64,000 nucleotides of DNA. It comes from Eledone cirrhosa (Eukaryota). A model generated the notes under the pieces. That model did no database searches, was not told the DNA's origin, and saw only the letters and a list, made by a program, of their open reading frames with translations. This document shows, in pieces, positions 1 to 64,000 of the stretch (position 1 is the stretch's first letter; every line of letters begins with the position of its first letter). Both the position numbers and the translations under genes were made by a program. Location: contig OZ024740.1 of assembly GCA_964016885.1 (NCBI GenBank), positions 316,944,001-317,008,000 on the forward strand, read 5' to 3'.

Positions 1-2458
1 GATTGACTTCTTACTAGTTAGGCAGCGGGACAGGCAGATAGTGTCTAATACCAAGGCATACCTTGGGGAAGAATGTACCCCACAGCATAGGTTAGTCGTT
101 AGTGATATCTCAGTAAGCAAGAGATGGAATGAGACATACAGGAAGGTGTGGAGAAGAAAGGTCTGGAAGCTAAAAGACCTTTCACTAAAATACAAATTTA
201 GGAAAGCCCTTCAAGATGTGTATGACGAAAAAGAAGATGATTTAGAGACGTATGACATAGATAATAACTGGAATTTCTTACATGACAACTTACTGCAGGC
301 TACTGATGAAACTTGTGGCTGGAGCAGAGCTCCAACCAGACAGAGAGTGACCTGGTGGTGGAACAGCACAGTAGATAAGGCCATTATAGACAAAAGACTA
401 GCATGGAAGGCTTGGAAAAAGGGTGGGAGTAGGGAAGAATATACAGCCGCTAAGAGAGAAGCTAGACATCAGGTGTACTTAGCACGCAGGGAGGCTGAGA
501 GTAGGAGGTTTGCCAATGTTCTGCGATGGGAAGATCAGAGGCGTGCGGTGTTCCACATTGTAAGGCAGTGTGTCAATGCAAATCAGGATGTTGTTGGAGA
601 TAAATGTGTCCGGAATGATGACGGTGTACTTGGTGTCACAAATGATCAGAAAAAGGAGGCCTGGAAATGTCATTATGAGAGACTGATGAATGTGGAGAAC
701 GAATGGGAGAGAGAGAAATTACCCTCAGTAGATCTTACAGAGGGACCAGCTATTGAGATTGATGAATATAAAGTCCAAGAGGCGATTAAGGAAATGAAAA
801 ATGGTAAGGCTGCTGGACCATCGGGAATAGTTGCTGAGATGCTGAAGGCATCAGGGGACGTAGGCACTAAACTGGTTGCACGCATCATCAATCAGGCTAT
901 ATATGGTGGTGTCATACCCAAAGACTGGTGCAGCAGTATTCTCATAAATTGCTACAAAGGTAAAGGGGATGCTCTGGAGAGGAGCAATTATAGGGGTATA
1001 AAACTGATGGATCAGGTTATGAAAGTGGCAGAAAGGATATTAGCACAACTAATTAGAGAAAGGGTCAAACTAGATGAGATGCAGTTTGGTTTTGTGCCTG
1101 GGAAGAGTACAACAGATGCCCTCTTCTTGGTGAGACAATTGCAAGAGAGGTTCTTAGAGAAGAATAAGCCACTATACTTAGCCTTTGTTGACCTAGAGAA
1201 GGCCTTTGATAGGGTACCCCGATCTGTCATCTGGTGGTCCCTAAGGAAACTAGCTGTTGAGGAATGGCTTGTGAGGACAGTGCAAACTTTGTACAGAGGT
1301 ACTTTCAATAAAGTCAGGGTAGGAATGGAGTTTAGTGAGGAATTCCAGATACAAGTAGGAGTACATCAAGGTTCGGTCCTCAGCCCGCTCTTGTTCGTTA
1401 TAGTCCTCTAAGCCATAACAGAGGAGTTTAAGACTGGCAGTCCATGGGAACTTCTCTATGCTGACGATCTGGTTCTTATAGCAGAATCAGTAGAGGAGCT
1501 AGAGAATAAATTCTGGCTATGGAAACAGCAGTTGGAAGCAAGAGGACTGAGAGTGAACGTAGCTAAGACAAAAATGTTGATGAGTAGAAAAGAGGACAAA
1601 ACTCTGATTCCATCAGGGAAATGGCCATGTTCGATATGCAGAAAAGGAACTGGCATAAATTCTATAAAATGCACACAATGCAGATCCTGGGTACACAAGA
1701 TGTAGCGGGATAGCAGGCAAACTAACAGGTAGGGAGAAATATGTATGCAGTAGATATACAGGGAAATTAGACAGTAGAAGTCACATTGATAGACACATTT
1801 TTCAAATGCAGACAGGTGCTATAGAAGTGGTGGATAGTTTCCGGTACCTAGGTGATCAGATTAGCATGGGAGGGGGATGTTCCGAGGCCATAGTATCTAG
1901 AATAAGGACGAGTTGCAAGAAGTTTAGGGAGCTGCTTCCTCTGCTGACGAAGAAGGGTTTCTCCCTGCGTACGAAAAGCCGGTTATATGATGCCTGTGTG
2001 AGGAGCGCGATGCTGCATGGTAGTGAGACATGGGCAGCAACTGCAGAGGATATGCGACGGCTGGAGAGAAATGAGGCAAGCATGCTCCGTTGGATGTGCA
2101 GTGTCAATGTGCGTGAATGACCCAACGTGAATGTGTTGAGAGAGAAACTGTGTGTGAGAGGGATAGAATGTAGTGTACGGGAGAGGAGACTGAGGTTGTA
2201 TGGACATGTGATGCGCATAGAGGATGACCGATGGGTGAAGATGTGCCAGGAAATGCCAGTTGAAGGAAGACGTTGTAGAGGTAGACCACAAAAAATATGG
2301 GCGGAGGTGGTGAGAACAGACCTCAGATCACTGAAGCTCATGGTGGAGATGACGAAGGACCATGACAAATGGAGAGATGCTGTGCTGAATAAGACCCATC
2401 CCACCCTTGCAAGCAGGGAAGAGCAGACGTAAAATGATGATGATGATGATGATAATGA
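1..2458 (+). mobile_element. RTE-clade LINE (subfamily A), decayed: end of APE, RT with PHD-like insert, (GAT)n tail
   Basis: ORF 41-1411 has KAAGPSG, NYRGIKL, QFGFVPG, FVDLEKAFDRV, GVHQGSVLSPLLF. Stop at 1409, YADD follows in frame. C-terminal pieces at 1806-2432, then (GAT)n. Confidence 0.95.
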
Positions 2459-2619
2459 TACATATATATATATATATATACTCACATACATATATATATA
2501 TGATCCATTTCTTTCAACAATGTTTGTTCTATCAGTAAATAAATAGAATTTATTGCTATCCTGGTGACAGGCAAGGAGGTATAAATAGATTTTTTAGGTG
2601 AGTTATCTTGGTATAACTA

Positions 2620-3435
2620 CCATGATGACCACAATGATAATGAAATGATGATTGGGGGGGGGGGGGGGGGGGGGGCATGTGGTGGTGGAAGTAGATGCCA
2701 CAATGATGATGACTGATGGGTGAGGATGTGGTGGTGATGGAGGTAGATGACCACCACAATGATGATGATGATGTTGATGAAGGGATGTGGGGTGGAGATA
2801 GATGACCACAATGATGATAATGATGATGATGAGGGGGATGTGGGGGTGGAGGTAGATGACCACAATGATGATGGTGATGGGAGGGGGGACTTGTGGTGGT
2901 GGAAGTAGATGCCTCAATGAGGATGATGATGGGCAGGGATGTGGTGGTGGTGGAAACAGACCATAATGATGATGATGATGAGGGGGATTTGGGGGTGGAA
3001 GTAGATGCCCACGATGATGATGATGATGATGAGAATGATGATGATGAACGGGTTGGGGTGGGAGTAGATAAGCAGAACAATATGTAAAACTTGATATGCA
3101 CACAGATATATGTTTGAGGTCTAATAAGAAGGAGGTGATAATAATAGCTTTAACCATAATACCAAGAACATCAGCAAAAATAGTAACAACAACAATAACA
3201 ACAACAACAGCAACAACAGCAACAGCAGCAACAACAACAACACAAACAACAGCAACAACCTCAGCAACAACAGCAGCAGCAGCAGCAGCAGCAACAACAA
3301 CAACAACAACAATCTCAGCAACAATAACAACAACAACAACAATAACACCAGCAACGACCATAACGACAAAACAATGGCAACAACAACAACAACAACAACA
3401 GCGGTAGCAACAATAACAACATCAACAACAACAAT
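2620..3435. repeat. GAT/GGT-rich ~55-60 bp degenerate minisatellite followed by a (CAA/CAG)n tract
   Basis: Recurrent gtggaggtagatgaccacaatgatgat units, then (CAA/CAG)n at 3185-3435. Confidence 0.85.
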
Positions 3436-3436
3436 A

Positions 3437-3651
3437 ATGGTTTATAATTTAGGCACAAGGCCAACGATTCTGGGGGGATGGAAAAGTTGCTTAAATCATC
3501 CCCAGTGCATTACTGGTACCTTATTTTATCGACCCCCATAAATATGAAAGGCAAAGCTTACCTCGGCGAGATTTGAACTCAGAACATAAAGGGACATAAC
3601 TACATGCCACAAAGAATGTTGTCCGACACTCTACCAATATTTCCAATCCAC
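3437..3651 (-). mobile_element. tRNA-derived SINE (family S1), diverged
   Basis: Matches the multi-copy SINE in this window (ggcacaaggcc...ggcaaag...tttgaactcag). Confidence 0.8.
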
Positions 3652-3653
3652 AA

Positions 3654-4076
3654 TCATCATCATCATCAACATCTTCGTTTTTACGTCCGCTTTTCCATGC
3701 TTGCATGGATTGGACGAGTCCTTCTCAGTACAGCATCTCTCCACATGTTGCGTTCCTTTGTCTTCTACTCTGTGAGTCTCAGTGATTTGAGGTCAGCTCT
3801 CATCATCTCTGCTGAGGTCATTCTTGGTCTACCTCTACCAGGACTTCCTTCCACTGGCATTTTCTGGCACTTCTTCACCCAACAATCATTATCCATGCAC
3901 AACACATGTCCATACCAATGCAATCTTCTCTCCTCCACACCGCCTCAAATTCCTCTTAAACCCAGTTTCTCCTTCAACTTGTCCAAACTCTGCCTTGTCT
4001 CTAACACTTACATTGCTCATCCAACGGAACATCGTTGCTTTATTACTTTCCAGTCTATGCACATCCTCTGCAGTCA
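3654..4076 (-). mobile_element. RTE LINE 3' fragment
   Basis: Translates to AEDVHRLESNKATMFRWM, similar to the RTE C-terminus; (CAT)n tail on +. Confidence 0.85.
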
Positions 4077-4162
4077 CATATTATATTATAAAAGAAGAGC
4101 TGTTTCTCTGTCAGTCTGTCACACTTATATGTATATATATATATATATACATTCAGACTGAA

Positions 4163-4205
<43 letters not shown>

Positions 4206-4213
4206 TCAGACTG

Positions 4214-4254
<41 letters not shown>

Positions 4255-4408
4255 TCAGACTGTATGTATTTTATATATATATATATATATATCACACAGC
4301 ACCAGACAGAATTTTTTCTTTCATCATCCGCTCTCATTTGGGAATGGTTTTATATGGTGTCAGTTTGTGATTTGAACTCGGGAATGTTATATTCTCCGAG
4401 GGAGAAGA

Positions 4409-4490
4409 GCCTTCTGAAGATTGCTCCCTTCTCAATGGAAATCCGCTTGGATTTTTCATTTATTCTGGAGTATGAAACTGAGGTAAAGGC
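4409..4490 (+). ncRNA. Type I hammerhead ribozyme motif (stem III decayed)
   Basis: gcctt-CTGAAGA-t-tgctcc...ggagta-t-GAAA-ctgagg-TA-aaggc. Confidence 0.75.
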
Positions 4491-4895
4491 ACATATAGTA
4501 AGTACAGCAAATTTTTTTTTATTTATTTAAAAACTTTTTCTCTATTTGCTAGACTTTGATTTTATATGTTCTGGCTTGTTAATTTATTAACCCACCATAG
4601 AACCACATTGGCATACGGTTGGATAATACTTGTTTCCCTATATGTATTTTTTACACGTAGGAACTCATACTTTATTATTATTAATCTCCCCCTAAGGTAG
4701 AGATAAAATTTTGGCTGTTTGGACAGCTGCTATTTCTAGTGGCAGGACATTGACCTGTCCACTCTGCCTTCTGTCTTTGCACACGGTGCCAGACAGAATT
4801 ATTTCTTTCATCATCCGCTCTTATTTGGGAATGGTTTTGTATGGTGTCAGTTTGTGATTTGAACTCGGGAATTTTATATTCTCCGAGGGAGAAGA

Positions 4896-4977
4896 GCCTT
4901 CTGAAGATAGCTCCCTTCTCAATGGAAATCCGCTTGGATTTTCCGTTTATTCTGGAGCATGAAACCGCGGTAAAGGC
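4896..4977 (+). ncRNA. Type I hammerhead ribozyme motif with palindromic stem III
   Basis: Stem I gcctt/aaggc, core CTGAAGA, stem II gctcc/ggagc, GAAA, ccgcgg, cleavage triplet GUA (after 4972). Confidence 0.88.
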
Positions 4978-5045
4978 ACATATAGTAAGTACAGCGAATT
5001 TTTAAAAATTTATTCTAAAACTTTTTCTCTATTTGCTAGACCTTG

Positions 5046-5106
<61 letters not shown>

Positions 5107-5534
5107 CATACAGTGTGAATGTATGTGTGTGTTTCTGTATGTCTTAAGGAAAACTGGGCTACAACACAGAACAATAAAAATAATTGTTTCTTTTATTTGT
5201 CACAAAGGCATCAGAAGAAGGAAACTTTACAAAAAAACAAGTTACAACATGAAAAGGGGGCTTACATAGAAATGAGAAAAAAATGGGTAACGTGTATACA
5301 TAATATACACATAGATATATATCTTCTTTCTTTAAATCAATTGACAAGATCCAAGACTTCATTTGCTTACAGAGTGGGATGGAACTTGCCAGATTGGACC
5401 AAGAAAGACAATGTTTCCATTGTTGATTCCAGCTGTAACTCCTGGCAGAGTGAAATAAAATATCTTTCTCAAGAATATAGCACATTGTCCAGTCTGGGAA
5501 TTGAACTTGCAACCTCACAATTGCTATCCAATTG

Positions 5535-5716
5535 TGAATTTGCAGTATCGGTAGAGGGTCGGACGCCATGCTTTTCAGCATAGTTACGTCCCTTTATGGC
5601 CTGAGTTCAAATCACGTTGAGGTTAACTTTGCCTTTCATCTTTACGGGGTTGATAAAATAAAGTACCAGTAATGCACTGGGTGATTGCTGGCCTTGTGCC
5701 AAAAGTAGAAACAATT
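5535..5716 (+). mobile_element. tRNA-derived SINE S1
   Basis: A-box-like tgcagtatcgg, B-box gagttcaaatc, shared body, AAT-type tail. Confidence 0.9.
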
Positions 5717-5762
5717 ATTTTATCAACCTCAGAAAGATGAAAGACAAAGTTGACTTTAGCAG

Positions 5763-6165
5763 GAAAACTCCTTCCAGAAGCAACTATCTCCAACAGATCC
5801 AGCTGGATCCCCAAGCAAGACCAGCCAAACCTATGGATATTATCGAACCATCTTGCTTGGGATCTACCTGTGGATCTCTTGCCAGTTGGTTTTGCCCGTA
5901 AAATCTGTCCAGCGATTCTTTCCTGAGACATTCTAACCACTAACCCATAGTATCGGAGCTGTGATCTCTCAATTTGGAGATGTAGCCCTCCACCTGAAGC
6001 GGTTCTCTGATCACTGAGCTAAGCACTCTATCGAATAATGTTACTCAAAAAACCCTTTGGAGGAACCCAATTGTGGCTGCTTGTATTCACAATCATATTC
6101 TTTCAGTCATTACCCAAGATTCATGAGACCATAGGTAAGGGTTGGCACAAATACCAAATTGAAGA
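5763..6165 (-). mobile_element. RTE/Expander(Rex3)-like LINE fragment
   Basis: YGLMNLG/WVMTERI region and VRMSQERIAGQILRAKPTGKRSTGR. Same family as 63095-63280. Confidence 0.75.
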
Positions 6166-6687
6166 TTGTTGCAATAGATCAAATTATTGATATAAGTATG
6201 GTAGAAGCAGTAGTAACTAGAAATAGTAATATGATATATACTAAAAATAGCAAGTTAGTCAGAGGTAAGATTATATCAGTTGTCATAAGTTGCAGTCTGT
6301 TGTATTTTCGATTTTCAAACAAAATGTCATTATAATAATAATGTTTGAACTTGTATAATCATGTTAATTTTTGTTTTATATCAGTAAGTGAAACAAATAT
6401 AGTAACAGTAACGATTGAAATAGTAATCCTGATAGTGGTATATATATATATATAAATCATTAAATCATTGAAACCACAGGTGGTCTAAAAGCTGATGAGA
6501 AAATTCAATGTTTGTCAGGTCCCCTCTTGTCTATTTTATCCCTTTCTCATTTTCCCTATCACTTCTGTGAGCTAACACACTTCTGGCCACTGATTTCAAA
6601 TCGTTTGAAGTAAATGTTGCCACCGTTGATGGCAATTTCTTGTTTTAACTGCTTCCATGCTCTGAGTTCTTCCCATTACTATATGTT

Positions 6688-6875
6688 ACATGGCTTAGTG
6701 GCTAGAGCGTCGGGCTTACAATCATGAGGTTGAGAGTTCGTTTCTCAGACCAGGCTTTGCGTTGTGTTCTTGAGCAAGATACTCTATTTCACGTTGCTCA
6801 AGTTTACTCAACTGCAGTTGCAATGTCAGGGGTACCAAGCTGTATCAGTCACTACCTTTACCATGGACAACATCA
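6688..6875 (+). mobile_element. tRNA-derived SINE (family S2)
   Basis: A-box tggcttagtgg, B-box gagttcgtttc. Related copies at 34605-34750 (+), 61630-61775 (-) and a partial one at 10205-10385. Confidence 0.8.
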
Positions 6876-7274
6876 TATGTAGTGTACATATAGGTTATAT
6901 AAGGTGTATGTAGTGTATTATATAGTAAGTATATAATATATATATATCTTAAAAACTTACAATAGCCCCTTATAATCAACTTAGTTCGAGGAAAATATAT
7001 ATATATATACGGAGATCGGAATTAAGAGTATTCCGCAGTTCACAGTAATAATAATAATATTAGCTCAAAGAGAAATAGAGAATTTTCTTCTGAGCTCAGA
7101 TACAAATATAAATATATTACACAGTGAGATGTGTGTAAAGAATTATTACAAGTGATTTTTACCGTTACTGTATAGAGAACAATATCTAGAGGTTTAGCAA
7201 TTAAATAGAAAAAAACTAAGTCAGAATCAAATCTCTGAAGCAGAGTTTTAAATTACCAACCTTATAACTATAAG

Positions 7275-7350
7275 TTTGCTGATATGAATCAAGTTCGTTT
7301 CACCACAGAAATGTGCAGTATAACAGTCCACAGGATCCTCAGTCAGCAAA
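7275..7350 (-). ncRNA. Type I hammerhead ribozyme motif
   Basis: Minus strand: tttgctga-CTGAGGA-tcc...ggt-GAAA-cgaacttgattca-TA-tcagcaaa. 8-bp stem I. Confidence 0.8.
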
Positions 7351-7590
7351 TGTGGATGCTGTTCATGACACATCTAACCTCATGGATAGAGAGAAAGCTA
7401 ATATACACGCTGCCCAGAGTAGGGCGAAATCACGTGTTATTTGCATCAAATAACGGCTCTCATGGATTGGGGAAAATGCTAGAGAGAGCAGCCCAACCAT
7501 TCAAATTTATTAGCTCAATAATTTGGAGTTCGTTAAGTATACGGAGATCGGAATTAAGAGTATTCCGCAGTTCACAGTAATAATAATAAT

Positions 7591-7774
7591 TGTTTCTACT
7601 TTAGGCACAAGGCCAGCAATTAGCCAGTGCATTACTGGTACTTTATTTTATCGACCCCGTAAGGATGAAAGGCAAAGTCAACCTCGGCGGGATTTGAACT
7701 CAGATCGTAAAGGGACATAACTATGCTGGAAAGCATGTGGTCCGACCCTCTACCGATACTGCCAATACACCGCC
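7591..7774 (-). mobile_element. SINE S1 with 16-bp TSD
   Basis: cagtaataataataat at 7575-7590 and 7775-7790. Confidence 0.92.
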
Positions 7775-8097
7775 CAGTAATAATAATAATATTAGCTCAA
7801 AGAGGAATAGAGAATTTTCTTCTGAGCTCAGATATAAATATAAATATATTACACAAATATATATATATATATACATTCAAATGTCCCTTATGATTTGAAC
7901 ACATATATATAGTGTTTGTTTCTCTTTACTGTGTTATATATATATTTTTTTTTGTGTGTAGGGTGGGGGGGGGGGTTGATATGAAATCGTGTGTTGAAAC
8001 AAATATTGTTATATTTGGGGAGGGTCATATTGTTATAATATTGCCAGAAATAATAATAGAACACACTTACTGTTTGGTTTGGGTTAGTTAGATTAAA

Positions 8098-8576
8098 TAA
8101 TTGTTTTTACTATTGGCATAAGGCCAGCAATTATCCTAGTGCATTACTGGTACTTTATTTTTATTGACCCTGTAAGGATGAAAGACAAAGTTAACCTCAC
8201 CAGGATTTGAACTCAGAATGACAAGGGCCATAACTCTATGCATCAAACCATGGCGTCTGACCCTCTACCGATACTGCCAATCCACCGCCCTTTTTCTACT
8301 TTTGGCATAAGACCAGCAATTACCCCTGTGCATTACTGGTACTTTATTTTATCGACCCCGTAAGGTGGAAAGGCAAAGTTAACCTCGACGGGATTTGAAT
8401 TCAGACCGTAAAGGGATGTAACTATGCTAGGAAGCATGGCGTCCAACCCTCTGCCAATACTGCCAATTCACTGCCATTTTGATTAAATAATTGTTTCTAC
8501 GTTAGGCACAAGGCCAGCAATTACCCAGTGCATTGCTGGTACTTTATTTTATCGACCCCGTAAGGATGAAAGGCAA
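8098..8576 (-). mobile_element. Three tandem SINE S1 copies (the last is 5'-truncated)
   Basis: Units at about 8098-8289, 8291-8475 and 8488-8576. Confidence 0.9.
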
Positions 8577-8656
8577 AAAATGGCGTAGACATTACAATAC
8601 AACGGGAGGAAAGATAATAGCGCTTCACAGATGTGTGACGAAAGAACTTTGATAGA

Positions 8657-8706
<50 letters not shown>

Positions 8707-8729
8707 CTGTATTTTTAACTGTTGGTCAA

Positions 8730-8775
<46 letters not shown>

Positions 8776-8824
8776 ATATACAATAATATTAAATAAATGG
8801 AAACTATATTTATAAAACCATATT

Positions 8825-8885
8825 TATTCTATTATATGTATTTCAAGGGTACCAACATTTTGGTACGCTATCATCAGATAAAATA
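8825..8885 (-). ncRNA. Degenerate type I hammerhead motif inside a TA-adjacent element with 21-bp inverted repeats
   Basis: Minus strand: tattttat-CTGATGA-tagcgtacca..tggtaccctt-GAAA-tacata-TA-atagaata. IRs at 8786-8806 / 8961-8981. Confidence 0.7.
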
Positions 8886-9022
8886 CGAAGTGTGTTTTAT
8901 CAATTTTGACATAACCAAGGAGAATATACCTTAACAGTTCAAGTTATCCTTGGATAACTTTAGTTTCCATTTATTTAATATCATTTAATATTATACTCCA
9001 GAAAACCTGTAGAGTGCTCTGA

Positions 9023-9572
9023 ATCATCATCATCATCATCATCATCAACGTTTAACGTCCGTGTTCCACGCTTGCATGGGTTTGGACGGGGGTAGTCCCA
9101 CTTGAGGCAAGAGTGATTGTCTTGCTCGCATAGGACTGTCTGGCAGGTTTTCTACAGCTGGATGCCCTTCCTAACACCAACCACATTTACAGTGTGGGTC
9201 TGGGAGGTTTTTACCGTGTTGCCTACACGGCCACATTGCAGCGTGGACTGTGTGTTTTTTTGTCGTGACACCTACACGATCTCATTTGTTTCGGCCTGGA
9301 TGGCGCGGCACCAACATGACTTTACATAGAATGGGGTGGTGTGGATGGGGTGGGGGTGGTGGGACGGGGTGTATTTTGTTAGAGATGCCTACTGGCTGGA
9401 GTAGGTTTTACTATATATTTAGGTAAGGCGGGTCTTCTCTATTACTGAGTACCGCCAAAGGTCTCGGTCCAGTGACATTGTCTTGGAGAGGTGTAAGTGT
9501 GTGATGTCGGAGTTTATCAGCTCGTCCCAGGTTTTTCTAGGTCTGCCTATTCCGTGACTACCGTCTATCTTA
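9023..9572 (-). mobile_element. RTE subfamily B 3' end
   Basis: Near-identical to 38203-38755; (CAT)n tail. Confidence 0.92.
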
Positions 9573-9660
9573 TTGAATCAGTTATAAATATTTATATTTG
9601 TTGAATAACCAACAAATTGAATATCCCTTCTGCTTATATATATAATATATATATATATAT

Positions 9661-9784
9661 AGTGGTAGAACACTGGAAGGTAATATCTGTAGTGGTAGAG
9701 CACTCAGTTCATGGGACGAGTTAGGTAGAAGTGGTTACAGAACTGTTAGTTCACCATACCGGTGAACTAACTGTTGTGTAACCA

Positions 9785-9787
<3 letters not shown>
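9661..9787 (-). mobile_element. Short copy of the 3' terminus of the Penelope-like element, with fold-back
   Basis: 9661-9761 matches 30810-30910. 27-bp inverted arms at 9729-9755 / 9761-9787; (TA)n on both sides. Confidence 0.85.
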
Positions 9788-9835
<48 letters not shown>

Positions 9836-9838
<3 letters not shown>

Positions 9839-10046
9839 CCAGTAAGACCCCGACAGCTGAGCTCAAACCGTTTCGACGGCTAATTCTGGACTAAATGGAA
9901 TTGCATTTAGTCCAGAATTAGCCGTCGAAACGGTTTGAGCTCAGCCGTCGGGGTCTTACTGGTTCCTATTACCCACTCTACTACCCTAAGTATTGAGTAC
10001 TTTGGTGCGTTATGGTCCACCTGGTTCCTTACCACATTTCCTTCGT
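9836..10046 (+). mobile_element. TA-embedded fold-back element (65-bp arms) carrying the 3' half of a hammerhead
   Basis: Palindrome 9836-9965, centre 9900/9901, 2 mismatched pairs. GAAA-cggtt-tgagctc-agccg-TC at 9927-9949. Confidence 0.75.
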
Positions 10047-10162
10047 TATATATATATATATATATATATATATGTAGGAGGTGAGTTTTAATGTAGTACA
10101 ATAAAGCAATGCAGATATCGGATAAGAAGCACTCTACAGTTTGTAGGACTGGAGTATACATA

Positions 10163-10208
<46 letters not shown>

Positions 10209-10534
10209 CATGTCACTGGTGCCAAGATGTATCAGCCATAGCTTTTCACTTGGACAACATCGGTGGCGTGGAGAAACTGGTATACATGGGTGACTGCTGG
10301 TCTTCTACAAACAACCTCGGCGGACTTGTGCCTCTAAGAAGAACTTTCTAGGTGCAAATCCTATGGTCATTTATGACCAAACGGGGTCAATTCCCATACC
10401 CTTTATGTTGCAATATTGTTGCACCAGTTTGAGAGAAGACAAGTATAAGATGATGTATTTGTGTGTGAGCAAGTTAGTAACCCCTTCACAAACAATTGGT
10501 CAATTCCTCTATGTTGAAGCAAGTGTTGCATCAT

Positions 10535-10925
10535 GTGCAAGTGCATGTACATATGTATGCATGTGTGTGTATGTGTGTGGGTATCTGTGTGTGTGTGTAT
10601 GTGTCTGTGCATGTGTGTCTCTGTGTGTGTCTGCATGTCAGCATGTGTGTGTACATGCATGTGTGTATGTGTGCGTGTGTGTGTATATGTATGTGTGCGT
10701 GTGTATGTGTGTATGTATGTGTCTGTGTGTGTGTATATATGCATGAGTGTGTATGTGTGCATGAGGGTGTATGTATGTGTTAGTGCACATGTGCTTGTGC
10801 ATGTGTAGGCAGATGCATGTGTGTACGCATGTGTGTGCACAGAAATGTGTATGTGTAGGTCTGTGTGTGTATGTGTGTATGTGTGTATCTGTGTATTCAT
10901 GTGTGTGTACATATGTGTATGCATA
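10535..10925. repeat. Degenerate (TG)n microsatellite
   Basis: Direct inspection. Confidence 0.95.
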
Positions 10926-11416
10926 TGAATTAATAAGTTAGTATTCAAGTCATTGAACATTTGATACTGTCATCATCTTGGTGAGAGAGACAGATTCATT
11001 GCTGTTTATAACTCTCCTTACATTGAGTTAGGTTTACTAACTGAAGACAATCTCACACAAGCTGTCCCTCCTCCTCATTTCCTTTAACTTGGCTTTCGTC
11101 TTTTTGTTTTCTTTCCTTTTCTTTGATAGATTAGGGAAGTGATTGATGCATTTTGGAAAGGTCAGGAAAGAGATTTAAGCCAGCGCCATATTTATAAATA
11201 TAATTAAAATGTCGAAAGCTGGAATTATTCCCTCATGTTTTAAAAAAAAGAATTTGTAAAGTCAATCAAATGTTTAGGTTTTCCATTCCAGAAGAATTCT
11301 GTTGCACGGATCTATGACTACGAGGAGATATCAATTGGAATTAGATACTGGATGCTTCCATAGCTAGGTTGTTGTTTCATGAGACACAACTATTAATTAT
11401 ACATACACAAGATGGT

Positions 11417-11425
11417 CAACAACAA

Positions 11426-11472
<47 letters not shown>

Positions 11473-11738
11473 CCATTACCATCATCACCATCATCATTAT
11501 CATTATCATCATTGTTATCATTGTCAACATCATCACCATTATCATTACCATCAGCATAATCATCATCATCATCATCATTGCCATCATAATCATCATCATC
11601 ATCATTATAATCAACATCATCACCATCATCATCAGCATCATAATCATTATCATTATCATCATCATCCTCATCATCACCATTCTCCTCCTCCTCCCCCCTC
11701 ATCATCATCTTCTCCATCATCATCATCATCATTATCAT
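11417..11738. repeat. (CAT)n microsatellite, probably an expanded RTE tail
   Basis: Followed by tttaacatctgcttttc, the typical RTE 3' terminus on the minus strand. Confidence 0.9.
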
Positions 11739-11834
11739 TTAACATCTGCTTTCTCTGATAGCAAGTGTTGGATTTAAGTGAGTACTTAAACAGAGCCACT
11801 GATTTCACACTACAAAGTGGATCATGCTATTTAA

Positions 11835-12055
11835 CCCGTTAGCCTTTACATTACTCTATACATACTATTGTATTTTGGGGGTAAAGGCTTTATTTGACAT
11901 AATTATCTCACATAATATCGAATCTATGAGATTTTGATGTTATTTATTTTGAGAACAATACCTTAACTTAAGTACGAGTGGCCAGCTATGGCCAGTTTGA
12001 ACAGAAAGATGTGAAAGAATTCTGGACAGATATGGCCAGTTTAAATGCTAAAGGG
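11835..12055. mobile_element. piggyBac-type MITE
   Basis: TTAA|ccc...ggg|TTAA termini, TIR cccgttagccttta/taaatgctaaaggg. Related copies at 22439, 23875, 57363. Confidence 0.85.
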
Positions 12056-12112
12056 TTAATATGGCAACAGCACTAGGGAGGTCATCAAATGTAAGGTCCA
12101 GAATTTGTAGTA

Positions 12113-12312
12113 TCATATATACTCAAATATAAGCCGATACAAATATAAGCCAACCCCACTATTTTATGTCTGAGAAATGGACAAAAATCCAAACCTTATT
12201 TATGTAGAATTTGAAGTTGGTGAAAACCATCAAAATATTGATCTCAAATATAAGCTGACCCCACCTCTACCAACGATTTTTTGGTTATGTATTCCTTGGC
12301 TTATATTGAAGG
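12113..12312. mobile_element. Tc1/pogo-type MITE remnant
   Basis: tatactcaaatataagccg ... ggcttatattga inverted termini with repeated aaatataagc motifs. Confidence 0.55.
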
Positions 12313-12429
12313 ATCTTTTCAAAGAAGGATGTTCATAGAAGCAGTGCAAATTTAATATGAGGTGTATAAGAGGCGTGTAAATGATATCTGAGCCTTAGTG
12401 TAAATGATATCTGAGTTAGGGGGGAATGA

Positions 12430-12990
12430 TGAAAGGTATAATTTGAATTAAAGTATGAGTTCTCAGAGGTGATAGCAAATAGATCGTTAATGTACAGAAG
12501 ATTAAGAATCTAGGAATCATTACCAAAGATAAGGATACACCAGAATTAACATAAGGCTACAGAGAACTCCATCAATACACAGTGCAATGTAGTGATCAGA
12601 TAGGAATCTTCCAATACAACAGATGGTAAATGGATGAAACCTATAGGAAGATAACTTAGCTGAAAGATTTTCAAGTCTGATATGGACAAAGGTTTGCTGA
12701 TGCCAAGTTCAATGATATTACCTTTGCTGAAATTCTCAAGAGCAACAATCCCCTTGGTGACTGACATAGGAGAATACGTTCCCAGTAGATCTGGCTCTAC
12801 AGAAACTAAACTTATGGCCACTGAAGAGAGGAGAGAAAGAGACTTAAAGTGATAAAGGATGTCTGCATGGTCTTGTAACTCCCAAGGGAGTCATAAGGGG
12901 GCTGTATTGACATACAGTGTTTCTATGGCATTTTAAAACCTAGCAGAGCCCATCTCCTCTCCATGTCTGAATACAGCAGATTTCTTCCAG
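12430..12990 (-). mobile_element. Possible old LINE endonuclease fragment
   Basis: ORF 12546-12821 loosely resembles an APE N-terminus; heavily decayed. Confidence 0.3.
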
Positions 12991-13591
12991 AGAAAGATAG
13001 AAAGTGAGAGAGAAGAAGTGAGGGAAAATGAACCTGGTACTTTTTTTATCAATCTCGAATGGATGAAAGGTAATGTTGAACTCAGAGATCAGAGGGCCGG
13101 AGGAATACAGTAAAGTATTCTATCTGATGTTCTAACAACTCAACCAATTTTCTGCCTTCGATAAAGGATGGGATTAATAACTATTTTCATCACATTTGAG
13201 ATCCTGGAAGCGAAAACAGTAGGTTGGTAGTTGGTAGGGTTAAAGAGATTGACTTTCTTTGGAATGAGACATACTCATATGGTTCCAAATATTTGGGATA
13301 GAGTTCTATACAAAGAAAAAAATTGAAGAGTACAGAAAAGGTGGGAGCTAATTCTTGAAAATACTGTTTAAAGGAAGATATATTGTGAAAGGGTTTGCAT
13401 TGTTAGATTTGAGCAACTGGAGGAATTTCAGTCTAATTTATGCCACTGATTTGATAGAAAATTATAATATGAGGATACAGATTAAAAAGAAGTGATCAAC
13501 TAATGAGCCTTTTTCACTAGAAGTAGTTTTCTAATCAGATAAATTAATCGAGGCTGAACATTCATTGGATGTGCAATATAAATGAGAGAGA

Positions 13592-13968
13592 AAGTCAGAG
13601 CTTGGATGAACTGAGAGAGAAACTGGGTTTAAGAAGAGTCTGAAGTGGTGTGCAAGAGAGAAGACAGTGTTGGCCCAGACATGTAATCATCATCATCATC
13701 ATCATCACCGTTTTAATGCACATGGATAATGATCGTTGGGTGAAGAAGTGCCAGGAAATACAAGTAGAGGAAAGCCGCAATAGAGGTAGACCAAGGAAGA
13801 CCTGGGTAGAGGAGATGAGAGCTGATCTCAAATCGCTGAGACTCACAGAGGAAATAACAAAGAAACGCAGTGAATGGAGAGATACTGTGCTGAAAAGGAC
13901 ACATCCAACCCATGCAAGTGTAGAAAAACGGATCTAAAAATGGTGATGACAATGATTATGATGATGAT
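13592..13968 (+). mobile_element. RTE LINE 3' fragment
   Basis: MDNDRWVKKCQEIQVEESRNRGRPRKTW, (GAT)n tail. Confidence 0.88.
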
Positions 13969-15918
13969 ACTGAATGTGTCAGAATACTAAATGATATGTC
14001 CTAAGTTTAAATCCATTCCAGGCATTTCTTTGTGATTCTGAACACAATACATCTTCGTTTGTACCTCAATTTATTTAACAACTGGGAATAAGCAGAACTA
14101 CTTTGAAGAATTTTCAACGTTGGTAACAATAGACTGTTGTCCTATCTCTTATCTACTTTACATGACAATAATCCAAATTAATTACCAGTTTCTGAATGGA
14201 TTAACAGCAAGTAAAGTTAAATATATATTTTTTAAAGAATGTAACACAATGACTGTTGTTAAATAATGGCTAATTTTTGAATAAGCAAACAATGATACTG
14301 ACTTCTATGTATAAACATACAATCCATTACACCAAACAGCATTTAAACTTTTACTTTTTAGATAAGGCACCATTGTGTTTTCTATCTAAATTGGGGGCAT
14401 TCAAAGTCATATTAGTGGTATTTACTATTCAGAAACAGCAATTAAATCAAGATCAATACAAGTAAACATTTATTTAATAATCAATAAATTCTTCTGAAAA
14501 TCGACACTCTTCAAACATCCATCTCTTCCTTCAAATCCAGTCAGGTTTCTATCGACAATTTAATTGACCTTGGTCATCTGATCATTTTGCTGGCTAAATT
14601 AAATCAAGTAAAAACAATGTTTATTTATAACTTGACTTTATATATAAAGTCATCTTCTTTATATATGGAATATTGTAGAACTAAATTACCATGGCTATTT
14701 TTTGGTGTTTTTCTAAACTAACAAGTTGGAGCTAATATATTCATACTTGTTATTATCAGTTTTTCTAGAAAATTCTTTTTTTGATTGATTTCTTTACCAT
14801 GAAAATCTAGAAAAACAGGAAGCTTATTTCATAGTAATATATATATATATATATATCATCATTATCATCATCACGTTTAACAACCATATATTAGCCAGTG
14901 TATTGTTTATTTTTTTGTGATACAAGAAGTTGGATATGTCTACAATTTCATAAATCATGATATAAATATATATATGTATTATGGATGAACTCAGTCCACC
15001 ATGTAAAATAGTAATATTGGCAGGGTTAGATTTAGACCTTGGGGGGCTCCTCATACACGGACAATTAGAATATACAGCCCCCCCCCCCCCCCATTTTACA
15101 TATCAGAGTTAGCTTGGCGCAAGTAATTGGAATTGAAAAGTTATACGTACAGAGGAATTAAATTCAAAAACTGTAACCATCCAGTCCACACAGTAAATAT
15201 GGTTGGCATTAGGAAGGACATCCAGCTGTAGAAACTAAGCCAGAAACAGTTTTCTATGAACAAGACACAGTCATCTGAGCTAACTTGTCTCACAGTGAGA
15301 CAACTCGTCTAACCCATGCTAGAATGATGATGATATATCTAAAATAAAATGCTTAGTATTATAGAACCATGAATAGTTTCAGACAGTTTGCTATGAAAAG
15401 AGTTAGATAACAATGAAAGCATATAGAATTGGAATCGAGTTAAAAAACCATTTATCTCTCATTAAATTTATAAGCCTCAGTTTATAGGAGTTGTATAAGT
15501 GTACAAGTGTGTTGCACAAGATAAATACTGTAGCAGCTAAGAATCTGTAATGATTATAGCTAATATATCTGTTACAATAGCAAGTGTGCAACTGCGTGGG
15601 TACATGCAATGATGAATAGAAGATGAGAAATTGCCAGCAGGCTTGACATGAAGTTGATTAATTACATGAAATGTCCAATATTTCTTCGTACTATAATCTA
15701 TAATTAAACAGAGTTCTATGATAATGGTAAGTTTTACTGAAATTTCATTACAAAACATTGCACACCATCTTCCTTGGCTGTCTATCTTCCATTTCAATCA
15801 ATTATGTTTTCTGTGGGATAGAAATCTAATGAAGGCATTAGGGAGTGAAATGTGGGACAGAAATGTATTGAAGATGTCATTGAATGGAATGTAGGATGGA
15901 AAACTGAGGAAGACATCA

Positions 15919-16578
15919 TCATCACCACCATCACCAGCACCCCCACCAACACCACCACCACTACCACCATCATGATCATGATCATCATCACCATCATGAT
16001 CATCATGATCATCACTATCATCATGATCATCATCATTATCATCATCATCATCATCGTTTAACATCCATTTTTCCATGCTAGCATGGGTTAGACAGGTTGC
16101 CCCATTGTGAGTCAATTTAGTTCAGATGACTGTGTCTTACACATACAGAACTGTTTCTGCTTTGGTTTCTATAGCTGTATGCCTTTCCTAACACCAACCA
16201 CATTTACAGCTTAGACTGGGTGCATTTTATCATGGCACCAAAACAACCACTTTACTGGGTGGATTGGGGGTTTATTGTTGTGGCACCAACACCAACCACA
16301 CTACAAAATGGAGTGGGCACTTTTGTCATGTCACCAGCTCACCTACACCATAGGGTGGGCCGAGTGTCACCAACATGACCACAGGATGGACTAGTGGCTT
16401 TTGTTGTGTCACCAACATGAACACCATGCAGGGTGGACTAGAGGCTTTTGTTGGGTCACCAGCATGACCACCTTACAGGGTGAACTGAGAGCTATTAGCT
16501 ATTAGCCACTTCAGCAGCATTGTGGAAGAGTGTGTTCAGCTTTCCAAAATGTGGTTTAGAAGTGTTGAAGATGTTGAA
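15919..16578 (-). mobile_element. RTE-tailed non-coding retroelement with a 20-bp flanking direct repeat
   Basis: gaaaactgaggaagacatca at 15899-15918 and 16579-16598. (CAT)n tail, RTE 3' terminus, internal ~45-50 bp degenerate repeats. Confidence 0.7.
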
Positions 16579-16597
16579 GAAAACTGAGGAAGACATC

Positions 16598-17400
16598 AGT
16601 GTGTGAAATGTGGGATGATTAGTGTGTGAAATATGGGATAAAACCATGTGAGTAAATATGAGATAGAAAACTGGGAAAGATAACTCAGTGGGGGAATGTT
16701 GACTAAAAACAACAAAAATATCAGTGAGTGAAATATGGGATAGATATATAATGAAGACATTAGTGTGTGAAATGTGGGATAGAAACATTGTGAAGTCATT
16801 AGTGTGTGAAATGTGGGATAGATATATAATGAAGACATTAGTATGTGAAATGTGGGATAGAAACATTGTGAAGTCATTAGTGTGTGAAATGTGGGATAGA
16901 AACATTGTGAAGTCATTAGTGTGTGAAATGTGGGATAGATATATAATGAAGACATTAGTGTGTGAAATGTGGGATAGAAACATTGTGAAGTCATTTGTGT
17001 GTGAAATGTGGGATAGAAACATTGTGAAGTCATTAGTGTATGAAATGTGGGATAGATATATAATGAAAACATTAGTGTGAAATGTAGGATAGAAACATTG
17101 TAAAGTCATTAGTGTGTGAAATGTGGGATAGATATATAATGAAAACATTAGTGTGAAATGTAGGATAGAAACATTGTAAAGTCATTAGTGTGTGAAATGT
17201 GGGATAGATATATAATGAAGACATTAGTGTGTGAAATGTGGGATAGAAACATTGTGAAATCATTAGTGTGCGAAATGTGGGATAGAAACATTGTGAAATC
17301 ATTAGTATGTGAAATGTGGGATAGAAAACTAAGAAAGATATCTATGTGTGAAATGTGGTATAGAAATTGATGAAGGCATTTATGTGTGAAATGTTGGGGT
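16598..17400 (+). repeat. 39-bp minisatellite with two alternating variants
   Basis: tagtgtgtgaaatgtgggatag followed by (atatataatgaagacat | aaacattgtgaagtcat). Degenerate units also at 15810-15918. Confidence 0.95.
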
Positions 17401-17552
17401 ACAAAACTTTTGATGACATCACATTTCCTACATTGATGCCTTTGGTTTTCTATCTCACATTTCATACTGATGTCTTATTAAATTATATATTTCACATTTC
17501 ATGCTGTTTTCATCAATTTTTCTGTTTCCCATTTCATACTGATGTCTGAGTT

Positions 17553-19216
17553 ATCATCATCATCATCATCATCAGGTTTAGCGTCCGTGTTCCACGCTTG
17601 CATGGGTTTGGACGGGGGTTTTCCCACTTGAGGCAAGAGTGGTTGTCTTGCTCGCATAGGACTGTCTGGCGGGTTTTCTACAGTTGGATGCCCTTCCTAA
17701 CACCAACCACATTTACAGTGTGGGGCTGGGAGGTTTTTACCGTGTTGCCTACACGGCCACATTACAGCGTGGACTGTCTGGCGGGTTTTCTACAGCTGGA
17801 TGCCCTTCCTAACACCAACCACATTTACAGTGTGGGGCTGGGAGGTTTTTACCGTGTTGCCTACACGGCCACATTTACAGCGTGGACTGTGTGTTTTTTT
17901 GTCATGACACCTACACGATCTCATTTGTTTCGGCCTGGATGGCGCGGCACCAACATAACTTTACATAGAATGGGGTGGTGTGGATGGGGTGGGGGTGGTG
18001 GGACGGGGTGTATTTTGTTAGAGATGCCTACTGGCTGGAGTAGGTTTTTACTTTGTATTTAGGTAAGGCGGGTCTTCTCTATTACTGAGTACCGCCAAAG
18101 GTCTCGGTCCAGTGACATTGTCTTGGAGAGGTGTAAGCGTGTGAGGTCGGAATTTATCAGCTCGTCCCATGTTTTCCTGGGTCTGCCTACTCCGTGGCTA
18201 CCGTCTATCTTTATTGCCCTGCACTTTGTTATACAGCTGTCGTCTTTCATGCGCATCACGTGACCGTACCAACGTAGCCTTCTCTCGAGTTAACAACATC
18301 TGATCCCTCTTATTTCTAATTTTTTCCTTAGTTCGTTTATGCTTTGCCGTTCACGTATATTACTATTGCACATCCAGCGGAGCATGCAAGCTTCGTTCCT
18401 CTCTAGTCTGCGTATATCCTCTGCACACAATGCCCAGGTCTCACTGCCATGCAGCATTGCTGTTCGTATGCAGGCATCGTATAACCTGCCTTTCATTTTT
18501 AGGGAGAACCCTCTAGCGGCTAATAGTGGTATAAGCTCTCTGAACTTTTTCCATCCAGTTCTGACTCTAGCTACTGTACTTTCAGAGCACCCTCCCCCAC
18601 TGCTGATTTTGTCACCCAGGTAACGGAAGCTGTCCACTATTTCTATAGAACCCTCTGCGCAGTTGAAGGAGCTAGTATTTTGTGGGCACTTGCTGCTACT
18701 TATTGCACCAGAGCACCGGCCACATGTAAAATCTATGTTCTTAGTTAGCTTACCTGTGATCCCACTACATCTTTTATGCACCCATACTTTGCATTTGGGA
18801 CATAAAATGGAGTTTCTACCTACGCCTTTCCTACACACTGAGCATGGCCATTTCCCAGATGGGACTGCCGCCATATTTTCTTTCCTACAAACTAGAACTT
18901 TTGTCTTAGCCAGGTTAATTTTAAGGCCTTTTGATTCTAGGCCGTGCTTCCATGTTTGGAATTTCTTCTCTAGTTTGGTCATTGATTCAGCTATGAGCGT
19001 TAGATCATCTGCGTATAGGAGTTCCCATGGGCAGCCGGTCTTGAACTCCTCTGTTATTGAAGGGCAATAATAAATAGTAGGGGGCTAAGAACAGAGCCCT
19101 GATGGACACCAACTTTTACGCTAAACTCTTCACTATATTCGTTGTTAATTCTAACCTTACTGACTGTTTCTTTATACATGGCTTGTATAGCTCTCACAAG
19201 CCATTCGTCAACACCT
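17553..19216 (-). mobile_element. RTE subfamily B, 5'-truncated, with a tandem duplication in the 3' UTR
   Basis: ORFs 18059-18982 cover the RT C-half with PHD-like finger; (CAT)n tail. Confidence 0.95.
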
Positions 19217-21742
19217 CCTCTCTTGCACACTGCATTCTATACCTCTCAGACACAGTTTCTCTCTCAACACATCCTTGCTGGGTCGTTCACGCATATTGAT
19301 ATTGCACATCCAACGGAGCATGCTTGCCTCATTTCTCTCCAGCCGTCGCATATCCTCTTCAGTTGAGGCCCATATCTCACTACCATGCAGCATCACGCTC
19401 CTCACACAGGCACCATATAACCGGCCTTTCGTACGCAGAGAGAAACCCTTCTTCGTCAGCAGAGGAAGCAGCTCCCTAAACTTCTTCCAACCCGTCCTTA
19501 TTCTAGATACTATGGCCTCGGAACACCCCCCTCCCATGCTAATCTGATCTCCTAGGTACCAGAAACTATCCACCACTTCTATAGCACCCGCCTGCATTTG
19601 AAAAATGTGTCTATCAAAGTGACTTCTACTGTCTAATTTCCCTGTACATCTACTGCATACGTATTTCTCCCTACCTGATAGTTTGCCTTGTGTACTCAGG
19701 ATCTACTTTGTGTGTATTTTATAGAATTTATGCCAGTTCCTTTTCTGCATACTGAACATGACAGAATCAGAGTTTTGTCCTCTTTTATACTCATCAACAC
19801 TTTTGTCTTAGTTAGGTTCACTCTCAGTCCTCTTGCTTCCAACTACTGTTTCCATAGCCAGAATTTATTCTGTAGCTCCTCTACTGATTCTGCTATAAGA
19901 ACCAGATCATTAGCATAGAGAAGTTCCCATGGACTGCCAGTCTTAAACTCCTCTGTTATGGCTTGGAGGACTATAACGAACAAGAGTGGGCTGAGGACCG
20001 AACCTTGATGTACTCCTACTTGTATCTGGAATTCCTCACTAAACTCCATTCCTACCCTCACTTTACTGACTGCACCTCTGTACAAAGTTTGCACTGTCCT
20101 CACAAGCCATTCCTCAACACCTAGTTTCCTTAGGGACCACCAGATGACAGATCGGAGTACCCTATCAAAGGCCTTCTCTAGGTCAACAAAGGCTAAGTAT
20201 AGTGGCTTATTCTTCTCTAAGAACCTCTCTTGTAATTGTCTCACCAAGAAGAGAGCATTTGTTGTACTTTTCCCAGACACAAAACCAAACTGCATCTCAT
20301 CTAGCTTGACTCTTTCTCTAATTAGTTGCGCTAATATCCTTTCTGCCACTTTCATAACCTGATCCATCAGTTTTTACCCCTATAATTGCTCCTCTCCAGA
20401 GCATCCCCTTTACCTTTGTAGCAATTTATGAGAATACTGCTGCACCAATCTTTGGATATGACACCACCATATATAGCCTGATTGATGATGCATGCAACCA
20501 GTTTAGTGCCTACGTCCCCTGATGCCTTCAGCATCTCAGCAACTATTCCCGACGGTCCAGCGGCCTTACCATTTTTCATTTCCTTAATCACCTCTTGGAC
20601 CCTATATTCGTCAATCTCAATAGCTGGTCCCTCTGTCGGATCTACTGAGGGTAATTTCTTTCTCCCCCATTCGTTCTCCACATTCATCAGTCTCTCATAA
20701 TGACATTTCCAGGCCTCCTTTTTCTGATCATTCGTGACACTAAGTACACCGGCATCATTCCGGACACATTTATCTCCAACAACATCCTGATTTGCATTGA
20801 CACACTGCCTTGCAATATGGAACACCGCATACCTCAATTCTTCCCGTCGCAGAACATTGGCAAACCTCCTACTCTCAGCCTCCCTGCGTGCTAAGTACCC
20901 CTGACGTCTAGCTTCTCTCTTAGCGGCTGTATATCTTTCTCTACTCCCACCCGTTTTCCAAGCCTTCCATGCTAGTCTTTTGTTTCTAATAACCCTATCT
21001 ACTGTGCTGTTCCACCACCAGGTCACTCTCTGTCTGGTTGGAGCTCTGCTCCAGCCACAAGTTTCATCAGTAGCCTGCAGTAAGTTGTCACGTAAGAAAT
21101 TCCAGTTATTATCTATGTCATACAACTCTAAATCGTCTTCTTTTTCGTCATACACATCTTGAAGGGCTTTCCTAAATTTGTATTTTAGTGAAAGGTCTTT
21201 TAGCTTCCAGACCTTTCTTCTCCACACCTTCCTGTGTGTCTCATTCCATCTCTTGCTTACTGAGATATCACTAACGACTAACATATGCTGTGGGGTACAT
21301 TCTTCCCCAGGGTATGCCTTGGTATTTGACACCATCTGCCTGTCTCGCTGCGTAACTAGTAAGAAGTCAATTTGGCTTATGTGCTCGCCTGATTTGTAGG
21401 TTATTAGTGGTTGGCAGGTTTCTGGAAGTTAGTGTTGCAAATAGTCAGTGTACTTGCATCACAAAATTCAAGTCTCACTCCTTCTTCATTTCTTGATCCG
21501 TAACCGTGCCCACCATGTACCCCAGTGTAACCATTCTGGAACTGTCCAACAAGACCATTGAAGTCCCCTGCTAGCATAACGATGTCTCCGTCCTCTGTCA
21601 TTGCAGCTGTTTGTAAAAGTTGTTCGTAAAAGCAATCTTTGCCTAGGCCTGCTTGGGGAGCATAGGCAGAGCTGATTGTCAGTAGTCTCCTGCCTACAAC
21701 TAATCTAAGCTTAATTATTCGATTACTAACTCGAACTACCTT
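19217..21742 (-). mobile_element. RTE subfamily A (APE+RT), decayed, 3' end missing
   Basis: AGDFNG APE motif (21404-21601). ORFs 20367-21335 and 19843-20367 closely match the 41-1411 protein. Confidence 0.95.
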
Positions 21743-21919
21743 TATTCTCTTATTGTCAAATACATATATAAAAATAGGAAATAAATAAACAACATAAAAT
21801 CAATTGATTGAAACCTTAAAACTGTTCTCTTTTTCTGTTTATTGATGTGTGTCTATATTTATGATAAGTTCTTAAGAAGATATACCTGTCTAATAGTTCA
21901 ATACCTTGAGAAGATTTAC

Positions 21920-21975
21920 CTGCTCGATAACACTATCAGGAGAAACATTTATCTTTGTCAACTTACATTCAAGCA
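21920..21975 (-). other. Candidate host micro-exon (56 nt)
   Basis: ttacag|...gagcag|gtaaat with open frame LECKLTKINVSPDSVIEQ, in sequence not repeated in this window. Confidence 0.25.
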
Positions 21976-22438
21976 CTGTAAGTATATATACTAGAATAAA
22001 CTGACTGAATCTCCAAGGAGACTACAAGATTTACCATTGTTTTTTGTCTTCTAGTTTACAATTCTTTGTCTATATCCTCCCTTTATATCTAGTAGTACAC
22101 TGACACACAAATCATTACTACAAACAATTAACAAATTGATTTATTGCTACAGCCATAAAATATAGGCTGCTTTATCCATTGTTTCAACTGTATTGCCACC
22201 CCACCCTACTTCACACACACTCAACCTGCCTATGGCATAGATAAAAACCTTCATTAATCTCTCAATGAAATCAGTTGTCTCCATCCGCCTACATGTTCAA
22301 AGATACACATGTTTAGGAGCAATGTGTACTTGCACTGCCTGCTCTTCTCAACCCTAGTTGAGTGGGTGGATTACAGCTTCCAAGATGTGGTTGTTGGCAA
22401 AACTATGAGCAACAGTGACTTGTCAGACCAACGTTTAA

Positions 22439-22651
22439 CCCTTTAATATTTACATTACTCTATATTTACTATTGTATTTTTGCAGTAAAGGCACATAATT
22501 ATCTCACATAATATCGAATGTATGAGATTTTCATATTATTTATTTTGAGAACAATACCTTAACATCAGTATGAGTGGCCAATTACAACTAGTTTGAACAG
22601 AAAGAGGTGAGAGAATTCTGGCCGGACATGACCAGTTAAAATATTAAATGG
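22439..22651. mobile_element. piggyBac-type MITE
   Basis: TTAA flanks; homologous to 11835-12055. Confidence 0.82.
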
Positions 22652-22768
22652 TTAACTCAACTTGAAGCGTATGAAAAACAGGTTGTCTCATCCAGGTGTT
22701 CAGCATCATTAATGTGTAGTCCAGTGGACTTTAAGATATACAAGTTCAATGTTGGGAGCCACGATTTA

Positions 22769-23101
22769 CGAGGATCAACAGAAAAGTTCATAGGTTGACC
22801 AAGATACTCTCATGGACTGACCAAATGAGGTTTATTTTTCAACATAGTCCCTAGAAAGAAACAATGCAATTATTAATAAGTGTTGAAATTAATGCATGCA
22901 AGATTTCACAGCTCTAGTACCTCTCCTTCATGGTCAGCCTATGACCAAGATACTCTCAAATGAGGTTTATTTTTCAACATAGTCCCTGGAAAGAAACAAT
23001 GCAGTTATTAATAAGAAGAGTTGAAATAAATGCATGCAAGATTTCACAGCTCTAGCATCAATATTTCATAGACAACCTATGAACTTTTCAGCTGACTCTT
23101 G
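22769..23101. mobile_element. mariner-type MITE with internal tandem duplication
   Basis: TA|cgaggatcaacagaaaagttcatagg ... cctatgaacttttcagctgactcttg|TA. Confidence 0.8.
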
Positions 23102-23162
23102 TATGGTGATGGTGATGATGATGATACATACATACATACATGTATGTATGTATGTATGTATG

Positions 23163-23189
<27 letters not shown>

Positions 23190-23194
<5 letters not shown>

Positions 23195-23660
23195 GGGCAA
23201 AGGAGCTCTTAAGAGTCAATGGCCATCCAAAATCACCGGGAGAGATGACCCCTTAGCCTTTGTCAAGGCAGAATCCTAGGAGAAAGAAAACTCTGATATA
23301 ACACCTGCAACTCTGATGGTATCCAATGATGTTGACTTGTTCTTCTTTTTGGTAAATATCATCTTGGTTAAGAGAGTGGGACTGGCTTTGTGCAGCGCCT
23401 TTGCTCACTATAAAAGCTTCACGGCACAGGCATTGCTTTATATCTGGAGATCTCCCTTCACTTGTCGTCACATGGTACCATGGGCCCAGCACTATGTGTC
23501 AATAATTGTCATAAGTGTAGTGTTTGTACCAGAGTTTTCAAGTCGCTGGCTGGACTAAAAAGTCACATTCGTAGGGGTTCGGTAGGGGTTCTCCTACATG
23601 GATATAAAGTAGTGACCATACTCGAAAACGAGTTGGCAGCCACCATGTATGTATGTATGT
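23190..23660 (+). mobile_element. Internally deleted non-LTR element (UTR-like part joined to a zinc-finger 3' end), (TATG)n tail
   Basis: CSVCTRVFKSLAGLKSH. Homologous to 61119-61470 and 54535-54990. Confidence 0.7.
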
Positions 23661-23874
23661 ATATATCATAGTCAAACTATAAACAATTCAGCCAACCCTC
23701 ATAAGAGTTATTTCTAATGTTTCCCTGAAATACAAGAACAACAACAACAGCAACAAAAATGGGAAAATAAATTTTATTCCTATATCCTTGTTTTTTTTAT
23801 TTATTGCCATGCCCCAGTGTTTGATATTTACTGAAGCCGAGGAGCATTTGTAATGGTCATTTTAACATTCTATG

Positions 23875-24087
23875 TTTTAGCATTTAAACTGGCTGTTTCA
23901 GGCCAGAACTCTCTCACCTCTTTCTCTTCAAGCTGGCCATAACTAGCCACTGATGTTAAAGTATTGTTCTCAAAATAAATAGTATCAAAATCTCATAGAT
24001 TCGATTATTATGTGAGATATTATGTGAGATAAAGCTTTTACCATGAAAATACAATAGTATATATAGAGAAATGTAAAAGCTAAGGGG
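23875..24087. mobile_element. piggyBac-type MITE, opposite orientation
   Basis: Reverse complement of the 11835 family; ggg|TTAA end. Confidence 0.8.
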
Positions 24088-24529
24088 TTAAACCTTCATT
24101 TATCATGTAAGCACTTGTAGTATTTGATCCCAAATGTAAACTTACAGCAGAAAATTAGATTTAGAACTGCATAAAATTAAATTATGAACTAGACAAGTAG
24201 AGGTCACTTCAACGTTTAAATAACCACTGGAGTAAAGAGTTGCTATGAAAATGCAATAGATCAATGTTAACAATGTCAGTTAATTTCAAATTTATTTCAA
24301 GGAACCAATACATCAAATTTATCATGCCCTTTCAAACTATATATTCTCAATCATTTTAATTATTTAAAAGAGGTCATTTCGGACTTGGCAGACTATCATC
24401 ACTATAGTTTACACATTAACACTATCAGTCAATGTACCAATGCTAATGTGTAACGCAGCAACACTCACACACCAATGCTACCATGCAACACAGCAACTCC
24501 AGCATCATATACCATCATATACATCAATG

Positions 24530-24783
24530 TTCATCCTTACGGGTTCGATATAATAAAGTACCAGTAATACACTGGGTAATTGCTGGCCTTGTGCCAAACG
24601 TAGAAACAATTATTATTGGCAGTATTGGTTAGACGCTATGCTTTGACGCATACAGTTACGGACCTTGCCATTCTGAGTTCGAATCCTGCCGAGGTTAACT
24701 TTGCCTTTCGGAGTCGATAAAATAATGTACCAGTAATGCACTGGATAATTGCTGGCCTTGTGCCAAAAGTAGAAACAATTATT
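24530..24783 (+). mobile_element. Two tandem SINE S1 copies (the first is partial)
   Basis: B-box gagttcgaatcc and shared 3' body. Confidence 0.88.
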
Positions 24784-25297
24784 AGTCAACACATAAACAT
24801 CACAGTATACCAATATTATCATTATCAGTCAACAGTTCCATTACAATATACCAACATCATCAGTCAATATTCTAACACTATTGGGTTATTTTTCTGTGTG
24901 TATGTAGTGTATATATATGTGTGTATGTGTGTGTATGTGTTTATTTGTGAAGAGAGAAAGAGAGAGAGAGAGAAAGCGGACATAAATATAAATATATATA
25001 TATATATATATATATGTACATATATGTACATGCCATTTAATTTTATTTATTTATTTATTTATTTCTTCTTGTCTCTGTCTCTATTTGCTCATGCGTTTGT
25101 GTGTGTGTTTAATGTTTGGTGTGTGTGTTCATGTTTGAGTGTATGTGTTTTTGTTTTTGTATTCTATCTTTGTTCACTAGTGTGTTTATATGTGTTTGTT
25201 GTTATTGTACTTGTGTATTTATTTATTTATTTATTTATATTTCTCTTAGGTCTGTATTGTTTGTTTGGGTATGGTTGTTGTTATTGCATTCATTCTT

Positions 25298-25972
25298 TCT
25301 GTTTAACTTTGGTTTTCTTAGTTCTATCTCAGTTGCTTCTCTGATTTGCCTACCTGTTGGGTCATTTCTATGCTTAGATATTATTTTAATTTCTATGTTG
25401 TCTATACTACTGTCATGTCTTTGTCTGGCGTGTTCATATAGTACTGAGCCGTTTTTTTTTTTGTCCTTTTAGTTCCCCCCAGTGTTGGTCTATTCTTTCT
25501 CCTATGATTGGAGCTGTCTCACCTATGTATGTCATTGTCATGTTTCTGCAAGTACCCGCTGTACATCTTATGCTATAGACTACATTTATAGTTTTACAAT
25601 TTATCTGGGGGTTCATTCTACATATAACACATTTCTTATTCGTACAGTCTTGCTGATCAGGGATTTTATGGTAGTTCCTGGCTTTTCTACCACTTTAATC
25701 TTTAGATGGGTCTTTCTTAGGACATTTCTACATTGCATAGCTAATTTCCCTCCAGGAGTAGCATCCATGGTCATGACACTTTGGTATCTCTGGTTGTTGT
25801 ACCATGAAGTGGCTTTCCCCATCTTATGTTTAGTCCTATCTAAGCTATTCTATGATTTGCTCCTGTATAATGGGCAAATTCCTTTCATGTCCATTTCTAT
25901 GAGGGTCTTATATTTCTCCATGGCTCCTTTGTATACTCTGATTCTGTCTCTTTGGTTGTAGCCAGAGAACCG
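25298..25972 (-). mobile_element. Penelope-like element fragment (RT thumb/linker + GIY-YIG), Neptune-like
   Basis: PLYRSK, TPGGKLA, IKVVEKPG, NVVYSIRC..C..YIGET..ER..H spread over frameshifted ORFs. Confidence 0.82.
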
Positions 25973-26404
25973 CATGCTTATATACATATACATATGTATA
26001 CTTATATACATATAAGGTATATATATCATTATCATCATCATTGTCATTTTACATCTGTTTTCCATGCTGGCATGGGTTGGTCGTGTTGTGTAGGTCTTTT
26101 CGATTGCCTCCAGTTCAAGAATGAGGCCGGCTATATTTCACAACCATAAATGGAAACAATAATCCAGGCAACTGAGAATGTCTTCCATATTGACAACCTC
26201 TTGTATTTTTGTTGCGAATATTTCCAGAATATACTGGTTATGGCAGACATAAGCAATGTCACTACTTTTATAAACATTGTCAATATGATGATTGCAGCCA
26301 AGCCAGTGACTGGCATATAAACACACACACACACACATACACACACATACACACACATACACACACACATATGCATGCACACACACACACATATATATAT
26401 ATAT

Positions 26405-28108
26405 CTAAGGCGGGTAAAATTCCCGAGATCCATGGACGAGTTCTCTCCAGCGGTCTCTGTCCCTCATTATCGCTGCCATATCCTGCATCTCCAACAGACC
26501 AGTGTCTGTCCTTAGGGCATCAACATATGTTAACCTTGGTCTTCCTCTTCTAGTGTGTCCATGTAGGGGCTCCCAAAGGAGCATTGAGTGCAATGTCAAC
26601 TCTGGATGTCAGTGAGCATGTCCAGCCAACCTCAGTCTCCTCTGTGTCACTTTTGAGCTGACTTTTGGGATGCTCCCATACAGCTCTGAGTTTTTCATCC
26701 TCAGTGTATACTGATTAATGTTCAGAGCCATCCTCAGCATTCTCGTGTAGCACCCATCCACCATCTGAGTGAGTCTCTTGGTCAGTGTCCAAGTCTCAGA
26801 CCCATACAGCAGCACAGACTCCACTACAGCAATGAAGAGGCGGACCTTCAGGTCTCTACGAAGGTCCGACTTCCACACCGATCTCAAGCTGTGACACGCC
26901 GCCCAGGCCTTGCTCTTCCTCCCAACCACATCATCTTCCGTATTCCCAATCTTTGCTCCCAAATACAGGAAGTCCTCAACCAATTCCAGTGGCTTCCCGC
27001 CTACATTAGTGATCCCCTCTGGCTTCTCAACATTCTCCACCAGATATTTTGTTTTAGTCTCATTCATTCTCAGCCCCACACTCATCGACACAGTCTCAAC
27101 CTCCCGCATCAAATCCTCTGCCTCCTTCACTGTATTTGTCACCAAAACTATGTCGTCGGCAAATTCAGCATCCGATACCTTTTTCGCCCCAACTCTCCTG
27201 CTCTGAGCCGGTGCTACAGTAAAGCCAGTGTCCTGGTGTTTCTCCAGTGCAAGGCGCATACAATAGTCCACTACGATGATAAAAAGGTAGGGAGCCAATG
27301 TATCTCCCTGGAGCACTCCAGCCAGTATCTCAAAGAACTCTGTCATCCCATCAGGTGTAATGACTTGGGCTTTGGTGTTGGTGTAGAGCAGTGATATCAG
27401 GTCCACTATCCTCTTGGGGATTCCATAAGCCTGTAAGATCTTCATCAGGCAGTAACGGTCCACAGAATCAAAGGCCTTCCTAAAGTCAATGAAAACCATG
27501 ACCGCAGGAAGGCACTTTGCTCTAGCTCCCTCTAATATCCTCCTCAGCATCAGGATGTGACTGGTGGTTGATCTACCCTCTCTGAAGCCGTTCTGGTTGT
27601 CCCTGAGCTTCTTCTCCATCTCAGGCTGGATCCTGTTAAGAATCATCCTGTTGAGGGTCTTTGCCACAAGTGACGTCAGTGAGATCCCCCGGTAGTTGTT
27701 GGTGTCAGAGAGATCTCCCTTCTTTGGCACTGGGACGATGTTACTGATCCTCCACTGATTCGGGGCAACTCCTTTCTCCAGTGCCCCGTTACAGAACCCC
27801 AGGATGATATCATCAAAATCACACCTCTTCATCACCTCTGATGCCACTCCATCCTCTCCATGAGCCTTGCCCTCCTTGATCTTCTTCTTGGCTCTCTGAA
27901 GCTCCTCTCTGGTGAAGGGCTCTTTCTCAACATCCAGTTCCTCAAACAGCCGCCTGATCTCCCCACTGCTCTGGGCTGTGGAGGGTGGCTCTCCTAGTAG
28001 GGTCCTAAAATGGTCTAGCCATTTCCTCTTCCTATCCTCGGGCCCCGTTCCCTGGATCTGACTCGAACACCTTTTCTTCCTCCCTGTGATCTCGTTGATG
28101 ATCATCCA

Positions 28109-28110
<2 letters not shown>
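26405..28110 (-). mobile_element. RTE-like LINE (separate family, no PHD insert), long open RT, embedded in (TA)n
   Basis: Uninterrupted frame 28108-26609: [48 protein letters not shown]. Confidence 0.95.
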
Positions 28111-28170
<60 letters not shown>

Positions 28171-28278
28171 GGACATGCACACATACATGCATATATATAC
28201 ACACACATGGGCATGCAACACACACACAACACACACAGACACAGATAAACACATATACACACACATTTATACATATAT

Positions 28279-28312
<34 letters not shown>

Positions 28313-28330
28313 ACATACATATATATATAT

Positions 28331-28393
<63 letters not shown>

Positions 28394-28440
28394 CATACAT
28401 ACATATATATATATATATAAATACATACATATATATATAT

Positions 28441-28534
<94 letters not shown>

Positions 28535-28768
28535 TTAGAAACACACAGATACATGCGGACACACACATATATACATGAATGCATCCGCACCCAACTGTGA
28601 GTTAAGGGTGCCAACTTCACCGATGTTGCTCAATGAATGACTGGGACAGACCAATTCAGTTTGAACCAGACTGAACCAGTATCAGAGTTAAAAATACATT
28701 ATGAAGAGAGAAGAAACATTTAGATATAATTAGTAATAAAATGTATCATACCTAAACTGTTCCTAAAT

Positions 28769-28856
28769 TCCTCGACTACGTAGTTTCGTGGCATAAACAA
28801 AAACAATATATCAAAGATATAGAGTCCTTGCGAGGTCTGCCGACTTATCAAGAGGA
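28769..28856 (-). ncRNA. Type I hammerhead motif (inverted-head copy)
   Basis: Reverse complement of 29058-29145. Confidence 0.82.
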
Positions 28857-29057
28857 TACCTCATTTTACTAGTCTCAAGAACGCGTCTACACGACGTGAG
28901 AAAGAATCCCAAAAGGCGGAGGGGGAGATAGTCACGCGATATAACGGTCGAGAAACAGAGCTAAGCCTCTTATAACCACGAAAAAAATACCCCTCCGCCT
29001 TTTGGGATTCTTTCTCACGTCGTGTAGACGCGTTCTTGAGACTAGTAAAATGAGGTA

Positions 29058-29145
29058 TCCTCTTGATAAGTCGGCAGACCTCGCAAGGACTCTATATCTT
29101 TGATATATTGTTTTTGTTTATGCCACGAAACTACGTAGTCGAGGA
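29058..29145 (+). ncRNA. Type I hammerhead motif, U3-A8 core variant
   Basis: tcctc-TTGATAA-gtcggca...tgccac-GAAA-ctacgtag-TC-gagga. GUC cleavage site after 29140. Confidence 0.85.
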
Positions 29146-29648
29146 ATTTAGGAACAGTTTAGGTATGATACATTTTATTACTAATTATATCTAAATGTTT
29201 CTTCTCTCTTCATAATGTATTTTTAACTCTGATACTGGTTCAGTCTGGTTCAAACTGAATTGGTCTGTCCCAGTCATTCATTGAGCAACATCGGTGAAGT
29301 TGGCACCCTTAACTCACAGTTGGGTGCGGATGCATTCATGTATATATGTGTGTGTCCGCATGTATCTGTGTGTTTCTAAATGTATTAATAACTCCCTCTG
29401 GTCGAGCAATCTTTGAAGTGTGGGGACAACTGGAAAGCTTCCATTACTCATACTTCTCGCCTTCTTCACTACCTCTTCTGCGGCCTCGATATGAATACCC
29501 CCTCCGCCTCCGTGGTATTTTTTTCGTGGTTATAAGAGGCTTAGCTCTGTTTCTCGACCGTTATATCGCGTGACTATCTCCCCCTCCGCCTTTTGGGATT
29601 CTTTCTCACGTCGTGTAGACGCGTTCTTGAGACTAGTAAAATGAGGTA

Positions 29649-29736
29649 TCCTCTTGATAAGTCGGCAGACCTCGCAAGGACTCTATATCTTTGATATATT
29701 GTTTTTGTTTATGCCACGAAACTACGTAGTCGAGGA
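29649..29736 (+). ncRNA. Type I hammerhead motif, copy 2
   Basis: Identical, +591 bp. Confidence 0.85.
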
Positions 29737-30239
29737 ATTTAGGAACAGTTTAGGTATGATACATTTTATTACTAATTATATCTAAATGTTTCTTCTCTCT
29801 TCATAATGTATTTTTAACTCTGATACTGGTTCAGTCTGGTTCAAACTGAATTGGTCTGTCCCAGTCATTCATTGAGCAACATCGGTGAAGTTGGCACCCT
29901 TAACTCACAGTTGGGTGCGGATGCATTCATGTATATATGTGTGTGTCCGCATGTATCTGTGTGTTTCTAAATGTATTAATAACTCCCTCTGGTCGAGCAA
30001 TCTTTGAAGTGTGGGGACAACTGGAAAGCTTCCATTACTCATACTTCTCGCCTTCTTCACTACCTCTTCTGCGGCCTCGATATGAATACCCCCTCCGCCT
30101 CCGTGGTATTTTTTTCATGGTTATAAGAGGCTTAGCTCTGTTTCTCGACCGTTATATCGCGTGACTATCTCCCCCTCCGCCTTTTGGGATTCTTTCTCAC
30201 GTCGTGTAGACGCGTTCTTGAGACTAGTAAAATGAGGTA

Positions 30240-30327
30240 TCCTCTTGATAAGTCGGCAGACCTCGCAAGGACTCTATATCTTTGATATATTGTTTTTGTT
30301 TATGCCACGAAACTACGTAGTCGAGGA
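30240..30327 (+). ncRNA. Type I hammerhead motif, copy 3
   Basis: Identical, +1182 bp. Confidence 0.85.
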
Positions 30328-30396
30328 ATTTAGGAACAGTTTAGGTATGATACATTTTATTACTAATTATATCTAAATGTTTCTTCTCTCTTCATA

Positions 30397-30492
<96 letters not shown>

Positions 30493-30535
30493 AGTAAGTA
30501 TGTTTTGAAACAGTGAGCAGGTTTGAAATTAGAAA

Positions 30536-30722
30536 ATAGAATAGCTTTCACTGTATTTTTGACTAAAGGAATTTTAGCCTGATAATGGGGTTTAGAACCC
30601 TCAGATAAATGGAAAAAGATGAGTATTGACGTACGTCAATACTCATCTTTTTCCATTTATCTGAGGGTTCTAAACCCCATTATCAGGCTAAAATTCCATT
30701 AGTCAAAAATACAGTGAAAGCT

Positions 30723-30729
<7 letters not shown>
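30536..30729. repeat. Spacer-less palindrome with 97-bp arms, between (TA)n tracts
   Basis: Centre gacgt|acgtc at 30632/30633; one mismatched pair. Confidence 0.93.
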
Positions 30730-30809
<80 letters not shown>

Positions 30810-30813
<4 letters not shown>

Positions 30814-32430
30814 GTGGAACACTGGAAGGTAATATCCGTAGTGGTAGAGCACTCAGTCCATGGGATGAGTTAGGTAGAAGTAGTTACACAACTGTTAGTT
30901 TACTATACCGAGAACAATTGTTTCACCTTAGCGGATCCTCAGGTCGGAATGGGCATGGTTATAGGAACAGGAAGGACAACCGTATGAACACGCATGCGCA
31001 GAAACCCGGTCACTTCACACAGGCAATACTAGACTGCGTGCGAGAGGTGTAAGGGAGATAACTGTGAAAGTCCGAAAAGTTTCTATGTTGAAAATAAAAT
31101 TACAAAGAATCAGTCCGGAGCCTTCTAGTTATGCAATAGGTGTTTGGAAATGTGTGGACAACGTGTGAAAAATTCATTTCTCGTGTTTAGGCAATCACTA
31201 TTGCGTAATCTCTTTAGAATAGTTATTCGTTCGTCAATACATAAGCCACACGTCGGATTTCCCCTTGCGTATGGCTTGGACTTAGTGATGGCTTTCCATT
31301 GAATGGAGTAGCCTATACTTGAGTCCTTGAGGGACCATACGTGGCTCACGAGTTTCGTGGATGAACGTCTGTCCGGGTACCTGAAGGTAGACTGGTGGTT
31401 CAGGAAACGTTCTTTAAATCGGTCCTCCGCCATGCCCACATAGGATTTGACCTCCTGTGGTTCATTTGGTCGGTTGGAAGTGATCACAGCTTCATAAATT
31501 ACAGCTGGTGTGTTGGATTGCTGTTGAAGGAGGAAAATCTCAGGCTTACGGCAAGAGCACCCTGGTGGGGTGTTGCTCCTAGGGTTGCTGGTGATGTGGG
31601 CCTTCATGTTCTTAGTGCAGGAGTATCCTAGTTTAACTTTGTGTCGGTTAAAGATGAGGCGGTATTTATGACCTATGGGAAAGTGTCTATCTAAGAGGGC
31701 TAGAAATTTTTTTCCTACATTGGTTTTAACATTGAGTGAGAAGGAAGGAGAGAACCAGATAGGTTGTCTATTGTTGCGGTTACTTTTCTTAATGGTATTG
31801 TTGCTAGTGGGAGAGTAAGTGATCGGTTGTGAGAAGCCTCTGTTAGCCAAACGCCGTGTTATAATAGGGTGCCGCCCTGTCAAAGATAGCCTTATTAGAG
31901 GAGAGATTTGAGATTCTAGTACTGATATTGTTAACGAAGTTTCTAAAAACAGTGGGAGGGTGGCATGAGTCCTTGTGAATGTAATTGAGTTTCTCGTTTA
32001 GCTTATGGAAGGGTTTGTGGGTGTGGTGTGGACGAAGGTCTAAATTAATGTCTAAGAAATCTACGCTAGATAGGTTGGTGGCTACTGTTATCCTAAGTCC
32101 TAACTCATTGAAGGTAGAAGCTAAGTCTTTTTTAAACCGGTCGAGGTCGTGACCACTTTTATGGCTCGATAAAGTCACTCCATCGTCGCGGTATATTCCC
32201 GTGTGGAAGTCCGGGAATCTAACACGTAATATGTATAAGATAAAAAGGCCAACCAAGTCACATACATCAGCACTGTCAAACGATCCCATGGAGACGTCGA
32301 ATAGGTCTGAAGTTGTAGACTTCTTTGCCCAGGCTACTCCGTCGTTGAAGAGGAGGGGTTTCCGGCAGTGAGTGATGATTTCCTTGTCTAAACAATCGAC
32401 GGTGGTATAAGTGATAGCGAAGCATCTGGA
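30810..32430 (-). mobile_element. Penelope-like element, 5'-truncated (RT + GIY-YIG), tentatively Naiad-type
   Basis: MGSFDSADVCDLVG, IYRDDG, VDFLDI, then CSCRK linker, VIY..SYVG..FKERF..H, CGLC, C-x-H. One frameshift near 31860; 3' end abuts (TA)n. Confidence 0.92.
30908..30947 (-). ncRNA. Minimal type I hammerhead in the Penelope 3' pLTR
   Basis: Minus strand: ccgac-CTGAGGA-tccgctaaggt-GAAA-caattg-TT-ctcgg (C-C mismatch at 1.1/2.1). Confidence 0.8.
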
Positions 32431-34345
32431 AAGCATCTGGAATGGTGGGACACACTATGGTCACCCAGATAGTAAACCAAGTCATACAGAATGGGGTCGT
32501 TCCGAAGGACTGGCGTAGCAGCAGCATCATTAACTGCTACAAGGGTAAAGGAGATGCCCTAGATAGGGGAAACTATAGGCATTAAATTAATTGACCAGGT
32601 CATGAAGGTCACAGAAAAAGTAATAGCGCAACTAATCAGAGAGCGAATTGATCTAGATGAAATGCAGTTTGGGTTTGTGTCAGGTAAAAGTACAACAGAC
32701 GCTCTTTTCATTGTACGACAACTACAGGAGAAGTACCTAGCTAAAAGTAAACCCCTATACTTAGCTTTTGTTGATTTGGAGAAAGCCTTTGACAGAGTAC
32801 CCCGCTCGATTATCTGGTGGGCTCTTAGAAAACTAGGTGTTGATGAATGGCTTGTGAGAGCTATACAAGCCATGTATAAAGAAACAGTCAGTAAGGTTAG
32901 AATTAACAATGAATATAGTGAAGAGTTTAGCGTAAAAGTTGGTGTTCATCAGGGCTCCGTCCTTAGCCCCCTACTATTTATTATTGCCCTTCAGGCTATA
33001 ACAGAGGAGTTCAAGACCGGCTGCCCATGGGAACTCCTATGTGCAGATGATCTGGCTGAACTAGAGAAGAAATTCCAAACATGGAAGCATGGCCTAGAAT
33101 TAAAAGGCCTTAAAATTTACCTGTCTAAGACTAAAGTTCTAGTTTGTAGGAAGGAAAATAGGGCACCGGTCCCATCTGGGAAATGGCCATGCTCAGTGTG
33201 TAGGAAAGGAGTAGGCAGAAACTCCATTTTATGTCCCAAATGCAAAGTATGGGTGCATAAAAGATGTAGTGGGATCACAGGTAAGCTAACTAAGAATATA
33301 GATTTTATATGTGGCCGGTGCTCTGGGGCAATAAGTAGCAGCAAGTGCTCACAAAATACTAGCTCATTCCATTCCACAGATGGTTCTATAGAAATAGTGG
33401 ACACCTTCCGTTACCTGGGTGACAAAATCAGCAGTGGGGGAGGGTGCTCTGAAAGTACAGTAGCTAGAGTCAGAACGGGATGGAAAAAGTTCAGAGAGCT
33501 TATACCACTATTGGTCGCTAAAGGGTTCTCTCTAAAAATGAAAGGCAGGCTGTATGATGCCTGCATACGAACAGCAATGTTACATGGCAGTGAGACTTGG
33601 GCATTGTGTGCAGAGGATATACGCAGACTGGAGAGGAACGGAGCTTGCATGCTCCATTGGATGTGTAATAGTAATATACGTGAACGGCAAAGCATAAATG
33701 AACTAAGGGAGAAATTAGGAATAAGAGGAATCAGATGTTGTTTACTAGAGAGAAGGCTACGTTGGTATGGTCACGTGATGCGCATGAAGGACGATAGCTG
33801 TATAACAAAGTGCAGGGCAATAAAGATAGACGGTAGCCACGGAGTAGGCAGACCCAGAAAAACCTGGGACGACCTGACTGATAAATTCCGACCTCACACA
33901 CTTACACCTCTCCAAGACAATGTCACTGGACCGAGATCGTTGGCGCTACACAGTAATATAGAAGACCCGCCTTGCCTAAGTACAAAGCAAAACCTACAGC
34001 CAGTAGGCACCTCTAACAAAAATACACCCCTGTCCCACTATCCCCCACCCCATCCACACCACCCCTTTCCAGTCCGAAACAAATGAGGTCGTGTAGGTGT
34101 CACAACAAAAAACACACAGTCCACGCTGTAATGTAGCCGTGTAGGCAACACGGTAAAAACCTCCCAGTCCACACCGTAAACGTGGTTGGTGTTAGGAAGG
34201 GCATCCAGCCGTAGAAAACCCGCCAGACAGTCCTATACGAGCAAGACAGCCAATCTTGCCTCAAGTGGGAAAATTCCCGTCCAAACCCATGCAAGCGTGG
34301 AAGATGGACGTTAAACGATGATGATGATGATGATGATGATGATGA
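32431..34345 (+). mobile_element. RTE subfamily B, 5'-truncated
   Basis: ORF 32602-34086 is an RT (YADD mutated to CADD) with PHD-like finger; (GAT)n tail. Confidence 0.95.
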
Positions 34346-34379
34346 TATATATATATATATGCATATGTATATATATATA

Positions 34380-34567
34380 TAATTGTTTCTACTTTTGGCA
34401 CAAGGCCATCAATTACCCAGTACATTACTGGTACTTTATTTTATCGACCCCGTAAGGATGAAAGGCAAAGTTAACCTCGGCGGGATTTGAACTCAGACTG
34501 CAAAGGGACGTAACTATCCTGGAAAGCATGGCGTCCGACCCTCTACTGATACTGCCAATCCACCGCC
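34380..34567 (-). mobile_element. SINE S1, full length
   Basis: Minus strand begins ggcggtggattggcagtatc, with A and B boxes. Confidence 0.92.
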
Positions 34568-34769
34568 ATATTATACCACCATTATATATATATATATATA
34601 ATGAAGGTGCTTGGCTTAGTGGTTAGAGCATTGGGCTTGCAATCGAAAGGTTGTGAGTTCAATTCTCGGACCTGGTGATGTGTTGTTTCCTTAAGCAAGA
34701 CACTTTATTTCACATTGCTCCAGTTTACTCAGCTGTAGAAATGAAATGATAGGACTGGGGTCTCTATCA

Positions 34770-35049
34770 TTCCACTACAAAGTGGTCGTGAAGGTGCCAT
34801 GGCAAAAAAGCACCCAGCCCACACTGTAAAGTGGACGCGTAGGTGCCACGGAAAAAAAAAAGCACCCAGCACTCACTGTAAATGAGGTTGGTGTTAGGAA
34901 GGGCATCCAGCTGTAGAAATCAAGCCAAAATCAGTTCCCGTATGAGCTAGACAAGGTCAGCCGACCGGACACTGCCCGCAAGAGGACAAGCCGTCTAACC
35001 CATGCTAGTGTGGAAGAACGGACGTAAAACGGTAATGATGATGATGATG

Positions 35050-35052
<3 letters not shown>
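34770..35052 (+). mobile_element. RTE subfamily C 3' UTR
   Basis: Matches 49330-49588; (GAT)n tail. Confidence 0.85.
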
Positions 35053-35076
<24 letters not shown>

Positions 35077-35080
<4 letters not shown>

Positions 35081-35895
35081 TAAAATGGCGAGCTGTGTGG
35101 TTGCAATTAAGTATAATGAAAATATGAAAAATAAAAGTTACGGCGAAAGAGGGGAATATCCATCGTCAGTTGTCTGCTTGGAATCATAGGTATTTCTTCG
35201 CATCAGAGACAAAATACCTCAGCCTAGGGCGAACAATAACTAAAATAAGTTATTGGGATAAAAAATAAAGGTGGGGGGGGGGGAGAAAAACATGTAAACA
35301 GACACGAAGGGTGAAGCAATTTTTTCATTATACTTAAACGCAACCACACAGCTCGCCATTTTATTCATATAAGCTTCCTTCTCTGCTGTGACCCGTCTCT
35401 TTTCTCTCCCCTTGTTGCTATCTTCTCTCTCCTTCTCCCTCTTACTTTCGCTCACCCCCTCTGCTAGTCACCTTCTCTCGGCTAGCCTGCCACTATAATT
35501 ATCTCTTTCTCGCTTCCTCTTACTTTCACTCACTCCCTCTCTGCTAGTCATCCTCTCTCTGCTAGCTCACTTTCTCCCTCATCCGCCACTGTAAGCAGTC
35601 TCTTCTCTCGCTCACACTGCTACAGCTAAGACGTGTCTTGTTTCTCTCTCATCAAACTCGCCAGTTCTTACATTCGAAATGACTTGATATTTTCCTCTCT
35701 TTATGTTGCTTCACCCTTCGTGTCTGTTTACATGTTTTTCCGCCCCTCCCCTTCTTTTATCCCAATAATTTATTTTAGTTATTGTTCGCCCTAGGTTGAG
35801 GTATATTGTCTCTAACGCGAAGAAATACCAATGATTCCTAGTAGTCAACTGACGATGGATATTCCTCTCTTTTATTTTTCATTTTTTCATTATAT
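35077..35895. mobile_element. TA-embedded element with an inverted head spanning its unit junction
   Basis: 35077-35319 is the reverse complement of 35706-35893 joined to 35320-35368. Confidence 0.75.
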
Positions 35896-35909
35896 ATATA
35901 TATAACTAT

Positions 35910-36259
35910 CTAAGGCGGGTAAAATTCTCTCCAGCGGTCTCTGTCCCTCATTATCACTGCCATGTCCTGCGTCTCCAACAGACCAGTGTCTTACCTTAGG
36001 GCATCAACATACGTTAACCTTGGTCTTCCTCTTCTAGTGTGTCCATGTAGGTAGAGAATGTTGAGAAGCCAGAAGGGATCACTAATGTAGGCGGGAAGCC
36101 ACTGGAATTGGTTGAGGACTTCTTGTATTTGGGAGCAAAGATTGGGAATACGGAAGATGATGTGGTTGAGAGGAAGAGCAAGGCCTGGGCGGCGTGCCAC
36201 AGCTTGAGATCGGTGTGGAAGTCGAACCTTCGTAGAGACCTGAAAATCCGCCTCTTCAT
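35910..36259 (-). mobile_element. Short RTE copy (26.4-kb family) with 5' inversion
   Basis: 35910-36050 matches 26405-26567. 36050-36259 is the reverse complement of ~26832-27041. Confidence 0.88.
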
Positions 36260-36316
36260 ATATATATATATATACATATATTGATACAGAATATATTAAT
36301 ATATATGTATTAATAC

Positions 36317-36664
36317 AGAAGACCCGCCTTGCCTAAGTACAAAGCGAAACCTACAGTCAGTAGGCACCTCTAACAAAAATACACCCCTGTCCCACTACCC
36401 CCACCCCATCCACACCACCTCTAAAGTTATGTTGGTACCACAACATCCAGTCCGAAACAAATGAGGTCGTGTAGGTGTCACGACAAAAAAACACACAGTC
36501 CACGCTGTAAACGTGGTTGGTGTTAGGAAGGGCATCCAGCTGTAGAAAACCCGCCAGACAGTCCTATACGAGCAAGACAACCAATCTTGCCTCAAGTGGG
36601 AAAATTCCCGTCCAAACCCATGCAAGCGTGGAAGATGGACGTTAAACGATGATGATGATGATGA
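36317..36664 (+). mobile_element. RTE subfamily B 3' UTR
   Basis: Matches 33960-34345. Confidence 0.88.
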
Positions 36665-37048
36665 GGTATGTGTGTGTCTGTGTGTGTGTAAAGATATATG
36701 TATATATATATATGTGTATTTGTGTAAGTGTGTATGTGAAGAGAGAAAGAGGACAAGAAAACAGACAACTAGATCATTATACATGCATAGACATTCACAC
36801 AAACTTGCACACAATCTCAGATACACACATTCACACACACACACTATCTCACACTCATACACACACCCTCTTTCTCGTTCACCCACATGTACATCCACAT
36901 ACTTCCCCACACACACACAAACACACACTCACACATATACCCTCAGAATGACAGTGACTGACCTCCTATATTAACAAAACAACAGTCTCATTGTGTCATT
37001 ATAGACACAATGACAAAACAAACAACATATTAATAATAATGATAATAA

Positions 37049-37806
37049 CAATTGTTTCTACTTTTGGCATAAGGCCAGCAATTATCCCAGTACATTACTG
37101 ATACTTTATTTATCGACCCCCGTAAGGATGAAAGGCAAAGTTAACCTCGACGGGATTTGAACTCAAACCATAAAGGAACGTAACTATGCTAGAAAGCATG
37201 GCGTCCAACTCTCTACTGATACTGCCAATTCACCGCCGAGTTTAATATATATAATTGTTTCTACTTTTGGCACAAGGCCAGCAATTACCCAGTGCATTAC
37301 CGGTACTTTATTTTATCAACCCCGCAAGAATGAAAGGCAAAGTTAACCTCGGCGGGATTTGAACTCAGAATGGCAAGGGCCGTAACTCTATACATCAAAG
37401 CATGGTGTCCGACCCTCTACCGATACAGGTAAATCCACCAATTCAGGTAAAATTGCGTTATAACAAATTTATCAGTATGATGAAATTTTTTTTAATCCCC
37501 GGCCAAACTAACGATGCGTTAGGTCAATTCCATTACAACAAATATTTTTTTATACCCCATGAATTTCGTTATAACGGAATTTCACTGTAATTGTTCCTAC
37601 TTTAGATACAAGGCCAGCAATTTTAGGGTAGGGGAAAGTCGATTAAATAGACCCCAATACATTACTGGTACTTTATTTTATCGACCCCGTAAGGATGAAA
37701 GGCAAAGTTAACCGTAGCTGGATTTGAACTCAGAACATAAGGGGCCGAAACTCTACGCTGCAAAACATGTTGTCTGACGCTCTACCAATCCTGCCAATCC
37801 ACTGCC
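37049..37806 (-). mobile_element. Cluster of three SINE S1 copies
   Basis: Units at about 37049-37237, 37252-37440 and 37588-37806. Confidence 0.9.
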
Positions 37807-38202
37807 CTAACAACAACACTAACAGTAATAACAATAAAATAAATAGTAATATCAAACCTAGCTATTTACTATGCTAAAAACTTGAATACATACATGTTAA
37901 TATGGGAAATAACTGTATAACATGAAAACAATACAAGATATGTTTGCTGGACAGAATAGAGTTTTCTCTGATCTTTCTAGAATGTCTTATTAGCAATCAA
38001 TAAATAAGCAAGCATTTAACAATTTCTGTCAAGATTAGGCTGATACTAATTCACAAATTGTTCAAATAGATAAGGTAAGAAAGTAGACTAACAGCTTAGA
38101 GGTCATTTAGATATAAATCCTTTACATTGTGATATGTTGATATGTCTCAGATTGAGTTTCTTAATTCTATGTACTTCGCTTAACATAGCTGTCAATATAT
38201 AT

Positions 38203-39758
38203 ATCATCATCATCATCATCATCATCAACGTTTAACGTCCGTGTTCCACGCTTGCATGGGTTTGGACGGGGGTTTTCCCACTTGAGGCAAGAGTGATTGT
38301 CTTGCTCGCATAGGACTGTCTGGCAGGTTTTCTACAGTTGGATGCCCTTCCTAACACCAACCACATTTACAGTGTGGGTCTGGGAGGTTTTTACCGTGTT
38401 GCCTACACGGCCACATTACAGCGTGGACTGTGTGTTTTTTTGTCGTGACACCTACACGATCTCATTTGTTTCGGCCTGGATGGTGTGGCACCAACATAAC
38501 TTTACATAGAAGGGGGCGGTGTGGATGGGGTGGGGGTGGTGGGACGGGGGGTGTATTTTGTTAGAGATGCCTACTGGCTGGAGTAGGTTTTACTTTGTAT
38601 TTAGGTAAGGCGGGTCTTCTCTATTACTGAGTACCGCCAAAGGTCTCGGTCCAGTGACATTGTCTTGGTGAGGTGTAAGTGTGTGAGGTCGGAGTTTATC
38701 AGCTCGTCCCAGGTTTTTCTGGGTCTGCCTATTCCGTGGCTACCGTCTATCTTTATTGCCCTGCACTTTGTTATACAGCTATCGTCCTTCATGCGCATCA
38801 CGTGACCATACCAACGTAGCCTTCTCTCTAGTAAACAACATCTGATCCCTCTTATTTCTAATTTTTTCCTTAGTTCGTTTATGCTTTGTCGTTCACGTAT
38901 ATTACTATTACACATCCAGCGGAGCATGCAAGCTTCGTTTCTCTCTAGTCTGCGTATATCCTCTGCACACAATGCCCAGGTCTCACTGCCATGCAACATT
39001 GCTGTTCGTATGCAGGCATCGTACAACCTGCCTTTCATTTTTAGGGAGAACCCTTTAGCGGCTAATAGTGGTATAAGCTCTCTGAACTTTTTCCACCCAG
39101 TTCTGACTCTAGCTACTGTACTTTCAGAGCACCCTCCCCCACTGCTGATTTTGTCACCCAGGTAACGGAAGCTGTCCACTATTTCTATAGAACCCTCTGC
39201 GCAGTTGAAAGAGCTAGTATTTTGTGGGCACTTGCTGCTACTTATTGCCCCAGAACACTGGCCACATGTAAAATCTATGTTCTTAGTTAGCTTACCTGTG
39301 ATCCCACTACATCTTTTATGAACCCAAACTTTGCATTTGGGACACAAAATGGAATTTCTACCTACGCCTTTCCTACACTCTGCGCATGGCAACTTCCCGG
39401 AGGGGACTGCCGCCTTATTTTCTTTCTTACAAACTAGAACTTTAGTCTTAGCCAGGTTAATTTTAAGGCCTTTTGATTCTAGGCCGTGCTTCCATGTTTG
39501 GAATTTCTTCTCTAGCTCGGCCATTGATTCAGCTATGAGCGTTAGATCATCTGCGTATAGGAGTTCCCATGGGCAGCCGGTCTTGAACTCCACTGTTATA
39601 GCCTGGAGGGCAATAATAAATAGTAGGGGGCTAAGAACAGAGCCCTGATGAACACCAACTTTTACACTAAACTCTTCACTATATTCGTTGTTAATTCTAA
39701 CCTTGCTGACTGTTTCTTTATACATGGCTTGTATAGCTCTCACAAGCCATTCATCAAC

Positions 39759-39762
<4 letters not shown>
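38203..39762 (-). mobile_element. RTE subfamily B, 5'-truncated, open frame
   Basis: ORF 38601-39743: GVHQGSVLSP, YADD, PHD-like finger, YLG. Confidence 0.95.
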
Positions 39763-39822
<60 letters not shown>

Positions 39823-40059
39823 TATATATATATACATACATATATATACATATAATATATATTGTAGTCAGCATATGTAGACAATTTATAATAGACATGT
39901 TTAACGTCCATGTTTCCATGCTGGTATGGGTTAGGCGAATTGGAGTGTGGACTGGATGCTTTTTTGCCATGACACCTATATGACCACATTATATATAAAT
40001 GTAATATATCAATAAAAGATCAGAGGCCATATTCAGTTGATTCAGGTTTATTTAAAACT

Positions 40060-40117
40060 CCATTATACATATTTCACTGAGGACTATCAATTATGATTGC
40101 CTGAGTTCTTCAGACGG
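40060..40117 (-). ncRNA. Type I hammerhead motif in a TA-flanked element (~40008-40340)
   Basis: Minus strand: ccgt-CTGAAGA-actcagg...cctcagt-GAAA-tatgta-TA-atgg. A second, truncated copy is at 55236-55303. Confidence 0.78.
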
Positions 40118-40445
40118 CAAAACCTAAAATAAACATAGAAAGTTCCTAAGCAACTTTTAAATTTGGAAAAATCTAATAATTTCTCAGAAAAAAGATTTTA
40201 TTTCATGATACAAGGGGCCGGCCGAATGCATTCAGCTGGCCCCTTGTGTCATTTAACAGGTTCATGAGCGCTTCTTTTTATTTGCTTCACAACCGACAGA
40301 CCATGGTGTGATCCGCACATCCCTGCTCTCTTAACCTCTTACTCTATATACATATCTATATATATCTATATATAAAAGACGTAAAATAAGAACATTTAAA
40401 AAAAAAATTTTTTTTTAAAAATTAACTTACTTACTTAAATTTTCA

Positions 40446-40525
40446 CTCCAACTAATTAGTTTCTGCAATGGGATAAAGACAGTTACGTAATGAACCGTTG
40501 AGAATTTCATTGCGTCATCAGGGAG
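40446..40525 (-). ncRNA. Type I hammerhead motif (mirror copy)
   Basis: Reverse complement of 40874-40953. Confidence 0.8.
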
Positions 40526-40873
40526 GTCATTCTCAGCCGAGTCTCCAGGCGATGCGCGGACACTGGCGACTCATATAAAAATAATAATAATTCGGTAAAT
40601 GGAACAGCTATCGAGGACTGGATTCCAGCTACTGAAAATTCTCACTGCCACTGATCATATGGCCGATTCTAAAGAATCAATCACGTGACACAGAGGCTAG
40701 TCAGTAGGGGTGGTAAGATTGATTCTTTAGAATCGGCCATATGATCAGTGGCAGTGAGAATTTTCAGTAGCTGGAATCCAGTCCTCGATAGCTGTTCCAT
40801 TTACCGAATTATTATTATTTTTATATGAGTCGCCAGTGTCCGCGCATCGCCTGGAGACTCGGCTGAGAATGAC

Positions 40874-40953
40874 CTCCCTGATGACGCAATGAAATTCTCA
40901 ACGGTTCATTACGTAACTGTCTTTATCCCATTGCAGAAACTAATTAGTTGGAG
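40874..40953 (+). ncRNA. Type I hammerhead motif with palindromic stem III
   Basis: ctcc-CTGATGA-c-gcaatg...cattgc-a-GAAA-ctaattag-TT-ggag. Cleavage site after 40949. Confidence 0.83.
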
Positions 40954-41145
40954 TGAAAATTTAAGTAAGTAAGTTAATTTTTTTAAAAATTTTTTTAAAA
41001 AAATGTTCTTATTTTACGTCTTTTATATTATTGTTCTGCATTCTCCTGCATCGAACCACCTAGGTACTATGACATAACCTGTGTATTTGCTGGCATTGGC
41101 GTACATCTGTGCGCTTATGTTAGTAGATATATTAAATTATCTATA

Positions 41146-41234
<89 letters not shown>

Positions 41235-41362
41235 ATATATATATATATATCTATATATATATATATCTATCTATATATATATATCTATATATATCTATAT
41301 ATATATATCTATATATATATCTATATATATATCTATATATATCTATATATATCTTTATATAT

Positions 41363-42026
41363 CATGAGACGAAGAAACCATCGCGCACGCATTCACACAC
41401 TGCCCGGGTGTCACTGATCTGTGGAGCTATGTAGAACGACTATTGTCGCGGGTGGGACTAATCCGGTTGACCACCGAGTCCATTGTCATGATCAAACCGC
41501 CACCCTCCTTCAAAAACGAAGGAGAGGCGGTTTTCCTTTGTGTGATAGCTATGGCGAAAGAGGTTGTATGGTGGACAAGGTTGAAAGGGCTGAGGTCAGA
41601 CACCTTTCTCTCTGGCCAACAACTGATTCTTTTTTTCAAATACCACTTTGGAAGAAGAATCAGGATGGAGAGAGAGGTGCTGTACCCCAGCAAGTTTTAT
41701 GAAAGGTGGGTGAAAGTGGCGAGAATGGCCCGAGTGAATGGGCCTTCTCTCTATATCAGCCTGTAGGTTGAGGAAAAAGAGGAGGAGAGGAAAGGAGTAC
41801 AAACTCTTCGTACTCCTCGAGATGAGGGTTGCACATTTTTTTTCGGGGGTATGTGTTACCCATATGTAATTTCTCCCCCTATTGGGGAAAATCGACTAAT
41901 TTTTAAATTGCATTTGTGATAATATTTTACATGTTTTTATTGTATGTAAACTTCCCCCTTTGTATTTGTCCCCTTCTTTTGTACCCCTGTGGCTAATAAA
42001 GAAACATATCTATCTATCTATCTCTA
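41363..42026 (+). mobile_element. 3' fragment of a Tx1/L1-like element
   Basis: ORF 41443-41766 closely matches 47245-47568; aataaa plus (TCTA)n tail. Confidence 0.92.
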
Positions 42027-42039
42027 TTCTATCTATTCT

Positions 42040-45000
42040 GTCTAACACGTGGAAAACGCGCTGGTGAGTAAATGTTTTAATTTCATTGGAAATTGCATGA
42101 ACTGAATCTACATTCTTACACCATTTTGTAGATAAGCTGCCACCCTACACTTTGTAGGTGGTAGCAACCCCAAATAATAAGCCCATCAGGGCGAAAAACA
42201 GAAAAATTCCACAAAATTTCTACCGGAATTTTGAATATAGTCAAAATGGCCAAATTCTTTGACCTCATCTTCACAAAAAACACATCAAAGAATTGTGGAG
42301 ACGGGCTGTTAATATCACCTTCCACAGTACTAGTAGCAGGTGAAGGCTGCCTGCCTGCTGCTATCACCAACAACAACAACAGTAACGACAACAGCAACAA
42401 AAACAACAACAACATCAAATCTGTCAGCCAACAATTAGACAGAGGTGGTGGAGGGACGGTAAAACTGTCAAGCCAAGAAGCAGCTCGCATCGCCTCGTTG
42501 AAACACTTCGATATGTTTAAAACACACCCTGACAACAACGCCAGCACCACCAACACGAAAACTGTGAATGGCACAAACTAAAACAACGCCATCAACAACA
42601 ACAGTGACAACGAGGACAAGAAGAACAACAATGATAACAAAACCACAACCAACAACAACAACACCAACAATGGAAAAAACGAAATCAACATCAACAATAA
42701 GAACAACAAGACCAATAACTGCAACAAGGAAGTAAACGACAAAATATCATTTGCGCAAACCGTAAAGAAAACGGTAAGCTACACTCCAGTAGATATTTCA
42801 AATGCAAATGAGCTTTTGAATAACGCCAGACAATATGTAACTTTTGGGGAGAACGGATCATCCTCCATAAACTCTCCCCCATATTTGCGAAGAGAAGCTG
42901 CCTTGAAAACTGTGATTCTCAGGACAATCTCAAACAAAACACGAAAACCGACTCAACTTTCACAAGGCGAAATTGAGTTGGCTTTAAAAAATGCCTTAAA
43001 AGACATTGCTTTTATTCAGAAGGGTAGACTCTACGGGAGTTTATCCATTCTAATGAAAAACCAATTAACGGCACATAAATATTCTGTGTCGCCAATTGTG
43101 TCACCGCTGTTCACCTTTTTCCCCACTTACATGGGGAAAAGGACACAGAAAATAAAAATCCAAAGTATCACACCAAATATTGACATTTGGTGGGTACTAT
43201 GTGGATTTTTAAACCACGAAACAGACTATATAATATCGGTAGGTAAGTCCTCCGGTGACCTGTTCAGCAGAACTAGCCTGGAAGTTCTGGTCCAAATGAC
43301 ACCAGAACGAATAGCTAGGATCCCGGAATGTGTGTTGCTGGATGGGCTTATATACATAAACATTTCGGTCGAGGGTAGGCAGCCCTCATGTTACCACTGC
43401 TCAAGCAGGGGTCACCTGAGAGCTTCCTGTCCTCGGCTAACTAGCCAAAAAAAGGCACTACTGCCAACACCTGCAACACCAGCACAACAATCACCACCAC
43501 CACCACCACCACAGCAACATAAAAAAATAGTGACAACAAAACAAACGACAAACACAGTCCCACCCAACCCCTCCCCACTAAAACAACTCCAGAAATACCC
43601 ACACACATAACAGCTCCCAAAACGTACCCCTCCCCAACAACATGGATGAGGCCTCATCATCGTCACCCAGTGACGATGAGGGAGAGCCTTTCCGACGAGT
43701 AAAAAGAAAAAAGAAAAGACATAACACAAACAAAAATGCAACAAACACACAAACACCAACACAAGCGACGCAAACAGCACAAACAAAAACACCCCCTCCT
43801 GAAATCAAAACACCTACTACAAAACGTAAACACACACAAGAACCACAGACAAAAAGCAACCCAACACAACAAAAATGTTACACCTACATAAATACTAACA
43901 ATAAAACTTTAACAAACACCATATATAAAAATCCTTCGGTGGAGACCGAAGGGAAAACTTTTACACACTCTTCGGAGAATCCTAATCTTAAAATGATTAG
44001 GACCTCCATGGACACACATAAACAGTTAAAAGAAAAATTTCCTAACGACGTAGGTAACCCCTGCGTCAAACCCTACAATCGAGTCCTGTTAAAATGTTTC
44101 CCCACCCCCATCCCACCAGACACCCCCTCCCCACCAAACATCTCTGTCCCCAATCCTCCAGAGACCACCACCCCACCAAACAACCCCTCCAACACCCCCA
44201 TGGAAATTGTGCAGCCGGGTCCCCAGGAGACGAAGAGGTGAGTGATTTCTTTTCCTCTTCTGTTAACTTTTCAGCACCAACATGGCCAATATAAGAGTTG
44301 GATGTGTGAATGTACGCGGTCTGGGGATGCCCTGGAAACAGGGCAAACTCTTAAATGACCTCAGGTCGCACAGTATGGATGTGGTAGCCGTTTGCGAGTC
44401 CAGGATCCACAGCGAGCGACAACTGGCCCCCATCTTCGACGACTTTGAGATCTATGCATCTCTCTGTCAGCCGGGAGGTGGGGGTGGGGTTGCCGTTTTG
44501 CTGCGGAAACACCTGGACCTCGTAACACAGACGGTACATCTGGACCCGGAGGGTCGACTCGTGGTCCTAGACGTTGACGGTAGTGAAGTTGAAGCCTTCA
44601 GGCTGGTGGCTGCATATGCCCCATCCGGGACACCACGGCCAGACTTCTTCAAACGTCTAGAGACTTTTCTGGGAACGTCCCGCTCCCTGCTGTTAGTGGG
44701 GGACTGGAATGGAATCCTAGATGCACGTTGGGACTATGTGGGAGCATGTCCCGATAGAGGGGGGGGGGGGTGTAACAGCCTCAAACAGTTAATCGGCCGA
44801 TTTGACCTGACCGATAGATATCAACTAGATTTTCCGACTGTGCCACTGTGGACGTGGACTAAATCGCAGCGGAACATCTAGATCGTACCTAGATAGGGTT
44901 CTAGTTAGAAAGAAGGATAGGGACATGTTAAGCTGTCCACAAATGTTCATGGTTGCCTATTTAGATCACAAATTAGTGACCTGCTTAGTCAACCTTGACA

Positions 45001-47815
45001 TAACCCATAGACAGGGACCCGGCTACACGAAGCTGAACTTGTCGTTACCGACATGCAAAGCCTACAGTAGACGGATTAGCACTTTAGTTAAACAGCACTT
45101 GACAGGGGCCATTGTCAACAACAGATGGTGGTACTCTCTCAAGAGGGCAGTTAGATTAGACTCGATAGGTTTTAGTAAAGAATTAGTGTTAGATAGAAAT
45201 AAGACTGAAAAGGAACTGGTAAATAAAGTAGAAGAGGCATTTAGGAGTGGCAACGTAGTCAGCGTGCTAGCGACGAGAACGGCCTTGGACCAGTTCTTCG
45301 ACGCAAAGCATGAAGGCTGCATTGTCAGAAGCAAAATACGTGCTCTGGGAAACGAGGGAGCCAAAGCTGTTAGCTGGGCCCGAGCGACGGAGGCGAAAAG
45401 TGGCAACAAGTCCACGATTCGGTCTTTGAAGGACCAAGACGGACGCGTGATACATGAGCCAAAGCAAATGTGCGCAGTCTTTCAGTGGCACTTTGCTCAA
45501 TTGTTCGGGCAGGGCGGCGCGCCGGGAGGGTCTATGTATTTTGGTTCATACCGCGACGGCCTACCGTGACTCTCGGACAGCGAGGCGAAGTTCTGCGAAA
45601 GGCCGATTTCGGCCGCTGAGATAGAGGACGCGCTGAGCCAATGCGACAAATGCAAATCTCCAGGTCTCGACGGTCTACCCTACGAATTTTGCGTAACAAT
45701 GCCAGACTTGTTCTCCGGTCTCCTGGAAGCGGTCTACTGCAACTGGCAGCAGAACGGGAGAATTCCCAGTTCTGTGACCAAGGGCGTAATCACGTTAGTC
45801 AGGAAGGACGAGAACAAGGGGGATGACATAGGCAACTTCCGGCCCATAACTCTGCTCAACACAGAATTACAGATTTTGGCCAAGGTGTTGGCAAAGAGGT
45901 TGGCGCTTGTCGTCGAACCTCATGCGATACATCATAGAGAGGGTAGGGTGTAAACCTGGCTTCGGTGGGGCCCTGATCAACTTGGATCAGTCTAAGGTTG
46001 ACCATCGTTACCTGGATGCGGTGCTCGAGGCAGCAGGCTTCGGTCCCGTGTTCAGGGGCTGGATTGCTGCAATGCACAACAGCAACATCTGCTCAAGGGT
46101 CACGGTGAACGGCTACCTACTGCGGAAGTTGGAGCTATTGCAGGGCATCCCTTTAGAACCGGGACTGCGAAAAGTGGCGTCGGCCTACACCGACGACATG
46201 ACAGTAATGGTGTCAAGCACCTCGCAAATCGGGGAGATCGGCACCTTACTGGAGGAATACGAAAGGTTCACAGGAGCGAAGTTGAACCGCGACAAATCTG
46301 TTGGTTTGCAACTTGGAACGTAGAGAGGCAAACCGATGCCTTCCGATGACGTCGTTGGACGCTGGACGGAAGGACCAGTAAAGCTGCTCGGGGTCTGGTT
46401 TGGTCCTTACCTCCAGGTGGAGAAGAACTGGAACGAGGTGACGGCCAAGGTGTTTGCGCTCACCCAGAAGTGGGCCGAGTGCAATCTTTCCTTGAATGGT
46501 CGAGCAGAGGTGGCGAACACTTTTATAGCGTCCGTCATCTACTACCGCTTGACCGTTGTGCCTTGTCCAGCCAAAACGCTCACCAAAATGGAGCGCGCGC
46601 TCTTCCAATTCCTTTGGAAGAAATGGGTTCCTTTGGTGAGAAGATCCATCTGCTGCCAACACCCTTCAAACGGAGGGATGGGGATGCCGTGGCTGACGAT
46701 CCGCAAACACGCACTCAGGCTGCAGCACATACACGTATTCCTCACCAGACAACCGGTGTGGGCCCCGTTTGTGAGGTGAGCCTTCCCACGACTCGTCTCG
46801 CTGACCGAGCTGCAGACCTGGGACAAGCAAAGACCGAGGAAAATGGGCGACTGGCATATCGAATGTACTCAGGCGCTCACAGTCCTTTGGCAAACGGACC
46901 CGGTGATCAGTTGAGACTCCACTTCGACATTCTATAGAGGGTTGGTCCGCAGCAAGTGCGACGACATGCTCGGAGAAACTCTAGGCGTAGAGGAGAACGA
47001 ACTGGCCAGTCTGTTCGGTAGGACATTCCGCCCGGGACCGATGGACAACTTCCAAAAGTCCCTGGCCTGGCAGTGCTACCGAGGCGCTCTACCAGTTCGA
47101 GACAAGCTTTACAGACAGGGGCGCCCGGGTAGGGACCCTTCGAAAAAGATCTGTCTGAGATGCGTGCGCGATGAGGAGACCGTCCCACATGCATTTGCAC
47201 ACTGTCCGGGCGTTACCGACCAGTGGGGCTATGTAGAATGACCATTGTCGCGGGTGGGATCAATCCAGTTGACCACCGAGTCCATTGTCATGATCAAACC
47301 GCCACCCTCCTTCAAAAACGAGGGAGAGGCGGTTTTCCTATGTGTTATGGCTATGGTGAAAGAGGTTTTATGGTGGACGAGGTTAAAAGGGCTGAGGTCA
47401 GACACCTTTCTCTCCGGCGAGCAACTGATTCGTTTTTTTAAATATCATTTTGGAAGAAGAATCAGGATGGAGAGAGAGGTGCTGTACCCCAGCAAATTTT
47501 ATAAACGGTGGGTGAATGTGACAAAGATGGCCCGAGTGGTTGGGCCTTCTCTCTATATAAGGCTGTAGGTTGAGGAAAAAGAGGAAGAGAGGAAAGGAGT
47601 ACTCACTCTTTGTACTCCTGGAGATGAGGGTTGTACATTTTTTCGGAGTGTGTACAACCCCCGTGTAACACCTCCCCCCTATTGGGGATTTCAATTATTA
47701 TTTGTTATTTTATTAATAGTTTTATTTTCATACACCTGTATGTAAACACCCAATTTGTATTTGTCCCCTTCTTTTGTGCCCTTGTGGCTAATAAAGAAAT
47801 TTATCTATCTATCTA

Positions 47816-47818
<3 letters not shown>
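42040..47818 (+). mobile_element. Near full-length Tx1/L1-clade retrotransposon, decayed
   Basis: ORF1 with CCHC knuckle CYHCSSRGHLRASC. ORF2 from 44282: APE (NVRG, GDWN), KSPGLDG, FRPITLLN, AYTDD, C-terminal CxxC..ETVPH..C. Multiple stops; (TCTA)n tail. Confidence 0.93.
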
Positions 47819-47850
<32 letters not shown>

Positions 47851-47851
47851 G

Positions 47852-48070
47852 TCAAGTTTAATATAGAAATGGCTTCTACAGGACTAGAACTGTTTCATTC
47901 AAAAGAAACCATGAAACTATCCGGAAAGCCCTTTCGTGATGATTTCTTTTGAATCAAACAGTTCTAGTCTTGTTGAATCCATTTCTATATTAAACTTGAT
48001 GTTTACACTACACTAATGGATTGAGTACTAAACTAACTGTGATTAGCTCCGATTGAACCCAGGACTCAGC
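47852..48070 (+). mobile_element. Older TA-adjacent fold-back element with a decayed hammerhead
   Basis: Imperfect arms at 47852-47908 / 47943-47999. HHR consensus can be rebuilt at 47932-47978. Confidence 0.6.
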
Positions 48071-48142
48071 GCCCCCCCCCCCCACACACACACACATATA
48101 TATATATATGGTAAAGTATGTGTTAGTCAATTACTGATACTA

Positions 48143-49588
48143 TTGTGAAAGCGGTACAAGCCATGTATAGGGGAGCAGTCAGCAAAGTTAGGATTGGCAA
48201 TGAGTATAGCAAGGAATTTAGCGTACAGGTTGGGGTCCACCAGGGCTCTGTTCTTAGCCCTCTCCTGTTCATCATAGTCCTGCAGGCAATAACGGAGGAG
48301 TTTAAGACCGGATGCCCATGGGAACTCCTGTATGCTGATGACCTCGCACTCATAGCTGAATCTATGGTAGAACTAGAGAATAAATTCCAAACCTGGAAGC
48401 AGGGACTAGAGAGAAAGGGCCTCAAAGTCAACATGACAAAGACTAAGGTCCTTGTAAGTAGACGAGAAAACAGAACCCAGATCCCCTCAGGGAAATGGCC
48501 TTGCTCAGTATGTAGGAAAGGTGTAGGTAGGAACTCCATTCTCTGCCCCAAATGCAAACAATGGGTACACAAGAGATGTAGCGGGATCTCAGGAAGCTTA
48601 ATTAAGAATGTAGGATTCACATGCAGCAGCTGTGCTGAAACAGCAAGCAAACAGCCACAGGAAACAAGTACCACCAATCTCTGGGAGGGCCCTGTAGAAA
48701 CAGTAGACAGCTTCTGCTACCTAGGTGACCGAATTAGCAACGGAGGTGGGTGCTCAGAAAGTACAATAACTAGGGTAAGAACGGGATGGAAGAAGTTTAG
48801 GGAACTACTACCACTGCTAGCTGCAAAAGGCTTCTCCCTCAGAATGAAAGGCAGACTGTATGATGCGTGTATCCGAACAGCGATGTTGCATGGTAGTGAG
48901 ACCTGGGCGCTGAAGGTGGAAGACTTACGTAGATTAGAGAGAAACGAAGCCTGCATGCTCCGATGGATGTGTAACAGTAATATACGTGAACGACAAAGCA
49001 TAAAGGAATTGAGAGAGAGACTGAGCATAAGAGGAATCAAATGCTGCGTGCAGGAGAGGCGGTTACGCTGGTATGGACATGTGATGCGTATGAAGGATGA
49101 CAGCTGCATAAAAAGGTGCAGAGCACTAGAAGTTGATGGAAACCGCGGAGTGGGGAGACCCAAGATGACTTGGGGTGAGGTGATAAAAGCCGACCTTACC
49201 CAACTACACCTCTCAAAGTCAATGACACACGACCGTGACTTCTGGCGTCACGCAGTAATACAGGGTACCCGACCTCCCATGGGTACATGCTGAAGCATAT
49301 AAACAATATGCCCCCCCCCCCCCCCACCGCAAGGTGGCCGTGGAGGTGCCACGGCAAAAAAGCACCCAGCCCACACTGTAAAGTGGACGTGTAGGCGCCA
49401 CGAAAAAGCACCCAGCACTCACTGTAAATGAGGTTGGTGTTAGGAAGGGCATCCAGCTGTAGAAATCAAGCCAGATCAGTTCCTGTATGAGCAAAGCATG
49501 GTCAGCCGACCAGACACTGCCCACAACAGGACAACCCGTCTAACCCATGCTAGCGTGGAAGAACGGACGTAAAACGGTGATGATGATT
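48143..49588 (+). mobile_element. RTE subfamily C, 5'-truncated, open frame
   Basis: ORF 48145-49293 with YADD and PHD-like finger; (GAT)n tail. Confidence 0.95.
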
Positions 49589-49705
49589 GTATGTACAACG
49601 GAGCACTCCTTGAAGTACACAAGAGGGTCTGTTTACTCCGGAGAATAATTAAAATGATGAAGTACAAGTCAAAAGTTTAGAATTTACTTCATTTATTCAT
49701 AATCA

Positions 49706-49762
49706 CTGTTATACATATTTTGGTGATAACCATTATACAACAGTTATGACCTCATCAGACAG
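49706..49762 (-). ncRNA. Inactivated type I hammerhead (G12 to A)
   Basis: Minus strand: ctgt-CTGATGA-ggtcataac...gttatcacc-AAAA-tatgta-TA-acag. Confidence 0.7.
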
Positions 49763-49885
49763 CTAGAAGTTGAATAGAAAAAACAGAAAAAACATGAAAA
49801 AGATATAAAGATTACTCGATCCATGTCCCAGGCTGGTACTTGGTGTTGCTTCCTCAAATATATGTATATATATGTATATATATAT

Positions 49886-52800
49886 ATCATCATCACCCTC
49901 GTTTAACGTCCACTTTCCATGCTAGCATGGGTTAGACGGGTGTTGTCCCACTTGAGGCAAGGTTGGTCGGGTGACCGTGTCTCACTCATATAGGACTATC
50001 TGGCAGGTTTTCTACGGCTGGATGCCCTTCCTAACACCAACCATATTTACAGTGTGGAACTGGGAACTTTTTACCGTGTTACCTACACGGCCACATTACA
50101 GCGTGAACTGTGTGTATTTTTCTCGTGACACCTACACGATCTCGATCTCGATCTCATTTATCTCATTTATTTGGACTGGATGTTGTCGTACCAACTTTAT
50201 AGAGAGAGGGTGGTGTTGGTGGGAGTGGGAGGATAGGGTAGGCGTAGTGGATTGGGGTGTATATTTGGTTAAGAGGTGCCTATTGACTGTAGGTTTCGCT
50301 TTGTACATAGGAAAGGCGGGTCTTCTGTATTACTGTGTAGCGCCAAAGATCTTGGTCCAGTGACATTGTCTTAGAGAGGTGCAAGTGTATAAGGTCGGAA
50401 TTTATCAGATCGTCCCAGGTTTTTCTGGGTCTACCTACTCCGTAACTACCATCAATTTTGATCGCCCTGCACTTTTTTTATACAGCTGTCGTCTTTCATG
50501 CGCATCACATGGCCATACCAACGTAGTCTTCTTTCGAGTAAACAGCATCTGATCCCTCTTATTCCTAATTTCTCACTTAGTTCATTTATGCTTTGCCGTT
50601 CACGTATGTTACTATTACACATCCAACGGAGCATGCATGCTTCGTTCCTTTCCAGTCTATGCAGGTCCTCTGCACACAATGCCCATGTCTCACTGCCATG
50701 TAGCATTGCTGTTTGTATACAAGCATCATACAATATGCCTTTCATTTTTAGAGAGAAACCTTTTGTGGCCAACAGTGGTATAAGCTCTTTGAACTTTTTC
50801 CATCTCGTTCTGACTCTGGCTATGTACTTTCAGAACACCCTCCACCACTGCTGATTTCGTCACCCAGGTAACGGAAGGTGTCTACTATTTCTATAGAACC
50901 ATCTGGGCAATAGAAGGGGCTAGTATCCTGTGGACACTTGTACCTGAGCACCGGCCACATATAAAGTCTACGTTCTTAGATAGTTTACCTGTGATCCCAC
51001 TACATCTTTTATGTACCCATACTTTGCATTTGGGACATAACATTGAATTTCTGCCTACTCCTTTCCTACACACTGAGCAAGGCCATTTCCCTGAGGGTAC
51101 CTGTGCCTTATTTTCCTTTCTACAAACTAGGACTTTAGTCTTAGACAAGTTAACTTTAAGGCCTTTTGATTCTAGGCCATGCTTCCATGTTTGGAATTTC
51201 TTTTCTAGTTCAGCCATTGATTCAGCTATGTGCATTAGATCATCTGCGTATAGGAGTTCCCATGGGCAGCTGGTTTTGAACTCCTCTGTTATAGCCTGAA
51301 GGGCAATAATAAATAGGAGGGGGCTAAGGACAGAGCCTTGGTGAACACCAACTTTTACACTAAATTCTTCACAATATTCATTGTTAATTCTAACCTTACT
51401 GACTGTTTCATTATACATAGCCTGTATAGCTCTCACAAGCCATTCATCTACACCTAGTTTTCTAACAGCCCACCAGATAATAGAGCGAGGGGACTCTGTC
51501 AAAGGCTTTTTCCAGGTCTGCAAAAGCTAAGTAGAGGGGTTTACTTTTAGCTAGGTACTTCTCTTGTAGTTTCGTACAAGGAAAAGACCGTCTGTGGTAC
51601 TTTTACCTGACACAAACCCAAACTGCATTTCATCTAGATCAATTCGCTCTCTGATTAGTTGCGCTATAGCTCTTTCTGTGACCTTCATGACCTGGTCAAC
51701 TAACTTAATGCCTTTATAGTTTCCTCTATCTAGAGCATCTCCTTTACCCTTGTAGCAGTTAATGATGATGCTGCTACGCCAGTCTTTTGGTATGACCCCA
51801 TTCTATATTACTTGGTTAACTATACGGGTGACCATAGTATGTCCCACCATTCTAGATACCTTCAACATCTCAGCATCTATCTCCGAAGGCCCAGCTGCCT
51901 TGCCTGTCTTCATATCTTTGATTGCCTTACTTATTATACTACCTTTAACTTGCACTGCTGGTCCTTCTATTGGATCGATTTGGGGCAGACTATCTTTTTC
52001 CCATTTATTCTCCTCATTTAATAGTCTCTCGTAGTGACACTTCCAGGCTATCTTCTTATCAGCATCAGTGAGGGCAAGTACACCGTTATCATTATGGACA
52101 CACTTCTCCTCGACAATATCACGGTTTTCCTTGACACATTGTCTAGCAATCCTAAACACCTCGCGTTGTAGAACATGCTTGAACTTTCTATCCTCTGCTT
52201 CCCTTTTTGCAAGGTACACTTGTCTCTAGCTTTTCTCCTGGCCACTTGATAGTGCTCTCTACTTACCCCATCCTGCCATACTTTCCAAGCCTGCTTTTTG
52301 GCCTTGATTGTCTCTTCTACCTTACTGTTCCACCACCAAGTTACTCTCCTCCTGCCAATAGGTCTGCTCCAGCCACAGATTTCATCCATTGCTTTCAGCA
52401 GGTTCACTTTCAAGAATTGCCACTGTTCCTCTATATCGCACGTCTCTAATTGCTCTTCCTTATTGTCAAAGGCATCAAGTAATAAGCTTTTAAATTTGTC
52501 ACTGGCTATGGGGTCCTTCAACTTCCATATTCTTCTCCTCAAGGTAGGCCTCCTCTGTCGTCGAGTACGTCTATTTCTGACTGTGAGGTCACTAACTACT
52601 AGGCTATGTTGGGAGGTGCATTCTTCACGGGGGAGGGATTTAGTGTTTACAACAGACACTTTGTCCCGTCTTCTAGTAAGGATATAATCTATCTGGCTGG
52701 CGTGTTCCCCTGATCTATAGGTGATCAAGTGGTTTTCACGTTTTTTGAAGTTTGTGTTACAGATAGTTAGGTTATTGGCGTCACAGAATTCCAGGATTCT

Positions 52801-52928
52801 GAAGCCTTCCTCATTTCTATTTCCAACCCCATAGCCTCCATGGATTCCATCATAGCCATCACTATGTTGTCCAACATGGCCGTTTAGATCGCCAGCAATA
52901 ATTAGGTAGTCGCTGTCATCCGTGTCTG
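49886..52928 (-). mobile_element. RTE subfamily B-like, longest copy (APE+RT), decayed
   Basis: AGDLNGH, SQIDYIL, KAAGPS, YADD across ORFs 50452-52956. Confidence 0.95.
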
Positions 52929-53460
52929 AAATAAAGAGGGGTCCTTGTATTCTCATCTTGCAGCGGAAGGTGAATTTATCTTTATCTGTGACATTGTCAT
53001 TGAGTGCTTAGACTTTTCAAATTTCCGCAGTCAACCCATCAAACAGGTCTAAACTTAAGGAGTAGTAACCGAGGTGGTACCTTTGCTATACTGATTTGTT
53101 AGAGAACTTACTAAAGCCGCTGAGTTCTGATTGGACCATATAGCAATGGTGGTGAGTGGGGGAGGGCGGGCGATGGTGGTGAGTGGGGGCGGTAGGGCGG
53201 GAAATCGGTAACTTTAGGAGAAGGTTATTTTTTAGGAAGGGTCCAACAGATTTGAGACATATTAAAAACATGTAAAATAAATAATTGAAAATCAGAGAGG
53301 GAAATGGAGAATTTGAATTTTAGACTGATGATGATGATGAGACTGGCATAACTAAGAGTTTAAAACATGCTTATTTAGAAGACTATGGATAGAAGAAAAG
53401 ACAAGTATTGCTTACATTCTCAAAATCGACAGATCGCCTGTAAGATAGATTATATAGATA

Positions 53461-53529
<69 letters not shown>

Positions 53530-53689
53530 CATATATACATATACATACATACGTCTCTCTATATATATATATCATTTCATTTCATTTCATTTCATTTTAC
53601 GTCCGCTTTTCCCTGCTTGCAAGGGTGGGACAGGAACTGATTCTGGCTTGATTTCTACAGCTGGATGCCCTTCCTAACACTATATATAT

Positions 53690-54089
53690 ATATTAAAAAG
53701 TGCCCAATCCAATTAAAAAGCGCCCAAACAAAAAGTGGCCAGCTCACACTATAAAGGTGTCATGATAAAAATTACCCAGCGTATTTTGTTAAGTGGTTGT
53801 GCTGGTGCCATGATAAAAAGCTACCCAGTCATGTAAGGTGGTTGTGTTTGTGCCATAATGAAAAGCATGCAGTCCAATATGCCAAGTCGTAGTGCCAGAG
53901 TTCTGATAAAATACTCCCAGTACACGCAGTAAAGTGGTTAGCATTAGGAAGGGCATCAAACTGTAGAAAGCAAGCCAAAGACAGAGTGTATGACCAGGAT
54001 ATTGTCACCTGACCAGTCTAGCCTCAGTTTGTAATTACTCGTTTAACCCTTGCAAGGGTTAAATGAGTAATTACAAATATAGACATTAA

Positions 54090-54122
<33 letters not shown>

Positions 54123-54140
54123 CTGACAATGATGATGATG
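53690..54140 (+). mobile_element. RTE-tailed element with ~50-bp degenerate internal repeats
   Basis: ttaggaagggcatc..gtagaaa body and (GAT)n tail; like 15919-16578. Confidence 0.65.
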
Positions 54141-54219
54141 AAATAGCAGTCATATTTTCCTCAACTTATATCCTACAGTGTTAGATTACAAAAGAACACA
54201 CTGTAGACCCCCCCCCCCC

Positions 54220-54281
<62 letters not shown>

Positions 54282-54334
54282 TGCCCCCTCGTTATCGAGT
54301 ATGGCCATTGCACGATATACTATTATTAATTTGT

Positions 54335-54516
54335 GAATTGGCAGTATCGGTAGAGGGTTGGACACCATGCTTTCTAGCATAGTAACGTCCCTTTACAGTC
54401 TGAGTTCAAATCCTGCTGAGGTTAACTTTGCCTTTCATCCTTACGGGGTCGATAAAATAAAGTACCAGTAATGTACTGGGTAATTGCTGGCCTTGTGCCT
54501 AAAGTAGAAACAATTA
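54335..54516 (+). mobile_element. SINE S1
   Basis: tggcagtatcgg A-box, gagttcaaatcc B-box. Confidence 0.92.
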
Positions 54517-54534
54517 ATTAATTCTATCGTGCAA

Positions 54535-54990
54535 TGCCTGTGTGTGAAGATATATTTTAAAATGAGGAAAGACTGTGCACTGAGCCAATCCCACTCTCTG
54601 AGCGACAGTAGCTATAACCCGAAAAGAAGAAAAGATCAACATCATCAGTAACTACTGAGCCGCAGGTTTTATATCGGAGTTATCCCAGTTTCCTGAGTTG
54701 CCTTCTCCTAGAAGAATGCCCTGACAAAGGCTAGGTGTCCTTCACTCCCAGTGGTTTAACTGCACAGTACATGTCTATATACATATTTACACACTTTTGG
54801 ATGGCCGTTGACTCTTATGAGTTCTTCCGCCCTTTGTCAGGTTTTGTTTTTTTTGTCCTGCAGCATGTCCAAAATCACCCTCCTCACCAAGTAAACTTAG
54901 TGGGGTTGCCGGTTTAGTCGACAACGACCCGACCATGCGACAGGTTGTACTGGGTAACATGTTACCAGTAGCACTCAAGTGTGACCAGTC
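54535..54990 (-). mobile_element. 5'-UTR-like segment related to the 23.2-kb element
   Basis: Shares aagagtcaa(c/t)ggccatccaaaa, tagcctttgtca, gatgttga and agagagtggga blocks. Confidence 0.6.
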
Positions 54991-55399
54991 ATATATATAT
55001 ATATATTCTTTCGTTTGATCTGTTTGGCTTGTTTCGTTTTTTTGGCTTCGGTGGCTGATAGCTTCATGACCACCATTTTCAGTTTGTTTGGCCTCTATAA
55101 CCTATGTTTATTGCTCTGGTCCATTGAGCGCTTGCCGCATATCTCGAAAATTGCATTCCGCTTTGTTTTTTACCACTGCCGAAATTCGATCTTGCTGAAA
55201 TTATATTTGTATATATATATTTATATATATACATTAATAAAAGATCGGAGGCCATATTCAGTTGATTCAGGTTTATTTAAAACTCTGTTATACATATTTC
55301 ACTCTCTCTCGCAATATATATATAGATGAGATAATCTTTATATTATATAAACTGGGAGAAAACCACCCAGAGGTCAGTGTTTCTTCTAAAAATATTGAT

Positions 55400-55792
55400 A
55401 TATGTGTGTTTATGAGTGTATGTGTCTGTGTGTGTGTGTGTCCATGTATGTGTATGTGTCTATGTGTGCATGTGCGTGTGTCCATGTTTATGTGTGTGTC
55501 TAATTTTGTATGTGTTTATGTTTGTGTGTGTGTGTATGCTTGTGTGTGTGTGTCAATGTTTGTGTGTAAGTGTCTCTATGTGTGTGTGTCTATGTTTGTG
55601 TGTATGCATGTGTATCTCTGTTTGTGCTTGTGTATCTATGTCTATGTGTGTATGTGTTTGTTTGTGTGTATGTTTGTCTATGTTTATGTATGTGTGTCTA
55701 TGTGTATCTATGTTTGCGTGTGTTTGTGTATATCTCTGTGCATGTATATGTGTGTGTGTGTGTGTGCGCGTGTGTGTGTGTGTCTATATGTG
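55400..55792. repeat. Degenerate (TG)n microsatellite
   Basis: Direct inspection. Confidence 0.95.
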
Positions 55793-56029
55793 TACCACAA
55801 ATACACATCCTTAATCCCTTCTCACTGATAAAACTAGGTATAAGATTAAACCAGATTTTGTTAGGGGATAAATTAATTATCCTCATAAAGTATTGAAACT
55901 AAGTTACGTTGTCTATATTGATCTCATATCCACTCCTATTTCTGATGAAGTAGGAAAGAGACTCATATGTAACCAGATTGATGGAAAATATAGATACTCA
56001 GTTAATGTAGAACAGAGACAACCAATGAT

Positions 56030-56662
56030 GAGCGTTAAGGTGTTATTCTAGACTGTATCTAGCTTTAGTGTATCTAGCATACAGAGGAGGTGTACTCTGC
56101 AGCACTGTAGATCAAGGCTAGGGCACTGGTACATAGGGTGGATATGACAGCACCTCCATGATGATCTTGCCAAGTGGAGTAGAAGGTTGTTCCTTGGTGA
56201 CACTTTGCATGTAAGGACTCAAGGTGGTGACTGAAGGTTAGCTGTCTGTGCAATTTCACTCCAAGATAGATTGGTGGGACATTATATGGAAAGGGTATGT
56301 CATTGAGGTTAATAGTGAGGTGGCGATTGGCCTCCTTGGTATTTAAGTGGAATGCTATTGCAGTCATCTTTGCTATACTCAGCTTCAATCTCCAGGACTT
56401 GAAATATGTTGCCAGTTGGGTCATGTCTGCTGTTAATAAACTCTCTACATTAGTTCAGATTCTAGCAAAGGCAAGAAGGATGAGGTCATGTGCATAGCCA
56501 TACTGTTGTGATGTTGTTTGGGATATGTTACTGATGTACAAATTGAAGAGCATAGAGGATAGTGACGAGCCTTGAGGTACTCCATTATGAAGATGGCACA
56601 GTCTGCTGGTTTGTCCATTGCTGGTCGTCAGGAGAAAGCTTTGGTTGGCTAGGATGTTGCAG
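56030..56662 (-). mobile_element. Ingi/Vingi-like LINE RT fragment
   Basis: GVPQGSSLS.MLFNLYI, YAHDL, YFKSWRLKLS, IYLGVKL, ALALIYSAAEY. Confidence 0.78.
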
Positions 56663-57068
56663 ATAACAACCTGAGACTGCAGTAATATATGACGAAGGTG
56701 ATGTACCCGCGTGCCACCTCTGCTGGATCTTTTAAAGATAGCTTCCTCTCAACCCATTTCTAGGTGAGTCTAGACACACTGTTCATTACCTGACTACTTG
56801 ACTAGGGTTTACCTGGGGATAAAGTACAACAACAACAACAACAACCACCACTGCCATTCTACCATGATACAAAGAAGACATTAGAACCAAATGTCTGAAA
56901 TTACTGGAAATACTTCAGTAACTCAGGTAAAAAATAACAACAACAACAATATTACAGTATATTTAGTGACCTTTAGTCTATCATGAGACCTATTTGTTCT
57001 TGAGATATTAATCAGTCTTGTTTACATATTTATATCTTGTTTTGTTGGTGGATTGCTGGGTTGGTCAC

Positions 57069-57112
57069 CTGACCAAGTTGACACCTCTCACTTACAATAT
57101 ATTCTTCATAAT
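57069..57112 (-). other. Candidate host micro-exon (44 nt, or 17 nt using the gtaagt donor)
   Basis: Long T-rich tract + ttgtag acceptor, open frame DYEEYIVSERCQLGQ, donor gtgacc. Confidence 0.25.
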
Positions 57113-57362
57113 CTACAATTTGAAAAACAACAACAAAAAACAAAAACAATAACAAAATAAAAAAAAACCTTTTCCTTTTAATAAAATGTAGTTTACTTGA
57201 AGCATTGTATAAAATATATAATGTGGAAAGTGTTATATGTAAGAAGGCTAAAACAATGCAAAATGTACGGTAAGTTGAAGGTAACAAAGAAGTTAGTTAC
57301 TAGGTGATCTTTTGTTGTTGTTGTTGCAGTTGTTTCTTTCGTCCTATTATTTCAGGACTTAA

Positions 57363-57686
57363 CCCTTTAGCATTTAAACCGGCCATATCCGGCCGGAATT
57401 CTCTCACCACTTTCTGTTCAAACTGGCCATAACTAGTCACTCATACTGATGTTAAGGTATTGTTCTCAAAATAAGTAATATCAAAATCTTATAGATTCGA
57501 TATTATGTGAGGTAAAGCCTTTCTTTCTCTTCAAACTGGCCACTCATACTGATGTTAAGGTATTATTCTCAAAATACATGATACCAAAATCTCATAGATT
57601 CGATATTATGTGAGATAATTATGTAAGGTAAAGTCTTTACCACGAATATACAATTGTATATATAGAGTAATGTAAATGCAAAAAGG
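57363..57686. mobile_element. piggyBac-type MITE with ~110-bp internal duplication
   Basis: TTAA|ccctttagcattta ... gg|TTAA. Confidence 0.85.
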
Positions 57687-57941
57687 TTAAAATTCCCTTT
57701 TCCTTTTAACTCTATGACATCTCAAAGAAGTTAAAAGTATGACAGCTTTATTGGACTTAACAGACTATATTGCTATGAATGCCATCAAAGTTAATAGTGA
57801 TGTGACATTGTTATTTATAAAACAAAAAACGATTAGTAAGCAGTAAAGTTAAGAAGTTTGCGTCACAACTGTTACTGGTTTGATTTTATTGTGTAGCACT
57901 TTGGCTGAATGTCCATAGCCCTGCATTGATAGATACTTTCC

Positions 57942-57982
57942 TCATCATTATTATTGTCATCATCATCATCACCGCCACCACT

Positions 57983-58017
<35 letters not shown>

Positions 58018-58345
58018 CATTATCATCATCATTACCACCACCACTACCATCATAATTATCACCATCATCACCATCACCATAACCACCACTACCATCATCA
58101 TTATCATCATCATCACCACCATCACCACTGCCACCACTATCATCATCATCATTATCACTGCCACCATCACCACCACTACCATCATCATCATCATCACCAC
58201 CACCACTACCACCACCACCACCACCATAACCACCACCATCATCTTTTATATGTCTGTTTTTCTATACTTGCATGGGTTGGATGGGTCTTTTTCAGCATTC
58301 AGCACAGCATCTCTCCAATCATTGCAATTCTTCATCATCTCCATT
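57942..58345 (-). repeat. (CAT/CAC)n tract plus short RTE 3' end
   Basis: Direct inspection. Confidence 0.85.
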
Positions 58346-58477
58346 GTGAGTTTCAACAATTGGAATTTGGTAGACGAAAACTGTTCAGAAGTTTTGTGAT
58401 ATTCTTTCAGGTTCTCTGTGTTCTGAGTTCCAATCTCCCTGAGATCAATTTAACTTCTTCATATTTTCTTGAACCTA

Positions 58478-59917
58478 TTGAAGACCTTTGACAGAGTATC
58501 ATAATCTGTCTTCTGGTGGTCCTAAGGAAACTAAGGGTAAAGAATGGCTTGTGAGAGCAGTGCTCTCAGTAAAGTTAGAATAGGTAATGAATTTAGTGAA
58601 GAATTCAATGTGCAGGCAGGTGTTTATCAGGGCTTTGTCCTCAGCCTACTCCTGTTTATTATAGTTCTCCAGACCATAACAGAAAGGTTGAAGATTCATA
58701 GTCCATGGGAACTCCTATATGCTGATGGCATGGTACTTATAGCTGAATCTGTGGAAGAACTAGAGAGGAAATTCCGACTTTGGAAACAGAAATTCCAATC
58801 AAAAGGTCTATGAGTTAATTTTGAAAAATTTGAAGTTTTTGTAGGTGGGTAAGGAGACAAAACCCTGATCCCTTCAGGGAAGTATGCGGCCTTCCTCAAT
58901 ATGTAGAAAAGGAGAAGGTAGAAACTCTATAAAATGTACATATTGTAAATCTTGGAAACATCAGCAGTGTAGTGGGATAGCAGACAGACTAACAGAAACG
59001 GTAGACTTTGTATGTCATAGGTGCACAAGGATAGTTAGTTGTAAGAGCATCTATCTAATAACATTTTCCAAACCCTGGAAGGATCCCAAGAAGTGATAGA
59101 TAGCTTCTGCTACTTAGGTGATCTAATTAGCAGTGGAGGAGGTTACTCTGTGAGCATAGTAGCTAGAATAAGAACAAGAAGGGAAAAGTTCAGGGGGCTA
59201 CTACCTCTGTTGAGAAGAAAAGTTCCTCTCTATGAACAAAAGGTCAACTGTATGATGTCCATGTGTGATGTGCAATGTAACATTTTAGCAAGACATTGTC
59301 AGTGAATGCAGAGGTCATACAGTGGCTGGAGAAGAATGAAGTGAGCATGTTTCAATGGACATGAAATATTAATATGCTTGAATTACAGTGCATTGATGAG
59401 CTGAGAGAAAAAGTAGGTAAAAAAGGAATCAGATGTAATGTTGTAGAGCATTGCCACAAGCTTGTAAAGGCAAACGCGACTTTACTGCAGATCAATTATT
59501 GAACTGGTTGGCAGTGAATAGACACCCAGTGGGGTGAGTAACAAGACCTGGACTTTACTGGTAGATCATTCCTTCTTACTCTTTGAAATATTTGTCATGC
59601 AATAAACAACAGTTCAATAAACCACTGTTTGTTGTTATTTCATGTATAGCTTAACTAAAGCTATAATGTAGGAAAGAAGACTGCACTCGTTTGGTCATGT
59701 GATGTGCATGGATGATGATTGTTGGGTGAAGAAGTGCTAAGAAATCCAAGTGCATGGAAACTACTACAGAGGGAAACCAAGGAAGACTATAGTGGAAGCA
59801 GTAAGAGCTGATTTCATGTTGCTGAAGTTCAATGAGTGGAGGGATGATGTGCTGTAAAAAGCCCTTCCAACTCATGTAAGCATGGAAAAGCTGATATAAA
59901 ATGTTGATGATGATGAT
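58478..59917 (+). mobile_element. Old RTE copy, heavily decayed, interrupted by a solo LTR
   Basis: GVYQGFVLS, WELLYADG, PHD-like Cys pattern, YLG, (GAT)n tail. Confidence 0.9.
59442..59665 (+). mobile_element. Solo LTR (224 bp) with 4-bp TSD
   Basis: atgt|TGTAG...CTATA|atgt, two aataaa signals; removing it restores the RTE sequence. Confidence 0.75.
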
Positions 59918-61118
59918 TTTTAGAGTTAGATAAGTAAAGTACTAATCAAGAATAGAGTATTGTTGGAATGTTTAGAGTGTAAGATGGAGAGGGGAGGAGG
60001 TGCCTTTGTGTTCTGATGGTAAAGTTTTTGATGCCACAGGTGCCAAGGTCTATTATTTCTTGGCTTGAACAACATTGATAAAATGGAGAGAGAGCAAAGT
60101 TGCACACATGAACAACTGTTCCTCTTTTATAAAAACAAAAAGAAAACCCCACAAAATCTTGTCTGCATCTTTGAGTGGAACTTTCCAGATGCAAAACCAT
60201 GGATCTCATAAGACATATGAAATGGCAGGATTTTGAACTGAGAATCAGGAAAAGAAAAGAAAAGAAAAGAAAAGAAAAGTAGATATTTCAAAACATCTGG
60301 TTTTATAATCAACAATCTTAGAAATCTCCAGCACCACCTTGTTGTGTTCTGTTTATACTGTATACTAAGGGTAAGTTAGTTGGTGGTGGAAGATACTCGT
60401 TCAGATGTCACTTCAGCAACTAAAGTATATTTACATACTGTGTTTCATTTGCCTGTCACCCACCTTTGTGGATTGTCTCTGTTGACCACTGCCCGCTGGT
60501 CTTTGTCCTCTGAGGCATTTTTGCATATCGCTGTCTTTGACAGCACTTAGCTGTTTTAAGGGCTGTTCTAGCGATGAGTTTTCTCATTATTATATATATT
60601 CAAATACACTCTCGCTTCGTCTCGATCAGAGATAACATTGTTTGGATTTCATATGATACTGTACACTAATTGTTCATAATGGTGTCAAACATGTCTGTAA
60701 TTCATCTGGATATCTACACAAATATGCAGACAGATCTTCTGCGTAGTTCATGGGGAGGGGGTGGGGGTTGCATCATTTATATTTTTATAAGAAAATGGTG
60801 TAAAGATAGCTGTTGGTTTTTATTCTTTTATATTTATTTCTGAACAAATTTTTTCTTGTTTTTAAATATTTGTGTGTGTGATGTGGTGTGGTGGTGTGTG
60901 TGTGTGTGTGTATGTGTGTGTATGCATTTGTGTGTGTGTGAGTGTGTGTGTGTGTGTGTGTATATAAGTGTGTGTGTATGTATGTGCAGGTATGTATGTG
61001 TGTATGTATGTACGTGCGTGTGTGTGTGCATATGTGTGAATGTATGTATATGTGTGTATATGTGTGTGAATGTATGTATGTATATTTGTATGTATGTATA
61101 TATGTATGTATGTGAGTG

Positions 61119-61470
61119 TGTACAAAGCCAGTCTCACTCTCTTAACCAAGATGATACTTACCAAAAAGAAGAACAAGTCAACATCATTGGATACCATCCA
61201 ATGATGTTGACTTGTTGTGCCTTTGCTCACTATAAAAGTTTCACGGCACAGGCATTGCTTTATATCTGGAGATCTCTTTGCACTTGTCGTCACATGGTAC
61301 CATGGGCCCAGCACTATGTGTCAATAATTGTCACAAGTGTAGTGTTTGTACCAGAGTTTTCAAGTCGCTGGCTGGACTAAAAAGTCACACTCGTTCAGCG
61401 CATCGGTAGGGGTTCTCCTACATGGATATAAAGTAGTGGTCGTACTCGAAAACGAGTTGGCAGCCACCAT
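61119..61470 (+). mobile_element. Second copy of the 23.2-kb element, with 5' inversion
   Basis: 61119-61197 is the reverse complement of ~23315-23392. The rest is colinear and ends KSHTRSAHR*. Confidence 0.82.
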
Positions 61471-61840
61471 GTGAGTGTGTACATTTGTGTATGTACATGT
61501 GTGTATGTGTGTACAAGTGTGTACATATGCGTGAATGTATGTATGTATATATATATATAGGATCGATCGACTTTCGTCAAATCGGTCCGCGGAAACAATG
61601 TTTTCGTTGGTCTTTCCAGTTGCTAATACTATCTATCAGCCATGACTCCAGGTAGAAGGAGCAACGTGAAATAAAGTGTCTTGCTCAAGGACATAACGCA
61701 TCGCCCGGTCCAGAAATCGAACTCACAACCTCAAGATTATGAATTCAATTCTCTAACCACACAGCCACACGCCTTCACACACATATATATATATATATGT
61801 ATGTATGTGTGTGTGTGTAGATGTGTATGTATGTATGTAT

Positions 61841-62056
61841 ATGTTTATGTTTACTTATGTGTATGTATGTTTGTATGTACATATGCGTATGTGTATACTG
61901 TTGTGGTAGCCAATGTATGGATTCATTTTTCTCCATCAATGTGAGTTTATACTCACATTGATGGAGAAAAATGAATCCATACATTGGCTACCACAACAGT
62001 ATACACATACGCATATGTACATACAAACATACATACACATAAGTAAACATAAACAT
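61841..62056. repeat. Palindrome with 108-bp arms
   Basis: Centre gagt-ttat-actc at 61948/61949; arms otherwise perfect. Confidence 0.93.
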
Positions 62057-62444
62057 TATAAACCATAGCATGTATCACAATGTTTTCTATAGGACCAATT
62101 ATTTTGATAAGCATTAAAATAATCTACAACTTTTATTCACTGAAGTATAACCCAATCAGATAAACCAACACATATAGAATGTAATTATGAGATACAGATT
62201 TCCTCATTGTTAAATATGTAAATTATAGAAAGAAGGAAGAAAATACTTTGCAGGCTATGTATTAATTACTGTTGTTGTTACTGTTGTTATTGTTACTATT
62301 ATTGTTATTTGTTACTGTTGTTGTTTGTTTGTTCAGCCAATCAAGGACGTTTTTTTATATGTTTGCTCAAGGCTTATTACATTTAATACTAGAATTGCTT
62401 TAATTTATGGCTAAACTAGCTGAGAGAGAGAGAGGGACGAGAAA

Positions 62445-63042
62445 TAATTGTTTCTACTTTTGGCACAAGGCCAGCAATTATTCCAGTGCATTACTGGTAC
62501 TTTATTTTATCGACCCCGTAAGGATGAAAGGCAAAGTTAACCTCGGCAGGATTTGAACTCAGATTGGAAAGCACCGTAACTCTATGCATCAAAGCATGGC
62601 GTCCAACCCTCTACCGATACTGCCAATCCACGAGAAATAATGGACCATTTCCCCATATAGCAGATTTAACTCTCTTGTGGTACCAAACTGCTTGGAACCA
62701 ACCCTGGTTCAATGATACTAGGGTTTCCATTTTAAACTGTTTATATTTATCTCAAATCCTTCTATCAAAATTTTGTGGAAGAAATTTTGTTAAGATATGC
62801 TTTAAATTACTGGATAAATAATTGTTTCTTATATAGGCACAAGGCCAGCAATATAGGGGGAGGGGAAAGTCGATTAAATCGACCCTAGTGCGTGACTGGT
62901 ACTTTATTTTATCGACCCCGTAAGGATGAAAGGCAAAGTTAACCTTGGCGGGATTTGAACTCAGATCATTTAGGACTGTAACTCTATGCAGCAAAGCATG
63001 GCATGGTGTCTGGCCCTCTACCGATACTGCCAATCCACCGCC
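62445..63042 (-). mobile_element. Two SINE S1 copies (62445-62631, 62819-63042)
   Basis: Family match. The second is flanked by ttaaattactggataaataat repeats. Confidence 0.9.
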
Positions 63043-63094
63043 CTTAAATTACTGGATAAATAATGAGAACATTTTTTTATATTATTGAATTGTT

Positions 63095-63297
63095 GGACAG
63101 ATTTTATGGACAAAACCAACTCGGATAGACCCTGAGGAAGATGGCTGGATAACATCGATGAACTTGGCTGGTCTTGCTTGGGGATCTAGCTGGAACAATT
63201 GGAGATGGCTGCTTTTGACAGAATCTGCTGGAAGGAGTGTTTGAGGACTCTGCCTCCATGACCTTCTCAGGAAGAAGTGGGTGAAGAAGAAGAAGAA

Positions 63298-63328
<31 letters not shown>

Positions 63329-63428
63329 AAGAAGAAGAAGAAGAAGAAGAAGAAGAAGAAGAAGAAGAAGAAGAAGAAGAAGAAGAAGAAGAAGAAGAAG
63401 AAGAAAAAGAAGAAGAAGAAGAAGAAGA
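63095..63428 (+). mobile_element. 3' end of an Expander-like RTE with an expanded (AAG)n tail
   Basis: Homologous to the reverse complement of 5763-5910; (AAG)n at 63283-63428. Confidence 0.78.
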
Positions 63429-64000
63429 CAACAACTACGACGGCAACAATTACTAAATCCTTATAAATTCTTGATTATTTTCAATATGATTCAAAAATTG
63501 CAGGCAATGTTTTACATCATATTTTGGAAAGTTTGTTCTGTAATAGCCTATATTCCGCGCGCTAGAAGTAGCAGCCAAATCTTCCTAAAATTACCTCATA
63601 TTAATTTAATCCAGCTCTCGTAATCATGCAATCATCCCAGAACAGACATTAATATGATAGCATAATGTTTTTAATAATTATTTTATTTATAGAAAAATAA
63701 AAAAATAGATTGGGAAGAAAGAATGGAATGTAAAATAAGAAAATATAAAAAACAGAAAAGGAAGGGAAAGGCAAGGACTCTAGTGTCACAGAAGAATTGT
63801 GAGGGGAAGGGGGAGAGGGGGAGCTCTGGGTCAAGGGCGCAGTGGTGATGGGGCTGTGTCCCGCAGACAAGACCACAAAAGCATTCCCACGGACAATGGC
63901 TGCAACAGCTACCCCACCCCGCAGGCTCCTTCCTCAGATGGGTCACTAACAATTATTCTCAACATATCAGAGATATTCAGTTGGCAGGTGTTTATAATTA

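Follow-up and report, generated by a model that had tools for sequence, protein, structure and literature searches.

Non-LTR retrozymes of Eledone cirrhosa with Penelope-type insertions and a probable leader-loop helix in the hammerheads of three families

The window analysed here is a stretch of 64,000 nt of Eledone cirrhosa DNA. It contains four elements, labelled F1 to F4, each carrying a hammerhead motif, and the remains of a Penelope-like element:

4293..5054, + strand: F1 element, flanked by (TA)n runs and made up of 1.5 copies, head to tail, of a 487-nt unit
4889..4977, + strand: F1 hammerhead with its leader, core CUGAAGA at 4901-4907, GAAA at 4961, predicted cut after 4972; a second copy has its core at 4414
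4889-4894 and 4915-4920, + strand: predicted F1 pseudoknot, GAGAAG with CTTCTC
7006..7859, - strand: F2 element, a unit of about 544 nt and a partial copy
about 7590-7775: short repeat of another kind interrupting the F2 element
7275..7363, - strand: F2 hammerhead, predicted cut between 7283 and 7282
7351-7356 and 7327-7332, - strand: candidate F2 pairing, TCCACA with TGTGGA
28529..30402, + strand: F3 array, an inverted 5' part (28529-28991), then 2.4 head-to-tail copies of a 591-nt unit; hammerhead cores at 29063, 29654 and 30245 (+) and at 28845-28851 (-)
29051..29145, + strand: F3 hammerhead, U3-A8 core UUGAUAA at 29063-29069, GUC site, predicted cut after 29140
29051-29056 and 29078-29083, + strand: predicted F3 pseudoknot, including GAGGT (29052-29056) with ACCTC (29078-29082)
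30811..32454, - strand: Penelope-like element, 5'-truncated and broken, with a reverse transcriptase end, a C-terminal GIY-YIG-like domain and a (TA)n end
40370..41150, + strand: F4 element, 557-nt unit, inverted part 40370-40719 and direct part 40717-41150
40864..40953, + strand: F4 hammerhead, core CUGAUGA at 40878-40884, GUU site, predicted cut after 40949; an inverted copy has its core at 40521 (-)
40864-40870 and 40894-40900, + strand: predicted F4 pseudoknot, TGAGAAT with ATTCTCA

The longest ATG open reading frame in the F1 to F4 units is 29-75 aa, so the units are non-coding. All are multi-copy and tandem and 487-591 nt long; they carry a 5' part in inverted orientation and end 3' at two fixed positions next to (TA)n. 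More than one unit was found at 24/25, 23/25, 20/20 and 15/20 loci of the four families in turn, some of these loci overlapping, and the distinct 3' ends adjoin (TA)3+ in 30/31 (F1), 33/42 (F2), 14/14 (F3) and 21/24 (F4) cases. The F3 array is flanked by (TA)n on both sides, and in F4 the short and long 3' ends of the family are the ends of its two arms. An earlier reading of the window, made from the sequence only, had described non-coding elements bounded by (TA)n, and in both respects it holds.

Units of this kind, non-coding, head to tail and with one type I hammerhead each, define non-LTR retrozymes, while the tandem plus inverted 5' part, the tail at one end and the (TA)n target are those of non-autonomous Penelope-like elements. 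F1 to F4 are thus non-LTR retrozymes inserted like Penelope-like elements. Their tandem and inverted arrangement matches that described for Penelope-like elements (PMC8557442), with extra tails of 94-165 nt compared to 30-40 nt there. According to the available text of two reports on animal non-LTR retrozymes (PMC7229834; bioRxiv 10.64898/2026.07.22.740005), they share with these non-coding tandem units of low GC content (34-42 % GC), one type I hammerhead per unit and a genome rich in Penelope-like elements, but the units here are 487-591 nt long compared to about 170-400 nt.

The four hammerhead motifs that had been noted are present and are of type I, and all four leader/loop II complementary pairs are present as well. 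Each has the core CUGANGA, GAAA and UH in type I order with stems I to III, F3 carrying the known U3-A8 swap. Stem III is palindromic in F3 and F4. The 10.1-11.1 pair is G-C in F3 and most F1 relatives, U-U in F1, C-A in F4 and either U-U or another combination in F2. Compared to their own family, F1 and F2 each have one change in the window copy that disrupts a stem. The enlarged loop II that had been noted is there, but in F1, F3 and F4 another hairpin closes off this "long loop", making it an internal loop of which only the edges are free. The free 5' strand of this internal loop is complementary to the leader before stem I, and we refer to this putative helix with the long stem II arm as the brace. 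In the F2 family stem I has 8 bp, basal stem II 2 bp and stem III 5 bp, and the leader (AACAG..CCACA) is able to pair with a loop (TGTGG.CTGTT) that also has a nested partner.

A comparison with the Rfam hammerhead models, which had been proposed as a check, gave no match: none at E<=1 for the window in Rfam 15 and none at E<=10 for short stretches of F4, F2 and six F1/F3 relatives. The window scan is weak as a negative because the short-loop hammerheads of the window were missed in it too.

One explanation of such motifs is that they do not cut and are recognised, as RNA or DNA, by the Penelope machinery, the elements spreading without circular RNA. Minimal hammerheads of Penelope-like elements cleave poorly in vitro (PMC4209133), 8/9 Xenopus retrozyme dimers are without cleavage in the available text of bioRxiv 10.64898/2026.07.22.740005, and the stem II base is mismatched in three of the four hammerheads. 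We nevertheless consider this explanation very improbable: the catalytic core is intact at all positions, the C3-G8 to U3-A8 swap in F3 included, an axolotl hammerhead with U-U at the stem II base cuts (PMC7229834, available text), and the more-than-unit insertions are compatible with a circular template.

Hammerheads of this type are abundant in the genome. Evenly spaced genome stretches of 1.2 Mb in total gave 143 hammerhead matches compared to 5 in the shuffled sequence, and patterns for the braced form gave 9,442, 7,598, 2,507, 818 and 600 matches, about 21,000 in total, with 0 in each reversed control. Blind sampling yielded three further lineages with the same build; the pairing expected of a pseudoknotted hammerhead in the sense of Perreault 2011 is found in F1, F3, F4 and groups B, C and G. 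Within the F1, F3 and F4 families the collected copies are too alike to show covariation, and diverged subfamilies were therefore fetched by pattern. Between these, stem II and the distal hairpin vary freely while their pairs are kept.

To what extent the leader pairs with its own loop was estimated from long-loop clusters, from which clusters 9 and 51 had been removed as spurious. An in-register helix (score >=12) is present in 11/22 clusters, and in 8/19 when the families of the sequence-only reading are left out, compared to 5.7 % with swapped leaders; the register limits and score cut-offs were set after the hits were known, the clusters are partly related, and the match of cluster 6 falls in an apparent extension of stem II. 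A looser, unregistered test is weak when those families are left out (Fisher p 0.012 against shuffled and 0.058 against swapped leaders; Wilcoxon p 0.09 and 0.16 for two of the three control flanks). Among six lineages, own leader with own loop outscores the 719 other assignments (p=1/720), which makes the in-register complementarity lineage-specific.

Paired changes are found in three groups. GAGAA/TTCTC becomes GAAAA/TTTTC in group A (L257, L259 and L267), GAGAAG/CTTCTC becomes GAAAAG/CTTTTC in the F1 group (within-group swap p=0.012) and GAGT/ACTC becomes GAGC/GCTC in group C. The within-group swap tests are not significant for groups A, B and C (p 0.42, 0.50 and 0.35), and in the most frequent subfamily of the F1 group the helix is interrupted by an A-G mismatch that reduces it to 5 contiguous pairs. 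Nested folds also speak against the helix, as they give the leader of F1 and F3 a hairpin of its own and yield no hammerhead for F4. MAFFT alignments, across lineages and within groups, failed to keep the helix in register from row to row, for which reason pairs were counted by tool in F2 only; one within-group alignment left out L359 and L360, in which the leader is replaced. The leader might also have paired with the 3' strand of the internal loop, but on inspection by eye such a second helix was inconsistent, and it was dropped.

The argument for covariation had originally been made from four unrelated sequences sharing nothing outside the core. In that form it is wrong: F1 and F4 align over 81 AT-rich nt past the ribozyme (76.5 %, E=7e-6) and share GAGAA/TTCTC, so that at least these two are related and the covariation is among relatives. 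GAG/CTC is common to F1, F3 and F4. It is conceivable that the hammerheads are active and the complementarity forms no working helix, a purine-rich leader and pyrimidine-rich loop having been inherited and kept for non-canonical contacts or protein binding. The shared GAG/CTC suggests such common descent, the off-diagonal scores of the swap matrix are high (8-14, one row being better off-diagonal), and the three non-significant within-group swaps and the weak unregistered test are in keeping with it. We think it unlikely, however, as two lineages underwent the same G-C to A-U double change and a third one from U-A to C-G, GAGTT is paired with AACTC in group C, where no purine/pyrimidine effect applies, and the group-level p value is 1/720.

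Another possibility is that the pairing is real and serves to switch the ribozyme or to aid its folding: the leader would go back and forth between the loop strand and a hairpin of its own (or stem I), and cutting would be delayed or held off in the circle instead of being speeded by a fixed brace. Minimum-energy nested folds place the leader in its own hairpin in F1 (TTCTCC/GGAGAA) and F3 (GAGG/CCTC), and the F2 loop strand has two partners. In most F1 relatives, however, the leader-loop helix is retained, whereas the leader hairpin competing with it is weak or missing, and the geometry agrees with known rate-raising pseudoknots, which leaves a switch rather improbable. For F2, the predicted pseudoknot has an equally good nested rival inside loop II, with 2 doubly changed pairs for the nested partner and 1 for the pseudoknot; F2 belongs to this kind of element as well, its hammerhead is different and its brace uncertain. 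The selected leader-loop II helix that had been proposed for a diversified retrozyme group has support in F1, F3, F4 and three further lineages and is ambiguous for F2.

Taken together, these results suggest that F1 to F4 are retrozymes with Penelope-type insertion in which the F1, F3 and F4 hammerheads probably use a leader-internal loop helix of 5-9 bp to keep stems I and II side by side. The tandem transcript would be cut once per unit, probably assisted when two palindromic stem III segments pair with each other, and the cut unit would be joined into a circle. A Neptune-type Penelope reverse transcriptase/endonuclease may then nick (TA)n, and reverse transcription going round the circle more than once would give tandem plus inverted insertions. 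The brace would offset the short stem I (4-6 bp) and the often mismatched stem II base, and could favour re-joining because the helix remains on the ribozyme-bearing end after the cut. Contigs from four sequencing runs that close on themselves at 591 nt were not counted as evidence of circles, because genomic tandems account for the closure.

The enzymes are likely supplied by the Penelope-like class exemplified by the element at 30811..32454, whose domains were assigned from motifs read by eye, Pfam giving no significant match. Its hammerhead, near 30940, is minimal and has no brace. A brace was looked for and found no support in the window's autonomous Penelope-like family, where the hammerhead is minimal (30 loci), in that of L099, where the loop edge changes and the leader is constant, and in that of L222/L230/L060, where stem II is extended instead; the autonomous families examined here are without it. 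Comparison of 13 Penelope-like protein pieces to 170 loci with 1.5-kb flanks found no ORF running into a braced hammerhead. A link to Naiad, taken from PMC8557442, was considered and set aside, every Penelope-like ORF found having a C-terminal endonuclease.

If the preferred reading, a working leader-loop helix, is true, many animal retrozyme hammerheads thought to be without stabilising contacts have one, in a long arm skipped by standard searches. This bears on the role of hammerheads in Penelope-type transposition. The genome is a natural mutational series with thousands of copies in many subfamilies, and in the young F3 family, whose copies are nearly identical, cutting, the need for a dimer, the formation of circles and what the brace does are directly testable. 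A more far-reaching proposal, which we hold only tentatively and think doubtful, is that these hammerheads are a subclass of their own, specific to parasitic circles and overlooked by Rfam and short-loop descriptors, in which the leader invades the internal loop of the long stem II arm and stacks under the distal hairpin. It would be selected for fast cutting and re-ligation, the circles out-competing host elements for reverse transcriptase.

Pseudoknots between stem I and loop II have been described and tested in type I hammerheads, according to the available text of PMC3088659 and PMC10187678, from a gut metagenome of mouse, a Yarrowia lipolytica repeat and human C10orf118; the pseudoknots raise cleavage 20 to >100-fold in tested cases (PMC3088659), and about 40 % of surveyed hammerheads have some such pseudoknot (Perreault 2011, PMC3088659; PMC10187678). 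F1, F3 and F4 share with that set, as its available text presents it, the type I order and a Watson-Crick helix between the stem I flank and loop II, and the Yarrowia example is repeat-associated like F1 to F4. They differ in the partner strand, which comes from one side of an internal loop within an arm of 35-80 nt bearing one or two further hairpins, in a stem III that usually is a short palindrome, and in their carriers, animal retrozymes of very high abundance. We found no description of the long-arm form for retrozymes, although a like form may be present in the Perreault data set, which was compared by its available text. The hammerheads of described animal retrozymes are canonical or minimal in the available text of PMC7229834 and bioRxiv 10.64898/2026.07.22.740005, unlike the braced form, and the word "pseudoknot" is absent from PMC7229834.

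Other hammerheads described earlier resemble those here in a stem I of 4-5 bp, a longer stem II, a palindromic stem III region, the U3-A8 variant and tandem and opposite-strand pairs; no tertiary contact was recognised in them, and they keep G10.1-C11.1 where F1, F2 and F4 have U-U or C-A. HDV-like type III hammerheads of toad and termite (PMC7936874, available text) likewise have a Watson-Crick contact, an internal-loop 5' strand and a capping hairpin, in mirror image, an internal loop of helix I pairing with terminal loop II. In the PK hammerhead (Zhan 2024, PMC11300833, available text) a partner upstream of helix I also pairs with loop II; there the loop of an additional stem-loop acts as partner and helix II has about two pairs, whereas stem II here has 5-9 pairs (2 in F2) and a distal hairpin.

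All four hammerhead motifs proposed by the sequence-only reading are present where it placed them, together with the four complementary pairs that it described between the bases before stem I (the leader) and the 5' strand of loop II, a pairing that we call the leader-loop helix or brace. The motifs belong to four repeat families, F1 to F4:

Core 4901, plus strand: F1, type I hammerhead
Core 7342, minus strand: F2, type I hammerhead
Core 29063, plus strand: F3, type I hammerhead with core variant UUGAUAA
Core 40878, plus strand: F4, type I hammerhead

The order of elements is the same in all four: a stem I strand, CUGANGA, a stem II arm of about 40-60 nt, GAAA, stem III, UH and a stem I strand. 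F3 carries UUGAUAA in place of CUGANGA, a U3-A8 swap reported in hammerheads of Schistosoma Penelope-like elements (PLEs; PMC4209133). The Rfam 15 hammerhead models gave no match in the window at E<=1 and none on short stretches at E<=10. By folding, the arm of F1, F3 and F4 runs from stem II through an internal loop to a distal hairpin. The strands of this internal loop are unable to pair with each other, leaving the 5' strand open to the leader. Counting against the leader-loop helix, the F1 and F3 leaders each form a hairpin of their own in nested folds.

F2 is built differently, with a long stem I, a basal stem II of 2 bp and a non-palindromic stem III of 5 bp. Two 5-bp helices are possible between its leader and loop, and among 27 copies 97.8 % and 91.9 % of their cells are paired. 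The same loop strand can instead pair inside loop II, where 91.7 % of cells are paired and doubly changed pairs number 2 compared to 1 for the leader pairing; a brace in F2 is therefore no more than a candidate.

We fetched relatives with patterns containing neither strand of the leader-loop helix. Matches numbered 9,442 for group A (the lineage of F4), 7,598 for F3 and 2,507 for group D (the lineage of F1), and the new groups C and B gave 818 and 600; each reversed control gave 0. Stem II and the distal hairpin are highly variable among relatives and retain their pairs. The leader-loop helices are 5-9 bp long in similar register (at loci L281 and L285 the in-register helix is 4 bp and the scripted pick is off-register).

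Leader-loop helices by lineage (leader/loop)
Group A: GAGAA(T)/(A)TTCTC
F1: GAGAAG/CTTCTC
F3: TGAGGT/ACCTCG
Group C: GAGTT/AACTC
Group B: GGAAA/TTTCC
Group G: GGGC/GCCC

Taking the commonest leader of each of six lineages, the assignment to its own loop tops all 719 others in total score; by itself, the group G leader scores higher with the group B loop. Double changes occur within groups: GAGAA/TTCTC to GAAAA/TTTTC at three group A loci and also in group D, and GAGT/ACTC to GAGC/GCTC in group C. Swapping leaders within groups is significant for D only (p=0.012; A 0.42, B 0.50, C 0.35) because most variants share one common helix sequence. The commonest group D subfamily has an A-G mismatch inside the helix. 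We regard the long-arm hammerhead with a leader-loop helix as a real and well-supported variant of the pseudoknotted type I hammerhead. The four elements had been taken as unrelated, which does not hold: F1 and F4 are alike over 81 nt 3' of the ribozyme (76.5 %, E=7e-6, AT-rich) and are therefore relatives.

To compare the pairing with chance, 120 evenly spaced 10-kb stretches were scanned blind to it, yielding 143 hammerhead matches versus 5 in the shuffle. With all other loci added, we obtained 399 matches in 53 clusters, two of which were left out as spurious. An in-register helix (score >=12, ending <=4 nt from stem I and starting <=4 nt from stem II) was found in 11 of the 22 clusters with loop II >=25 nt compared to 5.7 % for swapped leaders, and in 8 of 19 without the three of the sequence-only reading, with score and register limits fixed after hits were seen and some clusters related. 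Cluster 6 is a probable false positive, its helix strand being an extension of stem II. A looser test leaving out the originally proposed families was weaker, with Fisher p values of 0.012 (shuffled leader) and 0.058 (swapped leader) and no clear advantage over two of the three control flanks. The helix is a subgroup feature, since about half of the long-loop clusters lack it. Hammerhead density is very high, about 1 per 8 kb (L091-L110, L141-L240), and the roughly 50 sequence clusters include canonical, minimal, long-stem and braced forms.

First-look candidates exceed 1,000 for each of F1-F4 in this 3.0 Gb genome, whose repeats appear to resemble those of an octopus. Units measure 487, 544, 591 and 557 nt respectively, with a GC content of 34-42 % and a longest ATG ORF of <=75 aa. 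Copies lie head-to-tail, and an inverted 5' part is present at 9/25, 18/25, 15/20 and 10/20 loci, some overlapping. Copies end at either of two fixed sites 94-165 nt apart, the short end lying 151-158 nt past the core in F1, F3 and F4; inverted copies usually have the short end on one arm and the long end on the other. (TA)n follows 30/31, 33/42, 14/14 and 21/24 distinct ends. This tandem, inverted and tailed layout is the arrangement that the text of PMC8557442 describes for PLEs.

Judging by its many 100 % identical copies, F3 is very young. Its unit (28990-29580) is near-unchanged in runs labelled with three organisms, whose whole-unit contigs show 3 and 5 differences; possible causes are label differences, mixed samples or closely related species. 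An F2 copy is interrupted at 7590-7775 by a short interspersed repeat with a duplicated AAT-rich target and at least six copies in the window. The F3 and F4 inversion junctions (28881-29033, 40636-40765) form long hairpins with Rfam microRNA matches below threshold, which are artefacts of the inverted repeats. Every braced lineage has a splice-donor-like word (GTAAGT, GTATGA, GTATGT or GTAGAT) 12-22 nt past the predicted cut:

4985-4990, 29163-29168, 40965-40970; also groups B, C and D: splice-donor-like word

F1 also has an acceptor-like tract ahead of its short end, and such words are possibly those of a PLE intron.

By analogy with known systems, a two-unit transcript would be cut at each hammerhead, where palindromic stem III segments (F1, F3, F4) would let two copies fold together in the manner described for hammerheads of PLEs and amphibians. 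The cut unit may then be joined into a circle, a step demonstrated in retrozymes of coral, mussel and axolotl, and a PLE enzyme would nick (TA)n and copy round it. The leader-loop helix would align stem I with stem II; such helices alter rates 20 to >100-fold in the tested hammerheads covered in the text of PMC3088659. The main texts consulted describe and test type I hammerheads with a stem I-loop II pseudoknot (PMC3088659; PMC10187678) and describe retrozymes as non-autonomous PLE derivatives (PMC7229834; bioRxiv 10.64898/2026.07.22.740005). The internal-loop contact described for type III hammerheads of HDV-like RNAs (PMC7936874) is the mirror image of the present form. Literature searches and the main texts consulted turned up no long-arm, internal-loop version in animal retrozymes.

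PLE ORFs that encode a C-terminal endonuclease and a CxC..CPL..C linker are abundant in the genome, and the window holds one broken copy:

30811-32454, minus strand: broken PLE copy

Motifs read by eye suggest the Neptune or Nematis clade for these ORFs, which have no significant Pfam hit. Among 170 loci with 1.5-kb flanks we found no autonomous partner of the braced hammerheads; the autonomous PLE families inspected have hammerheads that are minimal, or long-armed with no conserved brace. A near-perfect 128-nt palindrome at 9837-9964 is a hammerhead fragment in head-to-head arrangement from a Penelope-like family (L099, L056, L321-L350; 4,268 pattern matches). The core in this family is U3-A8, or C3 with A8 in one subfamily, and its stem III is long. 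Two further type I hammerheads of other repeat families, at 40030-40130 and 8800-8890 (both minus strand), show no clear brace, and their stem II arms are either short or paired throughout. At 30540-30720, a long inverted repeat flanked by two (TA)n runs is likely to be another element's inverted end.

Follow-up and report, generated by a model that had tools for sequence, protein, structure and literature searches.

A short copy of the 3' end of a Penelope-like element lies in the window (the whole 64,000-nucleotide stretch of Eledone cirrhosa DNA that was analysed), and this copy breaks off beside the predicted cleavage site of a hammerhead ribozyme and folds back on itself. The question that the locus raises is whether the copy records ribozyme activity, as an earlier note had proposed, with a self-cleaved 3' RNA fragment as the template, or whether it is a truncated insertion of the ordinary kind.

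We observed that the short copy at 9662-9761 (minus strand) corresponds to the last 100 nt of a Hydra-clade element (30811-30910), with a 5' truncation point that falls 2-3 nt within the predicted 3' cleavage product. The two aligned without gaps and with 8 mismatches in 100 nt (92% identity, E 6e-35) when the masked window was compared with itself by BLAST, and the correspondence with the Penelope 3' end reported earlier was thus borne out. A third copy of this 3' end was absent among the 321 self-matches listed from the same search. The long arm is followed by an inverted arm at 9761-9786 (plus strand), a copy of 30904-30879 that pairs with 9730-9755 over 26 nt with 2 mismatches, and the two are separated by a 5-nt loop (9756-9760, equivalent to 30905-30909). 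The earlier description of an inverted copy followed by (TA)n was right as to both parts, but the arm had been given as 27 bp and measures 26 nt, the 27th pair of the hairpin being formed with the T that opens the (TA)n. The two arms overlap by one nucleotide, G9761, which could be assigned to either. The whole copy is 125 nt long and lies between a (TA)n target microsatellite at its 3' end (9635-9661) and a second (TA)n tract (9787-9834) that it shares with another fold-back insert. Its predicted fold had a z score of -4.4, and none of 200 shuffles folded as well (0/200). At the two arm mismatches, the inverted arm carries the family majority letter at 30893 and the letter of the long copy at 30889, and the short copy as a whole differs from the majority letters of the family reads at 5 positions. 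Fold-back of a cDNA accounts well for the 26-nt arm, and the proposal of a cDNA snap-back was upheld to this extent.

The long copy (30811-32460, minus strand) is a 5'-truncated, frameshifted Penelope-like element, with a (TA)n tract (30727-30810) at its 3' end and an RTE-type LINE adjoining it at about 32443. One reading frame holds the RT core with YRDD (31843-32454, minus strand) and another the thumb, linker and GIY-YIG endonuclease (31125-31997, minus strand); both YRDD and IY..YVG motifs are present. The order of RT and then C-terminal GIY-YIG was supported by tblastn of the protein P0008, which spans 32460-31846 and then 31850-31113 (E 5e-88), and 2327 representatives match the long-copy protein at E 1e-10 or better. 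A Pfam search with both long-copy frames returned 0 families. C201, C204, E207, N222, C231 and H233 were invariant across 45 sequences. The stretch from Y119 to Y137 of the window frame is free of Cys, and hence there is no CCHH, and CxxC and CxH flank the conserved E and N. The CxC of the linker motif CxCx5C is present; its third Cys is replaced in this decayed copy and kept in 8 aligned homologues. Both window copies are inserted in (TA)n, and the loose ends found at 30813 and 30817 in two contig sets, X3 and X4 (see below), are TA-rich.

By these features the long copy appears to fit the Hydra clade as defined in PMC8557442 (no CCHH, CxxC/CxH, (TA)n target), an assignment made by motifs and target for a copy that is without its N-terminal part. 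As far as the portion of that paper available to us goes (Craig et al. 2021, PMC8557442), the clade shares with our element an RT and GIY-YIG without CCHH, CxxC/CxH at the conserved E and N, the (TA)n target and a 3' hammerhead. The same portion describes inverted 5'-truncated copies as frequent in Penelope-like elements and 30-40 nt tails as common, and calls the role of the hammerhead unclear; Penelope-13_HM bears a 5'-truncated inverted copy there, like the short copy studied here. The 3' end of our element differs from that of Hydra-1_Obim as judged by eye in the sequences seen, and two of the family's nucleotide motifs gave 0 matches in the part of the supplement that was available, where line breaks could hide some.

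A protein-based metagenome scan for related loci gave 68 pattern matches, of which 0 were confirmed. A 20-nt pattern from the element gave 0 matches in genomes and 0 in viral contigs; its 2 metagenome matches agreed with the window over 21 nt only and were taken as chance.

The type I hammerhead motif was found at 30908-30947 (minus strand), with a predicted scissile bond between 30913 and 30912. When both strands of the window were scanned for hammerhead patterns, 11 rows were obtained, one of them at 30912 in the Penelope-like element. The pattern places the core at 30942-30936 and 30924-30921, U16.1 at 30914, U17 at 30913 and position 1.1 at 30912, and by these positions the cleavage coordinate of 30912 given earlier was correct. 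A conserved core, an NUH triplet, stems I and II and a palindromic stem III, the minimal features of type I, are all present, with a stem II of only 2 bp. The window copy is mismatched at 1.1-2.1, but the family majority is paired (138643/139382 of the X3 depth at 30943, >99%). Rfam reported no hammerhead in the whole window at the gathering threshold, and none was among the 72 matches to E 10 for 28000-42000. In the Hydra rows of File S2 of PMC8557442 that we could count, stem II is closed by U..U in 14/26 and U stands at the cleavage position (17) in 10/26. Because of the pattern scan, the family reads and the published Hydra motifs, we take the motif to be real and 30912 to be the first base of the predicted 3' product.

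The predicted minimum-energy fold of the monomer was not the active hammerhead fold. With the majority letters (a 76-nt piece, carrying one subfamily's letters), 30902-30909 pairs with 30952-30959 at a probability of ~0.94, as against 0.06 for stem I. This predicted 8-bp stem would enclose the hammerhead in an inactive fold, and could serve as an off-switch or a pause site.

The homology of the short copy ends at 30910 (2 nt short of 30912) or, if the shared G9761 is counted with the inverted arm, at 30909 (3 nt short); the stop 2 nt before the cleavage product, as first noticed, holds within this range. The junction is most simply read, without any subsequent change, as that of a cDNA that came to an end at 30910 and paired by its last base at 30904. 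Both arms end within 8 nt of the predicted site. Over spans of 200-300 nt, a break placed at random would have a 1-4% chance of lying within the 3' product by 0-3 nt, which is suggestive, for a feature chosen after looking. In the family sequence, a 4-bp inverted repeat spans the site (30898-30901 with 30912-30915, given the majority letter at 30901), and because of it an exact run-off at 30912, with the last base pairing at 30901, would leave the same junction as a read-through to 30915. By this reasoning, either course requires a later two-letter change to give the junction observed. The junction of one copy cannot separate run-off from read-through.

We then turned to the breakpoints of related copies, using reads mapped to 30811-31410 (the 3' 600 nt). 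Four of the 8 listed runs were used (X1, X3, X4 and X6). X3 and X4 are contig sets of one sample (5320 and 6049 contigs placed), and X6 is a raw reduced-representation run (29177 reads placed). The share of the window copy's words found in these runs is 0.38-0.41, and a relative may be the source of the reads. X1, from another organism (word share 0.11, 42 contigs placed), had no joints. Fifteen of 38 joints were listed, 9 of them opposite-strand; the 6 same-strand rows do not enter the count. The opposite-strand joints were 30865-31028, 30890-31065, 30892-30950, 30914-30954, 30973-31082, 31040-31064, 31041-31296, 31068-31073 and 31082-31271. None of these nine (0/9) had both ends inside the 3' product (at or below 30912), and 15 of their 18 ends lay upstream of the site. 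A single end (1/18) came within 3 nt of 30912, namely 30914 on the upstream side, where 0.24-0.47 would be expected (P 0.21-0.38); tight hairpins are probably under-sampled in the libraries that gave these counts, and some raw-read joints may be library chimeras. One listed joint was a tight fold-back with a 5-nt gap, at 31068-31073, 156 nt from the cleavage site. Four listed joints had one end at 30950-30957, two of them opposite-strand and two of unstated kind. A joint at 30900/30957 was considered as a possible use of the same acceptor as in the short copy (30904) after read-through; it had 2 reads and its kind was not given, and it was not counted.

The mean summed contig depth along the element, which is not a copy number, was 369k at 30811-30910, 430k at 30911-30950 and 74k at 30951-31370 in X3, and 438k, 504k and 96k for the same three intervals in X4. 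The step of about fivefold thus lies beyond 30950, upstream of the whole ribozyme, and there was no step at 30912. Loose ends at 30905-30913 were absent from the 20 of 961 places listed. In X6, 1482 of 2010 first-mate-plus molecules extend to 30919, beyond the cleavage site. The reads of this run start at GCATGC (30992) and stop at AATT sites (30916, 31098, 31171), one of which lies inside stem III; these are presumably the sites of the two enzymes of a double-digest library. Two accumulations in X6, of 2281 loose ends at 30916 and of 1482 molecule ends at 30919, were also considered as support for cleavage and rejected, as they fit such a library.

The breakpoint peak at 30912 that had been put forward as a check was not seen among the joints and loose ends listed, although a modest peak is possible. 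Short family copies may often have their start a little upstream of the ribozyme and contain all of it, with a common 5' edge. Together, these results have led us to conclude that the short copy is probably an ordinary truncated copy; related copies break at many places and mostly run past the site. The claim that the self-cleaved 3' RNA was the template was not supported, with no peak at 30912 in the listed reads, a junction 2-3 nt short of it, and run-off and read-through indistinguishable. The cleavage inference lacks support beyond one copy, and the available evidence leans against it.

On balance, we favour an ordinary 5'-truncated, 5'-inverted Hydra-clade insertion, made by a premature stop and a fold-back, and give it somewhat better than an even chance. 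The endonuclease would have nicked the (TA)n tract, as the flanks and the known preference of the clade suggest. Reverse transcription would have started at the 3' end of the element and halted after about 100 nt, within the paired stretch immediately 3' of the ribozyme, on an RNA template that need not have been cut. The cDNA end would then have folded back at 30904, extended over the 26 nt seen in the inverted arm, and joined the other (TA)n end. Both arms end in or beside the 30902-30909 strand of the predicted stem with 30952-30959, and the nearness to the cleavage site would be chance, aided by this local structure. Comparable copies are known from the Penelope of Adineta vaga, where the part of PMC3846280 that was accessible describes a short inverted copy at the truncated 5' end, palindromes (18 and 38 bp, at pLTR 5' ends) and an optional tail of about 30 nt. 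That element differs in belonging to the Penelope/Poseidon clade with target-site duplications; the paper predates the discovery of the ribozyme, and in the part at hand breakpoints are not related to it.

A possible, if doubtful, alternative is that the ribozyme cut the transcript, and the 102-nt 3' fragment was copied to its end, with 2 nt lost before the cDNA snapped back. The break lies 2-3 nt from position 1.1, at the chance level of 1-4% given above, and the motif, which the family majority keeps intact, agrees with Hydra motifs already published. There is also a precedent in engineered R2 insertions, for which the available text of PMC11371274 reports a ribozyme-made 5' end of the template and snap-backs after full-length cDNA. 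The likeness is that the cDNA primes on itself from its 3' end ahead of the formation of the 5' junction; in R2, however, an HDV-like ribozyme fixes the 5' terminus of the full template, and most snap-backs come after full-length synthesis, as reported for one protein. In our family, by contrast, 100 nt separate the cleavage site from the 3' end, and the listed reads show no peak. The break is not at 1.1 itself, exact run-off would share its junction with read-through, and neither a peak, a depth step nor a pile of loose ends marks the site in the data listed. Minimal animal hammerheads also cut poorly as monomers, cleavage being weak and dimers needed according to the part of PMC4209133 we could consult, and in the one reconstituted system (PMC11167929, available in part) cleavage was dispensable in vitro, with no RNA reads ending at the site.

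A narrower form of this alternative, in which a minority of the short family copies were reverse-transcribed from the 3' cleavage product, lost 2-3 nt and were closed off by a snap-back, with the present copy as one of them, seems unlikely to us. If it were true, the copy would be a genomic record of germline cutting by a Penelope-type hammerhead, and would show that the cut fragment can still serve as template. Breakpoints that peak at the site would offer a cheap in vivo read-out of the hammerhead, in a family with a very high copy number; the read data show no such peak, and point to the possible common 5' edge just upstream of the ribozyme. A full-text search, with most subscription journals outside it, found no work that maps genomic breakpoints to the hammerhead site.

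It is also conceivable, and in our judgement improbable, that both target strands were nicked and each primed a cDNA, one at the true 3' end and one internally at 30879, the two being joined head to head. Such a course is compatible with a cut or an uncut template alike. The end of the short arm coincides exactly with one of three CCACT-type motifs, the third (30879; the others are at 30840 and at 30810, the true 3' end), and in 8 of the 9 listed inversion joints the arm ends are 24-255 nt apart. In the portion of PMC11167929 seen, two internal start sites and extension of both strands are described for the anole enzyme. The long arm agrees at 30893 with the long copy and the short arm with the majority letter (>99% of X3 depth), a weak hint of two templates; but this base lies in the middle of a 7-nt inverted repeat and may be subject to repeated flipping. 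The 5-nt loop and the 1-nt overlap are as expected from a snap-back, and 30879 is not among the 3'-side loose ends listed (30813, 30817). A template switch during DNA replication after insertion, making or perfecting the hairpin at the native 4-bp inverted repeat, is highly improbable: that repeat (30898-30901/30912-30915) exists with the majority letter at 30901 and titles and abstract openings in the literature name such switches as a source of hairpins, but (TA)n follows the short arm immediately with no upstream element sequence past it, and the local hairpin has little stability (-2.3 kcal/mol), with a pair probability of 0.0 when the 76-nt piece is folded.

When we compared the short copy with non-LTR retrozymes, as these are presented in the parts of PMC7229834 and bioRxiv 10.64898/2026.07.22.740005 available, we observed that both are short non-coding derivatives of Penelope-like ends, the retrozymes with type I hammerheads. 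The retrozymes differ in being tandem units, each with a ribozyme, whereas the short copy is a single fold-back without a hammerhead motif.

We also evaluated the proposal that run-off explains the other palindromes of the window. They gave no masked self-BLAST match to the element and none was tied to the cleavage site, and a general ribozyme mechanism for the palindromes is unsupported. A relaxed core scan of 8 palindrome regions found core-like strings in 3, none of them foldable by eye into a full hammerhead. The second (TA)n-flanked fold-back, at 9836-10046, has arms of about 65 nt and an 80-nt unpaired extension, shares its microsatellite with the short copy, and has a tail that is only loosely like Hydra tails; aligning 9901-10050 to the 3' end of the Penelope-like element gave no convincing match. 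A near-perfect palindrome at 30488-30726 (94-nt arms, no loop, 50-nt extension), between two (TA)n tracts, adjoins the long copy and is unrelated to it in sequence. At 28532-30399, also between (TA)n tracts, a 591-nt unit is present in 2.4 near-identical tandem copies with an inverted copy before them, a Penelope-like architecture in which the scan found no hammerhead. The palindrome at 40370-41028 (280-nt arms at 99%, 34-nt spacer) carries in each arm a hammerhead-core-like string without stem I, and is possibly a foldback DNA element. Further palindromes, with arms of 27-106 nt, are at 61841-62056, 47852-47999, 54028-54077 and 61164-61224.

The remaining repeats include LINE copies with RT and then a PHD finger, which we take to be of RTE type, at 32563-34086, 38601-39761, 48127-49293 and 18290-19084. 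A tRNA-like head (34605-34674) and a repeat of about 190 nt, present in many copies (including 5530-5730, 7580-7775, 8090-8577, 37053-37440, 54331-54522 and 62442-63045), are probably SINEs.
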